Position numbers and translations under genes: made by a program. Source: Parcubacteria group bacterium (GTDB taxonomy: Bacteria; Patescibacteriota; Minisyncoccia; UBA6257; UBA11618). Taken from it: a DNA stretch of 64,000 bases. Positions 1-64,000 of this stretch are shown one piece after another; the stretch's first letter is position 1; every line of letters starts with the position of its first letter. The stretch lies in contig CALRGO010000001.1 of NCBI GenBank assembly GCA_943357895.1, positions 36,724 through 100,723 on the forward strand, read 5' to 3'. The notes under the pieces were generated by a model. It was not told where the DNA came from. It saw only the letters and a list, made by a program, of their open reading frames with translations, and did not search any database.

Positions 1-58
1 AAAGCTCGCATCGGCTTTGCCTTACGCGAGCATTGGTAGTAGATTAGGTGGATAAGTG

Positions 59-132
59 GGGCCAGTAGCTTAGAGGCCTAAAGCATCGAGCTTATACCTC
101 GAGGATCGATGGTTCGAATCCATCCTGGCCCA
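59..132 (+). tRNA. tRNA-Ile (anticodon UAU, AUA-decoding)
   Basis: Manual cloverleaf: acceptor GGGCCAG/CTGGCCC, D arm GCTT-AGAGGCCTA-AAGC, anticodon stem TCGAG/CTCGA with loop CTTATAC (U33, anticodon TAT, A37), 5-nt variable loop, T arm GATGG-TTCGAAT-CCATC, discriminator A. CCA is not encoded. Confidence 0.6.
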
Positions 133-144
133 CAAAAAAGCAAA

Positions 145-181
145 ATAAAGCCGCGGACACGAAACGCTCGTGCCGCGGACT
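145..181. terminator. Bidirectional intrinsic terminator hairpin (CCGCGG-A-CACG...CGTG-CCGCGG) with A-tract before and T-rich run after
   Basis: Self-complementary CCGCGG arms separated by aCACGaaacgctCGTG, flanked by caaaaaagcaaaataaag / acttttgctgtt. Sits between tRNA-Ile (+) and the minus-strand ORF 207-596. Confidence 0.5.
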
Positions 182-206
182 TTTGCTGTTGCGGGAAGGA
201 CACTCG

Positions 207-596
207 TTACCGCTTCCCTCCATTACTTAACGCCCCGATCCGATGCAGGAGATCATCGGTTGGATCGTCCGCATAACTGCCCACATCAGGTCCGAAAACG
301 CCAGCGAAATCGCCGTACGCGCCTGATTCTTCGAAAGGTGTTTCGGCTTCACGGTCACTGAAACCCTCCCTTCTATTTTCCAGATCCTCCAGCTCCCAAT
401 TCCGATCGGGACCGATGTAGCCAGAAAGCGAACGCACATGCCCGCCTTCCACTAGATTGTTGAGATGCTCCGGACTGACAAACACTAATGTCAATCCTCT
501 TCCATGCGGACTCATCCTTGAACGCTCCATAATCAAAACCCTATTACGATGCCTAGAACCGACAGTGAGACGGCAAACGCTATGCCGCACGCGCAC
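207..596 (-). CDS. hypothetical protein (129 aa)
   Basis: ORF with plausible composition, ending just upstream (minus sense) of the bidirectional terminator at 145-181. No recognisable motif. Confidence 0.3.
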   Translation of the reverse strand: MRVRHSVCRLTVGSRHRNRVLIMERSRMSPHGRGLTLVFVSPEHLNNLVEGGHVRSLSGYIGPDRNWELEDLENRREGFSDREAETPFEESGAYGDFAGVFGPDVGSYADDPTDDLLHRIGALSNGGKR

Positions 597-860
597 TGTC
601 TGACTAATTATTAATATATACCTTTATTTAACGATTTGTCAAGTTTTATGCAAACATCACGTACCGACAAGAAACCAAGGGAATCGCCTCTTCCTCGTAA
701 AAACTCGGTCGAGACACCCCGTTTTTATAGTCGGTTTACGGCAGATGAATCGACCTCGTCGCTGCGCTTCCCTCGGACGCTCCTTACGGAATTTTAACCT
801 CATTGCATTCGGGATAAATTCCTAAGTCGCCTCCGAGTTCGATCCCCCCTAGTGCAATCA

Positions 861-900
861 CCAATAATAAAACCCCTGAACCAGGGGTTTTATTATTGGT
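861..900. terminator. Perfect 18-bp inverted repeat hairpin (CCAATAATAAAACCCCTG / CAGGGGTTTTATTATTGG) downstream of tRNA-Val
   Basis: Inverted repeat seen directly, with A-rich and T-rich stem arms. Acts as a terminator for tRNA-Val on the minus strand. Confidence 0.6.
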
Positions 901-971
901 GGGCGCCAAGGGAATCGAACCCCCGACATCTTCTGTGTAAAAGAAGCGCTCTACCACTGAGCTAGGCGCCC
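897..971 (-). tRNA. tRNA-Val (anticodon UAC)
   Basis: Reverse complement GGGCGCCTAGCTCAGTGGTAGAGCG-CTTCT-TTTACAC-AGAAG-ATGTC-GGGGGTTCGATTCCCTT-GGCGCCC-A-CCA. Canonical cloverleaf; CCA is encoded. Confidence 0.85.
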
Positions 972-1085
972 GTTGGGGTGAATATAGCAAATAAAACACA
1001 GAGAGACAATTGACACTCCCCTACCCAACCGATATACATAACAACAGCCCTCAATAAAAATTTTCTCATCATCAGGAGCACGGAT

Positions 1086-1232
1086 ATGCCTCAATTCCAC
1101 AAATCATCTCTCGATGAAAAGCCCGTTGTAATTACTGGGTCAAACATCTGCGCAAGCCCACGTGGGCCAGACCCACGACCAACAACAGATGATGAAAAGC
1201 AAAAGAGTAACTGGAACGATCGACGATTATAA
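1086..1232 (+). CDS. small hypothetical protein (48 aa)
   Basis: ATG preceded by AGGAG 7 nt upstream. The ORF MPQFHKSSLDEKPVVITGSNICASPRGPD... is followed by a GC hairpin plus T-run at about 1265-1305. Below the ORF-track length threshold. Confidence 0.3.
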   Translation: MPQFHKSSLDEKPVVITGSNICASPRGPDPRPTTDDEKQKSNWNDRRL

Positions 1233-1456
1233 GCCGATCCGCCTAATCACCCCCCTCAACACAACCCGCCCCAGCCCCCACCTCAAGGAGCCGTGGCGGG
1301 TTTTTTGATTTTCGGTTTTGAAATTTATCCCGAATAGTATGAGGTTAAAATTTCAAAATTGTGTCGGAGCGAAACGGAGTGACGACGACAATCCTATCTG
1401 CTATACTCTCCCCCGTTAGCACCCCAATAACTAAATACTAAAAAGGAGGTTTATTC

Positions 1457-2074
1457 ATGAGCGACTTTTCCATTACTACGGAGAAACACCCCACTATTGT
1501 CTTCGTCCACGGATATGAAGTTTACGAAAACGGACGCCTTAGTCCCCTGTCGCACGCCGTATGCGAAGCCACTAAAAGACTATGGGAGATGAATAGCGAT
1601 GTACGCGTCATCATCCTTGGCGGCTGGCACCTAAAAGAAGCGGGAACATACACCATAGCCGATGCGATGATGACCTACCTCATTACTACCGGCATGAGCC
1701 CGAAGCGGATTATCACGAAATGGTGCTTCAAATCCCTCGATGAAGAGATGCCACCACGAGACACGTGGGAGGAGCTAATTCACCTCAAAGGGATACTCAC
1801 AAGACTAAATATTAGCCCGAAAGCACCCCTACAGGCCGTGGCGTGGGACTTCCATGTCCCCCGCCTTAAGAAAATGTATGCGACCTACGGACTTACCGAT
1901 GTCGAAATCATTCCTGTAACACCACCAACCTACAAAGGACTCTGTCATAGAAGATGGATTGAGCGCATGGCGCGCATAGCCCGCTTTATAGACCCCGATG
2001 GCGATGGAATCATCTGCCACGGAACGCGCCTCGGTCGGACACTGAATGAAAATCTTAAACCGATCATTCGCTAA
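1457..2074 (+). CDS. DUF218/YdcF-like (SanA/ElyC family) protein
   Basis: Strong SD AAAAGGAGG upstream. 205 aa with a VIILGGW..G motif typical of DUF218 Rossmann-like proteins. Family assignment tentative. Confidence 0.45.
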   Translation: MSDFSITTEKHPTIVFVHGYEVYENGRLSPLSHAVCEATKRLWEMNSDVRVIILGGWHLKEAGTYTIADAMMTYLITTGMSPKRIITKWCFKSLDEEMPPRDTWEELIHLKGILTRLNISPKAPLQAVAWDFHVPRLKKMYATYGLTDVEIIPVTPPTYKGLCHRRWIERMARIARFIDPDGDGIICHGTRLGRTLNENLKPIIR

Positions 2075-2099
2075 CCCCACCGCCAACCCAATAGGAACC

Positions 2100-2420
2100 G
2101 AAAGTCATTCGGTTCTTTTTCTTGTTTCATACTCCCCTGTTAAACAACATTTGTAAAAAACTTTAAGTGTTTTACAAAAGTGTTAAACATATTGTTTTAC
2201 AAAAATTTGTTTAACACTCGAAAAACATAGCAATCAATTACCCGTCCGATTGTTTTACAAAAAATATTTTTAACTTACTTTTTTTAACAGTGTGAAACAT
2301 ATTATTTTGTAAAACAATCTAATACGCTTATTGATAAAAGTTTTTACCTAAAATTATCAAAATGTATATTTAATAATTTCCATAAAAATTTGTTTACTGG
2401 TAAACAATTTGTAAAAGCCT
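2100..2420. repeat. AT-rich (~25% GC) noncoding block with reiterated TTGTTTTACAAAA and GTGTTAAACATATT motifs in direct and inverted orientation
   Basis: At least six copies of TGTTTTACAAAA-like 12-mers (near 2150, 2170, 2196, 2252, 2303 inverted, 2400) and three GTGT(T/G)AAACA motifs, including a long palindrome GATTGTTTTACAAAA...TTTTGTAAAACAATC. No ORF. Confidence 0.5.
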
Positions 2421-2588
2421 CATCACGCTTTAGCGCGAAGAATCAGGGGGCCTTTGCTCCCATAAGAGCTTGCTCCGCAAGTCATCTGTCAAAGCATCGC
2501 AACAGCTTCGCCTTATGCGAGCATGGGTAATAAAACATATTTCATGGTGTTTACCGGTAAACTCTCTACGAGTGATATAATCGATCGC

Positions 2589-2957
2589 ATGAGTATGACT
2601 CCCAAGCAAAAATGCGGAAACAGGGGAGAGGAGCTAGCCGCGGAATACCTTATCGCAAAAGGCCATACGATAATCGAGCGCCAGCACCGCAAGATGTGGG
2701 GTGAACTCGACATAATAGCGAAGGCGGGGGATGGCACGCTCGTATTCGTAGAAGTTAAGGCAATGGGGGCGGGCGGAGGCGCCTTTACACCCGAAGCTAA
2801 TATGACGGCCGCCAAAGTAATGAAAACCAAGCGCGCGGCCTTGGCATATGCGAACGCAAACCCCAGACTTTCAGCTAAGGGATGGCGGATAGACGTAATC
2901 GCGATAGACCTCGACGGGGATATGGCAACGGATATTCGGCACTACGAAAACATCTAA
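2589..2957 (+). CDS. yraN: UPF0102 YraN-family endonuclease-like protein
   Basis: GELDIIA and LVFVEVKA motifs, ~120 aa. The internal Met start is favoured over the 2523 start in the ORF track. Confidence 0.65.
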   Translation: MSMTPKQKCGNRGEELAAEYLIAKGHTIIERQHRKMWGELDIIAKAGDGTLVFVEVKAMGAGGGAFTPEANMTAAKVMKTKRAALAYANANPRLSAKGWRIDVIAIDLDGDMATDIRHYENI

Positions 2958-3073
2958 TCGAACTTGACAAGAATGGGGTAAAATAATATACTTCTTCTTA
3001 AGAGATCTGACCGATTTGGCTGCCCGTGGGGTAGCTATTTTTATTTTTAATAATGCCATCTCGTCCGACGGTC

Positions 3074-3106
3074 TACTCACTACCCACTACAAACTAACCA
3101 CTAACT
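3074..3106. repeat. heptamer tandem array (CACTANC form) upstream of nusA
   Basis: ctactcactacccactacaaactaaccactaac. Member of the dispersed AGTGGNT/CACTANC family. Confidence 0.6.
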
Positions 3107-3115
3107 AAAAAGAAT

Positions 3116-4378
3116 ATGTTCGACCTGAAAGTAATCGCGCGCGCCATCGAGCAGCTCGCGGAAGAAAAGCACATAGAAACCGGCAAAGTTGTCGAGGCTG
3201 TTGAAGCCGCGCTCGCCGCCGCATACAAAAAAGAATACGAAAAGAGGGGAGAAGTCGTGCGCGCAAAATTTGATTTGAAAACCGGCAACGTCACCTTCGC
3301 TCAAATTAAAACGGTAGCCGACGAAACGACGGTAGACATGACCCCGCCCTCGGCGGATGAAATTGCGGCCGCTGCTGCACCCGTGGAACAGGACTATCGC
3401 ACCTCGCGGTACGAAGCGCCGGAGCCCGTACTCGAAGAGGGTAAGCTGCCGCGCTACAACCCTGACCGCTACATCCTCATTAACGAAGCGCAGAAGATTA
3501 AAGCGGACGTACTACTCGGCGAAGAGTTAGAATTCCCCCTCGAAACTAAAATAGATTTCGGCCGTATTGCGTCGCAAACCGCCAAGCAAAATATCTTACA
3601 AAAACTCCGCGAAGCAGAGCGCGACTCGATCATGTCCGAGTTTAAAAATAAGGAAGGTGAAATAGTGAACGGCGTCATACAGCGCTTTGAGCGGGGGACG
3701 ACGTACGTCGACATCGGCCGCGCGACGGGCATTATGTTCTACAACGAATCTATCCCCGGCGAGCACTACCGCATCGGCGACCGCATGAAATTTTACGTGA
3801 CGGCGATCCAGAACGACACGAAGGGTCCCGGTATAATTCTTTCACGCGCGCACCCGCGCCTTGTCATAAAACTCTTCGCGCTTGAGTCGCCTGAAATCGC
3901 CGACGGCTCGGTAGAAATCCGAGCAATTGCTCGCGAAGCCGGCAACCGCACGAAGATCGCCGTAGTATCCCACATGAAGGGCGTTGACCCCGTGGGCTGC
4001 TGCGTTGGCCAGCGTGGCACACGCGTAATGGCAGTATCGGGCGAGCTCGGCCAAGAGAAAATAGACATCATAGAATTTTCGGAAGACCCCGCGGACTTCA
4101 TCGCGCACGCCTTGTCACCCGCGAAGGTTGCTCGCGTGGAAATCCTACCGCGTCGCGAAGCCCGCGCCTTTATCCCTGACGACCAGCTTTCGCTCGCTAT
4201 CGGTAAGGGCGGCCAGAACGTGCGCTTGGCGCACCGGCTGACCGGCTGGAAGATAGATATCCGCGCCGAGTCCTCACCCGAAACTGCGGTATTAAAAGAC
4301 GAAGAAGCACCGCAGGCGGAAGGCGCAGAACCAGCAATCGAAACGCCTACCGAAACGAAAACGGAGTCGGAGTCGTAA
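3116..4378 (+). CDS. nusA: transcription termination/antitermination factor NusA
   Basis: 420 aa. N-terminal NusA domain, S1 and tandem KH regions (GQRGTRV, IGKGGQNVRLA). Confidence 0.9.
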   Translation: MFDLKVIARAIEQLAEEKHIETGKVVEAVEAALAAAYKKEYEKRGEVVRAKFDLKTGNVTFAQIKTVADETTVDMTPPSADEIAAAAAPVEQDYRTSRYEAPEPVLEEGKLPRYNPDRYILINEAQKIKADVLLGEELEFPLETKIDFGRIASQTAKQNILQKLREAERDSIMSEFKNKEGEIVNGVIQRFERGTTYVDIGRATGIMFYNESIPGEHYRIGDRMKFYVTAIQNDTKGPGIILSRAHPRLVIKLFALESPEIADGSVEIRAIAREAGNRTKIAVVSHMKGVDPVGCCVGQRGTRVMAVSGELGQEKIDIIEFSEDPADFIAHALSPAKVARVEILPRREARAFIPDDQLSLAIGKGGQNVRLAHRLTGWKIDIRAESSPETAVLKDEEAPQAEGAEPAIETPTETKTESES

Positions 4379-4381
4379 TCT

Positions 4382-4412
4382 ATTCACTACCCACTAACCA
4401 CTTTTCACTAAT
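4382..4412. repeat. heptamer tandem array downstream of nusA
   Basis: attcactacccactaaccacttttcactaat. Confidence 0.55.
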
Positions 4413-4418
4413 AAAAAT

Positions 4419-4931
4419 ATGGACATGATGAAATTAACCGCAGGGGATAACGCGCCGGAAGAAATAAACGTCTTCGTGGAGATTCCGCAGGGGTCATCCA
4501 TCAAGTACGAAGTCGATAAAGACTCGGGATTTTTATTCGTCGACCGCTTCCTCCACACCGCGATGAGCTACCCCTTTAACTACGGCTTCGTGCCACAGAC
4601 GCACGCTGACGACGGCGACGCCGTCGACGTACTTTTAATATCGTCGTTACCCGTGACCCCCGGCTCGGTCGTGCGCGCACGGCCCATCGGCATGCTCGAG
4701 ATGGAAGACGAGGCCGGCATGGACAATAAAATCCTCGCTGTTCCGGTCATAAAAACGGATGCGCACTATGCGGATGTAAACGATATCGCGGATGTAAGCG
4801 AACATACGAAAAATAAAATCAAGCATTTCTTTGAAACCTACAAAAACTTGGAAAAAGGAAAATGGGTCAAAGTAAAAAACTTCTTAGGTAAGGATGCCGC
4901 CATCGAGGAAATCAGGAAGGGGATGAATTAA
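4419..4931 (+). CDS. ppa: inorganic pyrophosphatase
   Basis: Family I PPase motifs ([17 protein letters not shown]). Confidence 0.9.
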
Positions 4932-4942
4932 TACGACGCATC

Positions 4943-6121
4943 ATGAAATCAACGTTTAAAAAACTACCAGCGTCTGCCGTGGAACTTACGGTCGACATAG
5001 ACCTGACGGAATTCAAGGACTACTACGCGCGCGCCTTCCAAGCGGCGAAGGCGGGTATTGAAATCAAGGGCTTCCGTAAGGGTATGGCCCCGGACGACGT
5101 AGTAAACGGGGTAATCGACCCTAAACGCCTTTTCGACGACGCTGCTGAGCGCGCAATAAAAACAACACTTACGGACGAGGCAGAAAAAAATGCGTGGACT
5201 ATCATCGACCGCCCCGTTATCGAAATAAAAGATACGGATAAATCTTTCTCATATATCGCGAAGTTTTCGATTTTCCCCGAAGTAAACATAGAAGGGTTCG
5301 ACGTAATCGCAGAAAAGGAGCGTGGAACACTCGAAAAGAAAAAGGAGAAAATAACCGTGAAGGAAGATGAGGCGAAAGAGGCGCTTGCGTGGCTTCAGAA
5401 CGCCCGCGCGGAAAAAAAGGAGACCGCTGAAGGGATTCAACTCGGCCACGTAATCGAAATCACGGTAAAAAGTTCGTTCGCAAAAGAGGCGCACGACGAC
5501 CGCTTCGTCGTCGGCAAGGGTCGCTTTATGGCGGGATTCGAAGATAAATTGATAGGCAAGAAGGTAGGGGAGACGGTGGCGTTTTCCATAACAGGCCCTG
5601 CCGACTACTGGAACGAAGAACTGCGGAGTAAGGACGTTGATTTCAATGTCACTATAAATAAGGTGTACGACCAAATCCTACCGGAATTGGACGACGCGTT
5701 CGCCGAAAAAGCCGGAAAGTTTAAAACACTCGCCGAGCTGAAAGAAAGCATCATAGGTGGCATCCGCGAAGAAAAAGCCCATCACGAAGAAGAAGCTACA
5801 TGCATCGCCGCGCTCGAAGCGGCAGTAAAAAAAGCGGTAATAGATATACCGCTACCGATGATAGAAAAGATCCGCGAGCAGGACAAGGAGATGACGGAAG
5901 AAATTGCAAAGCAAAAGATTGCGATGCACCTCGTGATCTACGCTATCGCAGATAAAGTCGGTATTCGCCCAACAGAGGAAGAAATCCAAACAGAGATTGC
6001 GAAATACGGTGCGGGCGCCAGCCATCGAGAGAACGGCCCAATTGACGCAAAAAAAATGCATGGTTATATTTACGAGAGACTCCAGCAAAAGAAAGTCTAC
6101 GACTATATTCTCAAAAAATAA
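4943..6121 (+). CDS. tig: trigger factor
   Basis: GFRKGMAP motif in the N-terminal ribosome-binding domain, PPIase-like middle domain, and the classic tig-clpP arrangement. Confidence 0.8.
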
Positions 6122-6711
6122 TGAATAACTACCTCATCCCAACGGTTATCGAAAAGTCCTCGCAAGGGGAGCGTGCGTACGACATTTACTCACGCCTTCT
6201 TAAAGAACGCATTATCTTCCTTTCCGGCCCCGTAACGGACGCGTTAGCAAACACCGTAATTGCACAACTATTATTCCTTGAAAACGAGGACTCAAAGAAA
6301 GACATTACGATCTACATAAACACCCCCGGTGGATCGGTGAGCGCCGGCCTCGCGATATACGACACCATGCAATACGTGAAACCCCACGTTTCGACCGTGT
6401 GCGTGGGAATCGCCGCATCCATGGGTGCGGTACTGCTTGCAGCCGGTACCAAAGGCAAGCGCTTTTCGTTGCCCAATTCTGAAATACTCTTACACCAAGT
6501 AATGGGCGGCGCGCAGGGGCAGGCAAGCGAAATAGAAATCACCGCCCGCCAGATATTAAAGATCAAGGACCGCTTAAATAAGATTCTCGTAAAGCACACA
6601 GGGCAAACGCTATCTAAAATTGAAAAGGATACTGACCGCGACTTCTACCTATCTGCCCCGGAAGCGAAAGACTACGGAGTTATCGACGCAATAATCGAAA
6701 ACCGTAAATAA
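6121..6711 (+). CDS. clpP: ATP-dependent Clp protease proteolytic subunit
   Basis: Ser-His-Asp triad context (GIAASMGA...LLHQ). Start overlaps the tig stop (TAATG). Confidence 0.9.
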
Positions 6712-7214
6712 TGCGCTTTAACTTTTTCGAATACGCTTTCTTCGTAAGCGCCTTCGGGACGCTCGCGCTTTTTACTGCCGCGCAAAACTTTTTACCACTA
6801 CTTACGCTGCCAACATACGTCTTCATCATAGCCCTTACGGGGTTTATGGTACTTCTAGGGCTCGCAACCTACGAAAGGAATTACATACACCACACGCGTA
6901 AAAAATCATTTATACTAGCGGCGCTTGCCGGATGTGTGGCGCTCCTTATAAGTATGCTCGGGCAGGCATCTTCCGCCGCGTTTGCCCTATGGTCGCTCAA
7001 TATGGCGCTTGCCGTATTTACCTTTGGATCCATTATCGCGCGTCGCTTCTTCCGCCATATTAAGCACGACTTCCACCGCAATACGAAGCACATCCTCATT
7101 GTCGGCCTCGCTATTAATACTCTCGGGTTTTTTGCGGCGCATCTTTTTACCGCCTTCCCACCCATCATGATGGGTATTCTTACGGCGATTGTAACCCTTA
7201 TCGCGCTTTTATAA
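6711..7214 (+). CDS. hypothetical polytopic membrane protein
   Basis: 167 aa with 4-5 predicted TM helices, translationally coupled between clpP and tyrS. Confidence 0.5.
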   Translation: MRFNFFEYAFFVSAFGTLALFTAAQNFLPLLTLPTYVFIIALTGFMVLLGLATYERNYIHHTRKKSFILAALAGCVALLISMLGQASSAAFALWSLNMALAVFTFGSIIARRFFRHIKHDFHRNTKHILIVGLAINTLGFFAAHLFTAFPPIMMGILTAIVTLIALL

Positions 7215-8372
7215 ATGACTAACGTAAATATCCTCGCAAACGCCGTAGATATTGCCGATAAGGCACACCTTGAAAAGGCGCTCGCCTCCGGCGAGAAATT
7301 ACGCGTAAAATTCGGCATCGACCCCACCGCACCCGATTTACACCTAGGGCACGCAGTAATCCTACGTAAACTCCGCGCCTTTCAAGACGCAGGGCATCAG
7401 GCAGTGCTTATCATAGGGGACTTTACCGCCATGATAGGTGACCCCACGGGCAAATCAACCACCCGCCCGACACTCACTAAAGAACAAGTAAAAACTAATC
7501 TCGATACGTACCTCGCGGAAGCGGGTGCAATTCTTGATATAAAAACCGTTGAGATACGGCACAACAGCGAATGGCTGAGCGAATCCCTCCCTAAACTTAT
7601 TGAGCTCATGGGCAAGGTAAGCATTCAGCAGGTGCTGCATCGCGCGGACTTTAAAAAACGAATGGGGGAGGATATAGACATAAGCATGCTCGAAATAATG
7701 TATCCACTACTCCAAGGATATGACTCCGTTGCCGTACAAGCGGATGTAGAACTCGGGGGGACAGACCAGACGTTTAATATGCTGATGGGTAGGCGCGTAC
7801 AGCGCGCGTTCAATACACCCGAGCAAGATGTTATGACGCTTCCGCTTATCGAGGGGACTGATGGGGAACACAAAATGTCTAAGAGTCTCGGTAACTATAT
7901 AGCACTGAACGACGCGCCCGAAGACATGTTCGGGAAAATTATGTCCCTGCCGGATGGCCTTATGCCTAAGTACTTTGCGCTTTTAACTGATATTCAAATG
8001 CCCCTTCGATCCGACTCAGGGCAGGCCATGAAACCCCGCGATGCAAAGGCTCTTCTTGCCCGCACCATCGTCACGGGATATCACGGGGCGAAAGCAGGGG
8101 AGGATGCCGAACGGGAATTTATAAACGTGCACGGAAAAAAAGAAATGCCGGCAGATATGCCGGAGCTCTACATAACGGACAGCGAGATAAAAATCATCGA
8201 CCTACTCCTCTTAGCAGAAGTTAAAAGCAAGGCAGAGGCGCGGCGACTCGTCGAGCAGGGAGGCGTGAAGATCGACGGAGTAACGGTTATGCAGACAGAA
8301 GCGCCCATTACGATTAAAGACAGCGCGGTGCTACAGATAGGCAAATTGAAGTTTTTCAGGATTAAAAAATAA
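7215..8372 (+). CDS. tyrS: tyrosine--tRNA ligase
   Basis: HLGH (HIGH) and KMSKS motifs plus a C-terminal S4-like domain. Confidence 0.9.
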   Translation: MTNVNILANAVDIADKAHLEKALASGEKLRVKFGIDPTAPDLHLGHAVILRKLRAFQDAGHQAVLIIGDFTAMIGDPTGKSTTRPTLTKEQVKTNLDTYLAEAGAILDIKTVEIRHNSEWLSESLPKLIELMGKVSIQQVLHRADFKKRMGEDIDISMLEIMYPLLQGYDSVAVQADVELGGTDQTFNMLMGRRVQRAFNTPEQDVMTLPLIEGTDGEHKMSKSLGNYIALNDAPEDMFGKIMSLPDGLMPKYFALLTDIQMPLRSDSGQAMKPRDAKALLARTIVTGYHGAKAGEDAEREFINVHGKKEMPADMPELYITDSEIKIIDLLLLAEVKSKAEARRLVEQGGVKIDGVTVMQTEAPITIKDSAVLQIGKLKFFRIKK

Positions 8373-8377
8373 GAGAC

Positions 8378-8412
8378 CGCACTGGAATTGCTTCCAATGC
8401 GGTCTTTTTTTT
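8378..8412. terminator. intrinsic terminator (GACCGCACTGG...CCAATGCGGTC + T9), shared by convergent tyrS and ORF 8417-8722
   Basis: Hairpin followed by ttttttttt. Confidence 0.7.
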
Positions 8413-8416
8413 GCGC

Positions 8417-8722
8417 TTAGCGCGGCTTTGTGGGGGAGTCGGGGAATGCAGCATCCCCATCGAAGTCATACGCGAAATCCGGATCGCGATTACGCATACC
8501 CTCGAACATGCGATTCGCAAGCGTTCCAGTCATCCAAAGGGTAGCGCATATCGCGAATGCTCCGGCGAGTGATGCAAGTAAGCTCGCTTTCTGCGGCGCG
8601 ATGGACTGTGAGTCATTAACGAACCATTCGTCCACGGCATTCATACCAACTCCGCAAAAGAGGAACATGATGCAGATCGCAATAACAGCGATCCACCACA
8701 AAGCTTTTTCCAAACGATTCAT
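8417..8722 (-). CDS. small hypothetical membrane protein (101 aa)
   Basis: Two hydrophobic helices, convergent with tyrS. Confidence 0.45.
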   Translation of the reverse strand: MNRLEKALWWIAVIAICIMFLFCGVGMNAVDEWFVNDSQSIAPQKASLLASLAGAFAICATLWMTGTLANRMFEGMRNRDPDFAYDFDGDAAFPDSPTKPR

Positions 8723-8915
8723 GACCTGACTCCTTGGTTTTTAGGACTATTCCCTTGAAAATCCGCACACCGCGGATACTATTATTATAGTACTATATTA
8801 GTGTGGTTTTGTCAAGTTATTAGAAATTGACGCATAAAAAGCGATACAGCATCATATTCACTAGCCCTATGAACTCGAATAAAAGGATCTTTTTATGACA
8901 AAACGGCTTTAATAG

Positions 8916-9068
8916 CTCATCGAAGAGGCGCGCAATGCCCGACCAACGCCGGAACAAAAAGAAGAGCAACGACGTAGCTTTGCCGCCGGAAACGCCGGCT
9001 TAAGCAATGCGGCAGTTACGAGAGAACTCGTAAATCGCGCTGCCGAGAAAATGGCGAAAAGAGACTAA
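8916..9068 (+). pseudogene. start-less C-terminal gene remnant (50 codons)
   Basis: Coding-like frame LIEEARNARPTPEQKEEQRRSFAAGNAGLSNAAVTRELVNRAAEKMAKRD* opens directly after an in-frame TAG with no ATG/GTG/TTG start. A CCGCGG hairpin terminator follows at 9083-9102. Confidence 0.35.
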
Positions 9069-9112
9069 AAGCAAACCAATAGCCGCGGACACCCATCCGC
9101 GGCTATTATTTT

Positions 9113-9237
9113 GAGCGAGTAACGGGAATCGCCTCTCCCCCTAAAGGGGTCGAAACATCGGTTTTTATAATCGCTCGCTATGCGAGCTCATTAAAAACTC
9201 TCGCCCTTCGGGTTCGATTCCCGTATCCGTCCCATGC
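9113..9237 (-). other. tRNA-Gly-adjacent miniature structured element (copy C1)
   Basis: Read on the minus strand: inverted copy of the tRNA-Gly T arm (ACGGGAATCGAACCCG), a conserved core hairpin (GTTTTTAATGAGCTCGCATAGCGAGCGATTATAAAAAC), then a direct copy of the tRNA-Gly 3' end. The 22-bp direct repeat is 9110-9131 = 9282-9303. About 85% identical to copy C2 at 13467-13587. Confidence 0.55.
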
Positions 9238-9238
9238 T

Positions 9239-9279
9239 GGCAAAAAAAGACTACGCTGTTAACGTAGTCTTTTTTTGCC
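9239..9279. terminator. perfect inverted-repeat hairpin (GGCAAAAAAAGACTACG-ctgttaa-CGTAGTCTTTTTTTGCC) downstream of tRNA-Gly
   Basis: 17-bp perfect stem seen directly. Confidence 0.6.
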
Positions 9280-9285
9280 AGTTTG

Positions 9286-9356
9286 AGCGAGTAACGGGAA
9301 TCGAACCCGTGTATTTTGATTGGCAACCAAACGTACTACCATTGTACTATACTCGC
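9286..9356 (-). tRNA. tRNA-Gly (anticodon GCC)
   Basis: Reverse complement GCGAGTA-TA-GTAC-AATGGTA-GTAC-G-TTTGG-TTGCCAA-CCAAA-ATAC-ACGGG-TTCGATT-CCCGT-TACTCGC-T. CCA is not encoded. Confidence 0.85.
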
Positions 9357-9408
9357 ACTACACAAGGATTATAGTATCGTTTTTCGGCTATAAAATCAAT
9401 TCCTTTTG

Positions 9409-9480
9409 TGTCCTCATGTGGAATCGAACCACAATCGCTTCCTTCGCAGGGAAGCACTCTATCCGTTGAGCTATGAGGAC
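9409..9480 (-). tRNA. tRNA-Arg (anticodon GCG)
   Basis: Reverse complement GTCCTCA-TA-GCTC-AACGGATA-GAGT-G-CTTCC-CTGCGAA-GGAAG-CGAT-TGTGG-TTCGATT-CCACA-TGAGGAC-A. The G34 anticodon (rather than ACG) is unusual for bacteria. Confidence 0.65.
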
Positions 9481-9481
9481 T

Positions 9482-9919
9482 TTAGAAGCGGAGCCAGTGG
9501 CCTAACGCCTCTACGAACGATTCAGTATACTCCGTTTCGTGCAGAAAATCCAAGAGATGCTCGCGAATTGCGCGTTCGCGGGACGGCGGCACGATTATCT
9601 CCAAGCGGGGGCGAATAGAGCTCTTCGGCATGAAATGGAGGGAGTTATCAGATAAAGCAAAGCTCGTAAACTCGCGGTAGCGGTGCATTGTGCCGTCTAT
9701 CACGAGCCCCGTATCGTTAATCTCAAACTCGAAGTGGCGCGGTTTGCGCGTGCCCCACGTAATAACGAGCCCCGTGGCGATAAGGGTGAAAACGAAGAAT
9801 AAAAAGTTATTCTGCCATAAGGCGTATGCGGCGATTACGGCCCCTGCGAGCGCCACAAATAGCGGCCACGCTTCATCCTTTTCGTGATAATGGAATTCCG
9901 GCGACATCCAGCTGATCAT
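9482..9919 (-). CDS. hypothetical membrane protein (145 aa)
   Basis: Two TM helices near the N-terminus; no motif recognised. Confidence 0.45.
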   Translation of the reverse strand: MISWMSPEFHYHEKDEAWPLFVALAGAVIAAYALWQNNFLFFVFTLIATGLVITWGTRKPRHFEFEINDTGLVIDGTMHRYREFTSFALSDNSLHFMPKSSIRPRLEIIVPPSRERAIREHLLDFLHETEYTESFVEALGHWLRF

Positions 9920-9925
9920 ATACAG

Positions 9926-9955
9926 AGTGGTTAGTGGATAGTGGTTAGTGGATAG
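9926..9955. repeat. heptamer tandem array (AGTGGTT/AGTGGAT x4) overlapping the 3' end of the ddl-like CDS
   Basis: gagtggttagtggatagtggttagtggatag. Encodes the C-terminal ...YPLTTIH of the minus-strand protein. Confidence 0.6.
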
Positions 9956-10536
9956 AACGAGCCGACAGACTCGTTAATTTCATCAAGGGTTAAACCGGCA
10001 AGTAATGCGCTGCGCATAAAAAGGCTCGTGTGCGCGAGCGAGGGATTAATATCCACGCCCGTAACGTAGGGAGTGGAACCGTCGACCACCATCCGCACGC
10101 ACGAATGTCCTTTGGCGCCTATGGCACTATACGCCGCATTAGCTAACGCCTGCACCGCGTCCTGCGTAGCTATCGGCATATACCACGCACCGCTTTCATG
10201 AAGCGGGCGGGGGATAGCGTCCACCGGCACAAGCGGGAGAATTTTTCGGCCGCTCCGTATTACTCCGCAAGCGACCTCGTGCCCTGTAATGTGCTTCTGC
10301 ATAAAAAACCTTCCGGCACGCACAGCAACCGCAATTGCCGGCACCACGTCGCCATATTTCGCGACCATCGTGCGCACGGCAGGTACGCCCGCGTTACGGA
10401 CAACGACGACTGCGGGGATTCCGAGAGCACCCACATCTTCGAGCGCAGTTGCAAACGGGGCAACGGCAACACCCTTAGCGCGCAAGGTTTCAAAAAACGC
10501 GTATTCATCCATTCCCCACAGTATACAACAATACAA
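9931..10536 (-). CDS. ddl: D-alanine--D-alanine ligase-like ATP-grasp protein, N-terminally truncated (central + C-terminal domains only)
   Basis: The GIPAVVV...GHEVACGVI...RMVVDG..VTGVDINPSLAHTSLF block matches the Ddl central/C-terminal ATP-grasp domains. The ~100-aa N-terminal domain is absent, and only 50 nt separate the start from argS. The C-terminal tail is built from heptamer repeats. Confidence 0.55.
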   Translation of the reverse strand: MYCCILWGMDEYAFFETLRAKGVAVAPFATALEDVGALGIPAVVVVRNAGVPAVRTMVAKYGDVVPAIAVAVRAGRFFMQKHITGHEVACGVIRSGRKILPLVPVDAIPRPLHESGAWYMPIATQDAVQALANAAYSAIGAKGHSCVRMVVDGSTPYVTGVDINPSLAHTSLFMRSALLAGLTLDEINESVGSFYPLTTIH

Positions 10537-10587
10537 AAGAATCCTCCTTCGCTAAAGCTTCGGAGGATGAAAAGTCCGTAGGACTTT

Positions 10588-12240
10588 TCACATCCGCTCC
10601 GGCACCTCAATACCCAAAAGCCACAGGCCGTTCTTGATCACTTGGGCGGAGGCGACAACAAGCGCTAGGCGAAGGGCGCGAGCCTCGCCAACTTCCAGCA
10701 CCGGCACGGCGTCGTAAAACCGGCTGAACTCCTGCGCGAACTCGTTTAAGAATGTCGCTATGATATGCGGCGCATCGAGCGAATATGCCTGCCGTACCGC
10801 CTGCGGAAACTCCGCAATGCGCTTTAATAAACGCGCTTCGTGAGACGACGGAGTGATTAGTGGGTAGTGATTAGTGGGTAGTGACGCCGAAACGTCGCCC
10901 GCCTTTTCCAAAATAGCCTTGGCGCGCACGTATGCGTACTGGATGTAGGGCGCGCTATTACCTTGGATAGAGAGCGCCGCGTCCCACGAAAAGGCTATGT
11001 CGTGCTCACGGCCCATAGAAAGCATGTTGTATAAAATAGCGCCCACGCCCACTTCCTTAATACCCTTGGTTTTTACCACCGCCTCCTTTAGACCGTCTTC
11101 TAAAAAGACTATCCCGCCTTCACGCGTAGAAATTTTCTTGCCGTTAATCGTAACTACGCCGTAACTTACGTGCTTAAACTTTTCCTCCGGATAACCCATA
11201 AGCCCCAAGGTTTTAAAAATCTGCCGTAAATATAATTCCTGCTCGTGGCCAACCACATAAATTATTTTTTCCGCCTGCGGATATTCCTTAAGCCGCCAGC
11301 GGCCAACCGCGATGTCGCGCGCGCTGTAGAGCGACGCGCCATCTGACTTCACGAGCAAGAAAGAGGGGAGGCCAAACTTATCAAGATTGACTACTACCGG
11401 CCGGCCCTGCCCCGACGAAGCCATGGTTGTTAAGGGGCCCGCCCCGCGAAGCCCAGAGGGCGAAGTGGGGTCGCCGTATGCCGCCGCGCCCTTTACGAGC
11501 GCTTCGTCCACCGCTTCTTTTATAAAGGTCTCATAAAAACTCTCACCGTGCCATAAGTCAAAGTTAATGCCGAATAGGGCATAGACCCGCTCAAAATTCT
11601 TTACGCTTATATCGCGGAACTCCTGCCACAGGGCGCGTAGCTCCACATCACCCCCCTCGAGCTTGCGGAAAAGCTCCCGCGCCTCGTCTTCCAATTCTGG
11701 CGATGACTTTATCTCTTTCGTCATCCGCACGTATAAATCGAGCAAGGTGCGTATTGGGTCTTTTTTAAAGGCTTTCCTATCACCCCACTTTTGGAATGCA
11801 AGCATAATCTTCGCTAAAGACATGCCCCAGTCGCCAAAGTGGTTCGTAGTAATTACCGTATAGCCATTTGCCTTATAGATATTTGCGAGTGCGTGACCAA
11901 TAGCATTGTTGCGCGCATGGCCCATGTGCATAGGCTTCGCAATGTTGGGGGCGGAATATTCGAGCATGACGGTCTTACCCGCGCCCGATGCATTCCATCC
12001 GTACGACTCTTTCTTCGTCATGACCTCGTGGAGTACATGCTCCGTAAGCGCGTTTAAATTAAACGATATGTTTACGTACCGGCCGGTAACGACGACACTA
12101 CCGAATAACGGGTTATTCAACCCGCGAATTTTTTCCGCCACATCTTCCGGCTTTTCGCGGAAGCAGGGGATAGCCAAATCCGCCCCCACGCCCTCGGGTG
12201 GGATCTCTATCTTTGATGCGATCTTCTCTAAGCCGAACAT
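10588..12240 (-). CDS. argS: arginine--tRNA ligase
   Basis: 550 aa with class I HMGH motif (KPMHMGHARN), N-terminal Arg_tRNA_synt_N-like region and DALR-type C-terminus. Two in-frame repeat insertions: heptamer array at 10852-10884 and GC-rich element at 11434-11472. Confidence 0.9.
   Translation of the reverse strand: MFGLEKIASKIEIPPEGVGADLAIPCFREKPEDVAEKIRGLNNPLFGSVVVTGRYVNISFNLNALTEHVLHEVMTKKESYGWNASGAGKTVMLEYSAPNIAKPMHMGHARNNAIGHALANIYKANGYTVITTNHFGDWGMSLAKIMLAFQKWGDRKAFKKDPIRTLLDLYVRMTKEIKSSPELEDEARELFRKLEGGDVELRALWQEFRDISVKNFERVYALFGINFDLWHGESFYETFIKEAVDEALVKGAAAYGDPTSPSGLRGAGPLTTMASSGQGRPVVVNLDKFGLPSFLLVKSDGASLYSARDIAVGRWRLKEYPQAEKIIYVVGHEQELYLRQIFKTLGLMGYPEEKFKHVSYGVVTINGKKISTREGGIVFLEDGLKEAVVKTKGIKEVGVGAILYNMLSMGREHDIAFSWDAALSIQGNSAPYIQYAYVRAKAILEKAGDVSASLPTNHYPLITPSSHEARLLKRIAEFPQAVRQAYSLDAPHIIATFLNEFAQEFSRFYDAVPVLEVGEARALRLALVVASAQVIKNGLWLLGIEVPERM
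10852..10884. repeat. heptamer tandem array inside argS (encodes SLPTNHYPLITPS)
   Basis: agtgattagtgggtagtgattagtgggtagtgacg, which is in frame on the minus strand. Confidence 0.65.
11434..11472. repeat. GC-rich ~38-bp repeat element, copy 1, in-frame in argS (encodes DPTSPSGLRGAGP)
   Basis: ggggcccgccccgcgaagcccagagggcgaagtggggtc is the reverse complement of the element at 39597-39635. Confidence 0.7.
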
Positions 12241-12244
12241 GACG

Positions 12245-12276
12245 AAGTGGATAGTGAGTAGTGGTTAGTGGATAGA
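12245..12276. repeat. heptamer tandem array in the argS / trmL-like spacer
   Basis: agtggatagtgagtagtggttagtggatagat. Confidence 0.6.
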
Positions 12277-12286
12277 TACTACGATA

Positions 12287-12772
12287 CTAGCGTAGTTTAT
12301 TTTTAGCTATTTCGAAAGCGATTATACCAAAGGCGACGGCGACGTTAAGCGACTCCTTTGCGCCATGCATGGGAATACTAATAACGGCGTCGCACTTATT
12401 AATAATCACCCTCGGCAGGCCATCTACTTCATGCCCCACAATGAACGCGAGCTTGTGCATATTGTTTTTTAAGCAATCAGCCTCGTAATAGGGGGCGGCA
12501 TCCGGCGTAAGCTCAACGGCGCATATAAAATATCCCGCAGCTTTTAACTTGCGAATGCAATCAGCCGTGCGGGCGTACTTTTCCCACGGCACGGTTTTTT
12601 CCGCCCCCAGCGCCGTCTTTTCTAACATCTTCCGCGCACTGCCGAGCATGTCCGCCGGAGACGGCGTTATGCCGCACAAATACAGCCGCTCGATACCCGC
12701 GGCGTCCGCCGTACGAAACATAGACCCCACGTTATGCGCGCTTCGTATATTAGATAAAATACCTATTGCCAT
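12287..12772 (-). CDS. SpoU/TrmH-family RNA 2'-O-methyltransferase (TrmL-like)
   Basis: SpoU motif 1 NVGSMFRTADAAG; size ~160 aa. Start placed at MAIGILSN instead of the upstream Met in the ORF track. Confidence 0.7.
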   Translation of the reverse strand: MAIGILSNIRSAHNVGSMFRTADAAGIERLYLCGITPSPADMLGSARKMLEKTALGAEKTVPWEKYARTADCIRKLKAAGYFICAVELTPDAAPYYEADCLKNNMHKLAFIVGHEVDGLPRVIINKCDAVISIPMHGAKESLNVAVAFGIIAFEIAKNKLR

Positions 12773-12888
12773 AGACGCTTGACAGTATATAGCAAAAAGC
12801 GCATTGTGCAATTAGCAGTGCGCCGACGTAGGCGCACATCATAATCATCCTGAAACGAAGGAGCGACACCAAGAAACGAGGAGGTGCC

Positions 12889-13209
12889 ATGTCAAGCATT
12901 CATGAGACAATCCGTATTTATTCCGAAGTACGGAATCTGGCTATTACAGCTCAGATCGACCCCGAGAAAATCGGAAAGGCTAATCTCGTCTACGCCAACC
13001 TGCACGTCCTAATTGTCCGCGCAAAATCCGACGCGGACGCAATCCCCGCCCTACAGGACGCAATCATGAACCTACCCATGGAGCTTATCTCTGAATTGAA
13101 TGTCGCAACCGGATACGACGAATTAAGGAATGCGATCTTTGATTTACCTATGTCGCTTATGGACGCCTTAAGCGTCGTCATCAAATTCCAACTTGCGGAA
13201 GCTGAGTAA
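12889..13209 (+). CDS. hypothetical protein (106 aa)
   Basis: Strong SD GAGGAGG 6 nt upstream, followed by a terminator. Confidence 0.5.
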   Translation: MSSIHETIRIYSEVRNLAITAQIDPEKIGKANLVYANLHVLIVRAKSDADAIPALQDAIMNLPMELISELNVATGYDELRNAIFDLPMSLMDALSVVIKFQLAEAE

Positions 13210-13235
13210 AGAAATAACGTAGCACGATGCCGCGT

Positions 13236-13290
13236 TTACGGCGGGGGAGAGTCAAACGAGCCACGACTCTCCTCCCGCCGTATTATTTTT
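13236..13290 (+). terminator. intrinsic terminator (CGGCGGGGGAGAGTC...GACTCTCCTCCCGCCG + T-run)
   Basis: Long GC hairpin followed by tattattttt. Confidence 0.65.
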
Positions 13291-13337
13291 CAGATTGAAA
13301 ACGCCGCCGAAAAAGCATATGATACCGATACCGCAAA

Positions 13338-13421
13338 GGAGGGATAGCCTAGCGGTTAAGGCAAGGGATTGCTAATCCCTGACTCGCAAGGGTCTCGTGG
13401 GTTCGAATCCCACTCCCTCCG
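13338..13421 (+). tRNA. tRNA-Ser (anticodon GCU)
   Basis: GGAGGGA-TA-GCCT-AGCGGTTAA-GGCA-A-AGGGA-TTGCTAA-TCCCT-long variable arm GACTCGCAAGGGTCTC-GTGGG-TTCGAAT-CCCAC-TCCCTCC-G. Confidence 0.85.
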
Positions 13422-13424
13422 CAG

Positions 13425-13466
13425 TACCAATAAAAATACCCCACGGACGGGGTATTTTTATTGGTA
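13425..13466. terminator. perfect inverted-repeat hairpin (TACCAATAAAAATACCCCG / CGGGGTATTTTTATTGGTA) downstream of tRNA-Ser
   Basis: Seen directly. Confidence 0.6.
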
Positions 13467-13587
13467 TCGTGAAGAGTGGGATTCGAACCGAAGGTCGAAG
13501 TTTTTAATGAGTTCGCAAAGCGAACGATTATAAAAACGAAGATTTCGACTGAGCTTTAGCGAAGGAGGGGCGAATCCTACCCCTCAT
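13467..13587 (+). other. tRNA-Ser-adjacent miniature structured element (copy C2)
   Basis: Inverted copy of the tRNA-Ser T arm (GTGGGATTCGAACC), then the conserved core hairpin GTTTTTAATGAGTTCGCAAAGCGAACGATTATAAAAAC (compensatory C/T and G/A changes relative to C1), then a degenerate direct copy of the tRNA-Ser 3' end (GGCGAATCCTACCCCTC). Confidence 0.55.
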
Positions 13588-13673
13588 TAATTAACTTGCC
13601 AAAACCATCTAAAATAGGTTATATATCTATCGTCGTTACCCGTCCGCACACCTCCAACTGAAAGGATTTTTCG

Positions 13674-14105
13674 ATGCCGCACGAACTGATACTTAACGGC
13701 CTTTTACAGCCGCCCTTGGTGCGCGCAACACTCCACCACGTAGGCAAACTAACATCAGAAGACCATCCGGATAGTCGCTACATAAGAGGAACATTCCGCG
13801 CTTTCAACGCAAGGACGTTCACGATCGAAACAGGAGAATGGGAAGCCGGCGCATACCCCGTAAACACCGTATACCGATTCGAACCCATTATTATCATCCC
13901 GCAAACGGGAGAAGGGGAAGTCTTTATGAGCGAAAAACTCGAAGCGGAGGATTTCAACAAATCCTTTCTCAGGAGCATCGCTACGTTCATCCTCGAATGT
14001 CTCATCGAGCTCGTAGCGAGAGAAAAAGAACTAATCGATAACGACATGCGCGCCGAGGAAAGCAGGGTTACTAGGGAACAAACGGCGCTATTCGGCAGAC
14101 CGTAA
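13674..14105 (+). CDS. hypothetical protein (143 aa)
   Basis: ORF with weak SD, followed by a terminator at 14130-14165. Confidence 0.45.
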   Translation: MPHELILNGLLQPPLVRATLHHVGKLTSEDHPDSRYIRGTFRAFNARTFTIETGEWEAGAYPVNTVYRFEPIIIIPQTGEGEVFMSEKLEAEDFNKSFLRSIATFILECLIELVAREKELIDNDMRAEESRVTREQTALFGRP

Positions 14106-14129
14106 TCCCAAACACCTTCTAAACGCAAA

Positions 14130-14165
14130 CCCGAAGCGGCACGGAATTCCCCGTGCCGCTTTTTT
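14130..14165 (+). terminator. intrinsic terminator (GAAGCGGCACGG...CCGTGCCGCTTTTTTC)
   Basis: Hairpin plus T-run upstream of eno. Confidence 0.65.
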
Positions 14166-14210
14166 CTTTCTTCACAAATCAAGGCGGTAGGAGTACTATT
14201 TCCGATACCT

Positions 14211-15488
14211 ATGAAAATAACTTCCATTAAAGGCAGGCAGATACTGGACTCGCGCGGCAACCCTACGGTTGAGGCCGACGTTATTTTAGAAAACGGCGCG
14301 ATCGGCCGCGCGGCGGTACCGAGTGGCGCCTCGACTGGCAGCCACGAAGCGATAGAATTACGCGACGGCGATAAAAAAATATACGGCGGCAAGGGCGTAC
14401 TTAAAGCCGTCAGCCATATCAATACTGAAATCGCAAACGCCCTTCGTGGTATGAACGGCTTCGACCAAAAGGGAATCGACACGGCGCTTATTGCACTTGA
14501 CGGCACGGCTAATAAATCACGGCTCGGCGCAAACGCCATCTTAGCTGTATCACTCGCCACGGCGAAAGCCGCGGCCGCAGCAAAAGGCGTTTCGCTCTTT
14601 CGCTATGTAGGTGCACTCGTTGGCATTACCGACCCACGCCTTTTGCCGATGCCGATGATGAATATTATTAACGGCGGTAAACACGCGGCGGGCGGGGCGG
14701 ACATTCAAGAGTTTATGGTGGTGCCAATAGGCGCGAAGTCCTTCTCCGAAGCGCTCCATATGGGCACAACCATCTTCCACGCGCTCGGCAAAATCCTTAA
14801 CGAAAAAGGGTATAGCACAACAGTGGGGGACGAAGGTGGCTACGCACCGGCCGTAAAGAACGGTAATGAAGAGGCGCTCACGCTTGTGGGTGAAGCCGCC
14901 CTAAAAGCTGGCTACGAACTAGGTAAAGATATCGGCCTTGCGCTCGACGTAGCGGCATCCGAATTATATAAAGACGGTAAGTACCAACTCGCCACCGAAA
15001 ACAAAACCTTATCCTCCGGCGAAATGATCGCGTGGTATAAAGGCTTAATTGAACGCCATCATATCATCTCGATAGAAGATGGCCTCGCCGAAGACGACTG
15101 GGCAGGGTGGATAGAAATGACGAAAGCGCTTCCCATCCAGCTCGTAGGCGACGACCTCTTAGTCACTAATCCGGCGTTTGTTAAAAAAGGCATCGAACAA
15201 AAGGCGGCGAACGCCGTGCTCGTGAAGGTCAACCAAATCGGCACACTGACGGAAACCATAGAAACGGTCTGCATGGCGAAAGCCGCCGGCTGGCGCACCA
15301 TTATTTCGCACCGCTCGGGCGAAACCGAAGACACAACTATTGCGCACTTGGCAGTCGCCTTGGGCGCCGGCCAAATAAAAACGGGGTCGCTCTGCCGCAC
15401 CGACCGCGTGGCAAAATACAACGAGCTTCTGCGCATCGAAGAAGAATTAGACGGGCGCGCGCAATATCCTTCCGCGCTTTTTTCCTAA
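14211..15488 (+). CDS. eno: enolase
   Basis: [12 protein letters not shown]-terminus and enolase signature. 425 aa. Confidence 0.95.
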
Positions 15489-15489
15489 C

Positions 15490-16098
15490 ATGACCGCGCA
15501 TCTCTTTTTCGTACGCCACGGTGAATCCCTTTGGAACAGCACGGGGCAGTGGACCGGCTGGACCGACATATCCCTTTCGATTAAAGGCATGGAGGAAGCG
15601 AAGGCGACGGGAGCAAAACTTACCGGGCACGAAATACATTCCGCACACACCTCGCTTTTAAAGCGCACGCACGAAACGCTCGCGGGCATAGAAGAGGCGT
15701 ACGGCAAAAAAATCCCCGCGCGACAGTCACGCGAATTAAACGAACGCCACTACGGCGTTTACACCGGCAAAAACAAGTGGCAGATACAGGAGGAGATAGG
15801 CGACGAAGCTTTTACGGCAATCCGTCGTGGCTGGGACGTACCGATCCCTGACGGCGAAACGCTGAAAGCCGTACATGACCGCGCAGTGCCCTACTATAAG
15901 CGCGAAATCCTTCCGGAGCTTGCGGCAGGCAAGAACGTGCTCGTCGTCGGGCACGGCAACACTATCCGCGCCCTTATGAAGCATATCGAGAATATCCACG
16001 AAAACGACGTAGCGAGCGTAGAAGTAGCGACGGGCGAAATTATAACGTACAAAATGGAGCCGCACGGTATGGTGCGCATGCACAAGAAAAAAGAGTAA
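15490..16098 (+). CDS. gpmA: 2,3-bisphosphoglycerate-dependent phosphoglycerate mutase (histidine phosphatase family)
   Basis: RHGESLWN catalytic His motif and SxLKRT. Confidence 0.8.
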   Translation: MTAHLFFVRHGESLWNSTGQWTGWTDISLSIKGMEEAKATGAKLTGHEIHSAHTSLLKRTHETLAGIEEAYGKKIPARQSRELNERHYGVYTGKNKWQIQEEIGDEAFTAIRRGWDVPIPDGETLKAVHDRAVPYYKREILPELAAGKNVLVVGHGNTIRALMKHIENIHENDVASVEVATGEIITYKMEPHGMVRMHKKKE

Positions 16099-16149
16099 TC
16101 CTCCGGCATATTGACGCATGAAAAATAGCGGGGATGTTTTTATTTGACA

Positions 16150-16172
16150 CGCTGAAAACCCTACCCTATGGT
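16150..16172. promoter_or_regulatory. GC-rich inverted repeat CCCTACC-ctat-GGTAGGG (CsoR-operator-like) just upstream of csoR
   Basis: Palindrome seen directly at the csoR 5' end. CsoR-family repressors bind TACCC/GGGTA-type GC palindromes. Confidence 0.45.
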
Positions 16173-16188
16173 AGGGGTATATACCACC

Positions 16189-16455
16189 ATGAAAGCAATA
16201 CCAACGAACAAAATAAAATCCCTTAAATGCGCGAAGCAGGCACAGGGAACGCTTGCAAAAGTCATGACGATGATTGAGGAAGACCGCTACTGCCCCCTCA
16301 TAATCCAACAGGCTGATAGCGTGATCGGCCTTTTAAAAACTGCGAAGCGCGAACTACTCGCCGGCCACCTCGACACCTGCGTCACGGCGCGCATGAAGGA
16401 AAACAAGAAAGCGGCAATCGACGAGCTTATAAAAATATATAACCTTTCCGCATAA
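16189..16455 (+). CDS. csoR: CsoR/RcnR-family metal-sensing transcriptional repressor
   Basis: DUF156-like helical protein with the C-x...H-x3-C arrangement (YCPLIIQQADSVIGLLKTAKRELLAGHLDTC). An alternative start lies at 16168. Confidence 0.65.
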   Translation: MKAIPTNKIKSLKCAKQAQGTLAKVMTMIEEDRYCPLIIQQADSVIGLLKTAKRELLAGHLDTCVTARMKENKKAAIDELIKIYNLSA

Positions 16456-16457
16456 CT

Positions 16458-18761
16458 ATGGAACAGAAAGCTGTATTCACCGTAAAAGGTATGCATTGCG
16501 CCTCGTGCTCGGCAATCATCGAAAAGACGCTCAAAAAAATCGATGGCGTAGCGTCAGCGGAAGTCAGCTATGCCACCGAAACGGCACGAGTATCTTTTGA
16601 TGGAATGAAGACGGATGGCGCCACACTCTCAAAGGCAATCGAACACCTTGGTTATTCGCTTACAAGTCAGCAGACCGAAACGGCAGAGTCTATGGGTATG
16701 TCCGTGGACGAACACGCATCACACACAGGGCTCGGCCAATCGAAACAAGAAAAGCTCGCGGAACTTACAGGCATGAGGCGCATGGTTATTGCGTCTATTC
16801 CACTCACCCTCTTTAGTATTTTCGTCATGGGGTGGGACGCACTCGCCGCATTCGGCCTTGTCGCCCCGCCCACGGAAATCACGAAAGAGCTTTTTCACCA
16901 CCTCTTACCCCTGATGGCGACCTACATGCTCTTCGTCGTCGGTACGCCCTACCTTTTAGGCGTGTGGCGCTTCATGCGCTACGGGGCGGCGAACATGGAT
17001 ACGCTTATCGGCATCGGCACGTCCGTCGCGTACTTCTACAGCTTTATTATCTCTGCATTCGAAGAGCCACTTAAAGGCCTTATCGATACGGACCATACCT
17101 ACTACGACGTCACCATCGTCGTCATCGCGTTCATAACTCTTGGCAAATATCTCGAAGCACGCGCGAAATTAAAAACCGGCGCAGCACTCGAAAAATTACT
17201 TAACCTCCAAGCAAAAACCGCGCTCGTAATCCGCAACGGCAAAGAAATGGAACTACCCGTAGGCGAAGTCGTCCATGGCGACATGATAATCGTAAAACCA
17301 GGAGCGCGTATTCCTGTAGACGGTACGGTTACGGAAGGGGCTTCATTCGTAGACGAATCCATGGTGACCGGCGAACCAATGCCCGTAAAAAAGAAAATGG
17401 GCAACGCGGTCGTTGCCGGCACTATTAACACCACCGGGTCATTTATATTCACAGCAACGAAAGTCGGCAAGGAAACCCTGCTCGCGCGTATCGTCCAAAT
17501 GGTACAAGAGGCGCAAGGGAGCCGCGCGCCCATTCAGGCACTTGCGGATAAAATCTCCAGCGTCTTTGTGCCGATAGTCCTCGGCATATCCTTCGTATCG
17601 CTCGCCGCATGGATAATTATCGGGACGCCCATACTCGGCGCAGCGCTCGCACTTTCGTACGGCCTCGCATCGTTTGTTGGTGTTCTCGTTATTGCCTGCC
17701 CCTGTGCCTTAGGGCTCGCAACGCCAACCGCGATAATCGTGGGTGTGGGTAAGGGCGCCGAAGAAGGCATCTTAATAAAAGACGCGGCGACGCTCGAGAT
17801 GCTCCACAAGGCAAACACCGTCGTCATGGATAAGACCGGCACCATCACGAAAGGCAAGCCAGAGCTCACGGATATCCGCACCTACGGGAACGTTGAAAAA
17901 AATGAATTAATCGCTATCCTCGCATCGCTCGAAGCGAAGTCCGAACACCCGATAGCCCACGCCATAACGGAATACGCGAAAACGAACGGTATCCAGCTAC
18001 GAGACGTTACGAATTTCGAAGCCTTAAAAGGCAAAGGACTTACGGGAAGTAGTAATGGCACGCGCTACTTTGCCGGCAATACCGCTCTCATGAACGAGCT
18101 GGCAATTTCTTTCGACGTGAGCCATATCGAAACGGAAACACAAAAAGGATCAACGCCACTACTACTCGCAAACGAAAAAGAGGTACTCGCAATTATAATG
18201 ATTGCGGATAGCGTAAAAGCAGAAGCAGTTGAGGCAGTGCAGAGCCTCCACGAGATGGGCATAAAAACCATCATGCTTACCGGCGATAACAAAAATACTG
18301 CCGCGGCGATCGCACGCGCGGTCGGCATAGACGAAGTAATTGCCGAAGTCCTTCCGGATGAAAAACTTAAAAAAATAAAAGAGTTGCAAAATGCAGGGCG
18401 CGTTGTCGCAATGGTAGGGGACGGCGTAAACGACGCACCAGCGCTCGCGCAGGCGAACGTCGGCATCGCCATGGGAACGGGCACGGACGTGGCAATCGAG
18501 ACGGCCGGCATCACCCTCCTGCATGGTGATATCAGCAAACTCGTAAAGGCAATTAGTCTTTCGCGGCTCACGATGCGCGGTATCCGCCAAAATCTTTTTT
18601 GGGCGTTCGCGTACAACGTAGTAGGTATTCCGCTTGCCGCGGGCGCCTTGTACCCCGCTTTCGGGTTAACGCTCTCACCGGTATTCGCTGGCGCGGCCAT
18701 GGCGCTTTCCTCCGTCTCTGTGGTCGCTAACTCACTTCGATTAAAAGCCAAAAAAATATAA
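16458..18761 (+). CDS. copA: copper-translocating P1B-type ATPase
   Basis: N-terminal HMA GMHCASC, CPC motif, DKTGT phosphorylation site and GDGVNDAP hinge. Confidence 0.9.
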   Translation: MEQKAVFTVKGMHCASCSAIIEKTLKKIDGVASAEVSYATETARVSFDGMKTDGATLSKAIEHLGYSLTSQQTETAESMGMSVDEHASHTGLGQSKQEKLAELTGMRRMVIASIPLTLFSIFVMGWDALAAFGLVAPPTEITKELFHHLLPLMATYMLFVVGTPYLLGVWRFMRYGAANMDTLIGIGTSVAYFYSFIISAFEEPLKGLIDTDHTYYDVTIVVIAFITLGKYLEARAKLKTGAALEKLLNLQAKTALVIRNGKEMELPVGEVVHGDMIIVKPGARIPVDGTVTEGASFVDESMVTGEPMPVKKKMGNAVVAGTINTTGSFIFTATKVGKETLLARIVQMVQEAQGSRAPIQALADKISSVFVPIVLGISFVSLAAWIIIGTPILGAALALSYGLASFVGVLVIACPCALGLATPTAIIVGVGKGAEEGILIKDAATLEMLHKANTVVMDKTGTITKGKPELTDIRTYGNVEKNELIAILASLEAKSEHPIAHAITEYAKTNGIQLRDVTNFEALKGKGLTGSSNGTRYFAGNTALMNELAISFDVSHIETETQKGSTPLLLANEKEVLAIIMIADSVKAEAVEAVQSLHEMGIKTIMLTGDNKNTAAAIARAVGIDEVIAEVLPDEKLKKIKELQNAGRVVAMVGDGVNDAPALAQANVGIAMGTGTDVAIETAGITLLHGDISKLVKAISLSRLTMRGIRQNLFWAFAYNVVGIPLAAGALYPAFGLTLSPVFAGAAMALSSVSVVANSLRLKAKKI

Positions 18762-18765
18762 ACCC

Positions 18766-19785
18766 ATGAAAACATACCTATTCCATATAAGCGGTATGCA
18801 CTGCGCCTCGTGCGTTCTTGTAACCGAAAGCGAACTCACGGGCGTACGGGGGATACTAAAAGCACGGGCATCACTCGCCACGCACACCCTCGAAGTTACG
18901 GGTGACTTTGGGGATGCAAAACCCACAGAGCTCGCGCACGAACTTACCACCATGCTCGCGCCCCACGGCTATTCAGTTTCGATAGAACGGCAAAAGCACG
19001 GTGCGCGGTGGCACGACTTTATAATTGCCGCACCCGCCGCCGGCGCCTTTATCGCGCTCTTCATCGTTCTCCAAAAGCTCGGTATCGTGAACCTCGTGAC
19101 GGCGACACAGGTAACATACGGCACGGCGTTCGCAATTGGACTTACTGCATCCGTCTCCACCTGCATGGCGGTCGTGGGCGGGCTCACGCTTTCTATCAGC
19201 GCCAACTTCGCGAAGGCGGGGGACCGTATCCGGCCACAAATTCTCTTCCACACGGCACGCCTTATTTCATTCTTCGTCTTAGGCGGCATAATCGGCACGC
19301 TCGGTGCAACGTTCCAAATGGGCGCAACCGGCGCATTCGCCATGGGAATCGCCATCGCAATCGTTTTATTAATTCTCGGTATCAATCTGCTCGATATCTT
19401 CCCGTGGATAAAAAAATTTCAACTTGTCACGCCACGTTTTATAAGTAGGCGCGCCCATGCCTTGAAAGACATTAATCACTCATTAACACCCGCACTCCTC
19501 GGCGTCGTCACGTTTTTCTTACCCTGCGGGTTCACGCAATCGATGCAACTCTATTCGCTCACAACCGGCAGCTTTTCTACGGGCTCACTCACCATGCTAT
19601 CGTTCGCCCTCGGCACGCTACCCGTGCTCGCACTTCTCTCTTTTAGCGCACTTGGACTACACACAAAAGCGCAATCGGGAATATTCTTTAAAACTGCGGG
19701 GCTTGTTGTTATATTCTTCGCCATCTTCAACCTAGTAACCGCCCTCGTTGCATTCGGCGTAATTCCGCCTATTCTTATTATATGA
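18766..19785 (+). CDS. HMA-domain fused polytopic permease (TauE/SafE- or CcdA-like)
   Basis: N-terminal GMHCASC HMA domain followed by ~8 TM helices with Gly-rich motifs. Permease family uncertain. Confidence 0.45.
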   Translation: MKTYLFHISGMHCASCVLVTESELTGVRGILKARASLATHTLEVTGDFGDAKPTELAHELTTMLAPHGYSVSIERQKHGARWHDFIIAAPAAGAFIALFIVLQKLGIVNLVTATQVTYGTAFAIGLTASVSTCMAVVGGLTLSISANFAKAGDRIRPQILFHTARLISFFVLGGIIGTLGATFQMGATGAFAMGIAIAIVLLILGINLLDIFPWIKKFQLVTPRFISRRAHALKDINHSLTPALLGVVTFFLPCGFTQSMQLYSLTTGSFSTGSLTMLSFALGTLPVLALLSFSALGLHTKAQSGIFFKTAGLVVIFFAIFNLVTALVAFGVIPPILII

Positions 19786-20174
19786 AAACCATTCTCCTTT
19801 CTATCGGCATCGCTATTGTCCTTATCGTAGGTACCATTCTTTTCGCACGCAGGGCAATTAATCCAAACGACCTTTTAGCGGGATTAAATAATGTAAGCGT
19901 CGTAGACGGCACACAAATAATCGAAATCAGCGCGAAGGGCGGTTACGCACCACAAACGACACGAGCCAAAGCCGGCGTGCCAACAATCATCCGCGTGAGC
20001 ACTAAAGGCACGTTCGACTGCTCGTCGTCACTTGTAATCCCTGCTATCGGCTACCGCGGGAGCCTCCCAATGACGGGTACAATAGACATTCCCGTACCGC
20101 CACAAACCGCAGGAGCGGAACTCCAAGGCCTCTGCGGTATGGGCATGTATAATTTCACGATTCAATTCAACTAG
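19782..20174 (+). CDS. signal-anchored cupredoxin-like domain protein (copper operon accessory)
   Basis: N-terminal TM, then a beta-rich domain with the conserved FDCSSSLVIP motif resembling Cupredoxin_1 proteins often found next to copA. Confidence 0.4.
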   Translation: MKTILLSIGIAIVLIVGTILFARRAINPNDLLAGLNNVSVVDGTQIIEISAKGGYAPQTTRAKAGVPTIIRVSTKGTFDCSSSLVIPAIGYRGSLPMTGTIDIPVPPQTAGAELQGLCGMGMYNFTIQFN

Positions 20175-20175
20175 A

Positions 20176-21027
20176 GTGTCAATTTACTACACCGCCCGTC
20201 GCACGAAAAATCTATACGAACCGAATTCGCACGAAGCGTTTAAGTTATCGCGCTCAAAGATAGATTTATTCATGCAGTGCCCGCGGTGCTTCTACCTTGA
20301 TAGGCGTATCGGCATTGGCCGCCCCCCGGGATTTCCGTTCGCGCTCAACTCCGCCGTGGACCACCTACTCAAAAAAGAGTTCGATATTCATCGTGCAGCG
20401 GGTAATAAGCATCCACTTATGGAAAAGTACGGAATCGATGCTGTGCCAGCGAAGCACGATAAGCTCGACGAGTGGCGCCATAACTTCACGGGCGTCGGCA
20501 CGCTTCACGCACCGACGAATTTTTACGTCTTCGGCGCGATAGACGATTTATGGCTTAATGCCGCAGGGGAGTACATGGTCGTCGACTATAAGGCGACGGC
20601 GAAAGAAGAAGAAATCAACGCATTGGATAAAGATTGGCACGACGGCTACAAGCGCCAAATGGAAATATACCAATGGCTCCTGCGCCAGAACGGATTCACG
20701 GTATCAAGTACTGGCTACTTTGTGTACTGTAACGGGAAGACCGATAGAAAGGCCTTCGACGGCAAACTCGACTTCGACATAACGCTCATCACCTACACGG
20801 GAAATTCCGAATGGGTTGATAAGGCGCTCATAGACGCCAAAGCCTGCCTCGACCACAACGAAATCCCAAAACAAAATGCTGCGTGTGATTACTGCGATTA
20901 TGTCGCGGCAGTGCAATCAAGCACTAAGTCGCCCACAGACGCCGTCTCGCGCGTAACTGTAAACGAGTCACCATACTGGCCCACCCCCACCCCAAAAAAG
21001 AAAATCACCCCCCCGACCCTATTTTAA
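20176..21027 (+). CDS. PD-(D/E)XK nuclease, Cas4/RecB-like with four-Cys cluster
   Basis: GTG start. N-terminal CPRCF plus C-terminal C...CDYCDY cysteines, and a D...VDYK nuclease core. Last gene of the cop operon. Confidence 0.5.
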   Translation: MSIYYTARRTKNLYEPNSHEAFKLSRSKIDLFMQCPRCFYLDRRIGIGRPPGFPFALNSAVDHLLKKEFDIHRAAGNKHPLMEKYGIDAVPAKHDKLDEWRHNFTGVGTLHAPTNFYVFGAIDDLWLNAAGEYMVVDYKATAKEEEINALDKDWHDGYKRQMEIYQWLLRQNGFTVSSTGYFVYCNGKTDRKAFDGKLDFDITLITYTGNSEWVDKALIDAKACLDHNEIPKQNAACDYCDYVAAVQSSTKSPTDAVSRVTVNESPYWPTPTPKKKITPPTLF

Positions 21028-21143
21028 AAACTTTACCATCCTAATTCTCTTCCTCGTCTAGAGTTAACCTTGTCAATTTTTAAAAACTCTGCTATTATAT
21101 AGGGGTCTTAGTCGTAAAAGGTACATATAATTAACCAACACTT

Positions 21144-22238
21144 ATGCCGCATATCGTAAAAGCCAATTCGCCGCTCACGGCCCTTTTCAAGGAACCGGGG
21201 GCATTTGCACCCTTGAAAAACGGGGAACTTATCAACGTCGTCTATATCGGCAAGACCCAGCACGCGCACTTCTTTGACCTCGGCCGCGCGGGCACGGGTA
21301 TCGTGTACGGCTTGGAGCTGATGAACGCGTACGACGTTATCAAGGTCATAAAGCCAGGCGACACTATCCTCGCAAAGATCGTGGACGCCGAAAACGAAGA
21401 GGGGTATGCCGAGCTTTCAATCAACGAAACATCCAAGCATAAGGCATGGCAGGAGATCCAAGACATGCAGGACACTGGAACGCCGGTTAAGCTTATGATC
21501 ACAAGCGCAAATACCGGCGGCCTCGTCGGCATGATGCACGACATCAAGGCGTTCTTGCCAGTCTCACAACTCACGCCAGATCACTATCCGCGCGTGACGG
21601 ATGGCGACCGCCTAAAGATTTTGGACGAGCTTAAGAAATTTGTGGGGCAGGAAATTACCGTCAAGGTTATCGACTTCAGCGCCCGTACCGGCAAGCTCAT
21701 TGTCTCCGAGCGCGGCGTGCTCGACGAAAACATGAAGGAGCAGCTCGATAAGTATAAAGCGGGTGAGACGGTCAAGGTAGTCGTCTCGGGTGTCGCGGAC
21801 TTCGGCGTATTCGTTAAGTTCGAGGACAATATGAACGTCGAGGGCCTAATCCACATCTCGGAGCTCGACCACCGCCTCATCGAAGACCCACGCGAAGCGG
21901 TTGCGACGGGCGACGTGCTTTCGGCGCAGATTGTGGAGATTAAGGACGGCCGCGTATCCCTTTCACTCAAGGCACTTAAAGCCAACCCATGGGACACCGT
22001 AGAAGAAAAATATAAGGAAGGGCAAGAAGTGCAGGGGACGGTACACCGCTTCAACCAGCTGGGCGCGGTTGTAAAGATCGATGCCGACTTCCAAGGACTC
22101 ATCCGCGCAATCGACTTCGGCGGAACGGACGAAATGGAAAAGGCGGTGACCGTAGGCCAAAGCGGCACCTTTATCATTGAAGCAATCAAGCCCGCAGAAA
22201 AACGCATCATGCTTACAATGCCGGAATTAAAAAAATAA
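21144..22238 (+). CDS. rpsA: 30S ribosomal protein S1 (short, 4 S1-domain form)
   Basis: Repeated S1 OB-fold motifs (GxV.GxVxxIxxFGxFV...). Confidence 0.75.
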
Positions 22239-22245
22239 CAAACAT

Positions 22246-22473
22246 ATGCTTACAGTCAGACAGAAAAAAACCGTAGTAAACACGACAAAGAAGCACGAAA
22301 CGGACACCGGCTCGACCAAAGTCCAGATAGCGCTTCTTACGAAACAGATCGAAGAACTTACATCGCACTTAAAAAAGCACGCGAAGGATCACCACTCGCG
22401 CCGCGGCCTCTTACAGATGGTCGGCAAACGCCGCCGCCTTATAAAGTACGCAGCACGCCATGACGCGCAATAA
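22246..22473 (+). CDS. rpsO: 30S ribosomal protein S15
   Basis: [13 protein letters not shown]...[16 protein letters not shown]. Confidence 0.9.
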
Positions 22474-23074
22474 AGAACACCGCGTCGGTATTTTTATAGA
22501 CGTACAGAACCTGTACCACTCCGCTAAGAACCTCTTCCAGTCTCGCGTTAACTACAAAGAACTCGTAAAGGAGGTAACGGCTGGCCGTAAGCTCATCCGC
22601 GTAATCGGCTACGTGGTGAAAACAGAAACCACCGAAGGGGAGGCAGCATTTTTCGACGCGCTTATAAAGGCGGGTGTAGAGCTTCGCGTAAAAGATATTC
22701 AGATATTTCAAGGCGGCGCAAAGAAAGCGGACTGGGATGTTGGCATGGCAGTAGACGCTATCCGCATGGCGGATTCGTTCGACGCTATTGTACTCGTGAC
22801 AGGCGACGGCGATTTTTGCCCGCTCGTAGAGTACTTGAAGTGGGGATTGGGAAAGACAGTAGAAGTAGCGGCGTTCTCGCGCAGCACCTCAAGTAAACTT
22901 AAAGAAGTAGCAGACACATTCGTGACACTCGACGAATTCCCCGCGGTACTACTTGGCGCTGGCCGCGTGCGCCGCACAACAGCACGCACGTCCGCAAAGC
23001 GTGCAGGTACGCCGATGCCGGAAGCGCCTACTACGCCCACCTCGCCCGAAGACCGCGAAACCTACGGAGAATAA
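22460..23074 (+). CDS. NYN-domain (LabA/DUF88-like, PIN-related) protein
   Basis: [10 protein letters not shown]...[10 protein letters not shown] motifs. Overlaps the rpsO stop by 14 nt and lies between rpsO and pnp. Confidence 0.65.
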
Positions 23075-23092
23075 TATTTACATAAAAATCAT

Positions 23093-25147
23093 ATGGATCT
23101 GAACCGGAAAAAATTCGAAACAGAAGTTGACGGGAAAAAACTCGCCATCGAAACCTCGCGCCTCGCCGAGCAGGCGAACGCGGCGGTAATCGGCACATGG
23201 GGCGGCACCACCGTGCTCGCAACGGCGGTAATGACGGGCGTTGACTCGCCGCGCGACTACTTGCCGCTCTCCGTAGAATTCGAGGAGCGTTTTTACGCTG
23301 CGGGTAAAATACTCGGCGGCCGCTACATGCGCCGCGAGGGGAGAGCGAGCGAGAACGCAATTCTTTCCGCCCGCATTATCGACCGCACGATACGCCCGCT
23401 TTTCGACCAGCGCGTACGCCGCGACATACAGATAGTTATCACCGTACTTTCGTACGAAGAGGATTCCAGCCCCGTAACGCTCGGACTCGTAGCCGCCTCC
23501 GCGGCGCTCGCCATGTCTGACATTCCGTGGAACGGGCCGGTTGCGGGCGTTTCGATACGCAAAGACAACTGGACGGCATTCGTTGCCGGTACCGCGGATA
23601 AGATAAACATGATCGAGCTCGAAGGGCTCGACGTACCCGAAGCAGAAATCGTCGGTGACTTCACTGCCGCGATGGCGGAGATCAAGAAGCTCGTCGAATT
23701 CCAAAAAACGATCGTAGCCCAAATCGGTAAGCCAAAGGCGGAGGTAATGTTAAAAACTCCGTCACCGGAACTCGTAGCAAAAGTACGCGGTTTTCTTGCA
23801 GATAAGTTAGAACCTGCAATGTACGTAGTCTCCAAAATAGACCGCGTGGCGAACGTGTCGCATATCCAAAAAGACCTGATGGCGTTTTTGAAAGAAAACG
23901 AGACGACGCAAAGCGACTTAGATGACGCGGGTCGCGTATTCGAAGACTATGTAGACGAAATCGTGCATAAAAATATTTGTAGTGCTAAAGACGGCGAAGA
24001 AAAGCGCCCCGACCACCGCAAGTTGGGCGATGTACGCGACCTGCACGCCGAAGTAGGCGTCTTAGAGCGTATTCACGGCTCGGCATTATTCATCCGCGGC
24101 AACACGCAGGCGCTCGCAACCGTAACACTCGCCCCGCCGGACACAAACCAGCTCGTCGAAAATATCTTCTTCACGGGCGAAAAGAATTTCATGCTCCATT
24201 ACAACTTCCCGCCGTACTGCACGGGGGAGACGGGGAGCTTCCGCGGGCCGGGCAGGCGCGAAATCGGCCACGGCAGTTTGGCGGAAAAGGCTTTGGCGCG
24301 CTTAATCCCTACGCAAGACGAATTCCCGTACACCGTGCGTATCGTTTCCGAAATTTTATCTTCTAACGGATCATCCTCTATGGCATCCGTTTGTGGCGGC
24401 TGCTTAGCGCTTATGGACGCGGGCGTGCCGATAAAGAAAATGGCGGCTGGTATCGCCATGGGTATGATGAGCGACGAAAAGAATGGTATTTATAAAATTT
24501 TGACAGACATCCAAGGGCCGGAAGATCACTACGGCGACATGGACTTTAAGGTGGCTGGTACGAAAGACGGCGTAAACGCCGTGCAGATGGACGTTAAGGT
24601 AGATGGCGTAACGCCCGATATTATTAGCCGCACGCTCGAGCAAGCAAAGCGCGCCCGCTTACACATCATGACCGCCATGGAAAAGGCAATCACTACCCCG
24701 CGCGCTGACATTTCGAAATATGCGCCCGTCGTGATGAAAGTCATGATTAACCCCGAACAGATTGGCGACATCATCGGCCCCGGCGGCAAGATCATCAAGG
24801 GCATTATCGAGGCCACGGGGATTATCAACATGGATATCCGCCAGACGGGCGACGTATTCATCTACGCGCACGATAAAGATTCGGCGCTTGCGGCAAAGAA
24901 CTGCGTCGACGACATTGCCCACGAGTATAAGGTGGGGGACATAATCGAAGGCACGGTTGAACGCATCTTGGAATTCGGCGCGATTGTCGAATGGGGCAAC
25001 GGCAGGAGCGGCATGATCCATGTCTCGGAATTAAAGAACGGTTATGTAAAGAGCGTAGAAGAAGTCGTCCACTTGGGCGACGTCGTGCAAGCGAAAATCA
25101 TCCGCCTCGAAGACGGCAAGGTGGGGTTGAGCTTGAAAGGGCTTTAA
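23093..25147 (+). CDS. pnp: polyribonucleotide nucleotidyltransferase (PNPase)
   Basis: Two RNase PH domains plus KH and S1 domains. 684 aa. Confidence 0.95.
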   Translation: MDLNRKKFETEVDGKKLAIETSRLAEQANAAVIGTWGGTTVLATAVMTGVDSPRDYLPLSVEFEERFYAAGKILGGRYMRREGRASENAILSARIIDRTIRPLFDQRVRRDIQIVITVLSYEEDSSPVTLGLVAASAALAMSDIPWNGPVAGVSIRKDNWTAFVAGTADKINMIELEGLDVPEAEIVGDFTAAMAEIKKLVEFQKTIVAQIGKPKAEVMLKTPSPELVAKVRGFLADKLEPAMYVVSKIDRVANVSHIQKDLMAFLKENETTQSDLDDAGRVFEDYVDEIVHKNICSAKDGEEKRPDHRKLGDVRDLHAEVGVLERIHGSALFIRGNTQALATVTLAPPDTNQLVENIFFTGEKNFMLHYNFPPYCTGETGSFRGPGRREIGHGSLAEKALARLIPTQDEFPYTVRIVSEILSSNGSSSMASVCGGCLALMDAGVPIKKMAAGIAMGMMSDEKNGIYKILTDIQGPEDHYGDMDFKVAGTKDGVNAVQMDVKVDGVTPDIISRTLEQAKRARLHIMTAMEKAITTPRADISKYAPVVMKVMINPEQIGDIIGPGGKIIKGIIEATGIINMDIRQTGDVFIYAHDKDSALAAKNCVDDIAHEYKVGDIIEGTVERILEFGAIVEWGNGRSGMIHVSELKNGYVKSVEEVVHLGDVVQAKIIRLEDGKVGLSLKGL

Positions 25148-25149
25148 AG

Positions 25150-25305
25150 CCGGCGCGCACGCGCTTTTCGGAAACAGGGTAACTTTTTTCCTGCGAAAAA
25201 GTTCCCTTCGCTCTCGGCCTGATAAATCCATCTGCGGATGGATTACCCAGAGCTATCAGGCCTCCGAGATGTTCCTTAAAGCACGTCCACGCCGGCTTTT
25301 TTTGC
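25150..25305 (+). ncRNA. highly structured ~150-nt region immediately 3' of pnp, ending in a GC clamp plus T7 (terminator / possible sRNA)
   Basis: Outer pairing GCCGGCG...CGCCGGC followed by ttttttt; internal hairpins GGG-T-AACTTTTTT...AAAAAGTT-CCC and GGCCTGATA[AATCCATC-tgcg-GATGGATT]...TATCAGGCC. Confidence 0.4.
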
Positions 25306-25325
25306 GTGTCATGATTTTTCTAAAA

Positions 25326-25357
25326 AAATATGGCCTTCCGCTGGGGGATGGCCATAT
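25326..25357 (-). terminator. intrinsic terminator for the minus-strand small gene (ATATGGCC...GGCCATAT with T-run on the minus strand)
   Basis: aaaaaaatatggccttccgctgggggatggccatat seen on the plus strand. Confidence 0.55.
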
Positions 25358-25410
25358 GTCAGCTCGCTCTTGTTGCACGGCGAGTTATTCGTGCGTTCTT
25401 TATTATCAGG

Positions 25411-25608
25411 TTAGGGCAATGGTCCGCGATCACCAAGATGATGAACGCGATCAGGTGCTTGCTCGAGAGGATCGAGATCATTCACATAAATCTCTCGAAG
25501 CGTCGGCGGTTTCTGCTCGTCTTTTTTCAATTGACGAAAGATATCGCCTTTCATTTCAAGTGGGGCTAAAATCAGCCCAAGAAGACTACCGCGTTGTTCC
25601 GGGGTCAT
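25411..25608 (-). CDS. small hypothetical protein (65 aa)
   Basis: Perfect SD AAGGAG 6 nt upstream of ATG on the minus strand, coding-like composition and its own terminator. Favoured over the overlapping plus-strand ORF 25269-25631. Confidence 0.5.
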   Translation of the reverse strand: MTPEQRGSLLGLILAPLEMKGDIFRQLKKDEQKPPTLREIYVNDLDPLEQAPDRVHHLGDRGPLP

Positions 25609-25737
25609 GCATCACTCCTTACCCTCATTAACCCGTGGGAGCGGGTCGGCAATTAAGCCGAAAGATATTGGAAGAACTATCTCTATTGCACGATATTATA
25701 ATACCACCTTAACTATATAAATGTCAAGTATAGCGCT

Positions 25738-25766
25738 AAAAAGCCTCGTAAATATAGGCTTTTTGC
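25738..25766. terminator. bidirectional terminator hairpin (AAAAAGCCT-cgtaaatat-AGGCTTTTT)
   Basis: Seen directly. Confidence 0.55.
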
Positions 25767-25785
25767 GTTTTCGTGGGCGAGCGGA

Positions 25786-25977
25786 CCCTTCGTGCCAAGG
25801 CAACCTGAGTGGAGGCGGATAGCAAATCCCCGAAGAAGGAGATAAAAGCCGAGGAAAAATTGCTGTCTGAGTTCCGCAGCGCTTGCGCGGAGGGCGAGTT
25901 CGATTTTTCCTGTCGGCTTTTACGACGAGAGAGGTTGGATTTGCATACGCCGTAACGGGTTGCCGCGGCACGAAGGG
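25786..25977. ncRNA. candidate structured RNA, paralog 1 (~190 nt)
   Basis: ~93% identical to the reverse complement of 58579-58769. The terminal 11-bp helix CCCTTCGTGCC/GGCACGAAGGG is replaced in the paralog by CCCGTAGCGCC/GGTGCTACGGG, which is compensatory. There are inner helices GGCAACC/GGTTGCC and TAAAAGCCGAGGAAAAA/TTTTTCCTGTCGGCTTTTA. No conserved ORF. Confidence 0.5.
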
Positions 25978-26032
25978 TTTGTGAGCAATTTAGTTATCCA
26001 CAGGAGGCTATAATGCTATACTTTTAAAAACT

Positions 26033-27112
26033 ATGGATGAATTAAACCAAGCCTCGCAAAACAGCAGCCTGCCGCAGGTACCACCACCACAAACTAATAT
26101 CGTGCCGCCGCCGCCCACGACACCAGAAGTGCTCGTGCGCACGATGGAGAGCGATATACAATCCGTACGCGCAACCGGCGAACCGGTGGCGCAACCTGTG
26201 ACCCCACTTCGCCCTTCGGGCTTCGCGGGGCAAGCGCCCATCACCCCACAAATAACACCAGTCGCACCTGTAGCCGCGCCCGTACAATTCCCCACACAAA
26301 CGGCGCCAGCGCCCGCCCCAATGCCCGCAACCGAAACAAAATCCGGTAGACTCCTCCTGTGGTTTTTCATACTCACTCTTATCGTCGGTATCGGTTGGGC
26401 GACGTATAAATACGGCCTACCTGCGTACCGCGCGATGGTGCCAAGTAAACCAACAGCCGAAGCGCCTGCGCAGGGAGTAGCGCTAGAGCCGAGCGCAGCA
26501 GGACTCGCCGTACCGCCTGAACCAGCACCCGTAGCGCCCGCAATAACGCCGCTCGGCGCAACGCAAGATGCATTACCTAAGATAGAAACCGACGGTACGC
26601 TGCCCTCGATTACTGCGGCGCTCGTAGCTGAAGCCAAAAAGACAAAGTCAGCAAGCGGAACCATCCAGGAAGTCTCCCTACTTAATGCCGGCGCGCCGAT
26701 GAGTTTCGCTACCGTACTAGGGGTACTCTTACCGGAAGCGAAGACAAACGGCTTGGATGGTATTCTTACCGCCGCCTTCGACCCTATCTTTTCCGCATAC
26801 CTCTTTTACGACGACCGCGGCGCATGGCCCGGCTACATAGCCAAAATTAACCCCGCTTCCCAAATAGACGCCGCAACTCTCGCGAGCCGTTTGCAAGCTG
26901 TCGAGACAAGCTCATACAAAAACCTCTTCCTCGTAGATGCCGGCGCACCCACCACATTCCGCACCGGCCAAGCGCGCGATAAGTACATCGACCGCTTTGT
27001 ACCCTTAGCAACCGACGGTGCGCTTTTCAGCTACGGTATCTTCGGCGACTACGTGATCATTAATACCTCCAATAACGGATTAGTGAAGGCTCTGGATCTG
27101 TTAAAGCTGTAA
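26033..27112 (+). CDS. proline-rich single-pass membrane protein (hypothetical)
   Basis: 359 aa: Pro-rich N-terminus, one TM (LLLWFFILTLIVGIGW), and a C-terminal globular domain. Contains the in-frame GC-rich repeat at 26201-26238. Confidence 0.55.
   Translation: MDELNQASQNSSLPQVPPPQTNIVPPPPTTPEVLVRTMESDIQSVRATGEPVAQPVTPLRPSGFAGQAPITPQITPVAPVAAPVQFPTQTAPAPAPMPATETKSGRLLLWFFILTLIVGIGWATYKYGLPAYRAMVPSKPTAEAPAQGVALEPSAAGLAVPPEPAPVAPAITPLGATQDALPKIETDGTLPSITAALVAEAKKTKSASGTIQEVSLLNAGAPMSFATVLGVLLPEAKTNGLDGILTAAFDPIFSAYLFYDDRGAWPGYIAKINPASQIDAATLASRLQAVETSSYKNLFLVDAGAPTTFRTGQARDKYIDRFVPLATDGALFSYGIFGDYVIINTSNNGLVKALDLLKL
26201..26238. repeat. GC-rich repeat element, copy 2 (encodes TPLRPSGFAGQAP)
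   Basis: accccacttcgcccttcgggcttcgcggggcaagcgcc. Confidence 0.7.
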
Positions 27113-27116
27113 CGAC

Positions 27117-27228
27117 GAAGTGGATAGTGAGTAGTGGGTAGGGGCTAGAAACGACGACGTAAAAAACCGGCTTTCGCCGGTTTTTTAATCTACTCACTAC
27201 TCACTACTCACTAACCACTACTCACTCG
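27117..27228. repeat. inverted pair of heptamer arrays flanking an intrinsic terminator (27141-27178)
   Basis: gaagtggatagtgagtagtgggtagg ... aaaaaaccggctttcgccggtttttt ... ctactcactactcactactcactaaccactactcact. Confidence 0.65.
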
Positions 27229-27230
27229 CC

Positions 27231-28775
27231 CTACTTTTCTCGCAGGCGGTATGCAAAGGCTTCGGCGACATGAGCTTCGGCAACAGCGGGCACACCCTCG
27301 ATGTCAGCAATCGTGCGCGCCACTTTAAGTAGGCGGTAATAGCCGCGCGCGGAGAGCGTGGCGGACTTCCAGACCTTGCCGAAAAACGCCTGCGCTGACA
27401 CCGAAAGCACAACACTCTCCGAAACCTGCTTTGACGAAAGCGTACTATTTAGCACACCCTGCCGTACAACCTGCACTGCACGCACGCGTGTCACAACCTC
27501 ACGCATACTTTTTGTATCCGTCCCTCCTCCGTCGCCCTGCGGGCTATGGAGGACAGGCGCACGCGAAAGATCCGCTAATTCTACATGCGGTACCTGCACT
27601 TGCAGGTCGATACGGTCGAGTATCGGCCCCGAAACTTTCTTTTTGTACCGCAGAATCTCATGCGCGCCGCACGCACAATCGCGACGGCTGTCGCCATAAT
27701 AACCACACGGGCAGGGGTTCATAGCAGCAATAAGAATAAATCGAGCAGGGAGCGAGAGCGAACCATTCGACCGCGCGATAGTTACATGCCCACCCTCTAA
27801 GGGCTCGCGTAACGACTCCAAAACATCACGGCGGAATTCCGGCAATTCATCAAGAAACAAAACGCCTTTATGCGCGAGACTAATTTCACCGGGACGGGGG
27901 TATGAGCCACCACCAACCACTGCGGCGGCAGATGCCGTATGGTGCGGCGCGCGGAATGGCCGCTCCGTCACCGCGTGGCGTGCGTTAAGCGCACCAGAAG
28001 CCGAATAAATACGTGTCACTTCAATTACCTCGTCGCGCGTAAGCGCGGGCAAGAGGCCAGCGAACGCCTGTGCGAGCATCGTCTTACCACTCCCTGGTGA
28101 GCCGGACATAAGCACATGATGACCGCCGCACGCAGCGATAAGAAGTGCGCGCTTCGCCGCCGCCTGCCCACGCACGTCCGCAATATCGACTGGATTAGTA
28201 AACGGCTCAAACACAGCCTCATCTACGTGGGTGGGGGAGATCGGTGCGCGCCCTTCGAGATGCGCAATTAACTCCATAAGAGTGCGCACGGGAAATACGG
28301 CAACACTCCCGGCAAGCGCCGCCTCCGCGGCATTTACCGCAGGCACATAGAGCTCGGTAAAACCTTTTTCGCGCGCCATGCACGCAACATTCAAAACACC
28401 CATGACTGACCGCACACCGCCATCAAGCGCGAGCTCGCCCAAAAACATCCTACCCTTCGTTTCGAACTTTCTAATTTGCTCCGTCGCTACCAAATAACCC
28501 ACCGCAATAGCGAGATCATATTGCGACCCCGTCTTTTTAATATCCGCAGGCGCTAGGTTTACCACGATCTTGCGATTCTCTTGCGACGGTGGCTTTACAC
28601 CACTATTTTTCAAGGCAGCTGAAACGCGCTCACGCGCCTCACTTAACGCCTTATCTGCTAAACCAACTATAGAAAAAGAATGGAGGCCGACATGCAAGTC
28701 GACCTCCACCTCCACACACCGCGCGTCAATCCCCGAAAGCTCCCCCGAATATACACGGGAAAAGCGAGTATTCAT
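27231..28775 (-). CDS. comM: Mg-chelatase-like AAA+ competence protein ComM/YifB
   Basis: Lon-like N-terminal domain, Walker A GSPGSGKT, and a zinc-ribbon insert CPCGYYGDSRRDCAC. Confidence 0.85.
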   Translation of the reverse strand: MNTRFSRVYSGELSGIDARCVEVEVDLHVGLHSFSIVGLADKALSEARERVSAALKNSGVKPPSQENRKIVVNLAPADIKKTGSQYDLAIAVGYLVATEQIRKFETKGRMFLGELALDGGVRSVMGVLNVACMAREKGFTELYVPAVNAAEAALAGSVAVFPVRTLMELIAHLEGRAPISPTHVDEAVFEPFTNPVDIADVRGQAAAKRALLIAACGGHHVLMSGSPGSGKTMLAQAFAGLLPALTRDEVIEVTRIYSASGALNARHAVTERPFRAPHHTASAAAVVGGGSYPRPGEISLAHKGVLFLDELPEFRRDVLESLREPLEGGHVTIARSNGSLSLPARFILIAAMNPCPCGYYGDSRRDCACGAHEILRYKKKVSGPILDRIDLQVQVPHVELADLSRAPVLHSPQGDGGGTDTKSMREVVTRVRAVQVVRQGVLNSTLSSKQVSESVVLSVSAQAFFGKVWKSATLSARGYYRLLKVARTIADIEGVPAVAEAHVAEAFAYRLREK

Positions 28776-29098
28776 TATTTACACCCCGCGCAATATAAGG
28801 ACTCTGGCGCGGCATCAAGTACGTCCGTACTAATCACCCCACGGCACTCCAGGCACGTGCCGTACGCCCCCGTTTTTACGCGCTCTAAAGCGTCGAGTAC
28901 CGCGTGCAAACGCCCCTTTAAGGTGATCTGTTCCGCATGCGCTATACCCGACTCTTCCGTTTCATCTGCCTCTTCGTCGCGATTACCTATTTCACCCATG
29001 TCATTTCCGCCACGAATCACGTCCTTTATTTCTTTTGATAAATTTACCTGCAGTCCAAGTAAAGTCGCTTCGTATTTTTTTAATTCTTCTTCTTTCAT
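28775..29098 (-). CDS. DksA/TraR-family C4 zinc-finger protein
   Basis: Coiled-coil N-terminus and CLECRG-x17-CAGC zinc finger. Confidence 0.65.
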   Translation of the reverse strand: MKEEELKKYEATLLGLQVNLSKEIKDVIRGGNDMGEIGNRDEEADETEESGIAHAEQITLKGRLHAVLDALERVKTGAYGTCLECRGVISTDVLDAAPESLYCAGCK

Positions 29099-29249
29099 AG
29101 GTTAAGCTTATCACGCATCCGAGCACTTCTCAATCATAATCGGGGTAATAGAATTACCCTCTCCCCATAAATAGCCGAGCGAGAACGAAAGAAGTATAAG
29201 AAGAATTATTGCAAGGTAAGCAGCGCGAGAAACACCAGAGCTAGGCATA

Positions 29250-29861
29250 TTATCTTGCGAAAGGATTCACCACTACCGCAGAACCAAGCACCTCAAAGTG
29301 TACGTGGCATCCGGTAGAATTACCCGTATTACCCATGCGCGCGATAACGTCGCCACCGGCAACCATTTGCCCAACTTTCACGAGAATTTTTTCCGCGTGC
29401 GCGTAACGCGTAATAACGCCATTACCGTGGTCGATGTCTACATAGTTACCGTAACCACTCTCCCAACCATTACGAACATCTACCACTTGTCCTGCGGCCG
29501 CGGCATATACGCCACTACCGCATGCACCCGCGACATCCACCGCATTATACTCATGGATCACTCCCCAGTTAATACCACGCGCCGGAAGCGAAAAACGCCG
29601 CACAAAATCACGCACGCCATCTGTGGCAGCGGTATACACCGATTGACCAGAACTCTCCGCCAATGCATCATGCATTACGGACAAGGTGGGTAAAGGAATA
29701 TCATTATAAAAAACGGCGCCCGACTCCATGAACGCACCCGAAAGAGGTGATTCGGAAGACGATCCGCCAACCGAAAATGGCCGCGCAAATGACAATCCGG
29801 CAGCGTAAGGCATAAAGGCATTCACAAGCGTCACGCCACACAAGAAAAGAACCGTTATCAC
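29250..29861 (-). CDS. M23-family (LytM-like) peptidoglycan metalloendopeptidase
   Basis: HxxxD...HxH core (HEYNAVDVA...GCHVHFEV) and signal/TM N-terminus. Confidence 0.8.
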   Translation of the reverse strand: MITVLFLCGVTLVNAFMPYAAGLSFARPFSVGGSSSESPLSGAFMESGAVFYNDIPLPTLSVMHDALAESSGQSVYTAATDGVRDFVRRFSLPARGINWGVIHEYNAVDVAGACGSGVYAAAAGQVVDVRNGWESGYGNYVDIDHGNGVITRYAHAEKILVKVGQMVAGGDVIARMGNTGNSTGCHVHFEVLGSAVVVNPFAR

Positions 29862-29908
29862 GGTCTTATTTCTTAAAAATCCGAGTTGTCCGCGTAAGCT
29901 ATTAATAT

Positions 29909-31708
29909 ATGAATACTAGCAAAAATATGAACGACCGGCAAGCAGAAGCGGCCTACCACAAGGGAGGGCCGCTCCTTATTGCCGCGGGTGCCGGAAGCGG
30001 CAAAACACACACCCTTACGCAACGCCTGCATTATCTTTTAAATGAACTAAAGGTGCCACCGGCGCGCATTCTCGCCATCACTTTTACGAACAAGGCGGCA
30101 GAAGAAATGAAGAAGCGCGCCGGCGCCCCCAAAGAACTTTTCATCGGCACATTCCACTCCTTCGGCGCACGTCTCCTCCGCGCCGAAGCGCGCCGGCTCG
30201 GCCGGAGTGTCGGCTTTACCATCTTCGACGAAGACGATACCGGCTCACTCCTTAAAAAAATTGGTAAGAACCGCAACCTACCAAAAGAGACGTGCGGCCC
30301 CGCCGTATTGTCGCGACTCATGGGTAAAGTAAAAAGCGAATTCATAGCACCCGAAATGGCGGCTAAAGGGACGCGCGACTTAGACCCCGATACCGCCCGC
30401 GCCTGCTACGAGGACTACGAAAACCTCCTTAAGGAAAACAACGCGTTCGACTTCGACGACCTCATCGAAAAGCCCGTGCAATTGTTCCGCAATTACCCCG
30501 AAGTACTTGAACTCTATCGTGGCAAGTACGACCACGTACTGATAGACGAATACCAAGATATCAACGCCGCGCAGTACGAACTCGTACGCTGTCTCGCAGG
30601 TGGCCACGGCAACCTGAGCGTAGTGGGGGACGACGCGCAGTCCATCTACGCCTTCCGCGGCGCTGACTTCCGCAACTTTTTAAACTTCGAACGCGACTGG
30701 CCGGCCGCAAAGATCGTCATGCTGGAAGAAAATTACCGCTCGACCCCGTTAATACTCGAAGCAGCGAACGACGTTATCGGCCACAATAAAACTCAGCGCA
30801 AGAAAAACCTGTGGACGAAAAATGAGCAGGGCGAAAAGATTAAAGTCTTCGCGGCGGAAAACGAATATATGGAAGCCGAATGGATTGTGAAGACCGCCAT
30901 TACCAATTGGCGTAAGGGAAAGCCACTCGAATCCATGGCTGTAATCTATCGTACCAACGCGCAGTCACGGCCAATAGAACAAGCGCTTATTTCCGCGGGC
31001 GTGCCATACCGTATGTTCGGCGGTATCCGCTTTTACGAACGTAAAGAAATAAAAGATATTGTGGCTGGTCTGCGCTTGGCGGCAAATCCGTTAGATAGCG
31101 TGAGCGCCGACAGGCTCGACAAGAATTTTTCCAAAGGCAAAAGCCGCCTCCTTATAGACGCCCTACCGAAGATGGGCAGCGCATCACCCAGTGAAATCAT
31201 CGACTACTTCGTTTCAAATACTAACTACCTCGACTACTTAAAGAATAACTATAAGAACTCGCAGGAGCGTATCGAAAACGTACGAGGACTTTTAACCTTT
31301 GCGCGCGACTTTGCAAAAGACGGTTTAGCCGCGTTTTTAGAACAAGCAACCCTAGCGCAGAGCCATGACAACCCGAGTGGGAAGACAGGCGTAAACCTCA
31401 TGAGTATTCACATGTCGAAGGGGCTCGAATTCGAAAGCGTATTCGTCGCCGGCGTAGGCGAGGGCACCTTGCCGCACCACCGCGCGCTTTCCTCCGGCGG
31501 CGAAATGGAAGAGGAGCGGCGCTTAATGTACGTGGCGATTACCCGCGCGGCGAAGCATTTACATATGTCCTTCTCAAACGTCCCCTCAAGATTCCTCTAC
31601 GAGATATCCGGCGACTTGGTCGAATTCATAAATAATAAAGTTTCGTCTAATCGAGCTAACCGTCAAGGCATGCCCGACGAAGAAGAAATGTGGCTGGATT
31701 ACGATTAA
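29909..31708 (+). CDS. UvrD/PcrA/Rep-family SF1 DNA helicase (short, 599 aa)
   Basis: Walker A AGAGSGKTHTL, motifs II DEYQD and VGDDAQSIY. Confidence 0.85.
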   Translation: MNTSKNMNDRQAEAAYHKGGPLLIAAGAGSGKTHTLTQRLHYLLNELKVPPARILAITFTNKAAEEMKKRAGAPKELFIGTFHSFGARLLRAEARRLGRSVGFTIFDEDDTGSLLKKIGKNRNLPKETCGPAVLSRLMGKVKSEFIAPEMAAKGTRDLDPDTARACYEDYENLLKENNAFDFDDLIEKPVQLFRNYPEVLELYRGKYDHVLIDEYQDINAAQYELVRCLAGGHGNLSVVGDDAQSIYAFRGADFRNFLNFERDWPAAKIVMLEENYRSTPLILEAANDVIGHNKTQRKKNLWTKNEQGEKIKVFAAENEYMEAEWIVKTAITNWRKGKPLESMAVIYRTNAQSRPIEQALISAGVPYRMFGGIRFYERKEIKDIVAGLRLAANPLDSVSADRLDKNFSKGKSRLLIDALPKMGSASPSEIIDYFVSNTNYLDYLKNNYKNSQERIENVRGLLTFARDFAKDGLAAFLEQATLAQSHDNPSGKTGVNLMSIHMSKGLEFESVFVAGVGEGTLPHHRALSSGGEMEEERRLMYVAITRAAKHLHMSFSNVPSRFLYEISGDLVEFINNKVSSNRANRQGMPDEEEMWLDYD

Positions 31709-31724
31709 TATTGATTCAGGATTT

Positions 31725-32558
31725 ATGATTCAGGATTCAGGAATAACCGAAGTACCGAAAGCCAAGAAGTCCCTTGGGCAGCATTTTTTGATAAACAAGA
31801 AGGCGCTCTTAACAGTTGCCGAATCACTAAAGATTACCGAGGAAGACACCGTCATCGAAGTAGGTCCGGGTCACGGAGAACTTACGGACTTGCTTATTGC
31901 CTCGCCCGCTAAAAAAATTATCGTTATCGAAAAAGATCACGAGCTCGTGGAATTACTTAAAGAAAAATACCGCAGTGTCGGAACGACCCAGGGACTAGCT
32001 GACCGTCTTACCGTCACGGAAGGGGACGCACTCAAAGACCTCGCGCCCATCATCGCGGATCTTAAAACGCCCTACGTCCTCGCCGGCAACATCCCGTACT
32101 ACATCACGGGTTACTTGCTCCGCATAGTAGGCGACATGGAACGCAAGCCCCTCCGCACCGTTTTCACTATCCAAAAAGAAGTGGCTCTACGTATCTGCGC
32201 CGTAGCTCCCGACATGAACCGCCTCGCCGCCTGCGTGCAAATTTGGGGCACGCCGCACATCGCAATGAAATTAAAACCAACGGACTTCAACCCACCGCCC
32301 TCGATCGACTCCGCAATTATCGCAATCGAAACCAAAGCCGACACGCTTACCGGCACGAGTCTCGCAAACTACTACGAAACGGTGGGTATTCTCTTCCAAC
32401 AACCCCGCAAAACAATTTTAAATAACTTATCTAGCGGTTTTAACATCCCTAAAGAAAAAGCCCTCAGCCTCTTAACCCAAGTTGGTCTCACCGGCACTGA
32501 ACGCCCCGAAAATCTTTCTACCCTAACCATTCAAAAAATTGCCGAATCAACCCACTAA
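31725..32558 (+). CDS. rsmA: 16S rRNA (adenine1518/1519-N6)-dimethyltransferase RsmA/KsgA
   Basis: LGQHFL and VIEVGPGHGELT SAM-binding motifs. Confidence 0.85.
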   Translation: MIQDSGITEVPKAKKSLGQHFLINKKALLTVAESLKITEEDTVIEVGPGHGELTDLLIASPAKKIIVIEKDHELVELLKEKYRSVGTTQGLADRLTVTEGDALKDLAPIIADLKTPYVLAGNIPYYITGYLLRIVGDMERKPLRTVFTIQKEVALRICAVAPDMNRLAACVQIWGTPHIAMKLKPTDFNPPPSIDSAIIAIETKADTLTGTSLANYYETVGILFQQPRKTILNNLSSGFNIPKEKALSLLTQVGLTGTERPENLSTLTIQKIAESTH

Positions 32559-32610
32559 ATTAAGGATTTTAGACTAAGCGAGGCGAACTTACGACACTAA
32601 GGCATCCTAA

Positions 32611-33414
32611 GTGGAAGCGCATAGCAGTTATCCACTAACTTCTCCGTCATTTCTACGGTATCCTAAAGAGGTGTTAGGGCTCAAAGCAAAAGCAGGCCTG
32701 TTGTTTTTCGTATGCGCTGGCGTTTTCGTCGGCCTTGTCGTGTTCGGCAACACTGTTGCCCGTAATGAAATGAATACCGACTCTGAAAAAAAGGCTGACT
32801 CTACCGCCCCACAAGCAATCGACTCGCTCCAAAACGCCATCGGCGAATCGGTGCCGATTACAACCGAAGCGCAACCTGAAATTACGCCTATAGGCACGCT
32901 AACAGCGAATAGCGATACCAACCTCACGCGTAATCTCGCCGCACTTATTGGTAAAAACATCGTGGATAAAAATCCCGAAGGGCCAGCGGGGGATAACCTT
33001 ACCGTTATGGGTGCAGACGGCATGGCGGATATCGCGGTTACAGAATCACTTAAAAACTTTAACCCTGCATATTTCTCTCCCGAGATCCTCCAGAGCGAAC
33101 TTATAACCCTCAGCACGCAAACAGCCGCGGCATACCGCGCAGAAGCCGAAAGAATAATAGCCGAAACGGAAATGCAAACCCCGCCGCCGATAGGCGACCT
33201 CATCGCAAGCCAAATGGCGGAATTTGCACGGCGCTATAAGACGCAAGGCGCCGCCCTCCGCGCACTCCCCGTACCATCCGCACTTACAACAGAACACATG
33301 AAAGCCATCCGCATAGCGCTCGGTAAACAGCGCATATTCGAAGCTGTTGCGGATTACGAAAATGATCCGATATACGCCATGCTCGCGCTTAAGTTATTAG
33401 ACACTCTCAAATGA
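32611..33414 (+). CDS. hypothetical single-pass membrane protein, first gene of the T4SS-like operon
   Basis: TM near the N-terminus (LLFFVCAGVFVGLVVF), periplasmic remainder. True start uncertain (possibly GTG near 32670). Confidence 0.45.
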   Translation: MEAHSSYPLTSPSFLRYPKEVLGLKAKAGLLFFVCAGVFVGLVVFGNTVARNEMNTDSEKKADSTAPQAIDSLQNAIGESVPITTEAQPEITPIGTLTANSDTNLTRNLAALIGKNIVDKNPEGPAGDNLTVMGADGMADIAVTESLKNFNPAYFSPEILQSELITLSTQTAAAYRAEAERIIAETEMQTPPPIGDLIASQMAEFARRYKTQGAALRALPVPSALTTEHMKAIRIALGKQRIFEAVADYENDPIYAMLALKLLDTLK

Positions 33415-34787
33415 AACGTATTCTCGCATCACTTGCCATATCGTTCCTTGTACTCGGTGTTTTACCTGCGCTCCCCAAAGAGCGCGCGCACGCCCAGTTC
33501 GGGATAGATGCCGCCGTCACCTTAGCGGCAGAAGCTGTACAAGAAACCATAAAAAAACGTTTCTTCGACATGATCGTCGACCAAATGGTGAACTGGATCC
33601 AAGGTGGTGGCAAGCCCTTATTTATACAAAACTGGAACGCCTTCCTCGCCCAGTACGGCAACATCGTGACCGGCGACCTTTTAGCCGAAATGAAAATAGC
33701 GGGCATCTGCCGGCCGTTCGGCATGCAGTTGCAACTCGCCGTGCTCCAACCCCCGCGCTTTTCGGGTCAAATACGGTGCACGTTAGACCAAGTCGTGCGC
33801 AACATGGTCGGCTTTTATAACAACTTTTCGACCGGCGGTTTCGTGGCATACCGCGAGCAATGGCAACCGCAAAACAATTTCTACGGCGCACTGCTCCTTG
33901 CAATAAATGAAAAAGAAACCCGTATTGCGGACAAACGCTTTGCTGGACTGCAAGAAGCGCAAACAGGAGGTGGCTTTTTGGGTCAGAAAAAATGCGATGA
34001 GAACGGGCGAAATTGCCGTATCGTGACACCCGGTATGCAGATAGGTGCTGCGGCCGCGAAAGTAATCGGCGCCGACCTCGACTACATTGTTAACTCTAAA
34101 AGCATGGCGGCATATATCGCCGCGATTTCAGACGCACTCATCAACCGCGTCGTCCGCGAAGGCGTGAGCGGGTTCCAAGGCGTGGTATCCGCGAACGCTC
34201 CGCAAATCGGCTACATCCCCACCCAACCCGTAAACGCCGCACCCTGCTCCGGCCTCACGGGCGATGCCTTAAATGCATGCCGCGCACTCGAAGGATATAA
34301 AACGGGCAACGCGACGCTTATTAAAACAAGTCACATGACGCAAATAAGCGACACCTTAACCCCACTCCTCGCTGGGCTTACGGACTTACTCGCCATACAA
34401 TCCGCACAGCAAGTACTTGTAAACCGCACAAGCGAACTAAATAACTGCCAAATTGGCAGGGGGGTAAGTGGTAGGGAAATAACGATAACGGCGCTCGCCG
34501 TGGAGCAAAAAGCGCTCGAAGACGTGACGGTGGCGATTACGCAACTCCAGCAAATAACGACCCCACTTACAAACGCGAAAAATACGCTCATGAACGAAAC
34601 GAGTACCGACTTCGACGTGCTTTCGAGCTATATGACGGGGCAAGCCGGCGTGGGTCGCCTCCTAAACAAGTCGCAAGCCGAGGCGTACGCCGCAAAAACT
34701 AAGGCGGATCGCGACGCCCTTACGGCACGCTCGGCTACGCGCCTACCCGAACTGCAAATATTACTGCAAAAATGCATAAGCTCATAA
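33411..34787 (+). CDS. secreted hypothetical protein (458 aa) with signal peptide
   Basis: Cleavable signal (..LPALPKERAHA); overlaps neighbours by 4 and 16 nt. Confidence 0.55.
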   Translation: MKRILASLAISFLVLGVLPALPKERAHAQFGIDAAVTLAAEAVQETIKKRFFDMIVDQMVNWIQGGGKPLFIQNWNAFLAQYGNIVTGDLLAEMKIAGICRPFGMQLQLAVLQPPRFSGQIRCTLDQVVRNMVGFYNNFSTGGFVAYREQWQPQNNFYGALLLAINEKETRIADKRFAGLQEAQTGGGFLGQKKCDENGRNCRIVTPGMQIGAAAAKVIGADLDYIVNSKSMAAYIAAISDALINRVVREGVSGFQGVVSANAPQIGYIPTQPVNAAPCSGLTGDALNACRALEGYKTGNATLIKTSHMTQISDTLTPLLAGLTDLLAIQSAQQVLVNRTSELNNCQIGRGVSGREITITALAVEQKALEDVTVAITQLQQITTPLTNAKNTLMNETSTDFDVLSSYMTGQAGVGRLLNKSQAEAYAAKTKADRDALTARSATRLPELQILLQKCISS

Positions 34788-37700
34788 GAACTATCGCAAT
34801 AATTGTCACCCTCACAACGCTTTTCGGTGCAGTTATTTTTACACACGCGCAAATGGCAATGCCTAATATCCCCGGGCAAGACATGCCAATAAAAGTCCAA
34901 GAGACGGCAAAAAATAATCCCGGAGCGCAGACCGTCAGCCCAAGTTTCAATCCTATTCCCACCGTTGCCGACATAGTAAGCGGCATAGGCGGATCCTTCT
35001 TGGGTTGGATCAGCTTAAAGGCCATCGGCTACGTCTCATTCACGCTAAGCTATATCGCCGGACTTATCGGCTCGACGGCGTTTACGCTCGCGGGAATCTT
35101 AGTAGAATTAGGTCTCTATTTCAACACCACAATCCTCAACAGTCCGATAGTCCAGCTCGGCTGGCGCTTCTGCCGCGACCTCGCGAACTTAGGCTTCACG
35201 ATTGGTATTGTAGTCATCGCATACGCCACTATGCTCGGCATCGAAAGCTATGGCATGAAGAAGATTCTTATAAACTTCGCCTTCGCGGCTATTATCGTAA
35301 ACTTCAGCTTCTCTATAGCGGGGTTCGCGATAGACATATCGAACATGCTCACGCACTTTTTCGTGAACGCCTCAATCGGGGGCGGTGGCGTGTCGGGGTC
35401 AGGGGCAAACATCCATAAATTTGCCGAAACTCTTGCATCCGCCTTCAGCCCGCAAAAACTACTTATAACGGACTCTCTCAATCTAAAGGCATACGAGTCG
35501 CTTGCGGACGACGGCATGATTGCCGCAGTAATATCTATATTCTTCGTCGCGCTCTTCACCGCCCTCGCCGCGCTCGGCATGCTTATGGTAGGACTTACCA
35601 CTATTTCGCGATTTATACGTCTTTCAGGGCTTGTAATTGTCATGCCAATTGCAATCCTTTGTGCCGCATTCCCCAACACAAGAAAGTGGTGGGGGAAATG
35701 GTACGATGATTTTTTTAGCCAACTTACCTACCTGCCCATAGCGACATTCTCTATGTATCTCGTCATTATGTTCGTGCAAATTAAGGCGGATGTGGGATTC
35801 GAAACAAAAGGGATAGATATGAAAAATCTCATAAATTCCTTTGAACAGGCAAAAACTGCGGGGAGCGGAATTACCGCAACCAAGACCCTTGAGCTGATGG
35901 CTGCGCCGCTTCAAACGATTACGGATATGGTACTCGTACTTGCCATGTTATTCATCGGCATCACCAAGTCGGCTAAATTGAGCGGCGCGGGAGGGGATAT
36001 CGCTCTCAAGTGGACGACGGGGTTGAAAGACTGGGCAGTAGGCGCGCCAAAAGGAGCTGCCGGATGGGCGGGCCGTAAATACTTGAGCGGCGGCGGAGAC
36101 GGAACAAAAGAAGGTAATCGTGGCACGCGGCTCGCAAGCTTTTTACAACGAATCCCTCTCATTAGTCGTTTTGCGCCCCAAGTAAATAAATTCGCCGCAG
36201 GGACGAGTAAAAATCTCGGCAATCTCGAAACTGAATACAAAGGTATGGGCGACGTACAGCTACGAAACGCCCTCTACAACCCCGACATTAAGCTTAACCC
36301 CGAGCGCATGGCGGCGGCGGCAAAAGAAGCCGTTGCGCGCGGACTACTGAACAACACCGATCAAGAAAAAAATATATCACAGGAAAAATTAAACGAATTT
36401 ATCCCCGCCCTCAAACGCTACGGCTTCGACACAGAAATATTAAAGAAGGCGCCGCATCTCTATGGTAAATTCGGCTTAAATATTGAGAAAAACAACGAAG
36501 GGGAATATATAAATAAGGAAGATGGTAAAAAGCTTGACGACGCCATAAAAGCCTTTAAGCCCGAAGATGGGGAAGATCTGCCCGTGGAGGCGCTTGAGGA
36601 CATTGAAGTGGTTCGGCGGCTTTCCGGCGACCAACTAGCAAAACTACCGAAGAACAAAGAACATCGCGCGGCATTCTCAGACACCATCATCCGCCTACGA
36701 GAAAAAATAGGGTCTACGGAATTCGATAAGTATATGAAAAAAGCGTTTGCCAAAAAAGAAGCGGCGGCAGCACTCACCCCACAACTTCTCGGTAATAAAG
36801 ATGTAGTCCGTAATCTCACAAACGATCATTTAAAGTATCTCAGTGACACTGGAAAGGAAAAACAACGAGATGCATTCCTTGCGACTATCAACGAAAAAGA
36901 TACCACCACTGGAGAATACAAGTTATCAGAAAAAGAATTCACCGAATTCATGGGGAGTAATTTTGCAAAGGCTAAAGACATCAACGAAATTAATCCGGAT
37001 ATCATCCGCAACGATCGCATATTCGGCAAGCTGCAGGGGATGCATATCAGCCAACTCCAAAAAGAACCGGAAACGGCGCAACATATTGCCGTGCTCGAAA
37101 AATTACGCGACGAATACCGAAACGCTTTTGCTGACCCAAAAACCCTTACCCGCCTTGATAGCCTCGCAAAAGTTATCGTAGATAACAAAGATAATTCAAC
37201 TTGGAGCGCAATCGATACAGCTGAAGGAAAAGCCCCGTTCAACGAAATCGAAATGGATTACCGTAGGCGCCACCCCGACGAAGAAAAACAGCAAAAGAAA
37301 GAAAAAATAAAAGTAGAGATAAAAGAAGAAAAGCAGAAAGAAAAAGGGTGGTGGGAAGATGATAATAAGGGGGGTAATCCGCCGAGCGCAGGCCCGCAGA
37401 AGCCCCCTCAAAATCCGCCCGCACCACCCTCCTCACCAACAGGAGGATCGGCTTCAGTAGCACCGACATATACGTTAGCACCACAAAAACCAACACAGCC
37501 GGTAACACCACCTCCGCAGCCAGCGCCCGCAACCACTCCGCAGCCGAAGCCGACACCTAATAAACCTCAGCGCACGGAACCCAAAGAAACGGAACCAACG
37601 AACTCAAAGGGCCCTGATATCGGAAGAATGATAGACGCCGTACTGGAGAGCGAATCAAGAACGAATAACCCCGAATACGTCCTGCAGGAAGAATTCCCAG

Positions 37701-37930
37701 AACCACCCCCACTCCTCGTACCTATGACACCAAAGACGACGCCGATTGCGCCGCCTGACCTCAACAAGCTCGCAAGGATTGAAGAAAATCCAATACAAGA
37801 GGGAAGTAAGACTGCATCCGTTACGGCAACGCCCCCACCCACCCCGATTCTACCCGAACCGATACGTACCACCTTGCAGAAAGAAAAGGATGAGAAGGAT
37901 AATCAAGAAAGGGGAAATAACACCATATGA
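34772..37930 (+). CDS. large polytopic membrane protein, VirB6/TrbL-like, with long K/E- and Pro-rich C-terminal extension
   Basis: 1052 aa: signal peptide, ~6-8 TM helices in residues ~70-330, then a coiled/charged region and PPSAGPQKPPQNPPAPP... tail. Confidence 0.5.
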   Translation: MHKLIRTIAIIVTLTTLFGAVIFTHAQMAMPNIPGQDMPIKVQETAKNNPGAQTVSPSFNPIPTVADIVSGIGGSFLGWISLKAIGYVSFTLSYIAGLIGSTAFTLAGILVELGLYFNTTILNSPIVQLGWRFCRDLANLGFTIGIVVIAYATMLGIESYGMKKILINFAFAAIIVNFSFSIAGFAIDISNMLTHFFVNASIGGGGVSGSGANIHKFAETLASAFSPQKLLITDSLNLKAYESLADDGMIAAVISIFFVALFTALAALGMLMVGLTTISRFIRLSGLVIVMPIAILCAAFPNTRKWWGKWYDDFFSQLTYLPIATFSMYLVIMFVQIKADVGFETKGIDMKNLINSFEQAKTAGSGITATKTLELMAAPLQTITDMVLVLAMLFIGITKSAKLSGAGGDIALKWTTGLKDWAVGAPKGAAGWAGRKYLSGGGDGTKEGNRGTRLASFLQRIPLISRFAPQVNKFAAGTSKNLGNLETEYKGMGDVQLRNALYNPDIKLNPERMAAAAKEAVARGLLNNTDQEKNISQEKLNEFIPALKRYGFDTEILKKAPHLYGKFGLNIEKNNEGEYINKEDGKKLDDAIKAFKPEDGEDLPVEALEDIEVVRRLSGDQLAKLPKNKEHRAAFSDTIIRLREKIGSTEFDKYMKKAFAKKEAAAALTPQLLGNKDVVRNLTNDHLKYLSDTGKEKQRDAFLATINEKDTTTGEYKLSEKEFTEFMGSNFAKAKDINEINPDIIRNDRIFGKLQGMHISQLQKEPETAQHIAVLEKLRDEYRNAFADPKTLTRLDSLAKVIVDNKDNSTWSAIDTAEGKAPFNEIEMDYRRRHPDEEKQQKKEKIKVEIKEEKQKEKGWWEDDNKGGNPPSAGPQKPPQNPPAPPSSPTGGSASVAPTYTLAPQKPTQPVTPPPQPAPATTPQPKPTPNKPQRTEPKETEPTNSKGPDIGRMIDAVLESESRTNNPEYVLQEEFPEPPPLLVPMTPKTTPIAPPDLNKLARIEENPIQEGSKTASVTATPPPTPILPEPIRTTLQKEKDEKDNQERGNNTI

Positions 37931-38649
37931 CACTCGAACAAATTGCCCGCCTCTACGTAATCTTTAAGACGCTCCAACCGGAAATTAAAGAATGGATCGC
38001 GTCCGACGACACGAGCGCCATCGTGAAGTCTATTGCCGCGCGGTTTATCTTGTCTGACGAACAGGAGCGCAAGCTCCCACTACTCGTCCTCCGTCTTGTC
38101 ACGCAAGATTTACCACCAGAAAGCTTTAAAGCAGAGCTTGCGAAAGAAACGGGTGTGGACGCAGATCTCGCTAAAAGCATTACTGAGGCGATAGCAAAAG
38201 AGGTGATAGAGCCCATCGGAGCGGCCCTCCGCTATGGCGGGATAAACACGAACCTCTTAGGGTTCAACGCTCCGGCTCCCACTTCCCCACTTCGCCCTGC
38301 GGGCTTCGAGGGGCAGGCGCCTACGCATTCCGAACCAGCGCCACAAGCGCAAACTACAACTGAAGCGCCTACGGAAACCGTCACCACGCCAGCACCGACA
38401 CCTCTACAACCGTTCATCCTCCACGAAGAGCCGCGCGCAGCAGCCGCACAAAGCGGTACGAGGTCCTTCAGTTACTCCCCACAGGCGGATACGGGCGTGG
38501 AAAGCACCGCTTCTCCGCGCGTCGTAATCGAGCGCGTCGTGCATTACAGCCAACTCCGCACCCCGCTTAATATTGCGAGCACAAATAAAAATATACCAAG
38601 CGGAGATCAGCCAAAACCCAAGCTGCCACAATCTAAGTGGTTCGTATAA
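37927..38649 (+). CDS. hypothetical protein (240 aa) with in-frame GC-rich repeat
   Basis: Overlaps upstream gene by 4 nt. Repeat at 38285-38321 encodes PTSPLRPAGFEGQAP. Confidence 0.5.
   Translation: MTLEQIARLYVIFKTLQPEIKEWIASDDTSAIVKSIAARFILSDEQERKLPLLVLRLVTQDLPPESFKAELAKETGVDADLAKSITEAIAKEVIEPIGAALRYGGINTNLLGFNAPAPTSPLRPAGFEGQAPTHSEPAPQAQTTTEAPTETVTTPAPTPLQPFILHEEPRAAAAQSGTRSFSYSPQADTGVESTASPRVVIERVVHYSQLRTPLNIASTNKNIPSGDQPKPKLPQSKWFV
38285..38321. repeat. GC-rich repeat element, copy 3
   Basis: ccccacttcgccctgcgggcttcgaggggcaggcgcc. Confidence 0.7.
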
Positions 38650-39131
38650 AACCCATGCAATTCCAAGTACCACAATACATCGATGTCGAGGATAAGATTG
38701 TAGGACCCTTAACCCTTAAGCAGTTTTTCTATATCGCGACGGGATTTCTTACGATATTCGTTTCATTCTTTATTCTTACGACATGGCTCTGGCTTATAAC
38801 GTCCGTAGTTGTCGGCTCCACATCACTCGCCTTTGCGCTTATAAAATATAATGGCAGACCGCTCATGACCGTGACCATCGCCGCCCTGCACTACTATATG
38901 GGCGGGCGCACCTATACGTGGCAAAAAATAGATATAACGAAGAGACAGGCTCCGGCAGGATTACTCGCAAAACTCGGACTCACTATGACAGCAGGCACGC
39001 GGCCAGTTGCGGGGCGTGAAACATCCGTAAACGGATTCTTTAGCCGCAGCCTGCCGGCACAAGATAGGGCGGAAATAATCCGCCGCACAGATGGCGACAG
39101 AAGCGTCGCCAAACGAATAGACTATAGGTAA
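38637..39131 (+). CDS. PrgI/VirB3-like small two-TM T4SS protein
   Basis: 164 aa with a GPLTLKQFFYIATGF motif followed by two TM helices, positioned directly upstream of the VirB4-like ATPase as VirB3/PrgI homologs typically are. Confidence 0.5.
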   Translation: MVRIKPMQFQVPQYIDVEDKIVGPLTLKQFFYIATGFLTIFVSFFILTTWLWLITSVVVGSTSLAFALIKYNGRPLMTVTIAALHYYMGGRTYTWQKIDITKRQAPAGLLAKLGLTMTAGTRPVAGRETSVNGFFSRSLPAQDRAEIIRRTDGDRSVAKRIDYR

Positions 39132-39140
39132 AATCTAAAT

Positions 39141-39842
39141 ATGGCTCAAGAACCTCTCGCAACCCAAAACCTCCTCGAAGTCGAACGCATCGAGCGCAAC
39201 TGCATCGTGCTGAAAGACGGCGGCCTGCGCTCGGTGATTCTCGTATCGGGCATGAACTTCGAACTGCGCTCGGAAGACGAGCAAAATGCAGCACTAGGGA
39301 GCTACCAAAATTTCCTAAACGGACTCGATTTTTCCGTACAGATTTTTATACATTCACGAAAAATTAACATCGACGGATACATACAGGAACTTTCGGGTAT
39401 CGAGCGGCAGGAGGTGAATGATTTATTAAAAGGGCTTATCGGGGGGTACAAAGACTTCGTGGCTTCCCTTGTTGCCGACAACCCGATTATGGAAAAAACA
39501 TTTTTCGTAATCGTGCCGTACGACTCCGTACTACCCGCAAACCAACGCGCGATATTCGACGCTATTGCCGGATTCTTCAAGCGGAAAAAAGTAGATGACC
39601 CCACTTCGCCCTCTGGGCTTCGAGGGGCGGGCCCCACCCCCGACTCGCAAAATGAAAGCGCACGCACCGGCGTAGGGGACAGTGCTTTTGCCGCACTCGC
39701 CCAGCGCACCGAGCAGGTAGTAAGTGGCCTTTCGCAAATCGGCCTGCGCGCCGTACCACTCGAAGAAGACGAGCTCGCGGAACTCTTATACAACCTCTAT
39801 AACCCCGAAACAGTGGAACGCCACGTCATCCCACAAGAATAA
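39141..39842 (+). CDS. hypothetical T4SS-associated protein (233 aa), weakly reminiscent of a VirB4 N-terminal region
   Basis: IVLKDGGLRSVILVSGMNFEL...FSVQIFIHSRKINIDGY block. Carries the in-frame GC-rich repeat at 39597-39635 (DDPTSPSGLRGAGPTP). Confidence 0.45.
   Translation: MAQEPLATQNLLEVERIERNCIVLKDGGLRSVILVSGMNFELRSEDEQNAALGSYQNFLNGLDFSVQIFIHSRKINIDGYIQELSGIERQEVNDLLKGLIGGYKDFVASLVADNPIMEKTFFVIVPYDSVLPANQRAIFDAIAGFFKRKKVDDPTSPSGLRGAGPTPDSQNESARTGVGDSAFAALAQRTEQVVSGLSQIGLRAVPLEEDELAELLYNLYNPETVERHVIPQE
39597..39635. repeat. GC-rich repeat element, copy 4
   Basis: gaccccacttcgccctctgggcttcgaggggcgggcccc. Confidence 0.7.
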
Positions 39843-39846
39843 ACCC

Positions 39847-41541
39847 ATGAAAAAAGATCTCGCAGATATCATTGCCCCGCCGGAAATAACTATTGCCCCA
39901 ACCCATATGAAAGTGGGGAAGAAGTTTGCGCGCACGGTTTTCGTTTCTAACTACCCCCGTTACCTTTCTACCGGCTGGATGAGCCCCATTATTAACGCGC
40001 CCGAGCTTATGGACATAAGCATCTTCATGCATCCGGCCGATACCGCAGACACCCTAAAGAAGCTCAAGCGGAAAACGGCGCAAATAGAAGCCCAGCTCAT
40101 GGACCAAGAAGAAAAGGGGTTGGTACGCAACCCACAACTTGAAACCGCATACCAAGATGTGGAAGGTCTGCGCGACTCACTCCAACAAGCGCGCGAACAC
40201 CTCTTTATGGTGGCGCTCTATATCACATTCTATGCCGACACATTAAAAGATCTCGACGTACTCGAAGGTCGCGTCGTGAACATGCTCGAAACAAGATTAG
40301 TGTACGCAAAACAAGCAACATTCGAGCAAATGGAAGGCTGGAATTCCACGCTCCCTATAGCCGCAGACCGGCTCGCAGTACACACACCCATGAATTCCGG
40401 CCCCGCGTCGTCCTTATTCCCATTTGTCGCAACTGACCTTACGGGAGACACAGGCATTTTGTACGGCGTTAACCGCACGGACAACACGCTCGTAATCTTC
40501 GACCGGTTTAGCCTTGAAAACGCGAACATGGTCATCTTCTCCAAGTCTGGTGGTGGTAAGTCATACGCAGCTAAACTCGAAGCAATTCGCCTTATGATGA
40601 CCGGTGTCGACGTGATAATCATCGACCCTGAACACGAATACAAAGCGCTTGCGGAGGCCGTGGGTGGTAGCTTTATAAACGTTTCGCTTGCTTCCACTGA
40701 ACATATTAATCCTTTTGATATACCATCCGTCCCCGAAGACGAAAGTGATGATGATGCATTAAAGTCCCACGTGGTAACCGTTGCCGGCCTCATAAAGATG
40801 ATGGTGGGCGCAATCACTCCCGAAGAAGAGGCAGTACTCGACCGCGCGATTACCGAAACCTACGCGATGAAAGATATTATCGCAGGAAAAGACTTCTCTA
40901 AAAAAACCGCCCCTGTTCTTTCCGACTTAAAGACCGTCTTAGAAAGCCTCGAAGGGGGTAAATCAGTTGCCGAGCGTCTCTATCGGTTTACGGACGGCAG
41001 CTATTCGGGGTTTACGAACTTCCCTACCAATGTCGACCTCGGCAACCGCCTCATTGTCTTCTCTCTTCGCGACCTCGAAGAGGGTCTACGCCCCATCGCT
41101 ATGTATCTCGTGCTTAATTTCATCTGGAACGTCGTCCGTGGAAAAATAAAAAAACGCGTTATGATTGTGGACGAAGCGTGGTGGCTTATGCGCTACCCCG
41201 AAGGCGCACTATTCCTTTTTGGGCTCGTAAAGCGCGCGCGTAAATATTATTTAGGTGTCACAACCATTACGCAGGACGTCGAGGACTTTCTTTTATCACC
41301 TTACGGTCGCCCTATTATCACCAACTCATCACTCCAGCTACTGCTTAAGCAGTCGCCTGCAATGATGGACGTACTCCAAAAAACGTTCAACCTATCAGAG
41401 GGGGAGAAGAGCCTCCTTCTTGAAACGCCCGTCGGCCAAGGACTCTTTTTCGCGGGGACGAAGCACGCCGTCATCCAAGTACTCGCCTCATCACCCGAAG
41501 ATAAGGTGATTACCACCACCCCGCATGAACGAGGAAAATAA
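39847..41541 (+). CDS. VirB4/TrbE/CagE-family type IV secretion ATPase (Gram-positive PrgJ/TraE-like)
   Basis: N-terminal YPRYLSTGW...MDISIFMHPADT region, Walker A FSKSGGGKS, Walker B VMIVDEAW. The ATG lies 5 nt after the upstream stop; the ORF-track start 39724 is a read-through extension. Confidence 0.8.
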   Translation: MKKDLADIIAPPEITIAPTHMKVGKKFARTVFVSNYPRYLSTGWMSPIINAPELMDISIFMHPADTADTLKKLKRKTAQIEAQLMDQEEKGLVRNPQLETAYQDVEGLRDSLQQAREHLFMVALYITFYADTLKDLDVLEGRVVNMLETRLVYAKQATFEQMEGWNSTLPIAADRLAVHTPMNSGPASSLFPFVATDLTGDTGILYGVNRTDNTLVIFDRFSLENANMVIFSKSGGGKSYAAKLEAIRLMMTGVDVIIIDPEHEYKALAEAVGGSFINVSLASTEHINPFDIPSVPEDESDDDALKSHVVTVAGLIKMMVGAITPEEEAVLDRAITETYAMKDIIAGKDFSKKTAPVLSDLKTVLESLEGGKSVAERLYRFTDGSYSGFTNFPTNVDLGNRLIVFSLRDLEEGLRPIAMYLVLNFIWNVVRGKIKKRVMIVDEAWWLMRYPEGALFLFGLVKRARKYYLGVTTITQDVEDFLLSPYGRPIITNSSLQLLLKQSPAMMDVLQKTFNLSEGEKSLLLETPVGQGLFFAGTKHAVIQVLASSPEDKVITTTPHERGK

Positions 41542-41947
41542 GCCGGAGCCTAAAATAGGCGGCATCGAAGCTTTAGTCATGGTCGGGCTCGCAGCTCTCT
41601 TTGATATTGCAGATCTTCTTGCCACATTTCTCGACGCTTTTTTCGGTATGGGGGAGCTTATTAAGTTTTTTATCAACATTGTCGCTTCCGTAACGCTCTG
41701 GCTGTGGGTTATTATGAAGGATGTGGGGCCGACGCGGATACTTGCAGGGTCGATTTTGGAATTAGTGCCGATTATAAACGTCCTGCCGATGCGCACTGTA
41801 GCGATGGCTGCGACTATATGGCTCGACTGGCACCCGAAAGAAGCAGAGATCGCGGAAGATTTTATGCCGAAAATTAAAAACCCTAAGCGCATGCTCGGAA
41901 AAAAAGCTCTTGCCGCAAAGGCAGCTAAAACAACGCAAGCCCTATGA
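41525..41947 (+). CDS. hypothetical membrane protein (140 aa)
   Basis: 3-4 TM helices; overlaps the VirB4-like gene by 17 nt. Confidence 0.45.
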   Translation: MNEENKPEPKIGGIEALVMVGLAALFDIADLLATFLDAFFGMGELIKFFINIVASVTLWLWVIMKDVGPTRILAGSILELVPIINVLPMRTVAMAATIWLDWHPKEAEIAEDFMPKIKNPKRMLGKKALAAKAAKTTQAL

Positions 41948-42501
41948 AGAATTCGATTCTAATCCTCTTATTATTTTTACCGGTTATTTCGTATGCCGCG
42001 CCGGAAGCTATTCTTACATGGAAGGCAGCTTCGTACGTTCCAGAAAATTACAAGGGTAAGATATTACCTGTTGCGGGTACGCCAATCGATGTATCGGTGA
42101 TTCTTATTGATGGGGGTAAAGTAATAAGCCTCGCCCCCTATGATATCAATTGGTACGCTGGCGAAGACCGCATAGCGGGGGGTAAGGGCATAATAAAGGT
42201 ACGCACCGTAGCACCCATCACCGGACAAGACTCTCTTGAGTTGCGGGTAAACGTGAGCAAATACAAAGATCAACCGCTCGACGAATTTATAACTATACCC
42301 GTAGTGCGTCCCGAGATTTTAATACTAAAAAAGCCTAACGCACAAAAACAAGATTTTTCCATTATTCCCTATTTTTGGAACATTATGAAGCCGAGCGAGC
42401 TCACGATAGCATGGGAGGACGGGGGAGATACTATTACCGCCCGCGCAATAAATAAAAAGAACGAAATGGAATTTGCCCAACTAACTACTCCAAAACAATG
42501 A
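41944..42501 (+). CDS. secreted hypothetical protein (185 aa)
   Basis: Signal peptide MKNSILILLLFLPVISYAA; 4-nt overlaps with both neighbours. Confidence 0.5.
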   Translation: MKNSILILLLFLPVISYAAPEAILTWKAASYVPENYKGKILPVAGTPIDVSVILIDGGKVISLAPYDINWYAGEDRIAGGKGIIKVRTVAPITGQDSLELRVNVSKYKDQPLDEFITIPVVRPEILILKKPNAQKQDFSIIPYFWNIMKPSELTIAWEDGGDTITARAINKKNEMEFAQLTTPKQ

Positions 42502-43328
42502 AACGAATCCTCGTACTATCATTACTATGCTATAGCCTCCTTATTGGGGGGGTGGTACAGGCTCAATCACAATATGACTTTGATTTCGTAGGCCCTAAAC
42601 AGGATCCTCTTGCACGGTACGGCGCAGTGGCAGGCGGCGACCGATGCGGACCGCAATTCAACGGCGACTATATTCTCTGTCAATCAACAGGCGGGATCAT
42701 AAGCCAAACGCAAACGAACTTCGCCGCATTCTTGCGCGAGATGTACAACCTCGCCTTTATTCTTGCTGGTACTGTCGCCTTTATACGTATCGTCTACGGC
42801 GGAATACTCTATAGCTGGAGCGGTGTAGTAGACCGCAAAAAAGAAGCAATTAACATATTCAAAAACGTCGCTTACGGTATAGCACTCCTTATGGGGTCGT
42901 ACGTCGTCTTAAATACCATCAACCCCGCACTCACTATTCTCGCGTTGCCAAACGTCACTATGGGGACGCCGCGAAGTTCGCGCAACGACGTGCCAACTCT
43001 ACCGCTTTCATCGTTAAACGAAATGCCCTCCGAGCTCGATCTTCTTGATACATCCATAGAATCTATACGGCAGGAAAACGTAAACCGAATTAACGCGCTC
43101 GATATATATAACAGTGGTACGAGAGAACAGCAGGCGACCATCGATCTTATCAATAATGAGATAAATCAAATCGGCGTTCCTGACACACCAGAACAAGACA
43201 GGCGTCTTGCTGAATTACAGGGAATGCTTATCCAAATAAATCAAAGCGAAGCGCAGATAGAAGCCGACGTTAAATCTGTTACAGATACGCCACCCAAGCA
43301 ATTCCAACGCACTAAGACCGCGCCATGA
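42498..43328 (+). CDS. signal-peptide protein with two hydrophobic helices (possible VirB2/TrbC pilin-like) and coiled C-terminus
   Basis: Signal MKRILVLSLLCYSLLIGGVVQA, and hydrophobic pair FILAGTVAFIRIVYGGILY / VAYGIALLMGSYVVL. Pilin assignment is speculative. Confidence 0.4.
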   Translation: MKRILVLSLLCYSLLIGGVVQAQSQYDFDFVGPKQDPLARYGAVAGGDRCGPQFNGDYILCQSTGGIISQTQTNFAAFLREMYNLAFILAGTVAFIRIVYGGILYSWSGVVDRKKEAINIFKNVAYGIALLMGSYVVLNTINPALTILALPNVTMGTPRSSRNDVPTLPLSSLNEMPSELDLLDTSIESIRQENVNRINALDIYNSGTREQQATIDLINNEINQIGVPDTPEQDRRLAELQGMLIQINQSEAQIEADVKSVTDTPPKQFQRTKTAP

Positions 43329-44188
43329 ACAAGGTACTCTTTATAGCAGTCACCATAGTACTCGTGGCGCTTTTCGGCACTGTTATTTATTACGGTATGC
43401 AGGCACTTGAACCACATACATATATCCCACCGGAAGAAGAAATTAATGAAATAACGAAAAGTGCGCCCGAAGCAACCGTTATATTACCGGTACTCCCCGG
43501 ACTCCCTACAAAAAAAATCCCTAGTGATGACGCTGTAACATTAAATTCATTTGAGCCCGTGAAAGTTCTATCTACAGAAGAACAGGTTACCTACCTTGCG
43601 ACGTCAACCATCCGCGAAGTGAACGCCCAAAAACTCTTTTTCGCCCCGTACGACAGCAATGCATTCCCGTACAGCAAGAATGATATTTTTATCATCGAAA
43701 AGCCGTCGAGTCTCGTACGCACGTCTTTATGGACGATAAACACTGCAACTAAAACAATGGTGCGTGTAGCCGGCCCGAGCTTCGGATTAATGGCGCGCTG
43801 GTCAAAGAACGGCCGGTATGTTTTTACCATGAGCACGGATACGGCAGGCGCATTATCGCTTTCGTTTATCGACATGAAACTAAAAACAACCACACCACTC
43901 CGCATAGCCACACTCCCATCTAAATGTTTCATCATGGACGCTAGCCCTATAATGTACTGCGGCGTTCCACAGGGCGCGCCCGAGGGAGCAGTATTACCAG
44001 ACGACTATTTGAAAGGAAAATTCATATCAAGGGATCGCATTGTAAAAATAGATTTTAAAACTCCCAAGGTGACGGAGCTGTGGAATGGCGAATCAGAATC
44101 CCTCGACATCCAAAACCCCGCCGTCATCGGCACAGAATTATTCTTCGTGAACAAAACCGACGACTCCGTCTGGAAGTTGGCGCTGTAA
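43325..44188 (+). CDS. N-terminally anchored beta-rich hypothetical protein (287 aa), last gene of operon
   Basis: TM MNKVLFIAVTIVLVALFGTVIYY followed by a beta-strand-rich domain. Confidence 0.45.
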   Translation: MNKVLFIAVTIVLVALFGTVIYYGMQALEPHTYIPPEEEINEITKSAPEATVILPVLPGLPTKKIPSDDAVTLNSFEPVKVLSTEEQVTYLATSTIREVNAQKLFFAPYDSNAFPYSKNDIFIIEKPSSLVRTSLWTINTATKTMVRVAGPSFGLMARWSKNGRYVFTMSTDTAGALSLSFIDMKLKTTTPLRIATLPSKCFIMDASPIMYCGVPQGAPEGAVLPDDYLKGKFISRDRIVKIDFKTPKVTELWNGESESLDIQNPAVIGTELFFVNKTDDSVWKLAL

Positions 44189-44191
44189 CGA

Positions 44192-44221
44192 AGTGGGTAA
44201 TGATTAGTGGATAGTGAGTAG
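44192..44221. repeat. heptamer tandem array (AGTGGNT form)
   Basis: agtgggtaatgattagtggatagtgagtag. Confidence 0.6.
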
Positions 44222-44279
44222 AAATGACGACGTTAAAAATATCCTTATTTTAGGTGCGACCGCTCCAAAAATAAGGATA

Positions 44280-44437
44280 TTCGGTTATATCTAGTAAGCC
44301 GGCGTGGACGTGTTTTGAGGAACATCTCGGAGCCCTAATGGCTTAGTCAGACGCCCGCAGGCGGATGCATTGGGGTGAGAGCGAGCATGTTTCCGAAAAG
44401 CGCGTGCGTGCCGGCTTATTAAGCACTGCATGAGTAA
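44280..44437. ncRNA. candidate structured RNA (~160 nt) between the T4SS-like operon and jag, ending in a bidirectional terminator at 44438-44468
   Basis: Closing helix AAGCCGGC...GCCGGCTT, a CCGGCUUAUU tract, no ORF. Flanked by inverted heptamer arrays. Identity not assignable from sequence alone. Confidence 0.25.
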
Positions 44438-44468
44438 AATAAAAAACGACGCACGTCGTTTTTTTATC
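44438..44468. terminator. bidirectional terminator (AAAAAACGACG-cac-GTCGTTTTTTT)
   Basis: Seen directly. Confidence 0.6.
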
Positions 44469-44491
44469 TACCCACTAATCACTATCCACTC
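44468..44491. repeat. heptamer tandem array (CACTANC form)
   Basis: ctacccactaatcactatccactc. Confidence 0.55.
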
Positions 44492-44493
44492 TG

Positions 44494-44928
44494 CTAGAGA
44501 AGTGGTTTCACGATTACGCGCCTATCGCGCTTATCGCCGAAGCTTTCGGTCTTTACGTCTGGCCTTGTTGCGAGCTCGGTGTGCACTAAGCGGCGCTCGT
44601 AGGCGTTCATCGGGGGGAGCTGCACATCCGTCTTCGTTATTAAAACTTTACGCGCTGCGGCTTTGGCAATCTCCACAATCAGGCGCTCGCGCTCCTTGCG
44701 GTAATTATTAACATCCACATATACCATGCCGTGCACGCCCACCTTACGGCCGATAGTGCGCGCAAGAAAACCGAGGTCGGCAACAAGGCGGGGAATCCAC
44801 TCCTTAATCCACTCACCCTCTTCAATTAGTATTGAAAACCGCGCACCTTCCGTATCAAGCTCAACAACCGGACTTACAAATCCGGCTATGCCTAACAGCT
44901 CTTGAAGCGCTTTTTTAATGTGTTCCAT
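44494..44928 (-). CDS. jag: Jag/KhpB-like RNA-binding protein (KH + R3H)
   Basis: 144 aa, R3H-like C-terminus, adjacent to yidC. Confidence 0.75.
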   Translation of the reverse strand: MEHIKKALQELLGIAGFVSPVVELDTEGARFSILIEEGEWIKEWIPRLVADLGFLARTIGRKVGVHGMVYVDVNNYRKERERLIVEIAKAAARKVLITKTDVQLPPMNAYERRLVHTELATRPDVKTESFGDKRDRRVIVKPLL

Positions 44929-45571
44929 GGGAGAATTTACGCTCTACGTGCAACTGCTGGAGTATCGAAAAAAGCGTGGTAGTGACCCAGTACAAACCAA
45001 CTGCGGCAGGGAGCGACCACAAAACCGCAATAGTAATCACGGGGCCGATCATTACCATATTCCGTGCAGTTTGCGCCGCAGGACTCTTATCCGCGGCGTG
45101 CCCCGTCATACTCATTACACCTAAAAGGTACTGTAAGAGCGCTGCCACAAAAACCAAAAGAATACTCCGCTCGTTAAGCATTAAGAGCCCTAAAAAAGAC
45201 CGCCCAAGATCCGGCGGCGGCGTAATAAAAACTTGGTATAAGGCAATAAGTATGGGTAACTGTACGAAAATTAAACCCAAACTCATTAGAGGGTTTACGC
45301 CGTGCTCCTTATAGAGCGCCATCAAGGCCTTACCCTGCTCTGCGCGATCATCCTTATGCTTTGCCTGTATGGCGTGAATATGCGGTTGGATTTTTTTCAG
45401 TACGTGCTGTTGTTTAAGGCTCTTATAAAACAAAGGATAGAGCACTAAGCGCACAATAACAGTCAAAAGGATAATCGCGACCCCAAGGTCGTTAAACGTA
45501 ACATTCTCATATAAAAATATAAGAAGCTTAAGAAGCGGATCGAGTAATAGAAGATGGAATAAGTTCTTCAT
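44915..45571 (-). CDS. yidC: membrane protein insertase YidC (short Gram-positive-type)
   Basis: Five TM helices and conserved GVAIILLTVIVRLVLYPL. Confidence 0.85.
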   Translation of the reverse strand: MKNLFHLLLLDPLLKLLIFLYENVTFNDLGVAIILLTVIVRLVLYPLFYKSLKQQHVLKKIQPHIHAIQAKHKDDRAEQGKALMALYKEHGVNPLMSLGLIFVQLPILIALYQVFITPPPDLGRSFLGLLMLNERSILLVFVAALLQYLLGVMSMTGHAADKSPAAQTARNMVMIGPVITIAVLWSLPAAVGLYWVTTTLFSILQQLHVERKFSHGTH

Positions 45572-45854
45572 GCCATTGATGCGCTGTGTAAGCCGCAGCA
45601 GCCGGATGGGTTATTATGAGGTAATCGGCTACCGGCCACTCAGACTTTCTTGCCCGTATCGCGTTAAACGCCCTACGGCGTATTACGTTTCTTAGAACGG
45701 CGGTTTTACCAACCCGCCGACCCACCACCACCCCAAACCTACTATAGGTAAGAGGACTCATAAAAATTTTTACGGTAAACGCGGGTTTACGTACGGTACG
45801 TCCCGTGCGCGTAAGCGCCTCCTGCACTAGCAGGCGGTCTTTTTTAGCGAGCAT
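45528..45854 (-). CDS. rnpA: ribonuclease P protein component
   Basis: RNR-type motif (VGRRVGKTAVLRNVIRRR); rpmH-rnpA-yidC order. Confidence 0.85.
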   Translation of the reverse strand: MLAKKDRLLVQEALTRTGRTVRKPAFTVKIFMSPLTYSRFGVVVGRRVGKTAVLRNVIRRRAFNAIRARKSEWPVADYLIITHPAAAAYTAHQWHEELIPSSITRSAS

Positions 45855-45993
45855 GTACCGCGGTAACCGCGAGACTCTTCCTGCCCTTGCGGCGGCGCTT
45901 CGTTATGACGCGCGCACCCATAGAAGAGGACATTCTCTTCAAAAAACCGTGCGTCCTGCGGCGCTTTTTCTTGTGCGGATTATAGGTTTGACT
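45844..45993 (-). CDS. rpmH: 50S ribosomal protein L34
   Basis: MSQTYNPHKKKRRRTHGFLKRMSSSMGARVITKRRRKGRKSLAVTA. The internal Met of ORF 45844-46140 is the real start. Confidence 0.85.
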   Translation of the reverse strand, partial: SQTYNPHKKKRRRTHGFLKRMSSSMGARVITKRRRKGRKSLAVTAVHAR

Positions 45994-46080
45994 CATACCG
46001 CTATAATAACAGATTTTACGGCGCTTATCAACACGTTTTTTTATTCTGTCATTATTGACAGGTAACGGCCCAACCCTACA

Positions 46081-47466
46081 ATGAGTACCATGGATTGCAA
46101 CGAGCTTTGGCAGAAAGTACTCGGCGAAGTCGAGTTGCAAATATCACGTCCTAATTTCATCACGTGGTTTAAAAATAGTTCCATTTTAGAAAAGAAAGAT
46201 GGTACGGTCACCATCGGACTGCCTAATAATTTTGCCCGCGAGTGGGTTGAAAATAAATATCACAACACTATCTTCGGCACGCTCCGCACTATCGACAGCG
46301 GTATACGTAAAGTCGAATATATTTTAACGAAAGATTCCGCAAAGCTCTCGTCCAACACGAAAAAAACATCCAGCACTCAACCGTACGGCGACTCGTCGAG
46401 CCAGATGATGTTTAACGAGATCATCATCGACCCGAACACCAACCTTAATCCGCACCACACGATGAATTCGTTCATCGTAGGGTCTTCAAACGAGATGGCA
46501 TACGCCGCGGCGACGGGGATACTTAAAGAAATCGGTACAAAATATAACCCGCTCTTTATCTACGGTGGCGTCGGCGTAGGGAAAACACACTTAATGCAGG
46601 CCTTAGGTAACGAAATTGTGAAGCTGTACCACGGGAAGGTCCGCGCACGGTACATCACATCGGAAAAATTCATGAACGAAGTCATCTGGGGGATGAAAAA
46701 TAAGCGCATGGAATCCGTGAAAGAAAAATACCGTGCGATCGACGTTTTAATTATCGATGATATTCAATTTATCGCCGGTAAAGCGCGCACCGAAGAAGAA
46801 TTCTTCCACACGTTCAATGCCCTCTACGAGGAACGGAAACAAATTATTATATCCTCGGACCGTTCGCCAAAATTCATCCCCGTACTCGAAGAGCGCCTTC
46901 GATCGCGATTCGAAGGGGGGATGATCGTGGATATCGGCTACCCTGATTTTGAGCTTAAGGCAGCAGTGCTGCGCGCTAAACTTGCGGAGAAAAAAGCAGA
47001 TCTTTCGGATGAAGTGATAGCGGAAATTGTAAATAAAGTTAAAAAAGGATTCCGTGAACTCGAAGGCATATTAAACCGCATACTCTTTTATCAGCAGGTT
47101 AAAAACCTTATAATAACGCCCAAGCTCGCCGAACAAATAATCGCCGAAGTAATAAAGACGCCGCAAAAAAACATTCATCCGGATGTCATAATACAAACTG
47201 TTTCTGATTTTTTCGAAGTACCGACTGCAGACATTATGAGCCATTCACGCAAACAACAAGTTGTAGAGCCGCGGCAAATCGCCATTTATCTACTACGCGA
47301 CATTTTAGACTTATCCTATCCATTTATCGGCGAAAAATTAGGGAAACGCGACCACACAACAGTCCTTTATGCGTATGAAAAAATTTCGCAGGAAATGACG
47401 CGTAATCAGACACTCAACCAAAAAATACTTTCCATTAAAGAAATACTTAATAAGGCGTATGTATAA
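46081..47466 (+). CDS. dnaA: chromosomal replication initiator DnaA
   Basis: AAA+ Walker A GGVGVGKTHL and C-terminal DnaA-box-binding HTH. Confidence 0.95.
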   Translation: MSTMDCNELWQKVLGEVELQISRPNFITWFKNSSILEKKDGTVTIGLPNNFAREWVENKYHNTIFGTLRTIDSGIRKVEYILTKDSAKLSSNTKKTSSTQPYGDSSSQMMFNEIIIDPNTNLNPHHTMNSFIVGSSNEMAYAAATGILKEIGTKYNPLFIYGGVGVGKTHLMQALGNEIVKLYHGKVRARYITSEKFMNEVIWGMKNKRMESVKEKYRAIDVLIIDDIQFIAGKARTEEEFFHTFNALYEERKQIIISSDRSPKFIPVLEERLRSRFEGGMIVDIGYPDFELKAAVLRAKLAEKKADLSDEVIAEIVNKVKKGFRELEGILNRILFYQQVKNLIITPKLAEQIIAEVIKTPQKNIHPDVIIQTVSDFFEVPTADIMSHSRKQQVVEPRQIAIYLLRDILDLSYPFIGEKLGKRDHTTVLYAYEKISQEMTRNQTLNQKILSIKEILNKAYV

Positions 47467-47671
47467 CCAGTGGATAACATCCGTATAACATGTTGCCAAA
47501 GCGCCACACACCTTACATGATTACCAGAGCACCTGAAAGTTATCCCCTTAGAAACGCCGTAACTATCCACAGGAAGACGCTGTCAAAAAAGGGCTTTCTA
47601 AAGGGGAAAAGAGAGTTATCCACCTATCCGCTATACCTACTATTACTACTAACTATATATAGAAAGAATAT
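47467..47671. promoter_or_regulatory. oriC: at least four DnaA boxes plus AT-rich unwinding element between dnaA and dnaN
   Basis: TGGATAACA (47471), GTTATCCCC (~47539), CTATCCACA (~47564), GTTATCCACC (~47614); AT-rich ctactattactactaactatatatagaaagaatat. Confidence 0.7.
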
Positions 47672-48784
47672 ATGAAACTAATTGTATTCCGTGACAACCT
47701 AAAAAACGGACTATTAGCTGCCGAACGGGCGGTAGCCGATTCGTCTAACTTACCGATATTAAAGAACGTCTTATTGAAAACGGTAGGGAATAAAATTCAA
47801 CTTACGACAACAAACCTCGAGCTTGCTATCACAAAACTTATATCGGGAAAGATTGTAGAAGAAGGTGCGTTATCGGTTCCTTTCAGCACGTTTTACAGTA
47901 TTGTGAATAATACGACGCACGACCGTATTAATCTTGAGCGCAGCGAATCGAGCTTTATGGTGAAGACAGATAATTACGAAGCGAAGATGCAGGGGTCTTC
48001 CGCGGAGGATTTTCCTCTTGTTCCACGTATGGAGAGCATGGATCATTATATGGAAATAGATCCGGTTTTTTTCCAAGACGCATTACAGCAGGTGATAAGC
48101 GCGGCGCATATATCAGATATCCGTCCAGAAATCAGCGGCGTATTATTCGACTTTCAAATGACGTCGTTAAAGCTTGTCGCCACGGATAGTTTTCGTTTAG
48201 CAGAAAAGGTAATCGATGGAGGGAGATTTAAACACACGTTCGAGGCCGGGTTTAAGGCTATAGTGCCACTTCGCACGGCGCAGGAGCTCTTACGGGTTAT
48301 TTCGCGTACAACGCCCCTCCTCGTTCATTGTGACGGCAATCAGATGCTCTTTACGTCCGACGACGTGGAGTTAATGTCACGGCTTATTGATGGTACGTAC
48401 CCTGACTACGAGCAGATCATCCCGAAAGACGCGGAGACGGAGATTGCGCTCGATAAGGCGCATCTTATGAACGCTGTAAAACTTGTAAGTAATTTCAGCG
48501 GTAAGACGAACGACGTACGTCTTTCAACAGATATAGAAGGAAAGACGGTGACGGTTCATTCGGTTAATCAATTCCTCGGCGAAAATAAATATCTTATCCC
48601 TGCACGCGTAACGGGTGCGCAAATTACGGATATTCCATTTAATTGGCGGTATCTTTTAGACGGACTGAAATCTATACAAGGGGATTCAGTTGTGTTGCGG
48701 CTTAATGGTAATAACAGACCAGCCTTAATGCGTCCCGAGAGTGATATATCGTTCCTCTATGTCGTAATGCCTATTCGGGTCTAG
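47672..48784 (+). CDS. dnaN: DNA polymerase III beta sliding clamp
   Basis: 370 aa with three-domain beta-clamp architecture, immediately after dnaA and oriC. Confidence 0.9.
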   Translation: MKLIVFRDNLKNGLLAAERAVADSSNLPILKNVLLKTVGNKIQLTTTNLELAITKLISGKIVEEGALSVPFSTFYSIVNNTTHDRINLERSESSFMVKTDNYEAKMQGSSAEDFPLVPRMESMDHYMEIDPVFFQDALQQVISAAHISDIRPEISGVLFDFQMTSLKLVATDSFRLAEKVIDGGRFKHTFEAGFKAIVPLRTAQELLRVISRTTPLLVHCDGNQMLFTSDDVELMSRLIDGTYPDYEQIIPKDAETEIALDKAHLMNAVKLVSNFSGKTNDVRLSTDIEGKTVTVHSVNQFLGENKYLIPARVTGAQITDIPFNWRYLLDGLKSIQGDSVVLRLNGNNRPALMRPESDISFLYVVMPIRV

Positions 48785-48793
48785 TGGTTCGGT

Positions 48794-51184
48794 TTACCTC
48801 CTAAAAACTATTATTTCTTTCGTGTCTATTATTCCTTGCATCCCTACTGTTTTTATCGTGAGTTTATTTTGTGCTTCGAGAGGGGTCTGTATCGTCACTG
48901 AGTAGTCGTAGTCCCTACTTGGTAGGATAGTATCGTTTTTAACGAGTACATCGTTCACGTATATTTCAATTCCCGTAACGTCCGTCATACTCCTAATGTG
49001 TGCGTTCACCATAAAGGGGGATGATGTTATAAAGTCACCATTTTTAATATTCGTAAGCTCGATGGGGGATATAGATGATGAATTAGCGTTTCCATGATTC
49101 ATAATAAAGTTAGGGTTTTCGCCGATCCACGCGATTATCGCATCTTCCCAATTCTTGAATTGTGAGTCCGTCTGCGGGTTTTGTAGTGGTGGACCCAACG
49201 GATCCTTTTTATTTACGTAGTAGAGAATTGTATGTACTTCGTTGTTTACGACATACTCACCGTTTAATACTGGTTTATCGGTTAGTATTGCATTCGGCCG
49301 CGGGAATGGTTCAAAGGGCGCATTCTTAAGGGCTTCTTTCATGAATGCGCTCCAAATAGGGACAGCCGCTAAAATACTGCCGCCCTTTTTTTGCATCGGC
49401 TTATTATCGTTATTACCCGCCCAAACACCGACTACGAGGGATGGTGTGTAGCCGAATGTCCACGCATCACGGTAATCGTTCGTAGTACCGGTTTTAAGCG
49501 CTACTTCTTGGTTGGGAAATACCGTGAGTCCTATACTATTTTGGAAAAGCGGGGAGCGTGCGGCAGTGTCCGATAAAATATCATTCACCATACGCACATG
49601 TTCGCTATCCGTCACTTGTTCCTTTTTATCCTTATATAACTCAAGTATTTTTCCATTTTTATCTTGAACGGAAAGTATCATCGCTTGGTTATGTAAGACG
49701 CCGTCTTGGCTTAAGACGGAATACGCCTTAATCATATCGATAAGTTTTATTTCGCCACCTCCTAAGGCGAGTGTGAGGCCATACCGGTTACGTTCGTTTA
49801 ATGTCGATATACCCATTACGTGCAGAAGCGTAAGTACGTTATCGATACCCGAAAGATAGAGTGTTTTTACGGATGGAACGTTTATTGATTGTGCTAAAGC
49901 ATTTCGCATTGTGATTGGACCGCGGAATTCTCCGTCGAAGTTATGGGGTTTATAACTGCGCTCGGGATCACCCGTTGTATCGAATTCCGTTTCCACGTCA
50001 AAGAGGATGGTGTCAGGTGTGAATCCTTTTTTAAAAGCGGAAAGATATGCGAACGGTTTTATAGACGAGCCGGGCTGGCGAAGGCCCTGGGAAGCGACGT
50101 CGAAGTTGCCGTCTATCGTTTCGTCGAAGTAATCGCGCGAACCCACGAGCGCGAGTATATTACCAGTATTCGAATCCTGCGCCACAAGTGCAGCGTTCGT
50201 TCCTTGATAGAGCTCGGTGTTTCGTTTTGCGCCATCAGCTACAACCTTTTCTGCAACTTGCTGTAAGTTCCAGTCGAGCGTAGTTGTGACCTTAAGTCCA
50301 CCCGTGCGCATAAAGTCGTCGCCGTAGGCATTTGCGAGATATTCCTGCACAAACATTACAAAATGTGGCGCTTTAATATTCGTGAATTGAGGGATAAATT
50401 CCAGTTTTTCGGCGAGCGTCTTTTTCTTTTCATCTTCATTTATAAACCCCGCGTCTTTCATTTGGTTTATTGTGCGGTCCTTACGTTCTATGAGTTCCGT
50501 AACGTGTATTCCCCATGGGGAATAATAACTAGGCGCTTTAGGTAAGCTCGCGAGAAGTGCGGCTTCCGCTACGGTGAGGTCTATAGCGCTCTTAGCAAAG
50601 TATGTTTTTGCTGCTGCCTCGATGCCATAGGCATTCGCACCGTAGGGGATTTGGTTTAAATATAAGTTTAATATTTCGTCTTTCGAATAACGCTTTTCGA
50701 GGTTGTACGATATAACAAGTTCCTTTAGCTTGCGCGAAAGTGTGCGGTCGTCCGTAAGGAAGGCCTTTTTCGCGAGTTGTTGGGTAATAGTTGATCCGCC
50801 TTGGACGACGCTAACGTTTTGGATGTTCGCGAGCATCGCGCGCGCGATTGATTTCCAGTCGACGGCGGCGTGGTCGTAAAAATTACGGTCTTCGACCGCG
50901 AGTGTCGCCTTACGTACGATATCGGGTATCTGCTCGGGGGAGACGACTGTTCGCCGTTGCTCGCCATAGAGCTCATATAAAAGTACTTTACCGGTACGGT
51001 CATAAATCTTCGTCGATTCAGCGACGCGGTTTTGCGAAAGGAGGTTCACGTCGGGCACAGACCGAAGTACGGCAAAAGCGTATAACGCACTCGCAAAAAT
51101 AACGACCGTTATACTTATAGTAATAGGTCCGTAGGATTTCTTAAGAAATTTTTTAAATAGAAGTTTTTTGAATTGCAATTTCAT
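48794..51184 (-). CDS. class A penicillin-binding protein (transglycosylase/transpeptidase)
   Basis: GT51 motifs EDxxFxxHxG and GGSTITQQ; transpeptidase SxxK and KTG. Confidence 0.9.
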   Translation of the reverse strand: MKLQFKKLLFKKFLKKSYGPITISITVVIFASALYAFAVLRSVPDVNLLSQNRVAESTKIYDRTGKVLLYELYGEQRRTVVSPEQIPDIVRKATLAVEDRNFYDHAAVDWKSIARAMLANIQNVSVVQGGSTITQQLAKKAFLTDDRTLSRKLKELVISYNLEKRYSKDEILNLYLNQIPYGANAYGIEAAAKTYFAKSAIDLTVAEAALLASLPKAPSYYSPWGIHVTELIERKDRTINQMKDAGFINEDEKKKTLAEKLEFIPQFTNIKAPHFVMFVQEYLANAYGDDFMRTGGLKVTTTLDWNLQQVAEKVVADGAKRNTELYQGTNAALVAQDSNTGNILALVGSRDYFDETIDGNFDVASQGLRQPGSSIKPFAYLSAFKKGFTPDTILFDVETEFDTTGDPERSYKPHNFDGEFRGPITMRNALAQSINVPSVKTLYLSGIDNVLTLLHVMGISTLNERNRYGLTLALGGGEIKLIDMIKAYSVLSQDGVLHNQAMILSVQDKNGKILELYKDKKEQVTDSEHVRMVNDILSDTAARSPLFQNSIGLTVFPNQEVALKTGTTNDYRDAWTFGYTPSLVVGVWAGNNDNKPMQKKGGSILAAVPIWSAFMKEALKNAPFEPFPRPNAILTDKPVLNGEYVVNNEVHTILYYVNKKDPLGPPLQNPQTDSQFKNWEDAIIAWIGENPNFIMNHGNANSSSISPIELTNIKNGDFITSSPFMVNAHIRSMTDVTGIEIYVNDVLVKNDTILPSRDYDYSVTIQTPLEAQNKLTIKTVGMQGIIDTKEIIVFRR

Positions 51185-51242
51185 ATTTAATACACGAACA
51201 AAACGTCCCGCATATCAGTATACCGTATGCAGGACGCTATTA

Positions 51243-51281
51243 GACTCCATCTTAAAAATAGTTTTTAAGATGGAGTCTTAT
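51243..51281. terminator. perfect IR hairpin (AGACTCCATCTTAAAAA-tag-TTTTTAAGATGGAGTCT)
   Basis: Seen directly between the acidic small ORF and the PBP promoter region. Confidence 0.6.
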
Positions 51282-51304
51282 TGTGTTCGGTTAGTAGGTA
51301 CTAT

Positions 51305-51553
51305 CTATACCTCTTCGTCATCGTCGTCATCCTCTTCGTCATCGTCCGTCGCAAATTCGTCATCGTCTTCCGCGTCCGCATCGTCGTCGTTTTCCAAGTC
51401 GTCTTCTAATCCGTCAACGTCGTCTAATCCATCTATATTTATGAATCGATCTACGGGGAGGATGGGGGTGCTGATTTCAGTAATAAATTCCATAAAAAAA
51501 CACGCAATAACGACCTTTTGGGGGAAGTATATACGAGTACTCCAGAGTGTCAA
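51305..51553 (-). CDS. small protein with poly-acidic (D/E) tail (82 aa)
   Basis: Starts 3 nt after the ruvC stop and is followed by a terminator. The antisense poly-Ser ORF is rejected. Low complexity, so weak. Confidence 0.3.
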   Translation of the reverse strand: MTLWSTRIYFPQKVVIACFFMEFITEISTPILPVDRFINIDGLDDVDGLEDDLENDDDADAEDDDEFATDDDEEDDDDDEEV

Positions 51554-52044
51554 GAACTTCTTAATGCTTGGTGGATGCCCGCCGTAGCGATGGCAACGGC
51601 GAGGGCGTCCGTTGCATCGTCTAAGATGCGGAGCGGTGGGACTTTTAATATCATCGCAACCATACGCGCGACAGCTTTTTTATCTGCGCCACCATAATTA
51701 GTCGTCGCAACTTTTACTTGTTGGGGCGTGAATTCGTAAACAGGAGCAGCGCCGCTTGCGAGGTGAAGTAGGAGTCCGCGCGCCTGCGCGACTTCGATAC
51801 CCGTCTTTACGTTCTTGGAGAAGAATAGCTTTTCGATACCGATAGCATCGGGCTTGGATTCCGCAATAAGTTTTTTGAATTCGGTTGCGAGCGCGTTCAA
51901 TTTTTCCGCCGCATCTCCTTTCGGGATTTCGATGACCCCCGTTTTAATAAGGGAGAGAATCGATCCCTTTTTTTCTATCAAGCCGAAACCGATGCGCGAA
52001 CTACCGGGGTCGATGCCGAGGATACGGAGCTCGACTGCAGTCAT
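51550..52044 (-). CDS. ruvC: Holliday junction resolvase RuvC
   Basis: ILGIDPGS N-terminus; RNase H-like fold catalytic Asp/Glu. Confidence 0.9.
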   Translation of the reverse strand: MTAVELRILGIDPGSSRIGFGLIEKKGSILSLIKTGVIEIPKGDAAEKLNALATEFKKLIAESKPDAIGIEKLFFSKNVKTGIEVAQARGLLLHLASGAAPVYEFTPQQVKVATTNYGGADKKAVARMVAMILKVPPLRILDDATDALAVAIATAGIHQALRSS

Positions 52045-52565
52045 TAGGCTTTAGGCGCTAGGTTGGTAAAAACAGATTGCACATCGTCGCGGTCATCGAG
52101 AAGGTCTTCCAGTTTTTCCATTACTACGCGGTCTTCATCACTTCCCTCGAGAGGAAACTTCGCTTCTGTTCCTTCGAACGCCCAGCGTACACTGCCTATT
52201 TCGCCGAGCTTGCCACCGTTCTTTTCGAGGAGGTGGCGCACTTCGTTAACCGTGCGGGTAGTGCTGTCAGTGATTGTATTAATAAGGATTGCGATGCCGT
52301 TCGGACCGTATGCTTCGAGTGTCATTTCTTCTAGTGCGTCGGCATCCTGTGTTTTCTGTATTGCACGTTCGATATTTTCGTTAGGTACGGCGTTCGCCTT
52401 CGCGTCGTCCATAAGGCTCCGCAGGCGGGGATTAAAGCCAGGGTTCGGTTCGCTCCGCGCCGCTATCGTAATAGCCTTTAAAATCTTCGAGAAAACAATA
52501 CTCCGCTTTTTGTCGGTGGCGCCCTTTTGGTGCTTTATCTGGGACCACTTGTTATGTCCGGACAT
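52044..52565 (-). CDS. yebC: YebC/PmpR-family transcriptional regulator (short form)
   Basis: MSGHNKWSQIKHQKG...; 173 aa versus a typical ~240. Confidence 0.8.
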   Translation of the reverse strand: MSGHNKWSQIKHQKGATDKKRSIVFSKILKAITIAARSEPNPGFNPRLRSLMDDAKANAVPNENIERAIQKTQDADALEEMTLEAYGPNGIAILINTITDSTTRTVNEVRHLLEKNGGKLGEIGSVRWAFEGTEAKFPLEGSDEDRVVMEKLEDLLDDRDDVQSVFTNLAPKA

Positions 52566-52593
52566 ATATACGGAGGGTAGAGGATTTAGACTT

Positions 52594-52767
52594 TAGAGTC
52601 TATCCCGAAAATAGCTTTTGAAAAATATCTGCGCCCCTTCCGGTTATTTCCGACTGCGAACCACGATTTTCTTCTCGGAATACATCGGTATTCCTTGTCG
52701 AAATATCGCGTCTCTCGCTCGGAAATCCCTTGGAATTGGCTGCAGCCTATTTTCGGGATAGACTCTA
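52594..52767. repeat. 174-bp segment bounded by 21/22-bp inverted repeats (TAGAGTCTATCCCGAAAATAGC / GCTATTTTCGGGATAGACTCTA), MITE-like, in the yebC / pilB-like divergent region
   Basis: Terminal inverted repeats seen directly; no ORF inside. Confidence 0.5.
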
Positions 52768-52806
52768 GGCGCTAGGCTTTAGGAAATGCTACCGTAATGC
52801 ATATAT

Positions 52807-54210
52807 ATGTCCCTTATAGACGAACAGTTGGCACGGCTTGCGCGCGAGCATGAAGAACGCGGGGAAAAGCGTGAGGCGGAGCGCCGCGTGGCATCCGCAC
52901 CCGCGGCCGAAATCGCGGGCATTATCGAAATCGCGCCTGAGCGCGAGCGGGAGCTTGCATCTCGCATAGGGACGCTTGCGGAGGCTCAGTCGGCATTTGC
53001 CGCATTCGACTTTGAAAATGGCGCCACTGCATCGCTTATCGAACTCCTATTACTTGCGGGTGTGCGCTTACGCGCCTCAGATATTCATATCGAACCGCAG
53101 GAGGTTGCGGTTTCCCTACGTATGCGTATAGACGGCATCATGCAGGACGCGGGGACTATACCAATTCCGTACCATAAGCTTTTCTCTTCGCGCCTTAAAC
53201 TACTTGCGCGCATGAAGTTGAACGCAGATAAGCCGCAAGACGGCCGTTTTTCGGTGCGTCTGCCAGAATCTCAAATAGAGGTGCGTGTATCTTCGGTGCC
53301 GTCGCAGTACGGAGAGACGGTTGTTATGCGTATCTTAGACCCGCGGGCGCTAGAGACGGATATCGGTTCTCTAGGGTTGCGGCAAGACGACTTTGCAATT
53401 GTAATGCGCGAATTATCTGTGCCGAACGGTATGATCTTAAACACCGGCCCTACAGGCTCAGGTAAAACGACGACACTCTACTCTTTCTTAAAGAAGGTTG
53501 CGCGGCCGGAGAAAAAAGCGATCACCATCGAAGATCCTATTGAGTACGCTATTTCTGGTATTGAGCAGACGCAGGTGAGTGAAGATAAGGGGTATTCCTT
53601 TGCGACAGGGCTTAAAGCTATCGTGCGGCAGGATCCGGATATTATCCTCGTGGGTGAAATTCGCGACGCGGAGACGGCGGAAATCGGCATGCAAGCCGCG
53701 CTTACGGGGCATCAAGTTTTTTCTACGGTACACGCAAACGACGCGGCGGGCGCGATACCGCGATTGCTCGATATGGGTGTACAAAAAGAAACCATAGGCC
53801 CTGCGATAAACCTCATTATGGGTCAGCGGCTCGTGCGTCGCTTGTGCGAAAAATGTAAAAAGCCCGCAGGGGCGGATGCGGTAATGCATGAAAAAATTAA
53901 AAAGTATTTAGAAATGCTTCCTGCGCGCGCCTCGCGCGAAGGGCTTTCGGTTGAGGGTATGCGTGACTCTGTTGGATGCATCGCGTGCGATAACACGGGT
54001 TATCGTGGACGTATCGCCTTATTTGAGTTGTTTCCTATAAACGCTGATGCAGAAAAAATAATAGCCGCTAATACGGGCTATGCCGACCTCTATGCGTTCG
54101 CCATTGCGCGCGGAATGGTGACAATGCAGCAGGATGGCATGTTAAAAGTCCTTCATGGTATAACGACGGTAGCGGAAATTGAGGCTGCGACGGGACCGAT
54201 TTCGTTTTAG
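52807..54210 (+). CDS. GspE/PilB-family secretion ATPase (type II secretion / type IV pilus assembly)
   Basis: Walker A GPTGSGKTTT, Asp and His boxes, and a tetracysteine CEKC...CIAC zinc motif. Confidence 0.85.
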   Translation: MSLIDEQLARLAREHEERGEKREAERRVASAPAAEIAGIIEIAPERERELASRIGTLAEAQSAFAAFDFENGATASLIELLLLAGVRLRASDIHIEPQEVAVSLRMRIDGIMQDAGTIPIPYHKLFSSRLKLLARMKLNADKPQDGRFSVRLPESQIEVRVSSVPSQYGETVVMRILDPRALETDIGSLGLRQDDFAIVMRELSVPNGMILNTGPTGSGKTTTLYSFLKKVARPEKKAITIEDPIEYAISGIEQTQVSEDKGYSFATGLKAIVRQDPDIILVGEIRDAETAEIGMQAALTGHQVFSTVHANDAAGAIPRLLDMGVQKETIGPAINLIMGQRLVRRLCEKCKKPAGADAVMHEKIKKYLEMLPARASREGLSVEGMRDSVGCIACDNTGYRGRIALFELFPINADAEKIIAANTGYADLYAFAIARGMVTMQQDGMLKVLHGITTVAEIEAATGPISF

Positions 54211-54220
54211 TGAAAAATAA

Positions 54221-54380
54221 TGATCTGCGGGCGTTGTCTCGTTGAGCCGAGAACTATAGAAATCTTTTTCACGAGGGAAAAAGGTTAGAACGATTTCGAG
54301 GAGAGATCCAGCCGGAGCCAGACCATCCGTATACTAAAAATTGTTCTTTCCGAACTTGCGTCCGGGTCGCCCGCAGATCA
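54221..54380. repeat. 160-bp segment bounded by 13-bp inverted repeats (TGATCTGCGGGCG / CGCCCGCAGATCA), upstream of ruvB
   Basis: Inverted repeat seen directly; interior could fold as an RNA. Confidence 0.4.
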
Positions 54381-54425
54381 CTAACCTCCACTAACAGGCA
54401 TCAGTATAGCACAGTCATTTTCAAT

Positions 54426-55430
54426 TTGTCAAGCACTACCGTGGATAACCAAAAAGAGCATCTCACCGTCGATTCAGCCTTACGCCCCTCGGGATGGGGC
54501 GATTATGTCGGCCAAGATAAGATCAAGGAAAACTTGCGCGTTATTTTAGCGGCTGCAAAAGCCCGCAACGAAGCGTGCGATCATCTGCTTTTTTACGGTC
54601 AAGCGGGCTTAGGAAAGACTACTTTGGCGCACTTGGTGACCAACGAACTCGGGTGCGGGTTAAAGGTTACCTCCGGCCCTGCACTCGAAAAGATGGGGGA
54701 CTTGGCGGCAGTGCTCTCCAACCTTGAAGAGCGCGACGTGTTATTTATAGACGAGGCGCACCGTATTAATAAAAACATCGAGGAGGTGCTCTATCCTGCT
54801 ATGGAGAGCCGCAAGCTCAATTTGATAATCGGCAAGGGGCCGGGCGCGCGCACGGTGTCCTTAGACCTTCCGGCGTTTACGGTAATTGCGGCGACGACGC
54901 GCGTGCATTTGATATCCGGTCCGCTTCGGTCGCGGTTCGGCGCTTCGTTTAAGCTCGACTATTACGATAATCCGGCAATCGAGCAGATCGTGCGCCGGTC
55001 GGCAGGTATTTTGAATATGAATTTAGATGATGCGGCTATTGCGCGCGTTGCCCTTGCTTCACGCTTTACTCCCCGCGCCGCAAACCGCTTATTAAAGCGC
55101 GTGCGCGATTATGCCGAGGTGCATAATGTAACGACCGTCAGCGATGATGTGGTGAAAAAGACGTTCGATATGCTCGATATCGATCCCTTAGGTTTAGAAT
55201 TGCTCGACCGGCGGTACATGGAGCTTATTATTAAAAAATTCAACGGCGGTCCGGTTGGTATTAATTCCGTGGCGGCCGCAATGAACGACAACGCGGAAAA
55301 TATCGAGGAGGTAGTCGAGCCGTTCCTTATCATGCTCGGGTTCTTGCACCGCACATCTGCCGGCCGCGTGGTAACACCCGAGGGATATGCACATCTCGCT
55401 ATGCCTGTGCCGCAAAGCCGCCTTATATAA
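54426..55430 (+). CDS. ruvB: Holliday junction branch migration ATPase RuvB
   Basis: TTG start; Walker A GQAGLGKTTLA, sensor motifs and winged-helix C-terminus. Confidence 0.9.
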   Translation: MSSTTVDNQKEHLTVDSALRPSGWGDYVGQDKIKENLRVILAAAKARNEACDHLLFYGQAGLGKTTLAHLVTNELGCGLKVTSGPALEKMGDLAAVLSNLEERDVLFIDEAHRINKNIEEVLYPAMESRKLNLIIGKGPGARTVSLDLPAFTVIAATTRVHLISGPLRSRFGASFKLDYYDNPAIEQIVRRSAGILNMNLDDAAIARVALASRFTPRAANRLLKRVRDYAEVHNVTTVSDDVVKKTFDMLDIDPLGLELLDRRYMELIIKKFNGGPVGINSVAAAMNDNAENIEEVVEPFLIMLGFLHRTSAGRVVTPEGYAHLAMPVPQSRLI

Positions 55431-55431
55431 G

Positions 55432-55857
55432 ATGACTATAGAAGAAACGAAAAACTATGCAGAACAATTAGCAGCGTCCGTAGGGGCATATCGGCGCATA
55501 TTCGCGCTTGTGGGGGATTTGGGCGCGGGCAAAACAACGTTCTCTGTATTTTTTCTGCGCGCCTTAGGCGTTACGGAGCCGGTGACGAGCCCAACCTTCG
55601 TTATTATGAAACACTACTCACTACCCACTACTCACTACCCACTTTCGTCGGCGTACCATATGGATTGCTATCGCCTTAAAAATACCGAAGAGCTCGCGCC
55701 TTTGGGTCTTACGGAAATCCTTGCGGACAAAAAAAATATTGTCCTTATCGAGTGGGCAGACCGCATCGCGGATGCGCTTCCGGCAGATACCGTGTGGATT
55801 GATTTCGCACATGCAGACGAAACTAACCGGCATATCATCTCGCGCACCGAAAAATAA
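55432..55857 (+). CDS. tsaE: tRNA threonylcarbamoyladenosine biosynthesis protein TsaE
   Basis: P-loop GDLGAGKTTF, SPTF and HxDxYRL motifs. Contains an in-frame heptamer array (HYSLPTTHYPLSS) at 55603-55632. Confidence 0.8.
   Translation: MTIEETKNYAEQLAASVGAYRRIFALVGDLGAGKTTFSVFFLRALGVTEPVTSPTFVIMKHYSLPTTHYPLSSAYHMDCYRLKNTEELAPLGLTEILADKKNIVLIEWADRIADALPADTVWIDFAHADETNRHIISRTEK
55603..55632. repeat. heptamer tandem array inside tsaE
   Basis: cactactcactacccactactcactaccca. Confidence 0.65.
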
Positions 55858-55860
55858 AAT

Positions 55861-56724
55861 ATGAAACAGTTTCTTTTAATAGATTCGCATGCGTTGATAC
55901 ACCGGTTTTTCCACGCGCTGCCACCCCTCACTACTCCCGCAGGGGATCCGGTGGGTGTGGTATATGGTATGGCCAATGTCATGCTGAAGCTCCACCGCGA
56001 GTCGAAGCCGGATTACATCGCGGCCGTGTTTGATAGACCAGAGAAAACCTTCCGCGAGGAAATTTTTACGGATTATAAGGCGAATCGTCCGCCCGCACCG
56101 GATGATCTTATTAGTCAGTTCAAGCGTGTGCGCGAGCTCTTCGACCGGTTTTCGGTAAGGACGGTGGAGTTTCCGGGCTACGAGGCAGACGACCTTATCG
56201 GGAGCCTCGTGGAGCGGTTTAAGGACGAGCCGGATATTACACTTACTATTCTTACGGGTGATTTAGATTTACTTCAGCTTGTTAGTGGCGACCGCGTCGT
56301 CGTAAAGTTTTTACAAAAGGGTATGAGCGACACAAAGATGTATAACGAAGCGGCGGTGCTCGAGCGCTACGGCGTCATGCCGAAAATCCTACCAGACTTA
56401 AAGGGGCTTTTAGGCGACCAGTCAGATAATATTCCGGGGGTCGCGGGCGTAGGGCCGAAGACGGCGACGCCCTTAATACAAAAATACGGCACGCTCGAAA
56501 ACCTAATAGACCACTTATGGGAAGTGCCGGATAAGGTCGGTATGAAGATAGACGCAGCGCGTGAAACGGCGCTCTTCTCGAAGCGGCTCGCGACAATAGC
56601 GCGCAACGCCCCGCTTGCGGTCGAAGGTATCCACGACTTTATATTGAAGCCGCTCGATTCCGCGCATGTCCGACCCTACTTCGAATCCCTTGGTTTTAAG
56701 AGTCTCGCGGAGCGCCTACCCTAA
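55861..56724 (+). CDS. 5'-3' exonuclease (Pol I N-terminal FEN-like domain homolog)
   Basis: LLIDSHALIHR...GYEADDLIGS...GDxDLLQLV plus an H3TH region. Confidence 0.8.
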   Translation: MKQFLLIDSHALIHRFFHALPPLTTPAGDPVGVVYGMANVMLKLHRESKPDYIAAVFDRPEKTFREEIFTDYKANRPPAPDDLISQFKRVRELFDRFSVRTVEFPGYEADDLIGSLVERFKDEPDITLTILTGDLDLLQLVSGDRVVVKFLQKGMSDTKMYNEAAVLERYGVMPKILPDLKGLLGDQSDNIPGVAGVGPKTATPLIQKYGTLENLIDHLWEVPDKVGMKIDAARETALFSKRLATIARNAPLAVEGIHDFILKPLDSAHVRPYFESLGFKSLAERLP

Positions 56725-56739
56725 TGGCGTGGTAGAGTA

Positions 56740-57795
56740 TTGTGTATGGAGGATAGCCTTTTAGTGGCGCTTGCGGCGGATATCGACGAGGCGTTTATGG
56801 CGTACGATGCGGACTTTACCGTGCGTATGGTAAATAAGCGCGCTGAGGACATGCTTGGTATTTCGGCAGCTCTACTTATCGGCAAGCAATTCTCGCTCGA
56901 GCTCGCGAAGGATCCGGCGTATGCAGTTTTTGCGGGTATTATGTACCCGTCCTTAGCGCCCACCCTCGTACGCTTGTCTGATGCGGGTGCTGAGCCTCAG
57001 CAGGTCAAGGTTATTTTCGAAAATCCCCACCGGGAGTTTTTCGCTTCCACGCGGCGCGTGCCAGCGGGCTTCATGAAGGTTGTGCGCGAGGTCACGCGCG
57101 AGGGGTCTTTAATGCAATCAAAGAGTGATTTTATAACCGTCGCCGCACATCAGTTGCGCACACCCGCAACCGCTATCAACTGGGCATTCGAAAATTTAGT
57201 GAAAGAGAGCGGCTTGCCGGACTCGGCGCGGGAGGTGATTGTAACGGGTCATGCGGCGGCAAAGAACTTGCTCGATGTTATAACGCATCTACTTGACGCC
57301 GCCCAGATTGAGGATGGCCGCTTTGGGTATTCCTTCGAGCCGACGGACCTCGTAGCGTTTTTGGATACGATGCTCGGTAAAGCCCTGCCCGTGGGTAAGC
57401 TCTACGGCGTAAATATTTATTTTGATCGCCCGCAGGGGTCTGTTATGGTTGCGGTGGATACCTCAAAGCTCGGCATAGCGATAGCGAACTTGGTTGATAA
57501 TGGCATTAAGTACAACGCCGCAGGTGGGAGTGTTACCGTGACGCTTACGTCCGTAGGCGGTAATGCGGAAATAAAGATCGCGGATACGGGCGCGGGTATA
57601 GCCGAGGCTGATATGCCGAAGCTCTTTCAGAAGTTTTACCGCGGGGAGGGGACGATGAAAAAAGTTACCGAGGGGACCGGACTTGGTCTCTATTTGGCGA
57701 AAAATATTATCGAGGGGCATAAGGGTACGATACGGGTTGAGTCTGCGGAGGGGCGTGGCACTACTTTTTTTATAACTATCCCGCTCGCATCATGA
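56740..57795 (+). CDS. cytoplasmic sensor histidine kinase (PAS-like + HisKA + HATPase)
   Basis: H-box HQLRTPATAI and G2 GTGLGLYLAK. No adjacent response regulator. Confidence 0.8.
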   Translation: MCMEDSLLVALAADIDEAFMAYDADFTVRMVNKRAEDMLGISAALLIGKQFSLELAKDPAYAVFAGIMYPSLAPTLVRLSDAGAEPQQVKVIFENPHREFFASTRRVPAGFMKVVREVTREGSLMQSKSDFITVAAHQLRTPATAINWAFENLVKESGLPDSAREVIVTGHAAAKNLLDVITHLLDAAQIEDGRFGYSFEPTDLVAFLDTMLGKALPVGKLYGVNIYFDRPQGSVMVAVDTSKLGIAIANLVDNGIKYNAAGGSVTVTLTSVGGNAEIKIADTGAGIAEADMPKLFQKFYRGEGTMKKVTEGTGLGLYLAKNIIEGHKGTIRVESAEGRGTTFFITIPLAS

Positions 57796-58556
57796 TCGTC
57801 TTTTTATATGGGCCGGACGCGTATAGGCGCAGCCGTAAGGAAAAGCAGCTGGTTGCCGAATACCGTAAAAAACATTCGGCGCTTTCGGTGGATTTTTTCG
57901 ACGCAGCGGAGGGCGCTACGTGGGACGACGTGCGAGGCGCCGTGAAGAACCGCTCGCTTTTCGACGATAAAAAACTCGCCATAATGAACGTGCGCGACGG
58001 CGCGGTTTTTGTGAAAGAAGAAATCAAATGGCTTAAGGCGCTTGCGGCGAACCCAGATGAGACTATTTTTATAACCGCGGACGGAGCACCCCTGAAGCCG
58101 TTTGCATTCCTGCTCGCGGCCCCCGTGCATGCGCAGGAGTTCGCGGAGCTTTCTGGTAAAGCGCTCCAGATATTCGTGGAGGTGGAGGCGGGGCAGAGGG
58201 GATTAAAGATAAGTGGGCAGGGCTTAGCCCAGCTCGCCGCGGAATACCGCGGCGATATGTGGGGGTTAATGACGGAGATTGATCGGCTCGCGCTTTCGTC
58301 CGTAAAGGATTTCGTTTCGGAGAAATCTAGTCCGGAAGATTTTATAAGCGCGATAAAGAAGTTGGCGTACGGTGGTGGTGCGGGCTCGCTTGCCACGCTC
58401 GAACGGGCGCTCGCGCACGAAGACCCCGCAAAGATATTCAACGTACTTGCCGCCTTTACCTCGGGCGAAAAAAAGCGGCGCATGGCCGACTACGACGCCG
58501 CCATAAAATTCGGCACCCTCGACTACGAGTCCGCGCTTACGGATTTTGTTCTGTAG
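57792..58556 (+). CDS. holA: DNA polymerase III delta subunit-like (short HolA)
   Basis: IVFLYGPDAY N-terminus typical of HolA. 254 aa, so assignment is tentative. Confidence 0.5.
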   Translation: MIVFLYGPDAYRRSRKEKQLVAEYRKKHSALSVDFFDAAEGATWDDVRGAVKNRSLFDDKKLAIMNVRDGAVFVKEEIKWLKALAANPDETIFITADGAPLKPFAFLLAAPVHAQEFAELSGKALQIFVEVEAGQRGLKISGQGLAQLAAEYRGDMWGLMTEIDRLALSSVKDFVSEKSSPEDFISAIKKLAYGGGAGSLATLERALAHEDPAKIFNVLAAFTSGEKKRRMADYDAAIKFGTLDYESALTDFVL

Positions 58557-58578
58557 TTTTTAAAGAATACTCCCCGAG

Positions 58579-58769
58579 CCCGTAGCACCCGGCAACCCGT
58601 TGCGGCGTATGCAAATCCAACCTCTCTCGTCGTAAAAGCCGACAGTAAAAATCGAACTCGCCCTCCGCGCAAGCGCTGCGGAACTCACACAGCGATTTTT
58701 CCTCGGCTTTTATCTCCTCTTTCGGGGATTTGCTATCCACCTCCACTTAGGTTGCCTTGGCGCTACGGG
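58579..58769. ncRNA. candidate structured RNA, paralog 2 (inverted relative to paralog 1)
   Basis: Reverse complement is ~93% identical to 25786-25977, with compensatory terminal-helix changes. Lies directly after holA with no intervening terminator. Confidence 0.5.
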
Positions 58770-58950
58770 TTCGACTCACATCCGGCAGAAATCCATACTT
58801 TGCTAGTATTTTAAGCTATTTCTACGAAAGCGCTTGACGGATGTATAAATAACATGGTATTATATATCCGTAGTTACGACAGCAACTTTCCACATCTTTC
58901 GGCGTTTATCGTCGACCCGCATCTCTGGGTTAATGAGAAAGGAGGGAATT

Positions 58951-59316
58951 ATGAGTATTCCATGGTCACCCGGAGTTGAATACAAGATTTCTCCTGCTAC
59001 GGCTTACGATTCGGGCATCTTGATTGGTTTTGATCCTAGTAGCTACGATCGTCAGCGTTTTTTGGAAGAAAAGCCAGATATGGATCCGGATTCTCAGGGT
59101 GTGCGGTTGTTTTTTACGGCTATTTGTGTAGCTCAACTCTCTCATTGTAAGTGGTCGGAAGAGATAATTGAGGATGTCAACTCTGACTTTCCAAAAGATC
59201 AAATTGCGGTTTTCGTTGGGCAAGTAGCTGGGGGGATGAAGTCTAAAAATTGGCGTTTGTTTATAGTTACGCCTAATCAGCAAGAGGGAAGTACTTTAAC
59301 TCCAGTCAATCCTTAA
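58951..59316 (+). CDS. hypothetical protein (121 aa)
   Basis: SD AAGGAGGG 5 nt upstream of the second ATG; sigma70-like promoter TTGACG-18-TATTAT at ~58838-58868. Lower local GC. Confidence 0.5.
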   Translation: MSIPWSPGVEYKISPATAYDSGILIGFDPSSYDRQRFLEEKPDMDPDSQGVRLFFTAICVAQLSHCKWSEEIIEDVNSDFPKDQIAVFVGQVAGGMKSKNWRLFIVTPNQQEGSTLTPVNP

Positions 59317-59381
59317 AAGCACGTGTTTGATTTATGCGTGCGGTGAGCAGTGCCCCTTAGCTAATTTGGCGGGGGTATTTT

Positions 59382-59627
59382 TTATACAGCTGCTTTCGCG
59401 AGACGCTTTGCTAGGCGGGATTTTAATCGGGATGCACGGTTCTTGTGGATTGTGTGCTTTTTTGCCGCTTTGTCGATTCCCTTGTAGGCGGTTGCGAGTA
59501 AGTCCTTCGCGGGGGCTTTCTTAAAGATTTTTACGGCCTCCTTCATGGTTTTCTTGCGCGCGTCATTAACCGCTTTCTTGCGCACGTTCTGCCTGAGGGC
59601 TTTTTTGGCTGATTTCGTTATCGGCAT
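59382..59627 (-). CDS. rpsT: 30S ribosomal protein S20
   Basis: MPITKSAKKALRQ...DKAAKKHTIHKNRASRLKSRLAKRL. Confidence 0.85.
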   Translation of the reverse strand: MPITKSAKKALRQNVRKKAVNDARKKTMKEAVKIFKKAPAKDLLATAYKGIDKAAKKHTIHKNRASRLKSRLAKRLAKAAV

Positions 59628-59731
59628 AGTAGTCCACATAGTATGCCTTTTTCATTGATTTTTTGCAAGTGAGGTGGCAGGATTGCCGGTAGGTCATTTA
59701 ATCCAATCGTCTTATCCACGGAGGGGTTGTC

Positions 59732-60043
59732 ATGAGTAGGTATGCTATTTCTGCTTTTATGATCGTCCTCGGCGCATTGCTTCTTGTTGCCCCGTCGTTC
59801 GTTTTCGAGCGTCGATGTGTTGCACCTAAGGAGGCTTTTAATCCGCATCCTAGTCGATTGCTGTCGAATGGATATGAGGTGGTTGCGTTCCATGAACTTA
59901 CGATGAACGATAGCGACGAATTCCGTTATTGCGAGATCACGGTGCGGGAGTGTGATGGCTCTTTGCAAAAAGTGACACTCAAGGCAAAAAAGTCATTAAT
60001 TGTAGACTCCATTAAGTGCTCAATTAAAGACCTCTTGTGGTGA
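59732..60043 (+). CDS. small hypothetical secreted/membrane-anchored protein (103 aa)
   Basis: SD GGAGG; N-terminal hydrophobic segment and four Cys. Confidence 0.45.
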   Translation: MSRYAISAFMIVLGALLLVAPSFVFERRCVAPKEAFNPHPSRLLSNGYEVVAFHELTMNDSDEFRYCEITVRECDGSLQKVTLKAKKSLIVDSIKCSIKDLLW

Positions 60044-60114
60044 ATCATTGAGGGTATCGGAAGACGGGTGGCGCATTGCGTCCCCGTCTTTTTCTTCGTA
60101 TACATAATGTAATG

Positions 60115-60687
60115 ATATATTCGATTTCCGGCACGGTTTCGCATAAACGGCAATCGTTTTTAGTGATCGACGTCCACGGCGTCGGCTATAAGGTGTCTGT
60201 GCCGGCGCGCGTGTATGAGGTATTGCCGGAGGTCGGTGAATCAGTTTTTTTATATTGCCATTTTACGGTGCGCGAGGACGCACAGGATTTATACGGTTTT
60301 TTACGCGAGCACGACCTTATGTTTTTTGAGAAGTTACTCACAGTGAATGGCGTGGGCCCGAAGTCAGGGCTCGCCATTATGGGGCTTTCGGAGCCAGAGG
60401 AATTAGCAGCCGCGATTACCGAGGGTAGGGCAGACGTCTTTATGCGCGCAGCGGGCGTGGGTAAAAAAACTGCCGAGCGCGTGGTACTCGAATTGCGCGG
60501 CAAGTTGCCGACGATACAGTCCGAGGCGGCGGTTGCGCGCATGGAGCACGATATGGATGTTGAGGAAGCGTTGGTTGGGTTGGGCTACGCGCGGCATGAT
60601 GCCAAGCGCGTGGTCGCGCAAGTCGACCGCGAAATTACGGATATTGAAGGGCGTCTGCGTGCGGCACTTAAAGTTCTTAAGAAATAA
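60115..60687 (+). CDS. ruvA: Holliday junction DNA helicase RuvA
   Basis: MIYSISGTV...GVGYKV N-terminal OB domain, HhH motifs (GVGPKSGLAI, GVGKKTAERV) and C-terminal RuvB-interaction domain. Internal Met start. Confidence 0.85.
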   Translation: MYSISGTVSHKRQSFLVIDVHGVGYKVSVPARVYEVLPEVGESVFLYCHFTVREDAQDLYGFLREHDLMFFEKLLTVNGVGPKSGLAIMGLSEPEELAAAITEGRADVFMRAAGVGKKTAERVVLELRGKLPTIQSEAAVARMEHDMDVEEALVGLGYARHDAKRVVAQVDREITDIEGRLRAALKVLKK

Positions 60688-61850
60688 TGAAAAAGATATA
60701 CGTTTTCCTGCGCGATACGTTTTACCACCGCATTATGGCGTTTATCGCCGCCGCATTGTACGGCTTCCCGAGCCGGCGCCTTACGGTAATTGGCGTTACG
60801 GGTACGAAGGGAAAGTCCACGACGGTAGAGCTTATTGCGCACATACTCGAATCCGCGGGTAAAAAAGTTGCGGTGAGTTCGTCCGTGCGCAACACCGTCT
60901 CTGGTATGACGATGCCTGGTTGTTTTAATTTACAGCGGCTTTTGCGCGACGCGGTTTCACGCGGGTGTGAGTACGCAGTAATGGAGGTCACGTCACAGGG
61001 CGTTGTGCAAAATCGGCATCGGTTTATACGGTGGGCAGTTGCTGTGTTCACTAATCTTGCACCGGAGCATGTGGAGGCGCATGGCAGTTTTGAAAATTAT
61101 CGTGCGGCTAAGGTTTCGTTTTTCGAATACGCGGCAAAAAATCCGAAGGCGGTGTTTGTAATAAATAAGGATGATGAAAACGCGCCCTACTTTGTACGTG
61201 CCGCACAACATCACAAGAAAATAGTATTTAGTAGAGAGCAGGCGCCGGCGACGCTCTATGGTGCGTTCAACGAATATAACGCTGGTGCGGCGCTTGCGGT
61301 TGCCTCAGCGCTAAATATATTTGAAGATGTGGCGCGTCGTGCTGTGGGTGATTTTAAAGGAGTGTATGGTCGTATGGAATTTGTTCAGCGTAATCCGTTT
61401 ACGGTGGTCGTCGATTATGCCGTAACGCCGGATTCACTGCGCGCTGCGTATAACGCGTTTGCGGGCAGCCGTATTATTGCCATCTTCGGTTGTACCGGCG
61501 GCGGGCGTGATGCGTGGAAGCGCCGCGTAATGGGTGGTATTGCAGGTGAGGCGTGCGCCGCAGTGGTTTTAACTGACGATGATTCGTACGACGAAGACAC
61601 AGAATCGATTATGGCGGAAATTGAAGCGGGCCTTGTTTCAGTAAAAGATGGGTGGCGTATAGGCGAGAATTATTGGAAGATTGTAAGCCGCCGCGCGGCG
61701 ATTGAAAAAGGATTGTCGTTGGCAGGGGAGGGTGATGTAGTGCTCGTGACGGGCAAGGGCGGGGATACGTGGTTGCGCATGAAGCGCGGTGTAAAAGTTC
61801 CGTGGAGTGATCAAGAGGTTATTCGTGATATCCTGAAAGGATTAGAATGA
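60687..61850 (+). CDS. Mur ligase family protein (MurE/MurF-like core, no N-terminal domain)
   Basis: P-loop GVTGTKGKSTT, TNLAPEHVEAHGSFENYRAAK and DDSY motifs. 387 aa is short for MurE/MurF. Confidence 0.55.
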   Translation: MKKIYVFLRDTFYHRIMAFIAAALYGFPSRRLTVIGVTGTKGKSTTVELIAHILESAGKKVAVSSSVRNTVSGMTMPGCFNLQRLLRDAVSRGCEYAVMEVTSQGVVQNRHRFIRWAVAVFTNLAPEHVEAHGSFENYRAAKVSFFEYAAKNPKAVFVINKDDENAPYFVRAAQHHKKIVFSREQAPATLYGAFNEYNAGAALAVASALNIFEDVARRAVGDFKGVYGRMEFVQRNPFTVVVDYAVTPDSLRAAYNAFAGSRIIAIFGCTGGGRDAWKRRVMGGIAGEACAAVVLTDDDSYDEDTESIMAEIEAGLVSVKDGWRIGENYWKIVSRRAAIEKGLSLAGEGDVVLVTGKGGDTWLRMKRGVKVPWSDQEVIRDILKGLE

Positions 61851-63172
61851 AAATAACTTTTTTCGGTGGCGCCTCCGAAGTTACGGGCGCTAATTATATT
61901 CTCGAGTCGGGTGCTACGCGCATTATGGTGGACTGCGGTTTGCACCAAGGCTCGAGCGCGCGCGAAGAGACGAACTGGGCGGAGTTTGCGTACGACGTAA
62001 CGAAGATTGACGCGCTTTTCGTTACGCATCCGCACATCGACCACATCGGTCGCGTACCACTCCTTATGAAGCGCGGCTTCCGCGGGAAGATTTATTCCAC
62101 GCCGCCCGCGCGGGAGGCGGCGCACGAACTCTTACTTGATTCTGAGCATCTTTTATTTGGCATTGCCGATAGGGCTGGTATAGAGCCGCTATACGGACCG
62201 GAGGATGTTATGCGCGCAATGAGCGTGTGGAAGGGTGTTGAATATTATCGCCCCGTAACCGTGGGGGATTGCACGGTGACGCTCTATAATGCGGGCCACG
62301 TGCTCGGATCGAGTTCCGTTTTGGTGCAAGGCGCTGACGGCAAGCGTATCCTTTTTTCAGGCGATTTGGGTAATAACCCTGCGCCGCTTTTAGGTGGTAA
62401 GGACATGATGCCGGACGCCGATTATTGCCTTATCGAGTCTGCCTACGGCAACCGCATCCACGAAGACCTTGCGCATCGCCGCGAACTTTTGGAAGACGCT
62501 ATCGAGGACACGGTGAAAAATGGCGGTGTGCTTATGATCCCAACCTTTGCCCTCGAACGTACGCAAGAGCTTCTTGCGGAGCTGGATGACTTAATAGAAA
62601 GCGGGCGCATACCGTCGGTTCCGGTATATATGGATAGTCCGCTCGCCATCCGCCTTACGGAGATTTATAAAAAGTATCCTGACTATTTGAAGGCGGGCAC
62701 GTTCGATTTCCATTTCAAGGAATTGCATATAACTTCCACCACCGAACAGTCGAAGGCGATTAATCGTGCGCCAGCGCCCAAAATTGTCATCGCCGGCTCC
62801 GGCATGTCGAACGGCGGTCGGATTCTCCACCACGAAAAGAATTATTTGCCGGATCCGAAGTCGATGTTCCTCGCAATCGGCTACCAAGCAGAGGGCACGC
62901 TCGGTAGGCGTATACTCGACGGTGAAAAAACCGTGAGGATTTTCAGCGAAGATATCCCCGTGCGTTGCAAGGTCCGCGCTATCGGCGGCTACTCCGCGCA
63001 TGCGGATCAGAAGCAGTTGCTCGAATGGATAGCGACGGGCCGCGATACGTTGAAGCGTGTATTCGTAGTGCAGGGCGAAAACGAAGCAAGCACGGCGCTG
63101 GCGCAAAAGATGCGCGATGAATTTGCGCTTAACGCCATCGTCCCCGAAGCAGGGAAGACTTACGAATTATAA
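61847..63172 (+). CDS. beta-CASP family metallo-beta-lactamase ribonuclease (RNase J / CPSF73-like)
   Basis: HxHxDH (THPHIDHIG) and downstream beta-CASP motifs. 441 aa. Confidence 0.75.
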   Translation: MKITFFGGASEVTGANYILESGATRIMVDCGLHQGSSAREETNWAEFAYDVTKIDALFVTHPHIDHIGRVPLLMKRGFRGKIYSTPPAREAAHELLLDSEHLLFGIADRAGIEPLYGPEDVMRAMSVWKGVEYYRPVTVGDCTVTLYNAGHVLGSSSVLVQGADGKRILFSGDLGNNPAPLLGGKDMMPDADYCLIESAYGNRIHEDLAHRRELLEDAIEDTVKNGGVLMIPTFALERTQELLAELDDLIESGRIPSVPVYMDSPLAIRLTEIYKKYPDYLKAGTFDFHFKELHITSTTEQSKAINRAPAPKIVIAGSGMSNGGRILHHEKNYLPDPKSMFLAIGYQAEGTLGRRILDGEKTVRIFSEDIPVRCKVRAIGGYSAHADQKQLLEWIATGRDTLKRVFVVQGENEASTALAQKMRDEFALNAIVPEAGKTYEL

Positions 63173-63186
63173 GGTATACTTTTTTT

Positions 63187-63780
63187 ATGTCAGAAAAATC
63201 AGCGACGTTGCACGCGAAGTACCACCGGAAGACGCGGTATAAGATTTGCGTATCGGGGGCGGCCGAGACCGGCCACTGCTCTATAGATACCCTGCAAAAG
63301 GCGGAGGAGATGGGCCGCGAGATTGCGAAGCAAAACATGGTGCTCCTTACGGGCGCTACCACCGGCACGCCCTATTGGGCGGCAAAAGGGGCGAAGTCCG
63401 CGGGCGGGCTTGTTATCGGTTTTTCTCCGGCGTCGTCCGAGATTGCACACATAAAGACGTATCGGCTCCCTATCGACTATCACGATGATATTGTTTTCAC
63501 CGGCTTCGAATATTCCGGCCGTAACTGGATTCTTACCCGCGCGGCAGATGCCGTGATTACCATTTGCGGGCGTATCGGCACCTTGAACGAATTCACCGCG
63601 GCCTTTGAGGACGGCAAGCCGACGGGCGTTTTAGAAACGACCGGCGGTACGGCGGACTATATCCGCGACATATTGGAGAAATCGCACCGGGGGTTCGGCA
63701 AGACTGTTTTTTCTTCGGATCCGAAGGAGCTCTTACGGCTCGTTATGGAGAAAGTCGAAGAGCACGAAAAGTCATTTTAG
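63187..63780 (+). CDS. LOG-family (TIGR00725-like) Rossmann-fold protein
   Basis: GGYGTxxE-like CGRIGTLNEF motif and Rossmann N-terminus. Confidence 0.65.
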   Translation: MSEKSATLHAKYHRKTRYKICVSGAAETGHCSIDTLQKAEEMGREIAKQNMVLLTGATTGTPYWAAKGAKSAGGLVIGFSPASSEIAHIKTYRLPIDYHDDIVFTGFEYSGRNWILTRAADAVITICGRIGTLNEFTAAFEDGKPTGVLETTGGTADYIRDILEKSHRGFGKTVFSSDPKELLRLVMEKVEEHEKSF

Positions 63781-63847
63781 TTTTCCGATCAAGATAGACA
63801 CGTGAGGCGTAAATCGCTATGATTGGCGTGCTGTTTGTGTTTATCTT

Positions 63848-63919
63848 GCACCCATAGTTCAACGGATAGAATATAGCCCTCCGAAGGCTGGGATTGTGGT
63901 TCGATTCCACATGGGTGCA
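63848..63919 (+). tRNA. tRNA-Arg (anticodon CCG)
   Basis: GCACCCA-TA-GTTC-AACGGATA-GAAT-A-TAGCC-CTCCGAA-GGCTG-GGAT-TGTGG-TTCGATT-CCACA-TGGGTGC-A. T arm identical to the tRNA-Arg(GCG) at 9409-9480. Confidence 0.8.
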
Positions 63920-63931
63920 CATTATATAAAA

Positions 63932-63975
63932 AAGCGCCGCGCGGATATATAGTCCGCGCGACGTTGTTTTTCTTT
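63932..63975 (+). terminator. GC hairpin (CGCGCGGA...TCCGCGCG) + T-rich run downstream of tRNA-Arg
   Basis: Seen directly. Confidence 0.5.
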
Positions 63976-64000
63976 TATTCTTCGGGGTGAATTACCACGC

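Follow-up and report, generated by a model that had tools for sequence, protein, structure and literature searches.

The 64-kb stretch of DNA analyzed here (the window), from the small genome of an uncultured, Paceibacteria-like CPR bacterium, carries ten tandem arrays of a single dispersed heptanucleotide family, AGTGRNT, distributed among housekeeping genes such as nusA, ppa, argS, and tsaE (Table 1). The first-pass annotation had picked out these ten loci, and they proved real and strongly non-random: a three-unit AGTGRNT pattern with at most one mismatch gave 22 matches compared to 0.00 in 100 shuffles, and a two-unit pattern gave 33 matches versus 1.65 expected. Exact positions needed small corrections (e.g. 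3075–3102, 55609–55643), the reported four to six units per array became three to five, and the list had missed three arrays of two other families (GATTCAG at 31713–31742; TAGGCNN at 52045–52065 and 52759–52787), for a total of 13 heptamer arrays in 64 kb. An unbiased lag scan recovered seven regions with a period of 7 and zero to two for any other period in the 4–12 range, making 7 the sole enriched short period in the window. Among 42 AGTGRNT units, positions 1–4 and 7 are conserved in 40–42, position 5 is G or A in 40, and position 6 is free, with C almost absent. The typical block is ~35 nt long, has an AGA end, and carries ACGA on either side. Such tandem blocks occur about once per 5–6 kb, and the contig carries two further AGTG arrays just beyond the window, one of which lies in frame within ileS. 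About 10% of genes have an array, and they have no functional theme in common.

Table 1. Positions and gene context of the heptanucleotide arrays and the associated terminator hairpin.
Feature	Position	Strand	Context
AGTGRNT array, 4 units (AGTGGTT AGTTTGT AGTGGGT AGTGAGT on - strand)	3075..3102	-	nusA leader, 13 nt upstream of nusA ATG (3116); G-free strand on mRNA
AGTGRNT array, 4 units	4382..4409	-	Fills spacer from nusA stop (4378) to ppa ATG (4419); sense = G-free strand
AGTGRNT array, 4 units, perfect 14-nt doublet	9926..9953	+	3' end of Ddl-like ORF (- strand), coding its final YPLTTIH and stop; 6 nt from ATG (9919) of next - strand ORF
AGTGRNT array, 5 units, perfect 14-nt period	10852..10886	+	In frame inside argS (- strand)
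AGTGRNT array, 4 units	12246..12273	+	Between SpoU-family methyltransferase stop (12287) and argS ATG (12240); ACGA on both flanks
AGTGRNT array, 4 units	27119..27146	+	Begins 6 nt past stop of ORF 26033..27112; sense = G-rich strand; left arm of inverted pair; AACGACGA on both flanks
Bidirectional intrinsic-terminator hairpin (AAAAAACCGGCTTTCGCCGGTTTTTT)	27160..27183	.	Between two inverted arrays
AGTGRNT array, 5 units	27192..27226	-	Begins 4 nt past stop of yifB/comM (27231..28775, - strand); right arm of inverted pair; G-rich strand = sense for yifB/comM
GATTCAG array, 4.3 units (second heptamer family)	31713..31742	+	Begins 4 nt past UvrD-like helicase stop; includes candidate ksgA/rsmA ATG
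AGTGRNT array, 4 units	44192..44219	+	Begins 3 nt past stop of ORF 43325..44188; sense = G-rich strand; followed by AGAAATGACGACG, then terminator-like hairpin
AGTGRNT array, 3 units	44470..44490	-	Begins 3 nt past stop of R3H (jag-like) gene 44494..44928 (- strand); adjoins terminator hairpin
TAGGCNN array, 3 units (third heptamer family)	52045..52065	+	yebC-ruvC junction; - strand codes last yebC residues and TAA stop, overlapping ruvC start (TAATG)
TAGGCNN array, ~4 units	52759..52787	+	Divergent yebC/pilB intergenic region; 5' side broken by ~170-nt insertion with 21-nt perfect inverted ends
AGTGRNT array, 5 units, perfect 14-nt period	55609..55643	-	In frame inside tsaE (+ strand)

The initial descriptions of arrays at gene boundaries and of nusA as flanked at either end (3075 and 4382) were both borne out. 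Orientation follows a rule in which the 5' end of the G-rich strand adjoins the ORF boundary. The sense strand is the G-free one in all four start-proximal intergenic arrays and the G-rich one in all four terminal arrays (Fisher p = 0.029; p = 0.003 with the three coding arrays added), a result that upholds the claim of fixed orientation relative to genes. In transcripts, the strand that lies ahead of start codons, and the one that is translated, is the nearly G-free one; terminal stop codons are followed by the G-rich strand. This rule also holds in 98 AGTGNNT arrays from ~100 species: stops of long ORFs are found no more than 15 nt from the 5' end of the G-strand in 33–37 cases versus 7–10 for the mirror image, and opposite-strand ORF starts number 25–28 versus 8–11.

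The G-rich strand contains stop codons in three frames in 8/10 arrays (all three coding ones included) and in two frames in the other 2/10, along with three to five GUG/AUG triplets per array; the C-rich strand has none of these triplets. In the ANYCACT strand G is almost absent, there is no AUG, GUG, or UUG, stops are few, and no structure is formed. In the coding arrays every frame of the AGTG strand is closed by stops, which leaves the CACT strand as the sole readable one; the orientation of the coding copies, previously taken as a hint at function, is thus forced.

The annotated in-frame translation was verified in argS (SLPTNHYPLITPS), in tsaE (HYSLPTTHYPLSS), and at the C-terminus of the Ddl-like protein. 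The argS array encodes SLPTNHYPLIT in a variable linker preceding the anticodon-binding domain, and the tsaE array encodes HYSLPTTHYPL in place of an 11-residue loop of relatives. The recurring HYPL(T/I)T peptide is the arithmetic outcome of 3 x 7 nt, since three units make 21 nt and any frame yields a cyclic permutation of one heptapeptide. In a relative (L499), YPLIT in the ArgS loop is coded by TAT CCC CTT ATT ACC, and the array here reads TAC CCA CTA ATC ACT.

Inverted pairs had been described as bracketing terminators at two places. By computed folding, the 27119/27192 pair forms a ~30-bp stem around the bidirectional terminator hairpin (-58.7 kcal/mol, z = -8.6), in agreement with that description. 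The 44192/44470 pair does not bracket a single terminator; ~250 nt with two terminator-like hairpins and a structured repeated element lie between its arms. More generally, the proposed association with terminators stands within the window (4/10 AGTGRNT arrays) and is weak across ~100 other genomes (5/36 versus 6% of controls, p = 0.075).

All covered arrays are identical in four near-identical strains (99.5–99.97% identity), with two arrays covered in all four assemblies and three in two. Since these assemblies are independent, the arrays are not assembly artefacts, and their identity indicates that they are not hypervariable switches. Fast slippage was therefore not seen; copy number varies only between loci and between species.

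Between species the arrays turn over, and insertions are lineage-specific. Across 33 kb, the related genome L007/L133 contains zero arrays (versus 13 in 64 kb here), and arrays are absent from its orthologous sites. These data indicate that the arrays are dispensable at those sites in that genome, and the earlier suggestion of function rather than junk was not sustained. The jag/g43325 intergenic region measures 305 nt here versus 8 nt in L133, and the SpoU-argS spacer measures 46 nt versus 7 nt in five relatives. At the end of the Ddl-like gene the site is empty in L499, L500, L501, and L007, is occupied by the AGTGRNT family in L006, and is occupied by the TAGGC family in L005. In L005 the GATTCAG family occupies the argS loop, and in L132, L134, and L141 it occurs at the yebC-ruvC junction. 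This junction carries an array in at least seven relatives (L129–L132, L134, L135, L141), to 64% RuvC identity, with the family changing among three different heptamers. Around nusA, an orthologous leader array of exactly four units is found in L006, and degenerate remnants of two to three units occupy the nusA-ppa spacer of L005 and L006. More than 120 species, spread over many phyla, carry AGTGNNT arrays.

The perfect 14-nt double-unit duplications of three arrays (9926, 10852, and 55609..55643) indicate that local duplication does occur. Across 11 arrays, ACGA flanks are present on the left in five, on the right in nine, and on both sides in five, versus 0.18, 0.83, and 0.016 expected, counts that were matched in 0/20,000 trials. 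Three loci (12241, 27114, and 44187) have flanks and unit order in common, with up to 89% identity over 44 nt, including 14–16 nt of non-repeat flank. The common flank (~16 nt) and the ACGA enrichment point to copying between sites and support the notion of dispersed spread between loci. ACGA may belong to the element itself instead of marking a duplicated target. Neither a transposase nor a target-site duplication rule nor any other means of copying was identified, and the AGTGNNT arrays of other genomes displayed no flank consensus and no convincing duplication.

We propose, with about an even chance of being right, that the arrays are a non-autonomous, non-coding heptanucleotide satellite of the STRR/long-SSR class that is filtered by selection for orientation and site. 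Blocks would occasionally be copied to new chromosomal sites, where resident blocks would lengthen or be renewed as one or two units duplicate in tandem, as the doublets illustrate. Selection would let them survive where extra sequence is tolerated, such as stop-to-next-start gaps, stop-to-terminator spacers, and variable surface loops of proteins, and they would persist in the harmless orientation alone. The ANYCACT strand would be accepted before starts and inside ORFs because it is G-poor, start-free, low in stops, and unstructured, whereas the AGTGRNT strand would be accepted only after the last stop of a transcription unit because of its stops in nearly all frames and its three to five GUG/AUG triplets. 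Flipping five arrays in silico added 6–10 kcal/mol of structure in 5/5 and three to four false GUGs in 4/5. Start regions after arrays are less folded (-3.9 versus -7.7 kcal/mol, p = 0.03, from six genes only). Such a filter accounts for the exclusion of the G-rich strand before starts, and less well for the rarity of the G-free strand after terminal stops. Three consequences are likely side-effects rather than purposes: a leader that is unstructured and poor in G, in a genome whose genes mostly lack a Shine-Dalgarno sequence (an SD-like motif precedes only ~13/63 genes), back-up stops covering most frames before terminators, and terminator stems ~30 bp longer where two copies are inverted. 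Persistence of the yebC-ruvC array and the four units of the nusA leader in L006 would also fit selection for array presence.

The same observations bear on a reading of the arrays as cis-acting RNA elements, each unit being bound by a single-strand-binding protein (for example a cold-shock domain, ribosomal protein S1, or a KH domain like those of NusA/KhpB). G-free arrays before starts would attract ribosomes or give them access in an SD-poor genome, or would link the translation of neighboring cistrons; G-rich arrays past stops, together with inverted pairs, would define 3' ends or make double-stranded processing sites. One cold-shock domain spans 6–7 nt, and five of the seven unit positions are nearly invariant with two free. 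The strict orientation relative to transcription, the location of arrays 5–13 nt from start codons without SD, the less structured start regions, the yebC-ruvC array that persists despite family turnover, and the equal nusA leader unit number in L006 are also in keeping with such elements. Heptamers including aaCCACu have served as cold-shock-domain ligands (PMC12767080), and an equivalent role in translation was put forward as a proposal for TAACTGA repeats (PMC4679880). However, ~10% of genes, without a functional theme, have an array, a relative lacks arrays at equivalent junctions, and at least three unrelated units occupy equivalent sites, so that several binding proteins or very loose specificity would be needed. 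With no candidate protein tied to the arrays and a role hard to picture within coding loops, we consider this possibility rather unlikely. In-situ replication slippage at each locus, the unit reflecting a bias of mutation or of the polymerase toward certain heptamers and no copying between loci taking place, is improbable. Among long SSRs, heptamers are the most abundant in many bacteria, and slippage across a ~7-nt polymerase footprint has been proposed (Mrazek 2007, as relayed in PMC4679880 and PMC4692102). The perfect doublets, the breadth of species with AGTGNNT arrays, a permuted control pattern that saturates the scan too, and the L499 ArgS loop, which could have seeded the array codons, all agree with slippage. 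It should, however, amplify local 7-mers, yet the ten loci have one unit with an AGA end and ACGA flanks, three of them have 14–16 nt of non-repeat flank in common, and the empty sites of relatives, such as CGGTATA, have nothing AGTG-like that could serve as a seed.

A role at the DNA level, as uptake signal sequences, sites for nucleoid or segregation proteins, or non-B DNA formers, seems very unlikely. The G-strand 5' end adjoins the ORF in either ORF direction, as a DNA-level rule would have it, the window contains pilB, pilin, and comM genes, and inverted pairs make terminators as they do for neisserial and Haemophilus uptake sequences. Xanthomonas and Nostoc units form G-quadruplexes in vitro (PMC4692102), but GGG runs are so rare in AGTGRNT units that a three-tetrad quadruplex is impossible in most arrays. 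Moreover, tandem blocks at ~1 per 6 kb differ from uptake-type single 9–12-mers at ~1 per kb, no bias exists relative to the replication origin near 46–48 kb, and a close relative has no arrays. Contingency loci, hypermutable repeats that toggle genes through unit number, are barely credible. Their classic architecture is that of short tandem repeats placed at the starts of genes and within ORFs, and copy number differs between loci, but the identity of the covered arrays in strains at 99.5–99.97% identity and the essential or housekeeping nature of the genes hit (nusA, ppa, argS, tsaE, ileS, ruvC), in which a 7-nt change would be a lethal frameshift, already largely refute this candidate; heterogeneous units also suppress slippage.

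Placed beside known systems, AGTGRNT arrays add a new case to a class of repeats already described in cyanobacteria, Xanthomonas, and sulfur bacteria. Phase-variation SSRs are similar in being short tandem repeats near gene starts and within ORFs, but here unit number is constant among close strains, the genes concerned are housekeeping ones, and units are heterogeneous. Rickettsia palindromic elements and REP, BIME, and MITE sequences are small non-autonomous repeats that spread in compact genomes and land at gene ends, the Rickettsia elements also in frame inside conserved protein genes. Inverted copies make hairpins near terminators in both cases; in contrast, a single AGTGRNT array is a direct tandem repeat of ~35 nt, much shorter, without an internal palindrome and with no terminal inverted repeats or associated transposase seen. 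Cyanobacterial STRR sequences reportedly comprise several tandem heptanucleotide families per genome, mostly non-coding. For these and for long SSRs (Mazel et al. 1990, cited in PMC4692102; Mrazek et al. 2007, via PMC4679880), the likeness extends to several dispersed families, heptamer dominance, and copies inside functional genes; units and phylum differ, and those papers are not known to report the family turnover at orthologous sites found here. TAACTGA repeats of marine Beggiatoaceae, some cyanobacteria, and Bacteroidetes (MacGregor 2015, PMC4679880) likewise form two to six tandem heptamers, mostly a few nt upstream of SD-less start codons and, in Beggiatoaceae, also inside ORFs, with a patchy distribution across phyla. 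One orientation stops every frame and therefore ends ORFs, and the other is translated at protein termini. In Beggiatoaceae, however, the stop-rich orientation faces the start codon, whereas here the stop-poor, G-free one does; several families coexist here and swap at one junction, and 3' ends beside terminators account for half of the intergenic arrays.

The GGGAATC heptamers of Xanthomonas and GGGGA(C/T)T heptamers of Nostoc/Anabaena (Rehm et al. 2015, PMC4692102) are dispersed tandem arrays with a modal four heterogeneous units, fixed and free positions, inverted pairs, and an equal orientation rule: the G-rich strand is non-coding just upstream of ORFs and coding just downstream, stop codon overlap included. 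Related species keep sites while unit number and sequence vary, ~90% of arrays are intergenic, and no tie exists to surface genes or mobile elements. AGTGRNT arrays differ in unit sequence, mostly lack G-quadruplex potential, and reside in a tiny CPR genome at ~1 per 5–6 kb versus ~1 per 27 kb there; several are translated within essential enzymes, and the AGA and ACGA flanks are specific to this genome.

A scan of the 64-kb window for AGTGNNT-like runs returned exactly ten arrays. All of the arrays reported in the first-pass annotation were thus present, but with three to five units each instead of four to six, and its inventory of repeat loci was incomplete, having overlooked the further heptamer families GATTCAG and TAGGCNN (see table). 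A three-unit pattern with one mismatch allowed gave 22 matches, compared with 0 in shuffled sequences, and a two-unit pattern gave 33, compared with 1.65. In a lag scan independent of any motif, 7 was the sole enriched short period (7 regions versus 0–2 at lags 4–12). Units are arranged head to tail, with at least three and a mode of about four per array, and are heterogeneous, combining fixed and free positions. Across the 42 units compared, positions 1–4 and 7 hardly vary, position 5 is a purine, and position 6 varies freely except that C is almost absent; because of this composition, the complementary strand is essentially G-free. Three arrays are perfect 14-nt doublets.

Positions of heptamer arrays and other features (window coordinates unless a locus is named)
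Feature	Position	Remark
AGTGRNT array (start)	3075
AGTGRNT array (start)	4382
AGTGRNT array (start)	9926
AGTGRNT array (start)	10852
AGTGRNT array (start)	12246
AGTGRNT array (start)	27119
AGTGRNT array (start)	27192
AGTGRNT array (start)	44192
AGTGRNT array (start)	44470
AGTGRNT array (start)	55609
AGTG-type array outside window	20515-20545	locus L498
AGTG-type array outside window	1681-1708	locus L001
GATTCAG array	31713-31742
TAGGCNN array	52045-52065	yebC-ruvC
TAGGCNN array	52759-52787
GC-rich ~40-nt element	11434-11481	argS
GC-rich ~40-nt element	26199-26238
GC-rich ~40-nt element	38282-38321
GC-rich ~40-nt element	39596-39635
GC-rich ~40-nt element	27522-27561	weak copy
Hairpin-ended element	44296-44417
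Hairpin-ended element	25147-25298	inverted
21-nt inverted repeat, arms	52593-52614, 52747-52769	perfect
184-nt inverted repeat, arms	25782-25965, 58590-58773	93% complementary
nusA leader	2964-3040
Origin neighbourhood	44494-48784
dnaA	46081-47466
dnaN	47672-48784
YebC/TACO1 homologue	52044-52565	minus strand

The AGTGRNT family occupies ten unlinked loci in 64 kb and, beyond the window, another two on the same contig. One of the outside arrays lies in frame within ileS (GGLPTTHSPLSTS); the other begins 4 nt past a stop codon in the G-sense and has ACGA on either side. The window is part of a 253-kb metagenomic contig. Its gene content (nusA, ppa, tig, clpP, tyrS, argS, eno, T4SS-type pilins) and its nearest ArgS homologues, which carry the names Candidatus Pacebacteria or Patescibacteria, assign it to a CPR bacterium. 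A cyanobacterial source was rejected on this CPR-like gene content and on the occurrence of only one HIP1 site. Rfam returned only six tRNAs at the gathering threshold, and 44150-44520 gave nothing at E <= 1; the arrays therefore correspond to no described RNA family.

Seven of the window arrays are fully intergenic, one overlaps the end of an ORF, and two lie inside ORFs. As claimed in the first pass, the arrays sit at gene boundaries: the 5' end of the G-rich strand is 3–13 nt from an ORF boundary in 8/8 non-internal arrays. Four occupy operon-internal spacers, 5–13 nt before the ATG of nusA, ppa, a 145-aa ORF and argS, and another four begin 3–6 nt past the stop codon of the last gene ahead of a terminator. 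The claim of in-frame copies also stands, since two arrays are read in frame inside argS and tsaE and the array ahead of the 145-aa ORF doubles as the 3' end of the Ddl-like ORF, specifying its last residues and stop codon. Inverted pairs had been described as bracketing terminators. This is true of the 27119/27192 pair, which surrounds a bidirectional terminator whose stem is lengthened by ~30 bp, whereas the 44192/44470 pair surrounds ~250 nt containing two terminator-like hairpins and a structured element with a second copy at 25.2 kb. In ~100 other genomes the association with intrinsic terminators is weak: they were found near arrays in 5/36 cases, compared with 6.2% of control stops (p = 0.075).

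Array orientation follows gene context. The mRNA strand is G-free at all start-proximal and coding arrays and G-rich at all terminal ones (4/4 versus 4/4; p = 0.029 for intergenic arrays only, p = 0.003 with the coding arrays). Because the G-rich strand contains stops in all three frames in 8/10 arrays, including the coding copies, the orientation of the coding copies is forced; the fixed coding orientation noted earlier was observed but loses its value as a hint of function. Similarly, the common HYPL(T/I)T peptide arises because three 7-nt units make 21 nt, giving the same result in any frame. We saw no strand pattern of arrays, and hence no replication-strand bias, around the origin region (dnaA, dnaN and a GC-skew switch in the window). 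The origin neighbourhood contains rnpA, yidC and a jag-like R3H gene (minus strand), followed by dnaA and dnaN, and the GC skew changes sign near 48 kb.

An SD-like motif lies within 20 nt of the start in only ~13 of the 63 predicted genes. Start regions after arrays fold less than others (-3.9 versus -7.7 kcal/mol; p = 0.03, n = 6), and flipping five arrays in silico added 6–10 kcal/mol of structure in 5/5 and 3–4 upstream GUGs in 4/5. Throughout the window, many cistrons overlap or lie less than 12 nt apart. The nusA leader has a near-consensus promoter (TTGACA-17-TATACT) and, 3' of it, a hairpin and T-tract (TGGCTGCCCGTGGGGTAGCTA TTTTTATTTT) whose core, GGCCACCCCACGGGCGGCC, is kept in the related loci L005–L007; this hairpin, which precedes the heptamer array, may act as an attenuator.

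Near-identical strains (99.5–99.97%) cover two arrays in four assemblies and three in two, and all covered copies are base-for-base identical. The arrays are real, and hypervariability is absent. Slippage had been suggested earlier, with unit-number polymorphism in close strains as the check; the five covered arrays were identical, without sign of fast slippage.

We then compared orthologous loci of genomes with 80–89% ArgS identity. Five relatives have a SpoU-argS spacer of 7 nt, compared with 46 nt in the window, and in L005 a TAGGC-type array lies there. At the end of the Ddl-like gene, four relatives are empty, L006 has the AGTGRNT family and L005 the TAGGC family. The nusA leader array is common to L006, with the same four units including an odd AGTTTGT/AGTTTAT unit, and degenerate remnants occupy the nusA-ppa spacer in L005 and L006. 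Repeats in the ArgS loop are GATTCAG and its inverted form in L005 and the homologous proteins P0009 and P0010, and of AAACTAN type in P0008, P0011 and P0015. The YPLIT peptide of this loop is encoded as TAT CCC CTT ATT ACC in the relative L499 and as TAC CCA CTA ATC ACT in the window array, so that the peptide is identical and all five codons differ at the third base only. Given this shared peptide with third-base differences only, the loop is probably an old array-derived segment, lately re-homogenised in the window by 14-nt duplication.

Searching metagenomes around ruvC gave further comparisons. At the yebC-ruvC junction, the array supplies the yebC stop and the ruvC start; its family is CTAGCGC/CTAAAGC in the window and L129–L131, ATCCTGA/ATCATGA in L132, L134 and L141, and CCCCTAA in L135, and only a vestige is found in L133. 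The TsaE loop in relatives is an unrelated 11-residue sequence. Between the stop codons of the jag-like gene and the facing ORF (43325..44188) lie 8 nt in L133 and 305 nt in the window. Sites shared with relatives, with varying unit number and sequence, are the nusA leader, nusA-ppa, the Ddl-like end and yebC-ruvC. Array density ranges between 13 arrays in the 64 kb of the window and none in 33 kb of the genome represented by L007 and L133. The YebC/TACO1 homologue itself has only 173 aa and matches no more than positions 1–55 of the 160-position Pfam model for the second and third domains; an array encodes its last residues in the window genome and in relatives.

Within the window genome, the arrays share a larger consensus, ACGA-(AGTGRNT)n-AGA-N0-7-ACGA. 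Left-hand ACGA occurs in 5/11 cases (0.18 expected), right-hand ACGA in 9/11 (0.83 expected) and both together in 5/11 (0.016 expected). Loci 12241, 27114 and 44187 have common flanks and unit order, with up to 89% identity over 44 nt, and at three loci exactly 35 nt separate the two ACGAs. The SpoU-argS spacer without this block and one ACGA would be 7 nt long, as it is in the five empty-site relatives. The ACGA flanks, the common flanks and unit order, and this 7-nt remainder suggest, short of proof, that whole blocks were copied, perhaps with a 4-nt target duplication. At 27119, the array stands between the two copies of an 8-nt direct repeat. A longest-common-substring test for target duplication reached no significance in the window and was only marginal in other genomes, where it is confounded by base composition. 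Single arrays, being direct repeats, lack terminal inverted repeats and internal palindromes; a hairpin takes two separate arrays in inverted orientation. We noticed no transposase among the genes listed for ~85 kb of the genome.

Searching one genome per species for at least 3.5 exact AGTGNNT units gave at least 120 matches, compared with ~4 expected by chance. Among the matches listed were Planctomycetota, Acidobacteriota, Bacteroidota, Chloroflexota, Cyanobacteria, Firmicutes, Proteobacteria, Verrucomicrobiota and two other CPR lineages; in these listed matches position 5 is a purine, mixed units are common, the mode is 4–5 units, and inverted pairs are frequent. The orientation rule also holds for 98 listed arrays: no more than 15 nt separate the G-strand 5' end from the stop of a long ORF in 33–37 versus 7–10 in the mirror-image arrangement, and an opposite-strand ORF starts at that end in 25–28 versus 8–11. 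We saw no ACGA-type flanks in other genomes and no conserved flank or larger mobile element there, only a partial next unit, AG. The listed loci are also rich in period-7 arrays built from many other units (264 versus 0–21 at periods 5, 6, 8 and 9). In a viral collection, the AGTGNNT query and the permuted control GATGNNT each gave at least 120 matches; a second control, GTTAGNN, partly overlaps the AGTGNNT family itself. Because other period-7 units are abundant and the permuted control, like the query, gives at least 120 viral matches, we conclude that heptamer arrays in general are widespread, and we make no claim of a preference for AGTGNNT among heptamers.

Dispersed heptanucleotide arrays have been known in cyanobacteria since 1990. 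Later reports describe them in Xanthomonas (PMC4692102) and Beggiatoaceae (PMC4679880), with neither function nor mechanism of spread identified in either. GGGAATC in Xanthomonas and GGGGA(C/T)T in Nostoc form tandem 7-mers with a mode of four heterogeneous units, ~90% of them intergenic; the G-strand is antisense before ORFs and sense after them, inverted pairs occur, sites are kept between species, and the function is stated to be unknown (PMC4692102). This architecture and orientation rule are shared by the AGTGRNT arrays of the window. The TAACTGA repeats of Beggiatoaceae lie just upstream of SD-less start codons, occasionally within ORFs, and a putative translational role via S1, Csp or CsrA has been proposed (PMC4679880). 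Our literature search found no relevant paper on the unit sequences or on CPR heptamer repeats. The repeat class is already known, and its occurrence in this phylum is new.

The arrays would be best explained as a non-autonomous heptanucleotide satellite of the STRR / long-SSR class, whose blocks would occasionally be copied and then expanded in place by unit duplication, and which would be retained only at permissive sites, in an orientation compatible with translation. Unstructured leaders, back-up stops and longer terminator stems would be incidental-looking local effects. Of the readings considered, this combination of copying, local expansion and selective retention is the best supported, and we give it about an even chance of being correct. 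The main rival, possible but somewhat unlikely, is a cis-regulatory RNA signal recognised by a single-strand-binding protein: the yebC-ruvC junction keeps an array despite turnover of the family, but an array-free relative exists and the unit sequences are many and different. A further reading, which we consider unlikely, treats the arrays as a modular, interchangeable RNA signal in bacteria with few SD motifs, this CPR lineage among them. Each unit of 7 nt would offer one register to a single-strand binder (cold-shock domain, S1 or KH type). At cistron junctions, G-free arrays would drive initiation or re-initiation independently of an SD; where arrays are G-rich or form inverted pairs, they would mark mRNA 3' ends or sites of processing. 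Unit families would co-evolve with the binder, or the binder would tolerate them, which would account for the retention of an array at yebC-ruvC while its family changes.

Purely local slippage at each site fits the data worse than either the satellite or the cis-regulatory reading and is quite unlikely, and a DNA-level role, also a worse fit than both, is very unlikely. Contingency loci fit worse than both as well and are exceedingly improbable: copies are identical wherever close strains cover the arrays, and the hosts are nusA, ppa, argS, tsaE, ruvC and ileS, not surface or variable genes. Several known classes of element were also compared with the arrays. G-quadruplexes are precluded in most arrays by GGAT, GAGT and GGTT units that interrupt the G runs. 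HutP/TRAP-type sites consist of NAG triplets at fixed spacing; here a UAG-N4 periodicity is found on the G-rich strand only, and the sense strand of leaders is G-free, without UAG. DNA uptake signals are one 9–12-mer at ~1 per kb, mostly single, whereas the arrays are tandem blocks at ~1 per 6 kb, with several heptamer families side by side and a close relative without any array.

The window presents a known architecture and orientation rule at high density in a minimal CPR genome. Together with related contigs, it goes beyond the earlier reports (PMC4679880, PMC4692102) in offering clean empty and filled orthologous sites, the replacement of one heptamer family by another at one gene junction, and arrays that give stops, starts and loop peptides of the essential enzymes ArgRS, IleRS, TsaE and RuvC. 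Because empty and filled sites, family replacement and array-supplied codons are all seen here, compact SD-poor genomes with many sequenced relatives look like a good system for distinguishing selfish filler from a translation or 3'-end signal, and these comparative features could help decide the nature of heptamer repeats. For annotation, the arrays account for odd lineage-specific inserts and altered termini in conserved proteins.

Other repeats accompany the arrays in the window. A GC-rich ~40-nt element (GACCCCACTTCGCCCTCTGGGCTTCGAGGGGCGGGCCCC) inside protein-coding ORFs forms a second repeat family; its argS copy encodes an extra SPSGLRGAGPL that is absent from relatives, and the element looks like an in-frame insertion of a small palindromic element, by analogy with Rickettsia palindromic elements. 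A hairpin-ended element of ~125–170 nt (AAGCCGGCG...CGCCGGCTT) is present in two copies and could be a MITE or a small-RNA gene. The 44.3-kb copy, which sits between two terminator-like hairpins and two inverted heptamer arrays, matches nothing in Rfam and folds at -84.5 kcal/mol (z = -6.5); the 305-nt region between the jag-like gene and its neighbour is missing altogether from L133 and L136. Inside the yebC/pilB TAGGCNN array, a perfect 21-nt inverted repeat (TAGAGTCTATCCCGAAAATAG) surrounds ~130 nt; this insert is absent from L130 and L133 and is a MITE-like insertion into a heptamer array. Finally, the arms of a 184-nt inverted repeat lie 32.6 kb apart.

Follow-up and report, generated by a model that had tools for sequence, protein, structure and literature searches.

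Behind three intact tRNA genes in the 64-kb stretch of DNA analysed here (the window), those for Gly, Ser and Val, lies a short structured unit in which an inverted copy of the T-arm of the neighboring tRNA and a direct copy of its 3' end enclose a conserved core. Across 11 contigs of related Patescibacteria, some 22 copies or remnants lie downstream of genes for seven tRNA species, and the structure of the core is maintained under selection. The family looks like an undescribed miniature mobile element aimed at the ends of tRNA genes. Tentatively, we read it as non-coding and non-autonomous, inserting at tRNA T-loops, with folded arms that rebuild a copy of the target; mobility itself is what we infer. 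An earlier note on this DNA knew two loci only and had not recorded the third, long-form copy behind tRNA-Val; the tRNAs, inverted T-arm copies and core likeness that it described at Gly and Ser were all found where it had placed them.

Architecture of the units

Every unit follows the same order: the tRNA gene up to U55, X, H, X', a Y-shaped core and a second X. X is the tRNA sequence from C56 of the T-loop to the 3' end, H is a perfect hairpin of A-run, GC pairs and T-run, and X' is the reverse complement of the T-arm, spanning both sides of the U55/C56 junction. The layout is S1, turn, antisense, turn and S2, with turns of 3-4 nt, and the top strand of the element immediately left of C56 reads GAGRGG. 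Units measure about 120-200 nt and are devoid of ORFs or gene remnants; long, short and mini forms are seen, with the edges and the 3' part common to all, and orientation and position relative to the tRNA are fixed in every copy (Table 1).

Table 1. Positions of the repeat units and adjoining tRNA genes in the window
Feature	Position	Strand	Remarks
tRNA-Gly(gcc), intact	9285/9286-9356	-	ARAGORN and Rfam tRNA, 72.3 bits
X(left) at Gly	9282-9303	-	C56 to discriminator, plus CAAA; left copy of the 22-nt direct repeat TTTGAGCGAGTAACGGGAATCG, perfect at both sites
H at Gly	9237-9281		perfect hairpin, A-run / GC stem / T-run; 19-nt arms 9237-9255 / 9263-9281
X' at Gly	9209-9224	-	ACGGGAATCGAACCCG; perfect reverse complement of T-arm (positions 50-65), covers both sides of U55/C56
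P1b mini-hairpin at Gly	9204-9212	-	CCC-GAA-GGG
Short-form core at Gly	9132-9208	-	ends GAGAGG; 122.9 bits
P3 hairpin of Gly core	9161-9198	-	A/U stem, tandem G·A loop, apical stem
P4 hairpin of Gly core	9131-9156	-
X(right) at Gly	9110-9131	-	second 22-mer copy; first 10 nt pair with X' (helix P1)
tRNA-Ser(gct), intact	13338-13422	+	ARAGORN and Rfam tRNA
X(left) at Ser	13404-13421	+
H at Ser	13424-13466		perfect hairpin; 18-nt arms 13425-13442 / 13449-13466
X' at Ser	13474-13489	+	GAGTGGGATTCGAACC; 16 nt, perfect complement of 13400-13415
Short-form core at Ser	13490-13570	+	111.5 bits; P3 = 13500-13537
X(right) at Ser, decayed	13571-13585	+	CGAATCCTACCCCTC
tRNA-Val(tac), intact	897-971	-	ARAGORN and Rfam tRNA
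H at Val	861-899		perfect hairpin, overlaps encoded CCA
X' at Val	836-860	-	T-arm part 837-849 = GGGGGGATCGAAC, plus decayed acceptor complement
Long-form core at Val	687-835	-	41.9 bits
X(right) at Val	675-686	-	12 nt, CGATTCCCTTGG
Whole long-form unit copy at Val	675-860	-

The perfect 22-mer repeat reported at tRNA-Gly is present in both copies. H begins there 3 nt past the end of the tRNA, and the inverted T-arm copy, 16 nt of it perfect, lies within a 47-nt palindrome (83%), with a decayed complement of the acceptor strand at 9225-9236. The direct copy of the tRNA 3' end, claimed for both loci, holds at Gly and has decayed at Ser, where 7 perfect nt are followed by 11/16 matching and a C-to-T change keeps the P1 pairing as G·U. 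Compared with the short cores, the long core at Val has an extra GGAATT...AATTCC hairpin and a bigger apical domain and retains the 3' part of P3, P4 and GAAGAGG. The hairpins following the tRNAs are perfect, as had been stated; their label as terminators derives from their shape, a simple terminator scan having passed over them because the T-run sits within the stem. Protein coding by the units was rejected, as the short ORFs across them are not conserved; the ATG of CCGATG opens 5 codons at Gly and 19 at locus L127. Beside the Gly unit there is an ORF remnant, previously called start-less, which shares its frame with an ATG at 8895 and is interrupted by two stop codons.

The att-like geometry seen first at tRNA-Gly is general, with the direct repeat beginning at C56 in all 17 complete right junctions. 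Its length varies between 7 and 67 nt (the scored perfect matches span from 7 nt to 36 nt or more, and the L125 arrays reach 62 and 67 nt). A complete displaced tRNA 3' end is present at Gly (22 nt), at L124 Arg (19 nt) and at L001 Val (20 nt), the last being orthologous to the window site at Val, whose X(right) has no acceptor part; in six copies the fragment is 11-14 nt long. The right-hand Ser junction, CCTC(C)/ATTAA, is common to the window, L123 and L128, and the outer repeat at this shared junction halts one base short of the discriminator, which would not be expected of a simple displaced tRNA end and counts against the mobile reading. Within X(right), decay and deletion affect the acceptor part, while the first 10-11 nt, which form the P1 strand, are intact in all copies apart from a single substitution that keeps the pairing as G·U; at L032 both arms diverge from the tRNA sequence and still pair perfectly over 15 bp. 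The arms are thus selected as a helix.

Integration at tRNA genes classically duplicates the 3' part of the tRNA, from the T-loop onward, as a direct repeat (PMC4383910, PMC1762012), and the units might be regarded as attL/attR scars left by the decay of ordinary islands or prophages that carried an integrase. We reject this reading, to which we assign almost no probability. The same structured core of 75-150 nt is maintained by covariation at seven tRNA species, gene remnants are missing from the interior, the inverted arm is left unexplained, and neither phage and plasmid BLAST with the cores nor three viral contig scans gave a match. The earlier suggestion of scars or miniature derivatives therefore survives in its second half, a miniature derivative offering the best family resemblance, and fails in its first on account of the shared covarying core.

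Fold and strand of the core

Paired cells account for 94.5% in the proposed fold, compared with 44-52% when the partners are slid, and 15 pairs have changed on both sides, compared with 2-4 when slid; none of 500 shuffles reached the observed pairing or covariation values. Fold z-scores range from -3 to -5, and five different apical stems are found, each of them complementary. The compensatory change from GCTCGC/GCGAGC to GTTCGC/GCGAAC between the Gly and Ser cores was confirmed. These two cores (9149-9199 and 13499-13549) are 86% complementary over 51 nt and are the only places in the window where a degenerate core pattern matches, with 0.00 matches expected. The earlier note had held that a lack of other copies and of covariation would speak against its proposal; the copies are many and the covariation is strong. 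The third pair of P1b follows the T-stem of the respective tRNA from copy to copy (columns 22/27: CG 7, UA 3, AU 1). Helices P2 (CGAGA/UCUCG) and P4 (GUYUC/GAGGC) are mutually exclusive; either fits the data, and the Arg copies lack P2.

The wobble pairs are highly asymmetric, with 28 G·U cells to 1 A·C, which assigns the core fold to the tRNA-sense strand; the sense strand also folds slightly more stably than the antisense in 5 of 6 copies. A local T-arm hairpin on the opposite strand, as in a tRNA-like, Y-RNA-like small RNA, was considered and discarded, as it is not conserved at Ser and the wobbles favor the other strand. One U·G pair is invariant in 13 of 13 copies and the core contains tandem G·A loops. 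Both are commoner in RNA than in DNA sites, and they count against a mobile-DNA reading.

A tRNA-linked non-coding RNA, made by read-through of H or by 3' processing and with copy-number changes as a secondary matter, would account for these properties. In one form of this idea, X' might engage the T-arm as an antisense or clamp, kept masked by X(right), and so affect tRNA maturation, stability or termination. Small RNAs arise from tRNA 3' external transcribed spacers, 3'ETS-leuZ being an example, and a functional RNA could similarly derive from the same-strand stretch downstream of the tRNA; unlike those spacers, however, the units are separated from the tRNA by a strong hairpin and are repeated, polymorphic and tRNA-matched. 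The strong covariation, the sense-strand wobbles and fold stability, the invariant U·G, the tandem G·A loops, the constant orientation and position beside the tRNA and the long persistence of the Ser and Gly units all speak for an RNA. On the other hand, consensus scans predict no sense promoter between H and the unit and no 3' end signal or terminator after it, and the promoter of the next gene follows X(right) directly, so that the unit is not an obvious RNA gene. Furthermore, H has the shape of a strong hairpin with a T-run, core architecture is very different among the short, long and mini forms, and a search of the window and three loci against Rfam 15, at gathering and E-value thresholds, returned tRNAs only and nothing over the elements at E up to 10. 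Taking these points with the behavior of the copies described below, we consider a non-coding RNA unlikely, with a minor though real chance of being correct.

Distribution and turnover

The tRNAs that carry units are Gly(gcc), Ser(gct), a second Ser, Val(tac), Ile(tat), Arg(gcg) and Arg(ccg), and the hosts belong to one Patescibacteria clade, Paceibacteria/Harrisonbacteria-like. About half of the tRNA genes of the clade carry a unit, occupancy at every tRNA varies among relatives, and relatives at ~60% ArgRS identity are wholly without, all of which weighs against an RNA gene and differs from the pattern, raised in the earlier note, of a general trailer present at every tRNA. A pattern scan of metagenomes was too permissive, with 3 real loci among the 120 returned, and that of genomes gave one real locus and one chance match.

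Copy number differs even between very close strains. Loci L125 and L126, with 99.93-99.98% identity across 11 kb, are distinguished by a single 157-bp unit flanked by a 33-nt repeat. The 'empty' site of L126 retains half of hairpin H and is hence a deletion product; a truly naive empty site was not found among the loci compared, nor was a circular or free form of the unit observed. Contigs of a 98.7%-identical strain terminate inside both window elements. Units are tandem at L125 Val and truncated at L125 Ile, L123 Arg and L123 Ser, and arrays of mixed subfamilies at a single tRNA, with the older unit distal, are found at L123 Ser and L128 Ser. Such truncated, tandem and internally deleted copies, and a one-unit difference between 99.9%-identical strains, are not what a resident RNA gene would lead one to expect. 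The structured-trailer alternative offered by the earlier note is weakened by the truncated copies and the strain-level presence and absence, as well as by the lack of a promoter or 3' signal.

Some sites are nevertheless old. The window and L127 Gly units align at 79%, with ArgRS proteins 67% identical, and this retention at Gly, together with the shared outer Ser junction, is long for an element that can be removed by deletion between direct repeats. Cores also appear to have moved independently of their arms: those of L125 Val and Ile are identical from GGCGAGAG onward, between arms that are tRNA-specific, and the window Gly core is closer to the L001 Val core (85% identity) than to the L127 Gly core (77%). 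In the L134 remnant, the left arm is of the Arg(ccg) type and the right arm resembles Arg(gcg). Four tRNA-Arg(ccg) loci, checked for copies or an autonomous element, yielded one remnant only.

Two further explanations bear on these data. The first supposes immobile sequences, formed by fold-back template switching at the terminator hairpin, with gene conversion via the T-loop (TCGAACC / CGAWTCC) then spreading the core. The S1-turn-antisense-turn-S2 layout is the product expected of two fold-back switches, the core edges fall at universally conserved T-loop bases, and the identical L125 cores and mixed L134 arms would follow. Yet the same rare event would be required at seven tRNAs, and neither the compensatory upkeep of the core, P1 and P1b nor the arrays of different subfamilies at one site are explained, which makes this account improbable. 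The second supposes a small retroelement, in which a read-through RNA of X', core and X is copied into DNA at a T-loop nick, the bottom strand (...GGAATCG-3') priming on the 3' end of the RNA and variable second-strand nicks giving the variable duplication. The precise junction of the core at C56 with a variable other edge, the structure of the sense strand and the 5'-truncated second copy at L123 Ser, which keeps its 3' end and X, would all fit, and a site behind strong tRNA promoters would supply the RNA. However, a reverse transcriptase was found neither in the window nor in the neighborhoods, 3'-truncated copies occur too, and the inverted arm remains unexplained; the duplicated repeats hold trailer sequence and lack an added CCA, and mature tRNA therefore plays no part. 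We judge this origin very improbable.

Proposed mechanism and known systems

For the mobile reading that we tentatively prefer, a mechanism can be outlined. The unit H-X'-core-X is placed such that the tRNA stays intact, with a second 3' part, from C56, on the far side. The sense strand would fold into a Y in which X' pairs both with X (P1) and with a 3-nt copy of T-stem positions 51-53 (P1b); P1 and P1b together would rebuild the double-stranded T-arm of the target, with the core in place of T54-T55. This folded single strand may be the substrate for recombination by an enzyme encoded elsewhere in the genome, with strand exchange at U55/C56 of the tRNA gene. An incoming unit would bring a replacement tRNA 3' end and hairpin, shifting the old 3' end and any resident units downstream, and units would be lost through recombination between direct repeats; cores may be homogenized or swapped among tRNA loci. 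The single-stranded intermediate, the crossover point, the trans-acting enzyme and the matching of arms to a new tRNA are all putative elements of this scheme. The sole hint of how arms for a new tRNA might be acquired is the mixed-arm L134 remnant, a gap that counts against the mobile reading, as does the absence of enzyme genes, a naive site and a free form. Genes for an integrase, a transposase, an HUH nuclease or a reverse transcriptase were not found among the 58 window ORFs scanned or in the gene lists of 17 related loci.

Islands inserting at tRNA genes restore an intact gene and displace a fragment of the original (PMC4383910), and phage Ms6 uses a crossover in the T-loop (PMC1762012). 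The units resemble such integrative elements, that is, tyrosine-integrase islands and prophages including Ms6, under the Islander definition, in the regenerated tRNA, the direct 3' copy from the T-loop, the tandem arrays with older units distal and the loss by repeat recombination. They differ in being geneless units of 120-200 nt with no integrase inside or nearby, in having a single core across seven tRNA specificities and a repeat of 7-67 nt, and in their additional inverted T-arm copy and strand-specific selected fold. The logic of the proposed mechanism is that of the folded single-strand substrates of integrons and CTX phage (PMC3442271, PMC4792948). As in attC sites and the attP(+) hairpin, an imperfect hairpin of one strand would rebuild the duplex of a recombination site, structure is conserved over sequence, an unpaired region lies at the presumed crossover and, as for Xer-exploiting elements, the enzyme would act in trans. 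Unlike these, the target is a tRNA T-loop rather than attI or dif and R/L boxes are lacking; GTTCGAW departs from the GTTRRRY of attC, with the junction after TT instead of before. A recombinase of the IntI or XerCD kind was not identified for the units in the window or the neighborhoods examined.

MITEs and REPINs are likewise small, non-coding, multi-copy, hairpin-forming, located by terminators, patchy among strains and disruptive to assembly, and include, as here, shorter forms related to longer ones by internal deletion. The arms of our units, however, are locus-specific copies of tRNA sequence and not a family-wide terminal inverted repeat, the duplication lacks the fixed length seen in MITEs, and the link to tRNA 3' ends is strict and in a single orientation, with no known transposase or RAYT partner (no RAYT gene is present in the window). 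Group I introns and trans-splicing ribozymes offer a different likeness, as X' pairs in guide-like fashion with both sides of a junction after U and the core ends in G directly before the copy of the downstream tRNA part; yet the core is far too small and free of group I features, U55 faces A rather than G, Rfam gave no intron or ribozyme match, and the tRNA is intact without splicing. The junctions, judged on sequences only, do not suit IS200/IS605-like ends, the GTTC target of IS91, the TT core of serine recombinases or the G/TT of integrons; both are without TT, and a fixed cleavage motif is absent. A guide scaffold with a 3' guide, in the homing style of TnpB or CRISPR-transposons, was also set aside, there being no nuclease or transposon genes or ends, and because the guide would hit the intact tRNA gene itself. 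No account of elements of this kind emerged from searches of the literature.

A stronger form of the mobile reading holds that the arms write the choice of target and that one trans-acting enzyme mobilizes all variants, making the unit, at ~120 nt, a reprogrammable, guide-like insertion system. We regard this as doubtful, and bolder still would be a version in which an RNA form behaves as a trans-splicing unit that swaps the 3' part of the tRNA.

If mobile, the units would be the smallest known integrative elements that target tRNA genes, and unusual in serving many tRNA targets with one core, the target being encoded in the arms. They would suggest a mode of recombination guided by a folded copy of the target, which changes to some 15 nucleotides could redirect. 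They would also bear on assembly breaks at tRNA genes and on the annotation of tRNA gene fragments. Were they RNA instead, they would constitute a new class of structured RNA linked to tRNA 3' ends, and the choice between DNA and RNA is directly testable with existing groundwater metagenomes and metatranscriptomes. For the organisms themselves, mobility of the units would bear on how the tiny genomes of the candidate phyla radiation tolerate repeats at essential tRNA genes.

Distribution of the elements

Pattern scanning of representative genomes located the core of the element, a small non-coding repeat 3' of tRNA genes, next to tRNA-Val in a genome bin of Candidatus Harrisonbacteria (contig L001), and a pattern scan of metagenomes, in which AT-rich chance matches were dominant, gave three genuine loci (contigs L003, L032, and L119). 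The arginyl-tRNA synthetase (ArgRS) gene, located between the Gly and Ser loci of the window, served as a homology anchor, and syntenic contigs of relatives were recovered via its homologues (59-100% protein identity). A profile search, followed by a covariance model, brought up many further copies, the window's Val copy among them. In total, about 22 copies or remnants are spread across 11 contigs, behind tRNA-Gly(gcc), Ser(gct), a second Ser species (L119), Val(tac), Ile(tat), Arg(gcg), and Arg(ccg). Roughly half of the examined tRNA genes within the clade carry an element, and the set of occupied tRNAs varies from genome to genome; two contigs with about 60% ArgRS identity (L129 and L130) have none. 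An Rfam search of the window (E up to 10) returned tRNAs and no other family, no sequence match to the element was found outside this clade, viral contigs, phages, and plasmids included, and a literature search found no description of such elements.

An earlier note had reported two copies, at tRNA-Gly and tRNA-Ser. Both are present, as is the perfect 22-nt repeat at tRNA-Gly, and each tRNA is followed by a perfect hairpin, beyond which the T-arm of that tRNA recurs as a perfect 16-nt reverse complement. A third copy, behind tRNA-Val, had gone unreported. A degenerate core pattern matches in the window solely at the Gly and Ser cores (0.00 expected). No element follows the window's tRNA-Ile, tRNA-Arg(gcg), or tRNA-Arg(ccg), and the orthologous Val site holds a long form in the window versus a short form in L001.

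Features of the window and of related contigs
Feature	Position	Strand	Remark
tRNA-Gly(gcc)	9285-9356	-	tRNA prediction
tRNA-Ser(gct)	13338-13422	+	tRNA prediction
22-mer direct repeat at tRNA-Gly	9110-9131 / 9282-9303		perfect match
Gly and Ser cores	9149-9199 / 13499-13549		86% complementary to each other
Third element, long form	675-860	-	about 190 nt; search match at 664-856; 3' of tRNA-Val(tac) 897-971
Interrupted ORF	8895-9068	+	terminator hairpin 9077-9108
CCACTAWCCACT motif	12246-12271	-	ArgRS ATG 12240
CCACTAWCCACT motif	9926-9951	-	ORF ATG 9919
CCACTAWCCACT motif	4391-4402	+	ORF at 4419
CCACTAWCCACT motif	44472-44490	+	
dnaA and dnaN	46081-48784		cumulative GC skew minimum at about 47-48 kb
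Type IV secretion-like cluster	32611-44188		TrbL/VirB6-like, PrgI, TraG-type ATPase, T4SS pilin
Element with arms of a second tRNA-Ser species	L119 1-330		
LigT / 2H-phosphoesterase gene	L123 3997-4518		2'-5' RNA ligase family
tRNA-Arg(ccg) and palindrome	L134 7729-7810		

Several other features were observed. The ORF beside the Gly copy, previously described as a start-less remnant, has an ATG in its frame and is broken by two consecutive stops between MTKRL and LIEEARN...; it matches nothing in Pfam, the syntenic relatives lack a homologue, and it possesses its own promoter-like site and terminator hairpin. The heptad-like motif CCACTAWCCACT occurs 14 times in the window against 0.21 expected, mostly just 5' of start codons, and may be a leader or translation element. 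Since dnaA and dnaN coincide with the GC skew minimum, the window contains the replication origin; genes to its left lie mostly on the + strand and thus point at it. The secretion-like genes are interspersed with ORFs that lack a Pfam match. On the related contig L123, the LigT gene stands directly 3' of the tRNA-Ser elements with its own promoter, and is missing at the same place in the window. The 190 nt available upstream of the L119 element, back to the contig start, lack the tRNA cognate to its arms; this stretch (CGCGAGCGAAGCGAGCG...) may derive from another long-form unit, as a fragment of it.

Anatomy and predicted fold

Read on the tRNA strand, the order of parts is the same in every complete unit. 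The 5' portion of the gene (positions 1-55) is intact and is followed by X, which runs from C56 to the end of the acceptor 3' strand and takes in a further 0-45 nt of trailer. H, a perfect hairpin of 15-21 bp whose 5' arm is rich in A and whose 3' arm is rich in T, begins 0-3 nt past the tRNA. A decayed stretch, left over from a complement to the acceptor strand (22 nt of it are still perfect at tRNA-Arg of L124, and 19 nt in L134, from the same genome bin), leads to X', in which T-arm positions 65 back to 51 or 50 recur as a perfect reverse complement. A turn of 3-4 nt comes next, then three bases (N'GG) again matching T-stem positions 51-53 of the same tRNA, the core (short, long, or mini, ending GAGRGG), and a second X, X(right), beginning at C56. 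From this order and complementarity, X' pairs with X(right) as helix P1 (10 bp) and with N'GG as helix P1b (3 bp), the two forming a double-stranded T-arm copy with the core in place of T54-T55. Across all 17 complete right junctions, the direct repeat has C56 as its left edge. It is scored as perfect over 7 nt at the shortest and at least 36 nt at the longest, and it reaches 62 and 67 nt in the arrays of contig L125. No conserved ORF was found inside the units. Because the units are gene-less and one structured core is common to seven targets, the earlier suggestion that they could be scars of integrative elements is rejected, and decayed island scars are extremely improbable.

At the Gly and Ser loci, all four folds (both strands) are more stable than shuffles (z -3.1 to -5.0). 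In an alignment of 13 short forms (A4), standard pairs occupy 94.5% of cells, versus 44-52% with partners slid 1-3 columns; both-sided pair changes number 15 versus 2-4 slid, and none of 500 shuffles attains the observed values. Compensatory changes are seen in the A/U stem (U-A to C-G, G-C to A-U) and the P4 hairpin (C-G to U-A), U·U is replaced by G-C adjoining a conserved tandem G·A, and the apical stems exist in five different versions, complementary every time. The third P1b pair is C-G, U-A, or A-U, tracking the tRNA. The first 10-11 nt of X(right), its P1 part, are intact in all copies save one change that keeps pairing as G·U, and the acceptor part is decayed or deleted; in L032, both arms diverge from the tRNA sequence, yet pair perfectly with each other over 15 bp. 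To judge from the aligned copies, the unit fold is under selection. Its non-Watson-Crick cells comprise 28 G·U against 1 A·C, with one U·G in 13 of 13 copies, which argues that the predicted structure is present on the tRNA-sense strand, as RNA or single-stranded DNA.

A tRNA-linked non-coding RNA would fit the wobble pairs, the G·A motifs, and the long retention of some sites. However, transcription signals are lacking and copies are truncated and polymorphic, and we consider this reading rather unlikely. Promoter prediction returned nothing between H and the unit, and at several loci the next gene's promoter directly follows X(right) with no terminator in between.

Turnover, and possible exchange of cores

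Over 11 kb, L125 and L126 are 99.93-99.98% identical, and both encode the same ArgRS protein, but a 157-bp unit between tRNA-Arg and tRNA-Gly is present in L125 and absent in L126. The bounding repeat (33 nt) takes in the 5' half of H, and L126 is therefore a product of repeat-mediated deletion, not a naive site. L125 also has two tandem units at Val (period 150 nt) and one unit plus a 3'-truncated unit at Ile. L123 retains just the 5' part of a long form at Arg, and at Ser a full unit is followed by a 5'-truncated one from another subfamily; in L128, the Ser site has a mini form and then a very different long form. The outermost Ser junction (...CCTCC/ATTAA) is common to the window, L123, and L128, so this site is old, and later entries came from the tRNA side. 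A contig of a 98.7%-identical strain (L131, matching window 9298-13431) has both ends inside the Gly and Ser elements; the repeats thus break assemblies at tRNA genes.

Core grouping does not follow tRNA identity. The Val and Ile cores of L125 are the same beyond the tRNA-specific first bases, and the window's Gly core is 85% identical to the L001 Val core versus 77% to the Gly core of L127. The L134 tRNA-Arg(ccg) has behind it a young, near-perfect palindrome of Arg(ccg) type, a core reduced to the P4 hairpin, and a right arm that resembles the one at tRNA-Arg(gcg) in the same genome. Such a makeup suggests that an element passed between two tRNA loci and had its left arm re-templated, and hints that core and right arm may move together, the left arm being copied from the new neighbour. 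Local fold-back rearrangement with gene conversion is a quite improbable account of the units.

Possible mechanism

The element resembles tRNA-integrating elements, folded recombination sites, and miniature repeats, yet departs from each in defining features. Elements of the first kind restore the tRNA gene that they enter and leave a displaced fragment behind (PMC4383910), and crossover in the T-loop has a precedent (PMC1762012). Their geometry is that of the units, but ordinary integration leaves X' unexplained. No integrase, transposase, HUH nuclease, or reverse transcriptase was found among the 58 window ORFs or in gene lists around 17 related loci; a small retroelement is very improbable.

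In integron attC and the CTX-phage attP(+) hairpin, the arms of a folded single strand rebuild the target duplex (PMC4792948, PMC3442271), a likeness the units would share. By this analogy, the most likely mechanism, which we hold tentatively and at slightly less than even confidence, is that the active form is such a folded strand, since X' makes sense under it. X' is complementary to both sides of U55/C56 and the unit's own top strand has GAGRGG left of C56, so that the strand exchanged from the tRNA gene would be fully paired. In the boldest reading, an unlikely one, the arms would be a guide setting the target for a single enzyme. The folded-strand mechanism would involve an enzyme, a single-stranded intermediate, and a matching of arms to new tRNAs, for which palindrome correction against the neighbouring tRNA, as suggested by L134, is a candidate.

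Follow-up and report, generated by a model that had tools for sequence, protein, structure and literature searches.

Four copies of a short GC-rich repeat lie in the window, the 64,000-nt stretch of DNA from a Parcubacteria group bacterium that was analyzed here. The window is core chromosome, as judged from the best 25 of 83 matched Pfam families. The relevant genes and features are as follows.

10588-12240, minus strand: ArgRS gene, identified by Pfam and orthologs
11401-11437, minus strand: decayed older copy CCCCTTAACAACCATGGCTTCGTCGGGGCAGGGCCGG, in the ArgRS gene, adjoining copy 1 downstream
11434-11472, minus strand: copy 1, in the ArgRS gene; 33-nt core 11438-11470; encodes DPTSPSGLRGAGP; 60.6 bits
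26033-27112: gene of a conserved Pro-rich membrane protein, host of copy 2, confirmed by orthologs
26200-26238, plus strand: copy 2, in the Pro-rich N-terminal linker of the membrane protein; core 26202-26234; encodes TPLRPSGFAGQAP; 64.4 bits
27522-27561, plus strand: doubtful diverged relative CCTCCGTCGCCCTGCGGGCTATGGAGGACAGGC, inside the ComM/YifB gene (27231-28775, minus strand)
37927-38649: gene of a 240-aa protein, host of copy 3, confirmed by orthologs
38283-38321, plus strand: copy 3, in a P/A/T-rich linker of the 240-aa T4SS-like operon protein; core 38285-38317; encodes SPLRPAGFEGQAP; 58.8 bits
39141-39842: gene of a TraC-like protein, host of copy 4, confirmed by orthologs
39597-39635, plus strand: copy 4, in a variable linker of the TraC-like protein; core 39599-39631; encodes DPTSPSGLRGAGP; 59.3 bits

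The genes of copies 3 and 4 stand in a T4SS-like operon with TrbL/VirB6, PrgI, a VirB4-like ATPase, and a T4SS pilin. A first-pass annotation had reported the four copies on these strands, and its coordinates were correct to within 1-2 nt. It had also given the hairpin a four-nucleotide spacer; this literal pattern has no matches in the window since the actual spacer, from GCCCT to GGGC, is 2 nt.

The 16-nt left half of the repeat, GACCCCACTTCGCCCT, matched the window four times compared to 0.37 expected, at 11457-11472(-), 26200-26215(+), 38283-38298(+, with 2 mismatches), and 39597-39612(+). The right half, GGGCTTCGMGGGGCRGGC, also matched four times (0.28 expected), and four matches to either half were reached in none of 100 shuffles. 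A covariance model built from 64 copies and run over the 64-kb window found exactly the four copies, at 59-64 bits and E values of about 1e-11 to 1e-12, with nothing else above noise. The density in the window is about one copy per 16 kb. CCTCCGTCGCCCTGCGGGCTATGGAGGACAGGC in ComM/YifB was not counted as a fifth copy: it is 63% identical to copy 2, the covariance model recognized only its inner hairpin (E = 1.3), and the ComM/YifB ortholog in L188 has the same length at this site.

The copies are 85-97% identical to one another over 39 nt and are read in two frames. Copies 1 and 4 share 38 of 39 nt (97%), with a TCT loop and a CGGGCCCC tail as lineage-specific variants common to both. They encode DPTSPSGLRGAGP, and copies 2 and 3 encode (T/S)PLRP(S/A)GF(A/E)GQAP, just as had been described. 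The absence of introduced stops, also noted before, extends to the whole element, which has zero stop codons in all six frames. All four copies do lie in coding sequences, which are long ORFs that are each backed by orthologs. This is not an enrichment, since about 92% of the window is ORF and the element is free of stops in six frames.

Comparison of the 64 aligned copies gave a unit with the form CCCCACTTCG, a hairpin, and then CTTCG-N-GGGGCARG, most commonly 33 nt long. It starts abruptly (A in 63%, then C in 94%) and ends abruptly after CARGC, with random, unrelated flanks on both sides. The constant frame, CCCC-ACTTCG ... CTTCG-N-GGGG-CARG, has a GC-rich hairpin in its middle; CCCC and GGGG on the outside can pair with each other, and the CTTCG motifs and CARG tail are conserved and unpaired. 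Tandem periods of 33 nt (L044 and L051) and in-phase heptamer-array flanks (L187, L071, and L127) fix the unit at 33 nt. Across the family, units are 33-45 nt, and the common sizes of 33, 39, 42, and 45 nt are all multiples of three. There was no consistent target-site duplication in the 64 aligned flanks, and the only terminal inverted repeat in these copies was the 4-bp CCCC/GGGG pair. When Rfam covariance models were run on the window, only tRNAs reached the gathering score, and around copy 4 nothing was better than E = 0.75. The literature searched gave no description of the element either, in agreement with the earlier failure to assign it to a described family.

A metagenome scan with the middle of the element left unconstrained showed that it is a member of a modular family, with a constant frame and a freely variable inner hairpin. 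Among the matches listed, the same frame encloses at least 91 distinct inner segments, nearly all hairpins, with at least 44 distinct stems, and the mean perfect inner stem is 4.0 bp compared to 0.42 in shuffled sequences (maximum 0.76 in 1000). In an alignment of 27 sequences, six of the seven inner pairs vary on both sides, with pairing in 95% of inner-helix cells. The 42 double-changed cells in this alignment compare with 13 in shuffles (the observed value was reached by 0 of 500), and sliding the partners against each other lowered pairing over the whole structure from 97% to at most 51%. The outer stem also covaries (CCCA/TGGG, CCAC/GTGG, and TCCC/GGGA). Some distant variants have an internal, non-terminal CTACG. 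The perfect inner palindromes could stem from the copying process instead of selection.

Orthologs of the host genes were then compared. The window ArgRS is exactly 33 nt longer at copy 1 than an 87%-identical ortholog (L060), and copy 1 is absent in two others (L061 and L062). Copy 1 and its decayed neighbor CCCCTTAACAACCATGGCTTCGTCGGGGCAGGGCCGG form a head-to-tail pair. L060 has a single degenerate copy, GACCCGACTTCGCCAGAGGCTTTGTCGAGGCAAGGCCGG, which aligns with the right half of the decayed window copy and outscores all 436 control windows. In the AlphaFold model of ArgRS (mean pLDDT 86), residues 259-276, which hold the insert, are the only segment with pLDDT below 50, and the ortholog alignment shows that this loop is variable in length. 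The insert had been placed in the catalytic core. It is within catalytic-domain sequence, but its position in a predicted disordered, length-variable surface loop puts it outside the active-site core.

Empty sites in relatives were found for copies 2 and 3 as well as for copy 1. The site of copy 2 is empty in six orthologs with 77-81% identity and holds a variant in P0244. An independent, near-identical copy occurs at another position of this gene family (P0259/L189), where P0256 has a longer variant. Neither of the syntenic orthologs, in L063 and L064, has copy 3. The copy 4 site is patchily occupied across the clade. It is filled in L065, in L066, which has a compensatory GCTC/GAGC stem, and in a distant ortholog (L067), where the copy shows decay at synonymous sites; in L063 and L064 the central 18 nt are missing. 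The ortholog alignments place copies 2, 3, and 4 in indel-rich linkers. With sharp boundaries, random flanks, and close orthologs that lack the insert, the repeat is one of DNA, inserted in frame into unrelated genes, as was first proposed.

The element is not special to its source lineage and occurs across many CPR lineages. Exact copies were found at 58 loci in MAGs of at least eight of these lineages, labeled Peribacteria/Peregrinibacteria, Saccharibacteria, Roizman-, Uhr-, Berkel-, Wildermuth-, Andersen-, and Curtissbacteria, at a low number of 1-4 per MAG. The scan with the free middle added at least 120 further copies. CPR/Patescibacteria hosts were judged by the source names of orthologs and loci, and some carrier MAGs have deposited labels of Gamma- or Alphaproteobacteria or Lentisphaerae. 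No matches to the element were found in the viral contigs searched.

Copies usually insert directly 5' of a C, as singletons or head-to-tail tandems. They were seen at the edge of an older copy, in heptamer tandem arrays, in the loops of other hairpin repeats, and in coding DNA. L057 and L011 have heptamer or heptamer-like repeats on both sides of the element, and in L008, L013, and L017 it is nested in another hairpin repeat. A majority of copies are mid-ORF, 47 of 65 in one set and 74 of 120 among the metagenome-scan matches listed (62-72%). All six frames are used, and copies also lie outside ORFs in either orientation. Among the matches listed, lengths that preserve the frame account for 71 of 74 mid-ORF copies compared to 27 of 46 elsewhere (Fisher p = 4.5e-7). 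The intragenic copies counted are biased to one orientation, with 85 sense and 36 antisense (p = 1e-5). The use of six frames with an orientation bias argues against selection for a particular peptide. The count of coding against intergenic copies has a coding majority, in which the copies are tolerated, not preferred.

We consider it likely that each of the four repeats is a copy of a non-autonomous mobile DNA element, very small in size and widely distributed in CPR/Patescibacteria. The best reading is of an element like the REP, RPE, and SDR elements that is tolerated in linkers. A 33-nt unit would be copied into new sites, mostly just 5' of a C, and copies landing in length-tolerant surface loops or low-complexity linkers would survive selection. 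Coding copies would survive because the unit is free of stops in every frame and its common sizes are multiples of three. Such inserts are probably translated within the linkers, most likely as short P/S/T/G/A-rich peptides. After insertion, ordinary coding evolution would lead to synonymous decay, compensatory stem changes, and in-frame partial deletions. Part of the similarity between copies may be due to gene conversion. The substrate of the copying is presumably the folded hairpin, with single-stranded DNA as its most plausible form. That the frame is conserved across classes suggests a putative trans-acting factor, which may be an enzyme encoded elsewhere in the host genomes, as proposed for RAYT, a Y1 transposase whose gene is flanked by the REP elements. 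In a tblastn search with approximate Y1-transposase queries, 1.3 Mb of element-bearing loci gave no match better than E = 0.15.

Another possible explanation, which we consider unlikely, is that selection keeps a functional RNA hairpin, such as a REP-like mRNA stabilizer, a site for an RNase or RNA-binding protein, or a ribosome-pausing signal between domains. The strong stem covariation, the G-T wobble pairs on the forward strand, the compensatory GCTC/GAGC change inside a gene in one lineage, and the inter-domain linker positions would all fit, and the forward strand is sense in 70% of the intragenic copies counted. However, the forward strand is antisense in 30% of coding copies, intergenic copies are numerous and of either orientation, and sister lineages decay or partly delete their copies without visible harm to the gene. 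In addition, folding of the window copies is stronger than that of shuffles on the reverse strand (z = -2.0) and not on the forward strand (z -0.3 to +0.9), and no Rfam family matches. Just as unlikely, in our estimation, is a more far-reaching possibility, that the conserved frame is recognized by a hairpin-specific DNA or RNA machinery, so far undescribed, that CPR have in common. The inner hairpin would then be a specificity or cargo module, and the elements, with the lineage-specific heptamer arrays in which they nest, would make up a minimal mobile or templated-insertion system of a new class, by which protein linkers are built in reduced genomes.

It is less probable still that the frame is a signal for DNA uptake or other protein binding by the CPR competence or chromosome machinery, with copies that arise through biased uptake and recombination and are tolerated in weakly constrained segments, like USS/DUS. 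In its favor, very different CPR lineages have conserved the frame motif, the copies lie in variable protein segments, and CPR bacteria are dependent on DNA uptake. Also, the "empty" site in L188 shares a 9-nt match with the element end (p ~0.03), and that in L064 has a gapped match to its 5' part (p ~0.02). USS and DUS are short motifs, spaced at about one per kb, that originate by substitution and not by insertion. In contrast, the copies here are true, clean length insertions of a fixed 33-nt unit, including head-to-tail tandems, and are sparse, with four per 64 kb in the window and 1-4 exact copies per MAG. Uptake sequences also have nothing that corresponds to the variable inner hairpin.

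An ancestral peptide motif or convergent low-complexity sequence is very improbable: all four sites are P/S/T/G/A-rich linkers with GC-rich codons, in which short matches often arise by chance (alignment scores of control windows go up to 27), yet the nucleotide identity holds across two frames, the element occupies non-coding sites and all six frames elsewhere, no shuffled window had four matches to either half-pattern, and close orthologs without the insert contradict the ancestral peptide with divergent nucleotides that the first-pass annotation had named as the contrary case. An oligonucleotide or chimeric join in assembly or sequencing can practically be dismissed even for a metagenome contig, as the same element is at orthologous positions in independent ENA/NCBI/Logan assemblies with lineage-specific substitutions (L065, L066, and L067) and every host gene stays in frame.

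As a mobile element, the repeat can be compared with known systems. In the account of PMC10969869, RPEs are palindromic elements of about 100-150 bp in Rickettsia that lie in frame in unrelated housekeeping genes at fold-compatible positions and also in non-coding DNA (Ogata et al. 2000, 2002). The likeness to RPEs drawn earlier is supported. The CPR element is also a palindromic repeat that adds a short peptide in frame to unrelated genes, in all four host genes, at variable linkers that include the disordered ArgRS loop; it is found at non-ORF sites and in six frames, with independent copies elsewhere in the same gene family. It differs in its size of 33-45 nt and is set apart from RPEs by its constant frame, freely variable hairpin, and CPR hosts.

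REP/REPIN sequences are imperfect GC-rich palindromes of 20-40 bp, with GTAG- and CGTC-tagged superfamilies, and intragenic REPs encode extra residues in Opitutus terrae, R. conorii, and other species (PMC3733652; PMC3116915). The CPR element is likewise an imperfect GC-rich palindrome in this size range, with a covarying stem and conserved unpaired motifs. In contrast to REPs, which are predominantly extragenic, often form inverted dimers, and usually number tens to thousands, it is mostly intragenic, occurs as singletons or head-to-tail tandems, and has few exact copies per MAG. GTAG and CGTC, one of which stands unpaired as a tag at one end of a REP, are absent on both strands of the four window copies.

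MITEs (Correia/NEMIS, ERIC) are similarly non-autonomous and dispersed, and sometimes form in-frame fusions with host genes. They are typically at least 100 bp, with IS-derived terminal inverted repeats and target-site duplications, neither of which was seen in the CPR element. The SDRs of heterocyst-forming cyanobacteria, which Elhai and colleagues are said to have described in 2008, are reportedly 21-27 nt long and of unrelated sequence, and reportedly nest in heptamer tandem arrays and other hairpins, occasionally in genes. The CPR element resembles what is reported of SDRs in being under 50 nt, mobile-looking, and nested in such places, and differs in its longer units and its hosts. We know of no frame-plus-variable-hairpin architecture or filter for lengths of 3n described for SDRs.

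In the tiny, streamlined genomes of CPR/Patescibacteria, one would not expect selfish DNA within an essential gene such as that of ArgRS. The insertion of mini-palindromes into coding DNA, known in Rickettsia and a few REP-rich species, would also shape the proteins of the CPR, a large bacterial branch that is for the most part uncultivated. The element may be the source of many short "hypothetical" ORFs and unusual low-complexity peptides in CPR proteomes, and it could serve as a marker for recent insertions, gene conversion, and annotation artifacts. Its modular design and sharp 3n-length filter provide a natural experiment on which protein sites tolerate insertions.

The first-pass annotation had described four copies of a GC-rich repeat in the window, and its two half-patterns, searched separately, each matched four times at the reported places. 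The left half, GACCCCACTTCGCCCT, was found at 11457-11472 (reverse strand), 26200-26215, 38283-38298, and 39597-39612 (4 matches compared to 0.37 expected; none of 100 shuffles reached 4). The right half, GGGCTTCGMGGGGCRGGC, lay 2 nt downstream of each left-half match (4 compared to 0.28 expected). The spacer is, therefore, 2 nt; the literal pattern, written with an N4 spacer, had 0 matches in the window. A covariance model built from 64 copies scored the four window copies at 59-64 bits and the rest of the window at noise. The copies and their host genes are as follows.

Copies of the element in the window and their host genes
11434-11472, reverse strand: copy 1, in ArgRS (10588-12240, reverse strand; Pfam tRNA-synt_1d and DALR_1; thousands of homologs)
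26200-26238, forward strand: copy 2, in a 359-aa protein that is Pro-rich at its N-terminus, has a hydrophobic segment, and is well conserved in its C-terminal domain (22 homologs)
38283-38321, forward strand: copy 3, in a 240-aa protein of a T4SS-like operon
39597-39635, forward strand: copy 4, in a TraC-like protein (PF26593) of the same T4SS-like operon

This operon also encodes TrbL/VirB6-like, PrgI, VirB4-like ATPase, and T4SS-pilin proteins. Copies 1 and 4 were 97% identical over 39 nt and the other copies were at least 85% identical. Copies 1 and 4 also share rare variants, a TCT loop and a CGGGCCCC tail, and their sequences point to probable recent copying or gene conversion inside this genome. 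A stretch of ComM (27522-27561) was considered as a fifth copy and rejected; it was 63% identical, only the inner hairpin was matched (E = 1.3), and there was no length difference in the ortholog.

The two encoded peptides were as claimed, with DPTSPSGLRGAGP coming from copies 1 and 4 and (T/S)PLRP(S/A)GF(A/E)GQAP from copies 2 and 3. Since ORFs make up ~92% of the window, finding all four window copies in coding sequence is the chance expectation. The notable point is that no copy disrupts its gene, in keeping with the claim that all are in frame, and the intact frames suggest that the inserts may be translated. AlphaFold modelling of ArgRS (mean pLDDT 86.3, pTM 0.87) left a single segment with pLDDT below 50, residues 259-276. 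This is the insert, and it is located between a helix and a strand. In an alignment with yeast ArgRS, the insert fell in a gapped, poorly aligned stretch (chain residues ~303-330). The insertion had been placed in the catalytic-core region; it does lie inside the catalytic-domain sequence, but, by the model and the alignment, in a variable surface loop rather than at the active site. Alignments with orthologs placed copies 2, 3, and 4 in indel-rich, low-complexity linkers.

The ArgRS orthologs of loci L061 and L062, from other genomes or metagenomes, carried a short loop (EPDEKGGKP) at the insertion site. The ArgRS of locus L060 had one degenerate copy at the site, which scored above all 436 control windows. 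The window ArgRS carries a fresh canonical unit directly upstream of that same copy, decayed here, so that a tandem insertion against the edge of an earlier copy was observed directly. Empty sites in relatives were also found for copy 2, which was absent in six orthologs with 77-81% identity, and for copy 3, which was absent from the syntenic genes of L063 and L064; insertion polymorphism was, thus, directly observed. In P0244, another ortholog of the copy 2 gene, this site held a variant. P0259 (locus L189), an ortholog with 59% identity, had a near-identical copy, ACCCCACTTCGCCCTTCGGGCTTCGCGGGGCAGGCGCC, ~30 codons away in the same linker, and P0256 had a longer variant at this second position, so that insertion into one linker was recurrent. 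The copy 4 site was occupied in L065 and in L066, where the stem was compensatory (GCTC/GAGC). In L067 (74% protein identity) the copy had decayed at synonymous positions, and in L063 and L064 the central 18 nt were missing. This pattern fits an insertion of some age that has since evolved as ordinary coding sequence, with a partial deletion that kept the frame. A general rule that empty sites are decayed relics or need microhomology was rejected because only L060 was significant. L188 and L064 were marginal (p ~0.02-0.03, uncorrected), and significance was reached neither at the copy 3 sites nor, for ArgRS, in L061 and L062. An "empty frame" (CCCCACTTCGNGGGGCA), the precursor that would lack the inner hairpin, was found in none of 189 loci.

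The ends of the element were abrupt. Across 64 aligned copies the onset was sharp (A in 63%, C in 94%, then invariant), the end came after CARGC, and the flanks were random. The unit is 33 nt, from CCCC to CARG, usually inserted just 5' of C. This length follows from three observations: in heptamer arrays with a nested copy (L187, L071, and L127) the array phase assigns the final C to the flank, head-to-tail tandem copies (L044 and L051) have a 33-nt period, and the window ArgRS is exactly 33 nt longer than an 87%-identical ortholog. The element is a discrete unit of 33 nt (+3k).

Diverged relatives found in the loci with the covariance model had covarying inner stems (GCTC/GAGC, GCTCC/GGAGC, and GCTCGCC/GGCGAGC) and outer stems (CCCA/TGGG, CCAC/GTGG, and TCCC/GGGA). 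An unbiased metagenome scan for the frame with a free middle, CCCCACTTCG-N{7,21}-CTTCGNGGGGCARGC, returned at least 120 copies. Among the listed copies the inner segment took 91 different forms, and there were 44 different stems of at least 3 bp; the mean perfect stem, counted from the outside in, was 4.0 bp compared to 0.42 bp when shuffled (maximum 0.76 in 1000 shuffles), and 77% had a stem of at least 3 bp compared to 2.6% when shuffled. Covariation was measured in 27 distinct members of 40 nt, aligned without gaps. Six of the seven inner pairs changed on both sides, 95% of inner-helix cells were paired, and there were 42 double-change cells compared to 13 in shuffles, a value that 0 of 500 shuffles reached. 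When the partners were slid, the paired share of the whole structure fell from 97% to at most 51%. The hairpin is, thus, under structural constraint. Taken together, the stem covariation and the free-middle scan show that the element is a constant frame (unpaired ACTTCG, CTTCG-N, and CARG) around a freely variable hairpin. G-T pairs are present on the forward strand. The canonical copy folds at -21 kcal/mol on the reverse strand compared to -14 kcal/mol on the forward strand, and the reverse strand carries GCGAAGC-type motifs, which form very stable mini-hairpins. The canonical copy shows a 7-nt periodicity (CTTCGCC-CTTCGGG-CTTCGCG), which fails in members with longer hairpins and was taken as incidental.

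Exact matches to CCACTTCGCCCTNNGGGCTTCGNGGGG were found at 58 loci in a scan with one genome per species. Nearly all were labelled as MAGs of Peribacteria/Peregrinibacteria, Saccharibacteria, or Roizman-, Uhr-, Berkel-, Wildermuth-, Andersen- or Curtissbacteria; a few were MAGs that carry, by source label alone, the names Proteobacteria (Gamma- or Alphaproteobacteria) or Lentisphaerae. A scan of viral contigs gave 0 matches. In metagenome contigs, several family members directly adjoined putative tRNA gene ends, judged from their sequence, either the 5' end (L075, L084, and L111) or the position right after the encoded CCA (L090).

To describe how the element coexists with genes, a copy counted as mid-ORF when the open stretch around it spanned at least 120 codons and reached at least 15 codons beyond the copy in both directions. 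This applied to 47 of 65 copies in the genome set and 74 of 120 among the listed metagenome copies. Neither share exceeds CPR coding density, so insertion into coding sites is tolerated but not favoured. All six reading frames were used (16, 11, and 5 copies in the sense frames of the genome set, and 15 antisense in total). In the two sets combined, counting the listed metagenome copies, the sense orientation was favoured, with 85 copies compared to 36 in antisense (p = 1e-5). The clearest signature was in unit length, which was a multiple of three in 71 of 74 mid-ORF copies compared to 27 of 46 elsewhere (listed metagenome copies; Fisher p = 4.5e-7). This frame-preservation filter is what is expected from blind insertion followed by the purging of frame-breakers from genes.

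The window holds other repeats, listed here.

Other repeats of the window
3072-3110, 4379-4417, 9921-9964, 12241-12284, 27114-27157, 27189-27227, 44187-44230, 44468-44490, and 55613-55651: heptamer arrays (CTAHYCA)n
10847-10890, reverse strand: in-frame tandem heptamer array (CACTAMY)n in ArgRS, encoding SLPTNHYPLITPS
25782-25965 and 58590-58773: two copies, inverted and 93% identical, of a rod-like palindrome (~175-184 nt)
25251-25298 and 44296-44343: inverted-repeat pair (48 nt, 90% complementarity)
25147-25176 and 44388-44417: inverted-repeat pair (30 nt, 97% complementarity)

The (CTAHYCA)n arrays are 23-44 nt long, most of them 39-44 nt, fill intergenic gaps, and resemble cyanobacterial STRR repeats. 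Three directly adjoin start codons (NusA, pyrophosphatase, and ArgRS), and an inverted pair lies on either side of a bidirectional terminator (~27158-27188). Three terminate with the octamer CCACTTCG, with which the hairpin element begins (9 matches in the window compared to 1.85 expected). Arrays of this kind often surround the hairpin element in other CPR loci. The array in ArgRS occupies a second length-variable loop, so a second repeat class also colonises this essential gene; in orthologs P0006, P0009, and P0010 the same loop has other repeat-like inserts (DSGFRIHDSG...SFLNLESCI). The ~175-184-nt palindrome (RNA folding z = -4.9 on one strand and -4.6 on the other) had no Rfam or Pfam match and looks like a putative MITE-like element. 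Part of this palindrome, the 21-nt GCCAAGGCAACCTGAGTGGAG, occurs again at 30603, 31362, and 32596. The two inverted-repeat pairs join two intergenic regions 19 kb apart. In L064, compared to the window and L063, an extra ~1.9 kb with small ORFs (2555-4426) lies between the TraC-like and VirB4-like genes and contains a diverged member of the element family (3422-3474, reverse strand). Loci L008, L013, and L017, which belong to one MAG, have a composite of two repeat families (GAGATTGCCACGCCCTCC[element]GGAAGGGCTCGCAATGACA), in which the element occupies the loop of a second dispersed hairpin repeat. Copies nested in heptamer arrays and in other hairpins were, thus, seen directly. The window belongs to a 253-kb metagenome contig, which the source names of close orthologs assign to Patescibacteria (Pacebacteria-like). 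It is core chromosome, with dnaA, dnaN, ribosomal, and tRNA-synthetase genes. Cumulative GC skew reaches its minimum at dnaA and dnaN (46081-48781), AT skew changes sign there as well, and the skew switch lies near 48 kb; this region is the replication origin. Transcription of the T4SS-like operon (33.4-44.2 kb) and of most genes left of it runs head-on to replication, which is unusual.

As for mechanism, a hairpin-specific trans-acting enzyme may copy the element via single-stranded DNA, by analogy to what is proposed for RAYT and REP, and ectopic gene conversion could contribute. No candidate for a mobilising enzyme was found in the window (the best 25 of 83 matched Pfam families), by tblastn, or between inverted copy pairs. 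The tblastn search for a Y1 transposase or RAYT had no match in 1.3 Mb of loci, which is a weak test. Inverted copy pairs ~0.7-1 kb apart were rejected as transposase brackets because no transposase gene lies between them; the pair in L057 is within UvrD-like and KsgA-like ORFs and the pair in L013 is in and around unrelated ORFs. Of the rival explanations weighed for the element, an uptake or binding signal and a functional mRNA hairpin are possible though less probable, and an ancestral peptide and an artefact are improbable.

Among known systems, the parallel drawn with Rickettsia palindromic elements holds for behaviour, since both enter unrelated genes in frame and at positions that tolerate them; the element is three to four times shorter and belongs to another phylum. 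It resembles REP in size and shape, and intragenic REP copies are documented. In contrast to REP, it is mostly intragenic, has no GTAG or CGTC tag and no inverted dimers, and had no RAYT in the weak tblastn test. Cyanobacterial SDRs reportedly nest in heptamer arrays and other hairpins, and the element does likewise. Unlike MITEs, it lacks terminal inverted repeats and target-site duplications. Rfam had no match to the element at gathering or relaxed thresholds, and literature searches by topic, sequence, and peptide turned up, among the papers searched, no account of the element or its peptides, nor of a comparable element in CPR. This agrees with the earlier statement that it could not be linked to a described repeat family in this lineage. 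The finding is real and its first reading was essentially right. Within the known class of mini-palindromic mobile repeats, the element represents a new family with a variant architecture, and it is newly documented in CPR.
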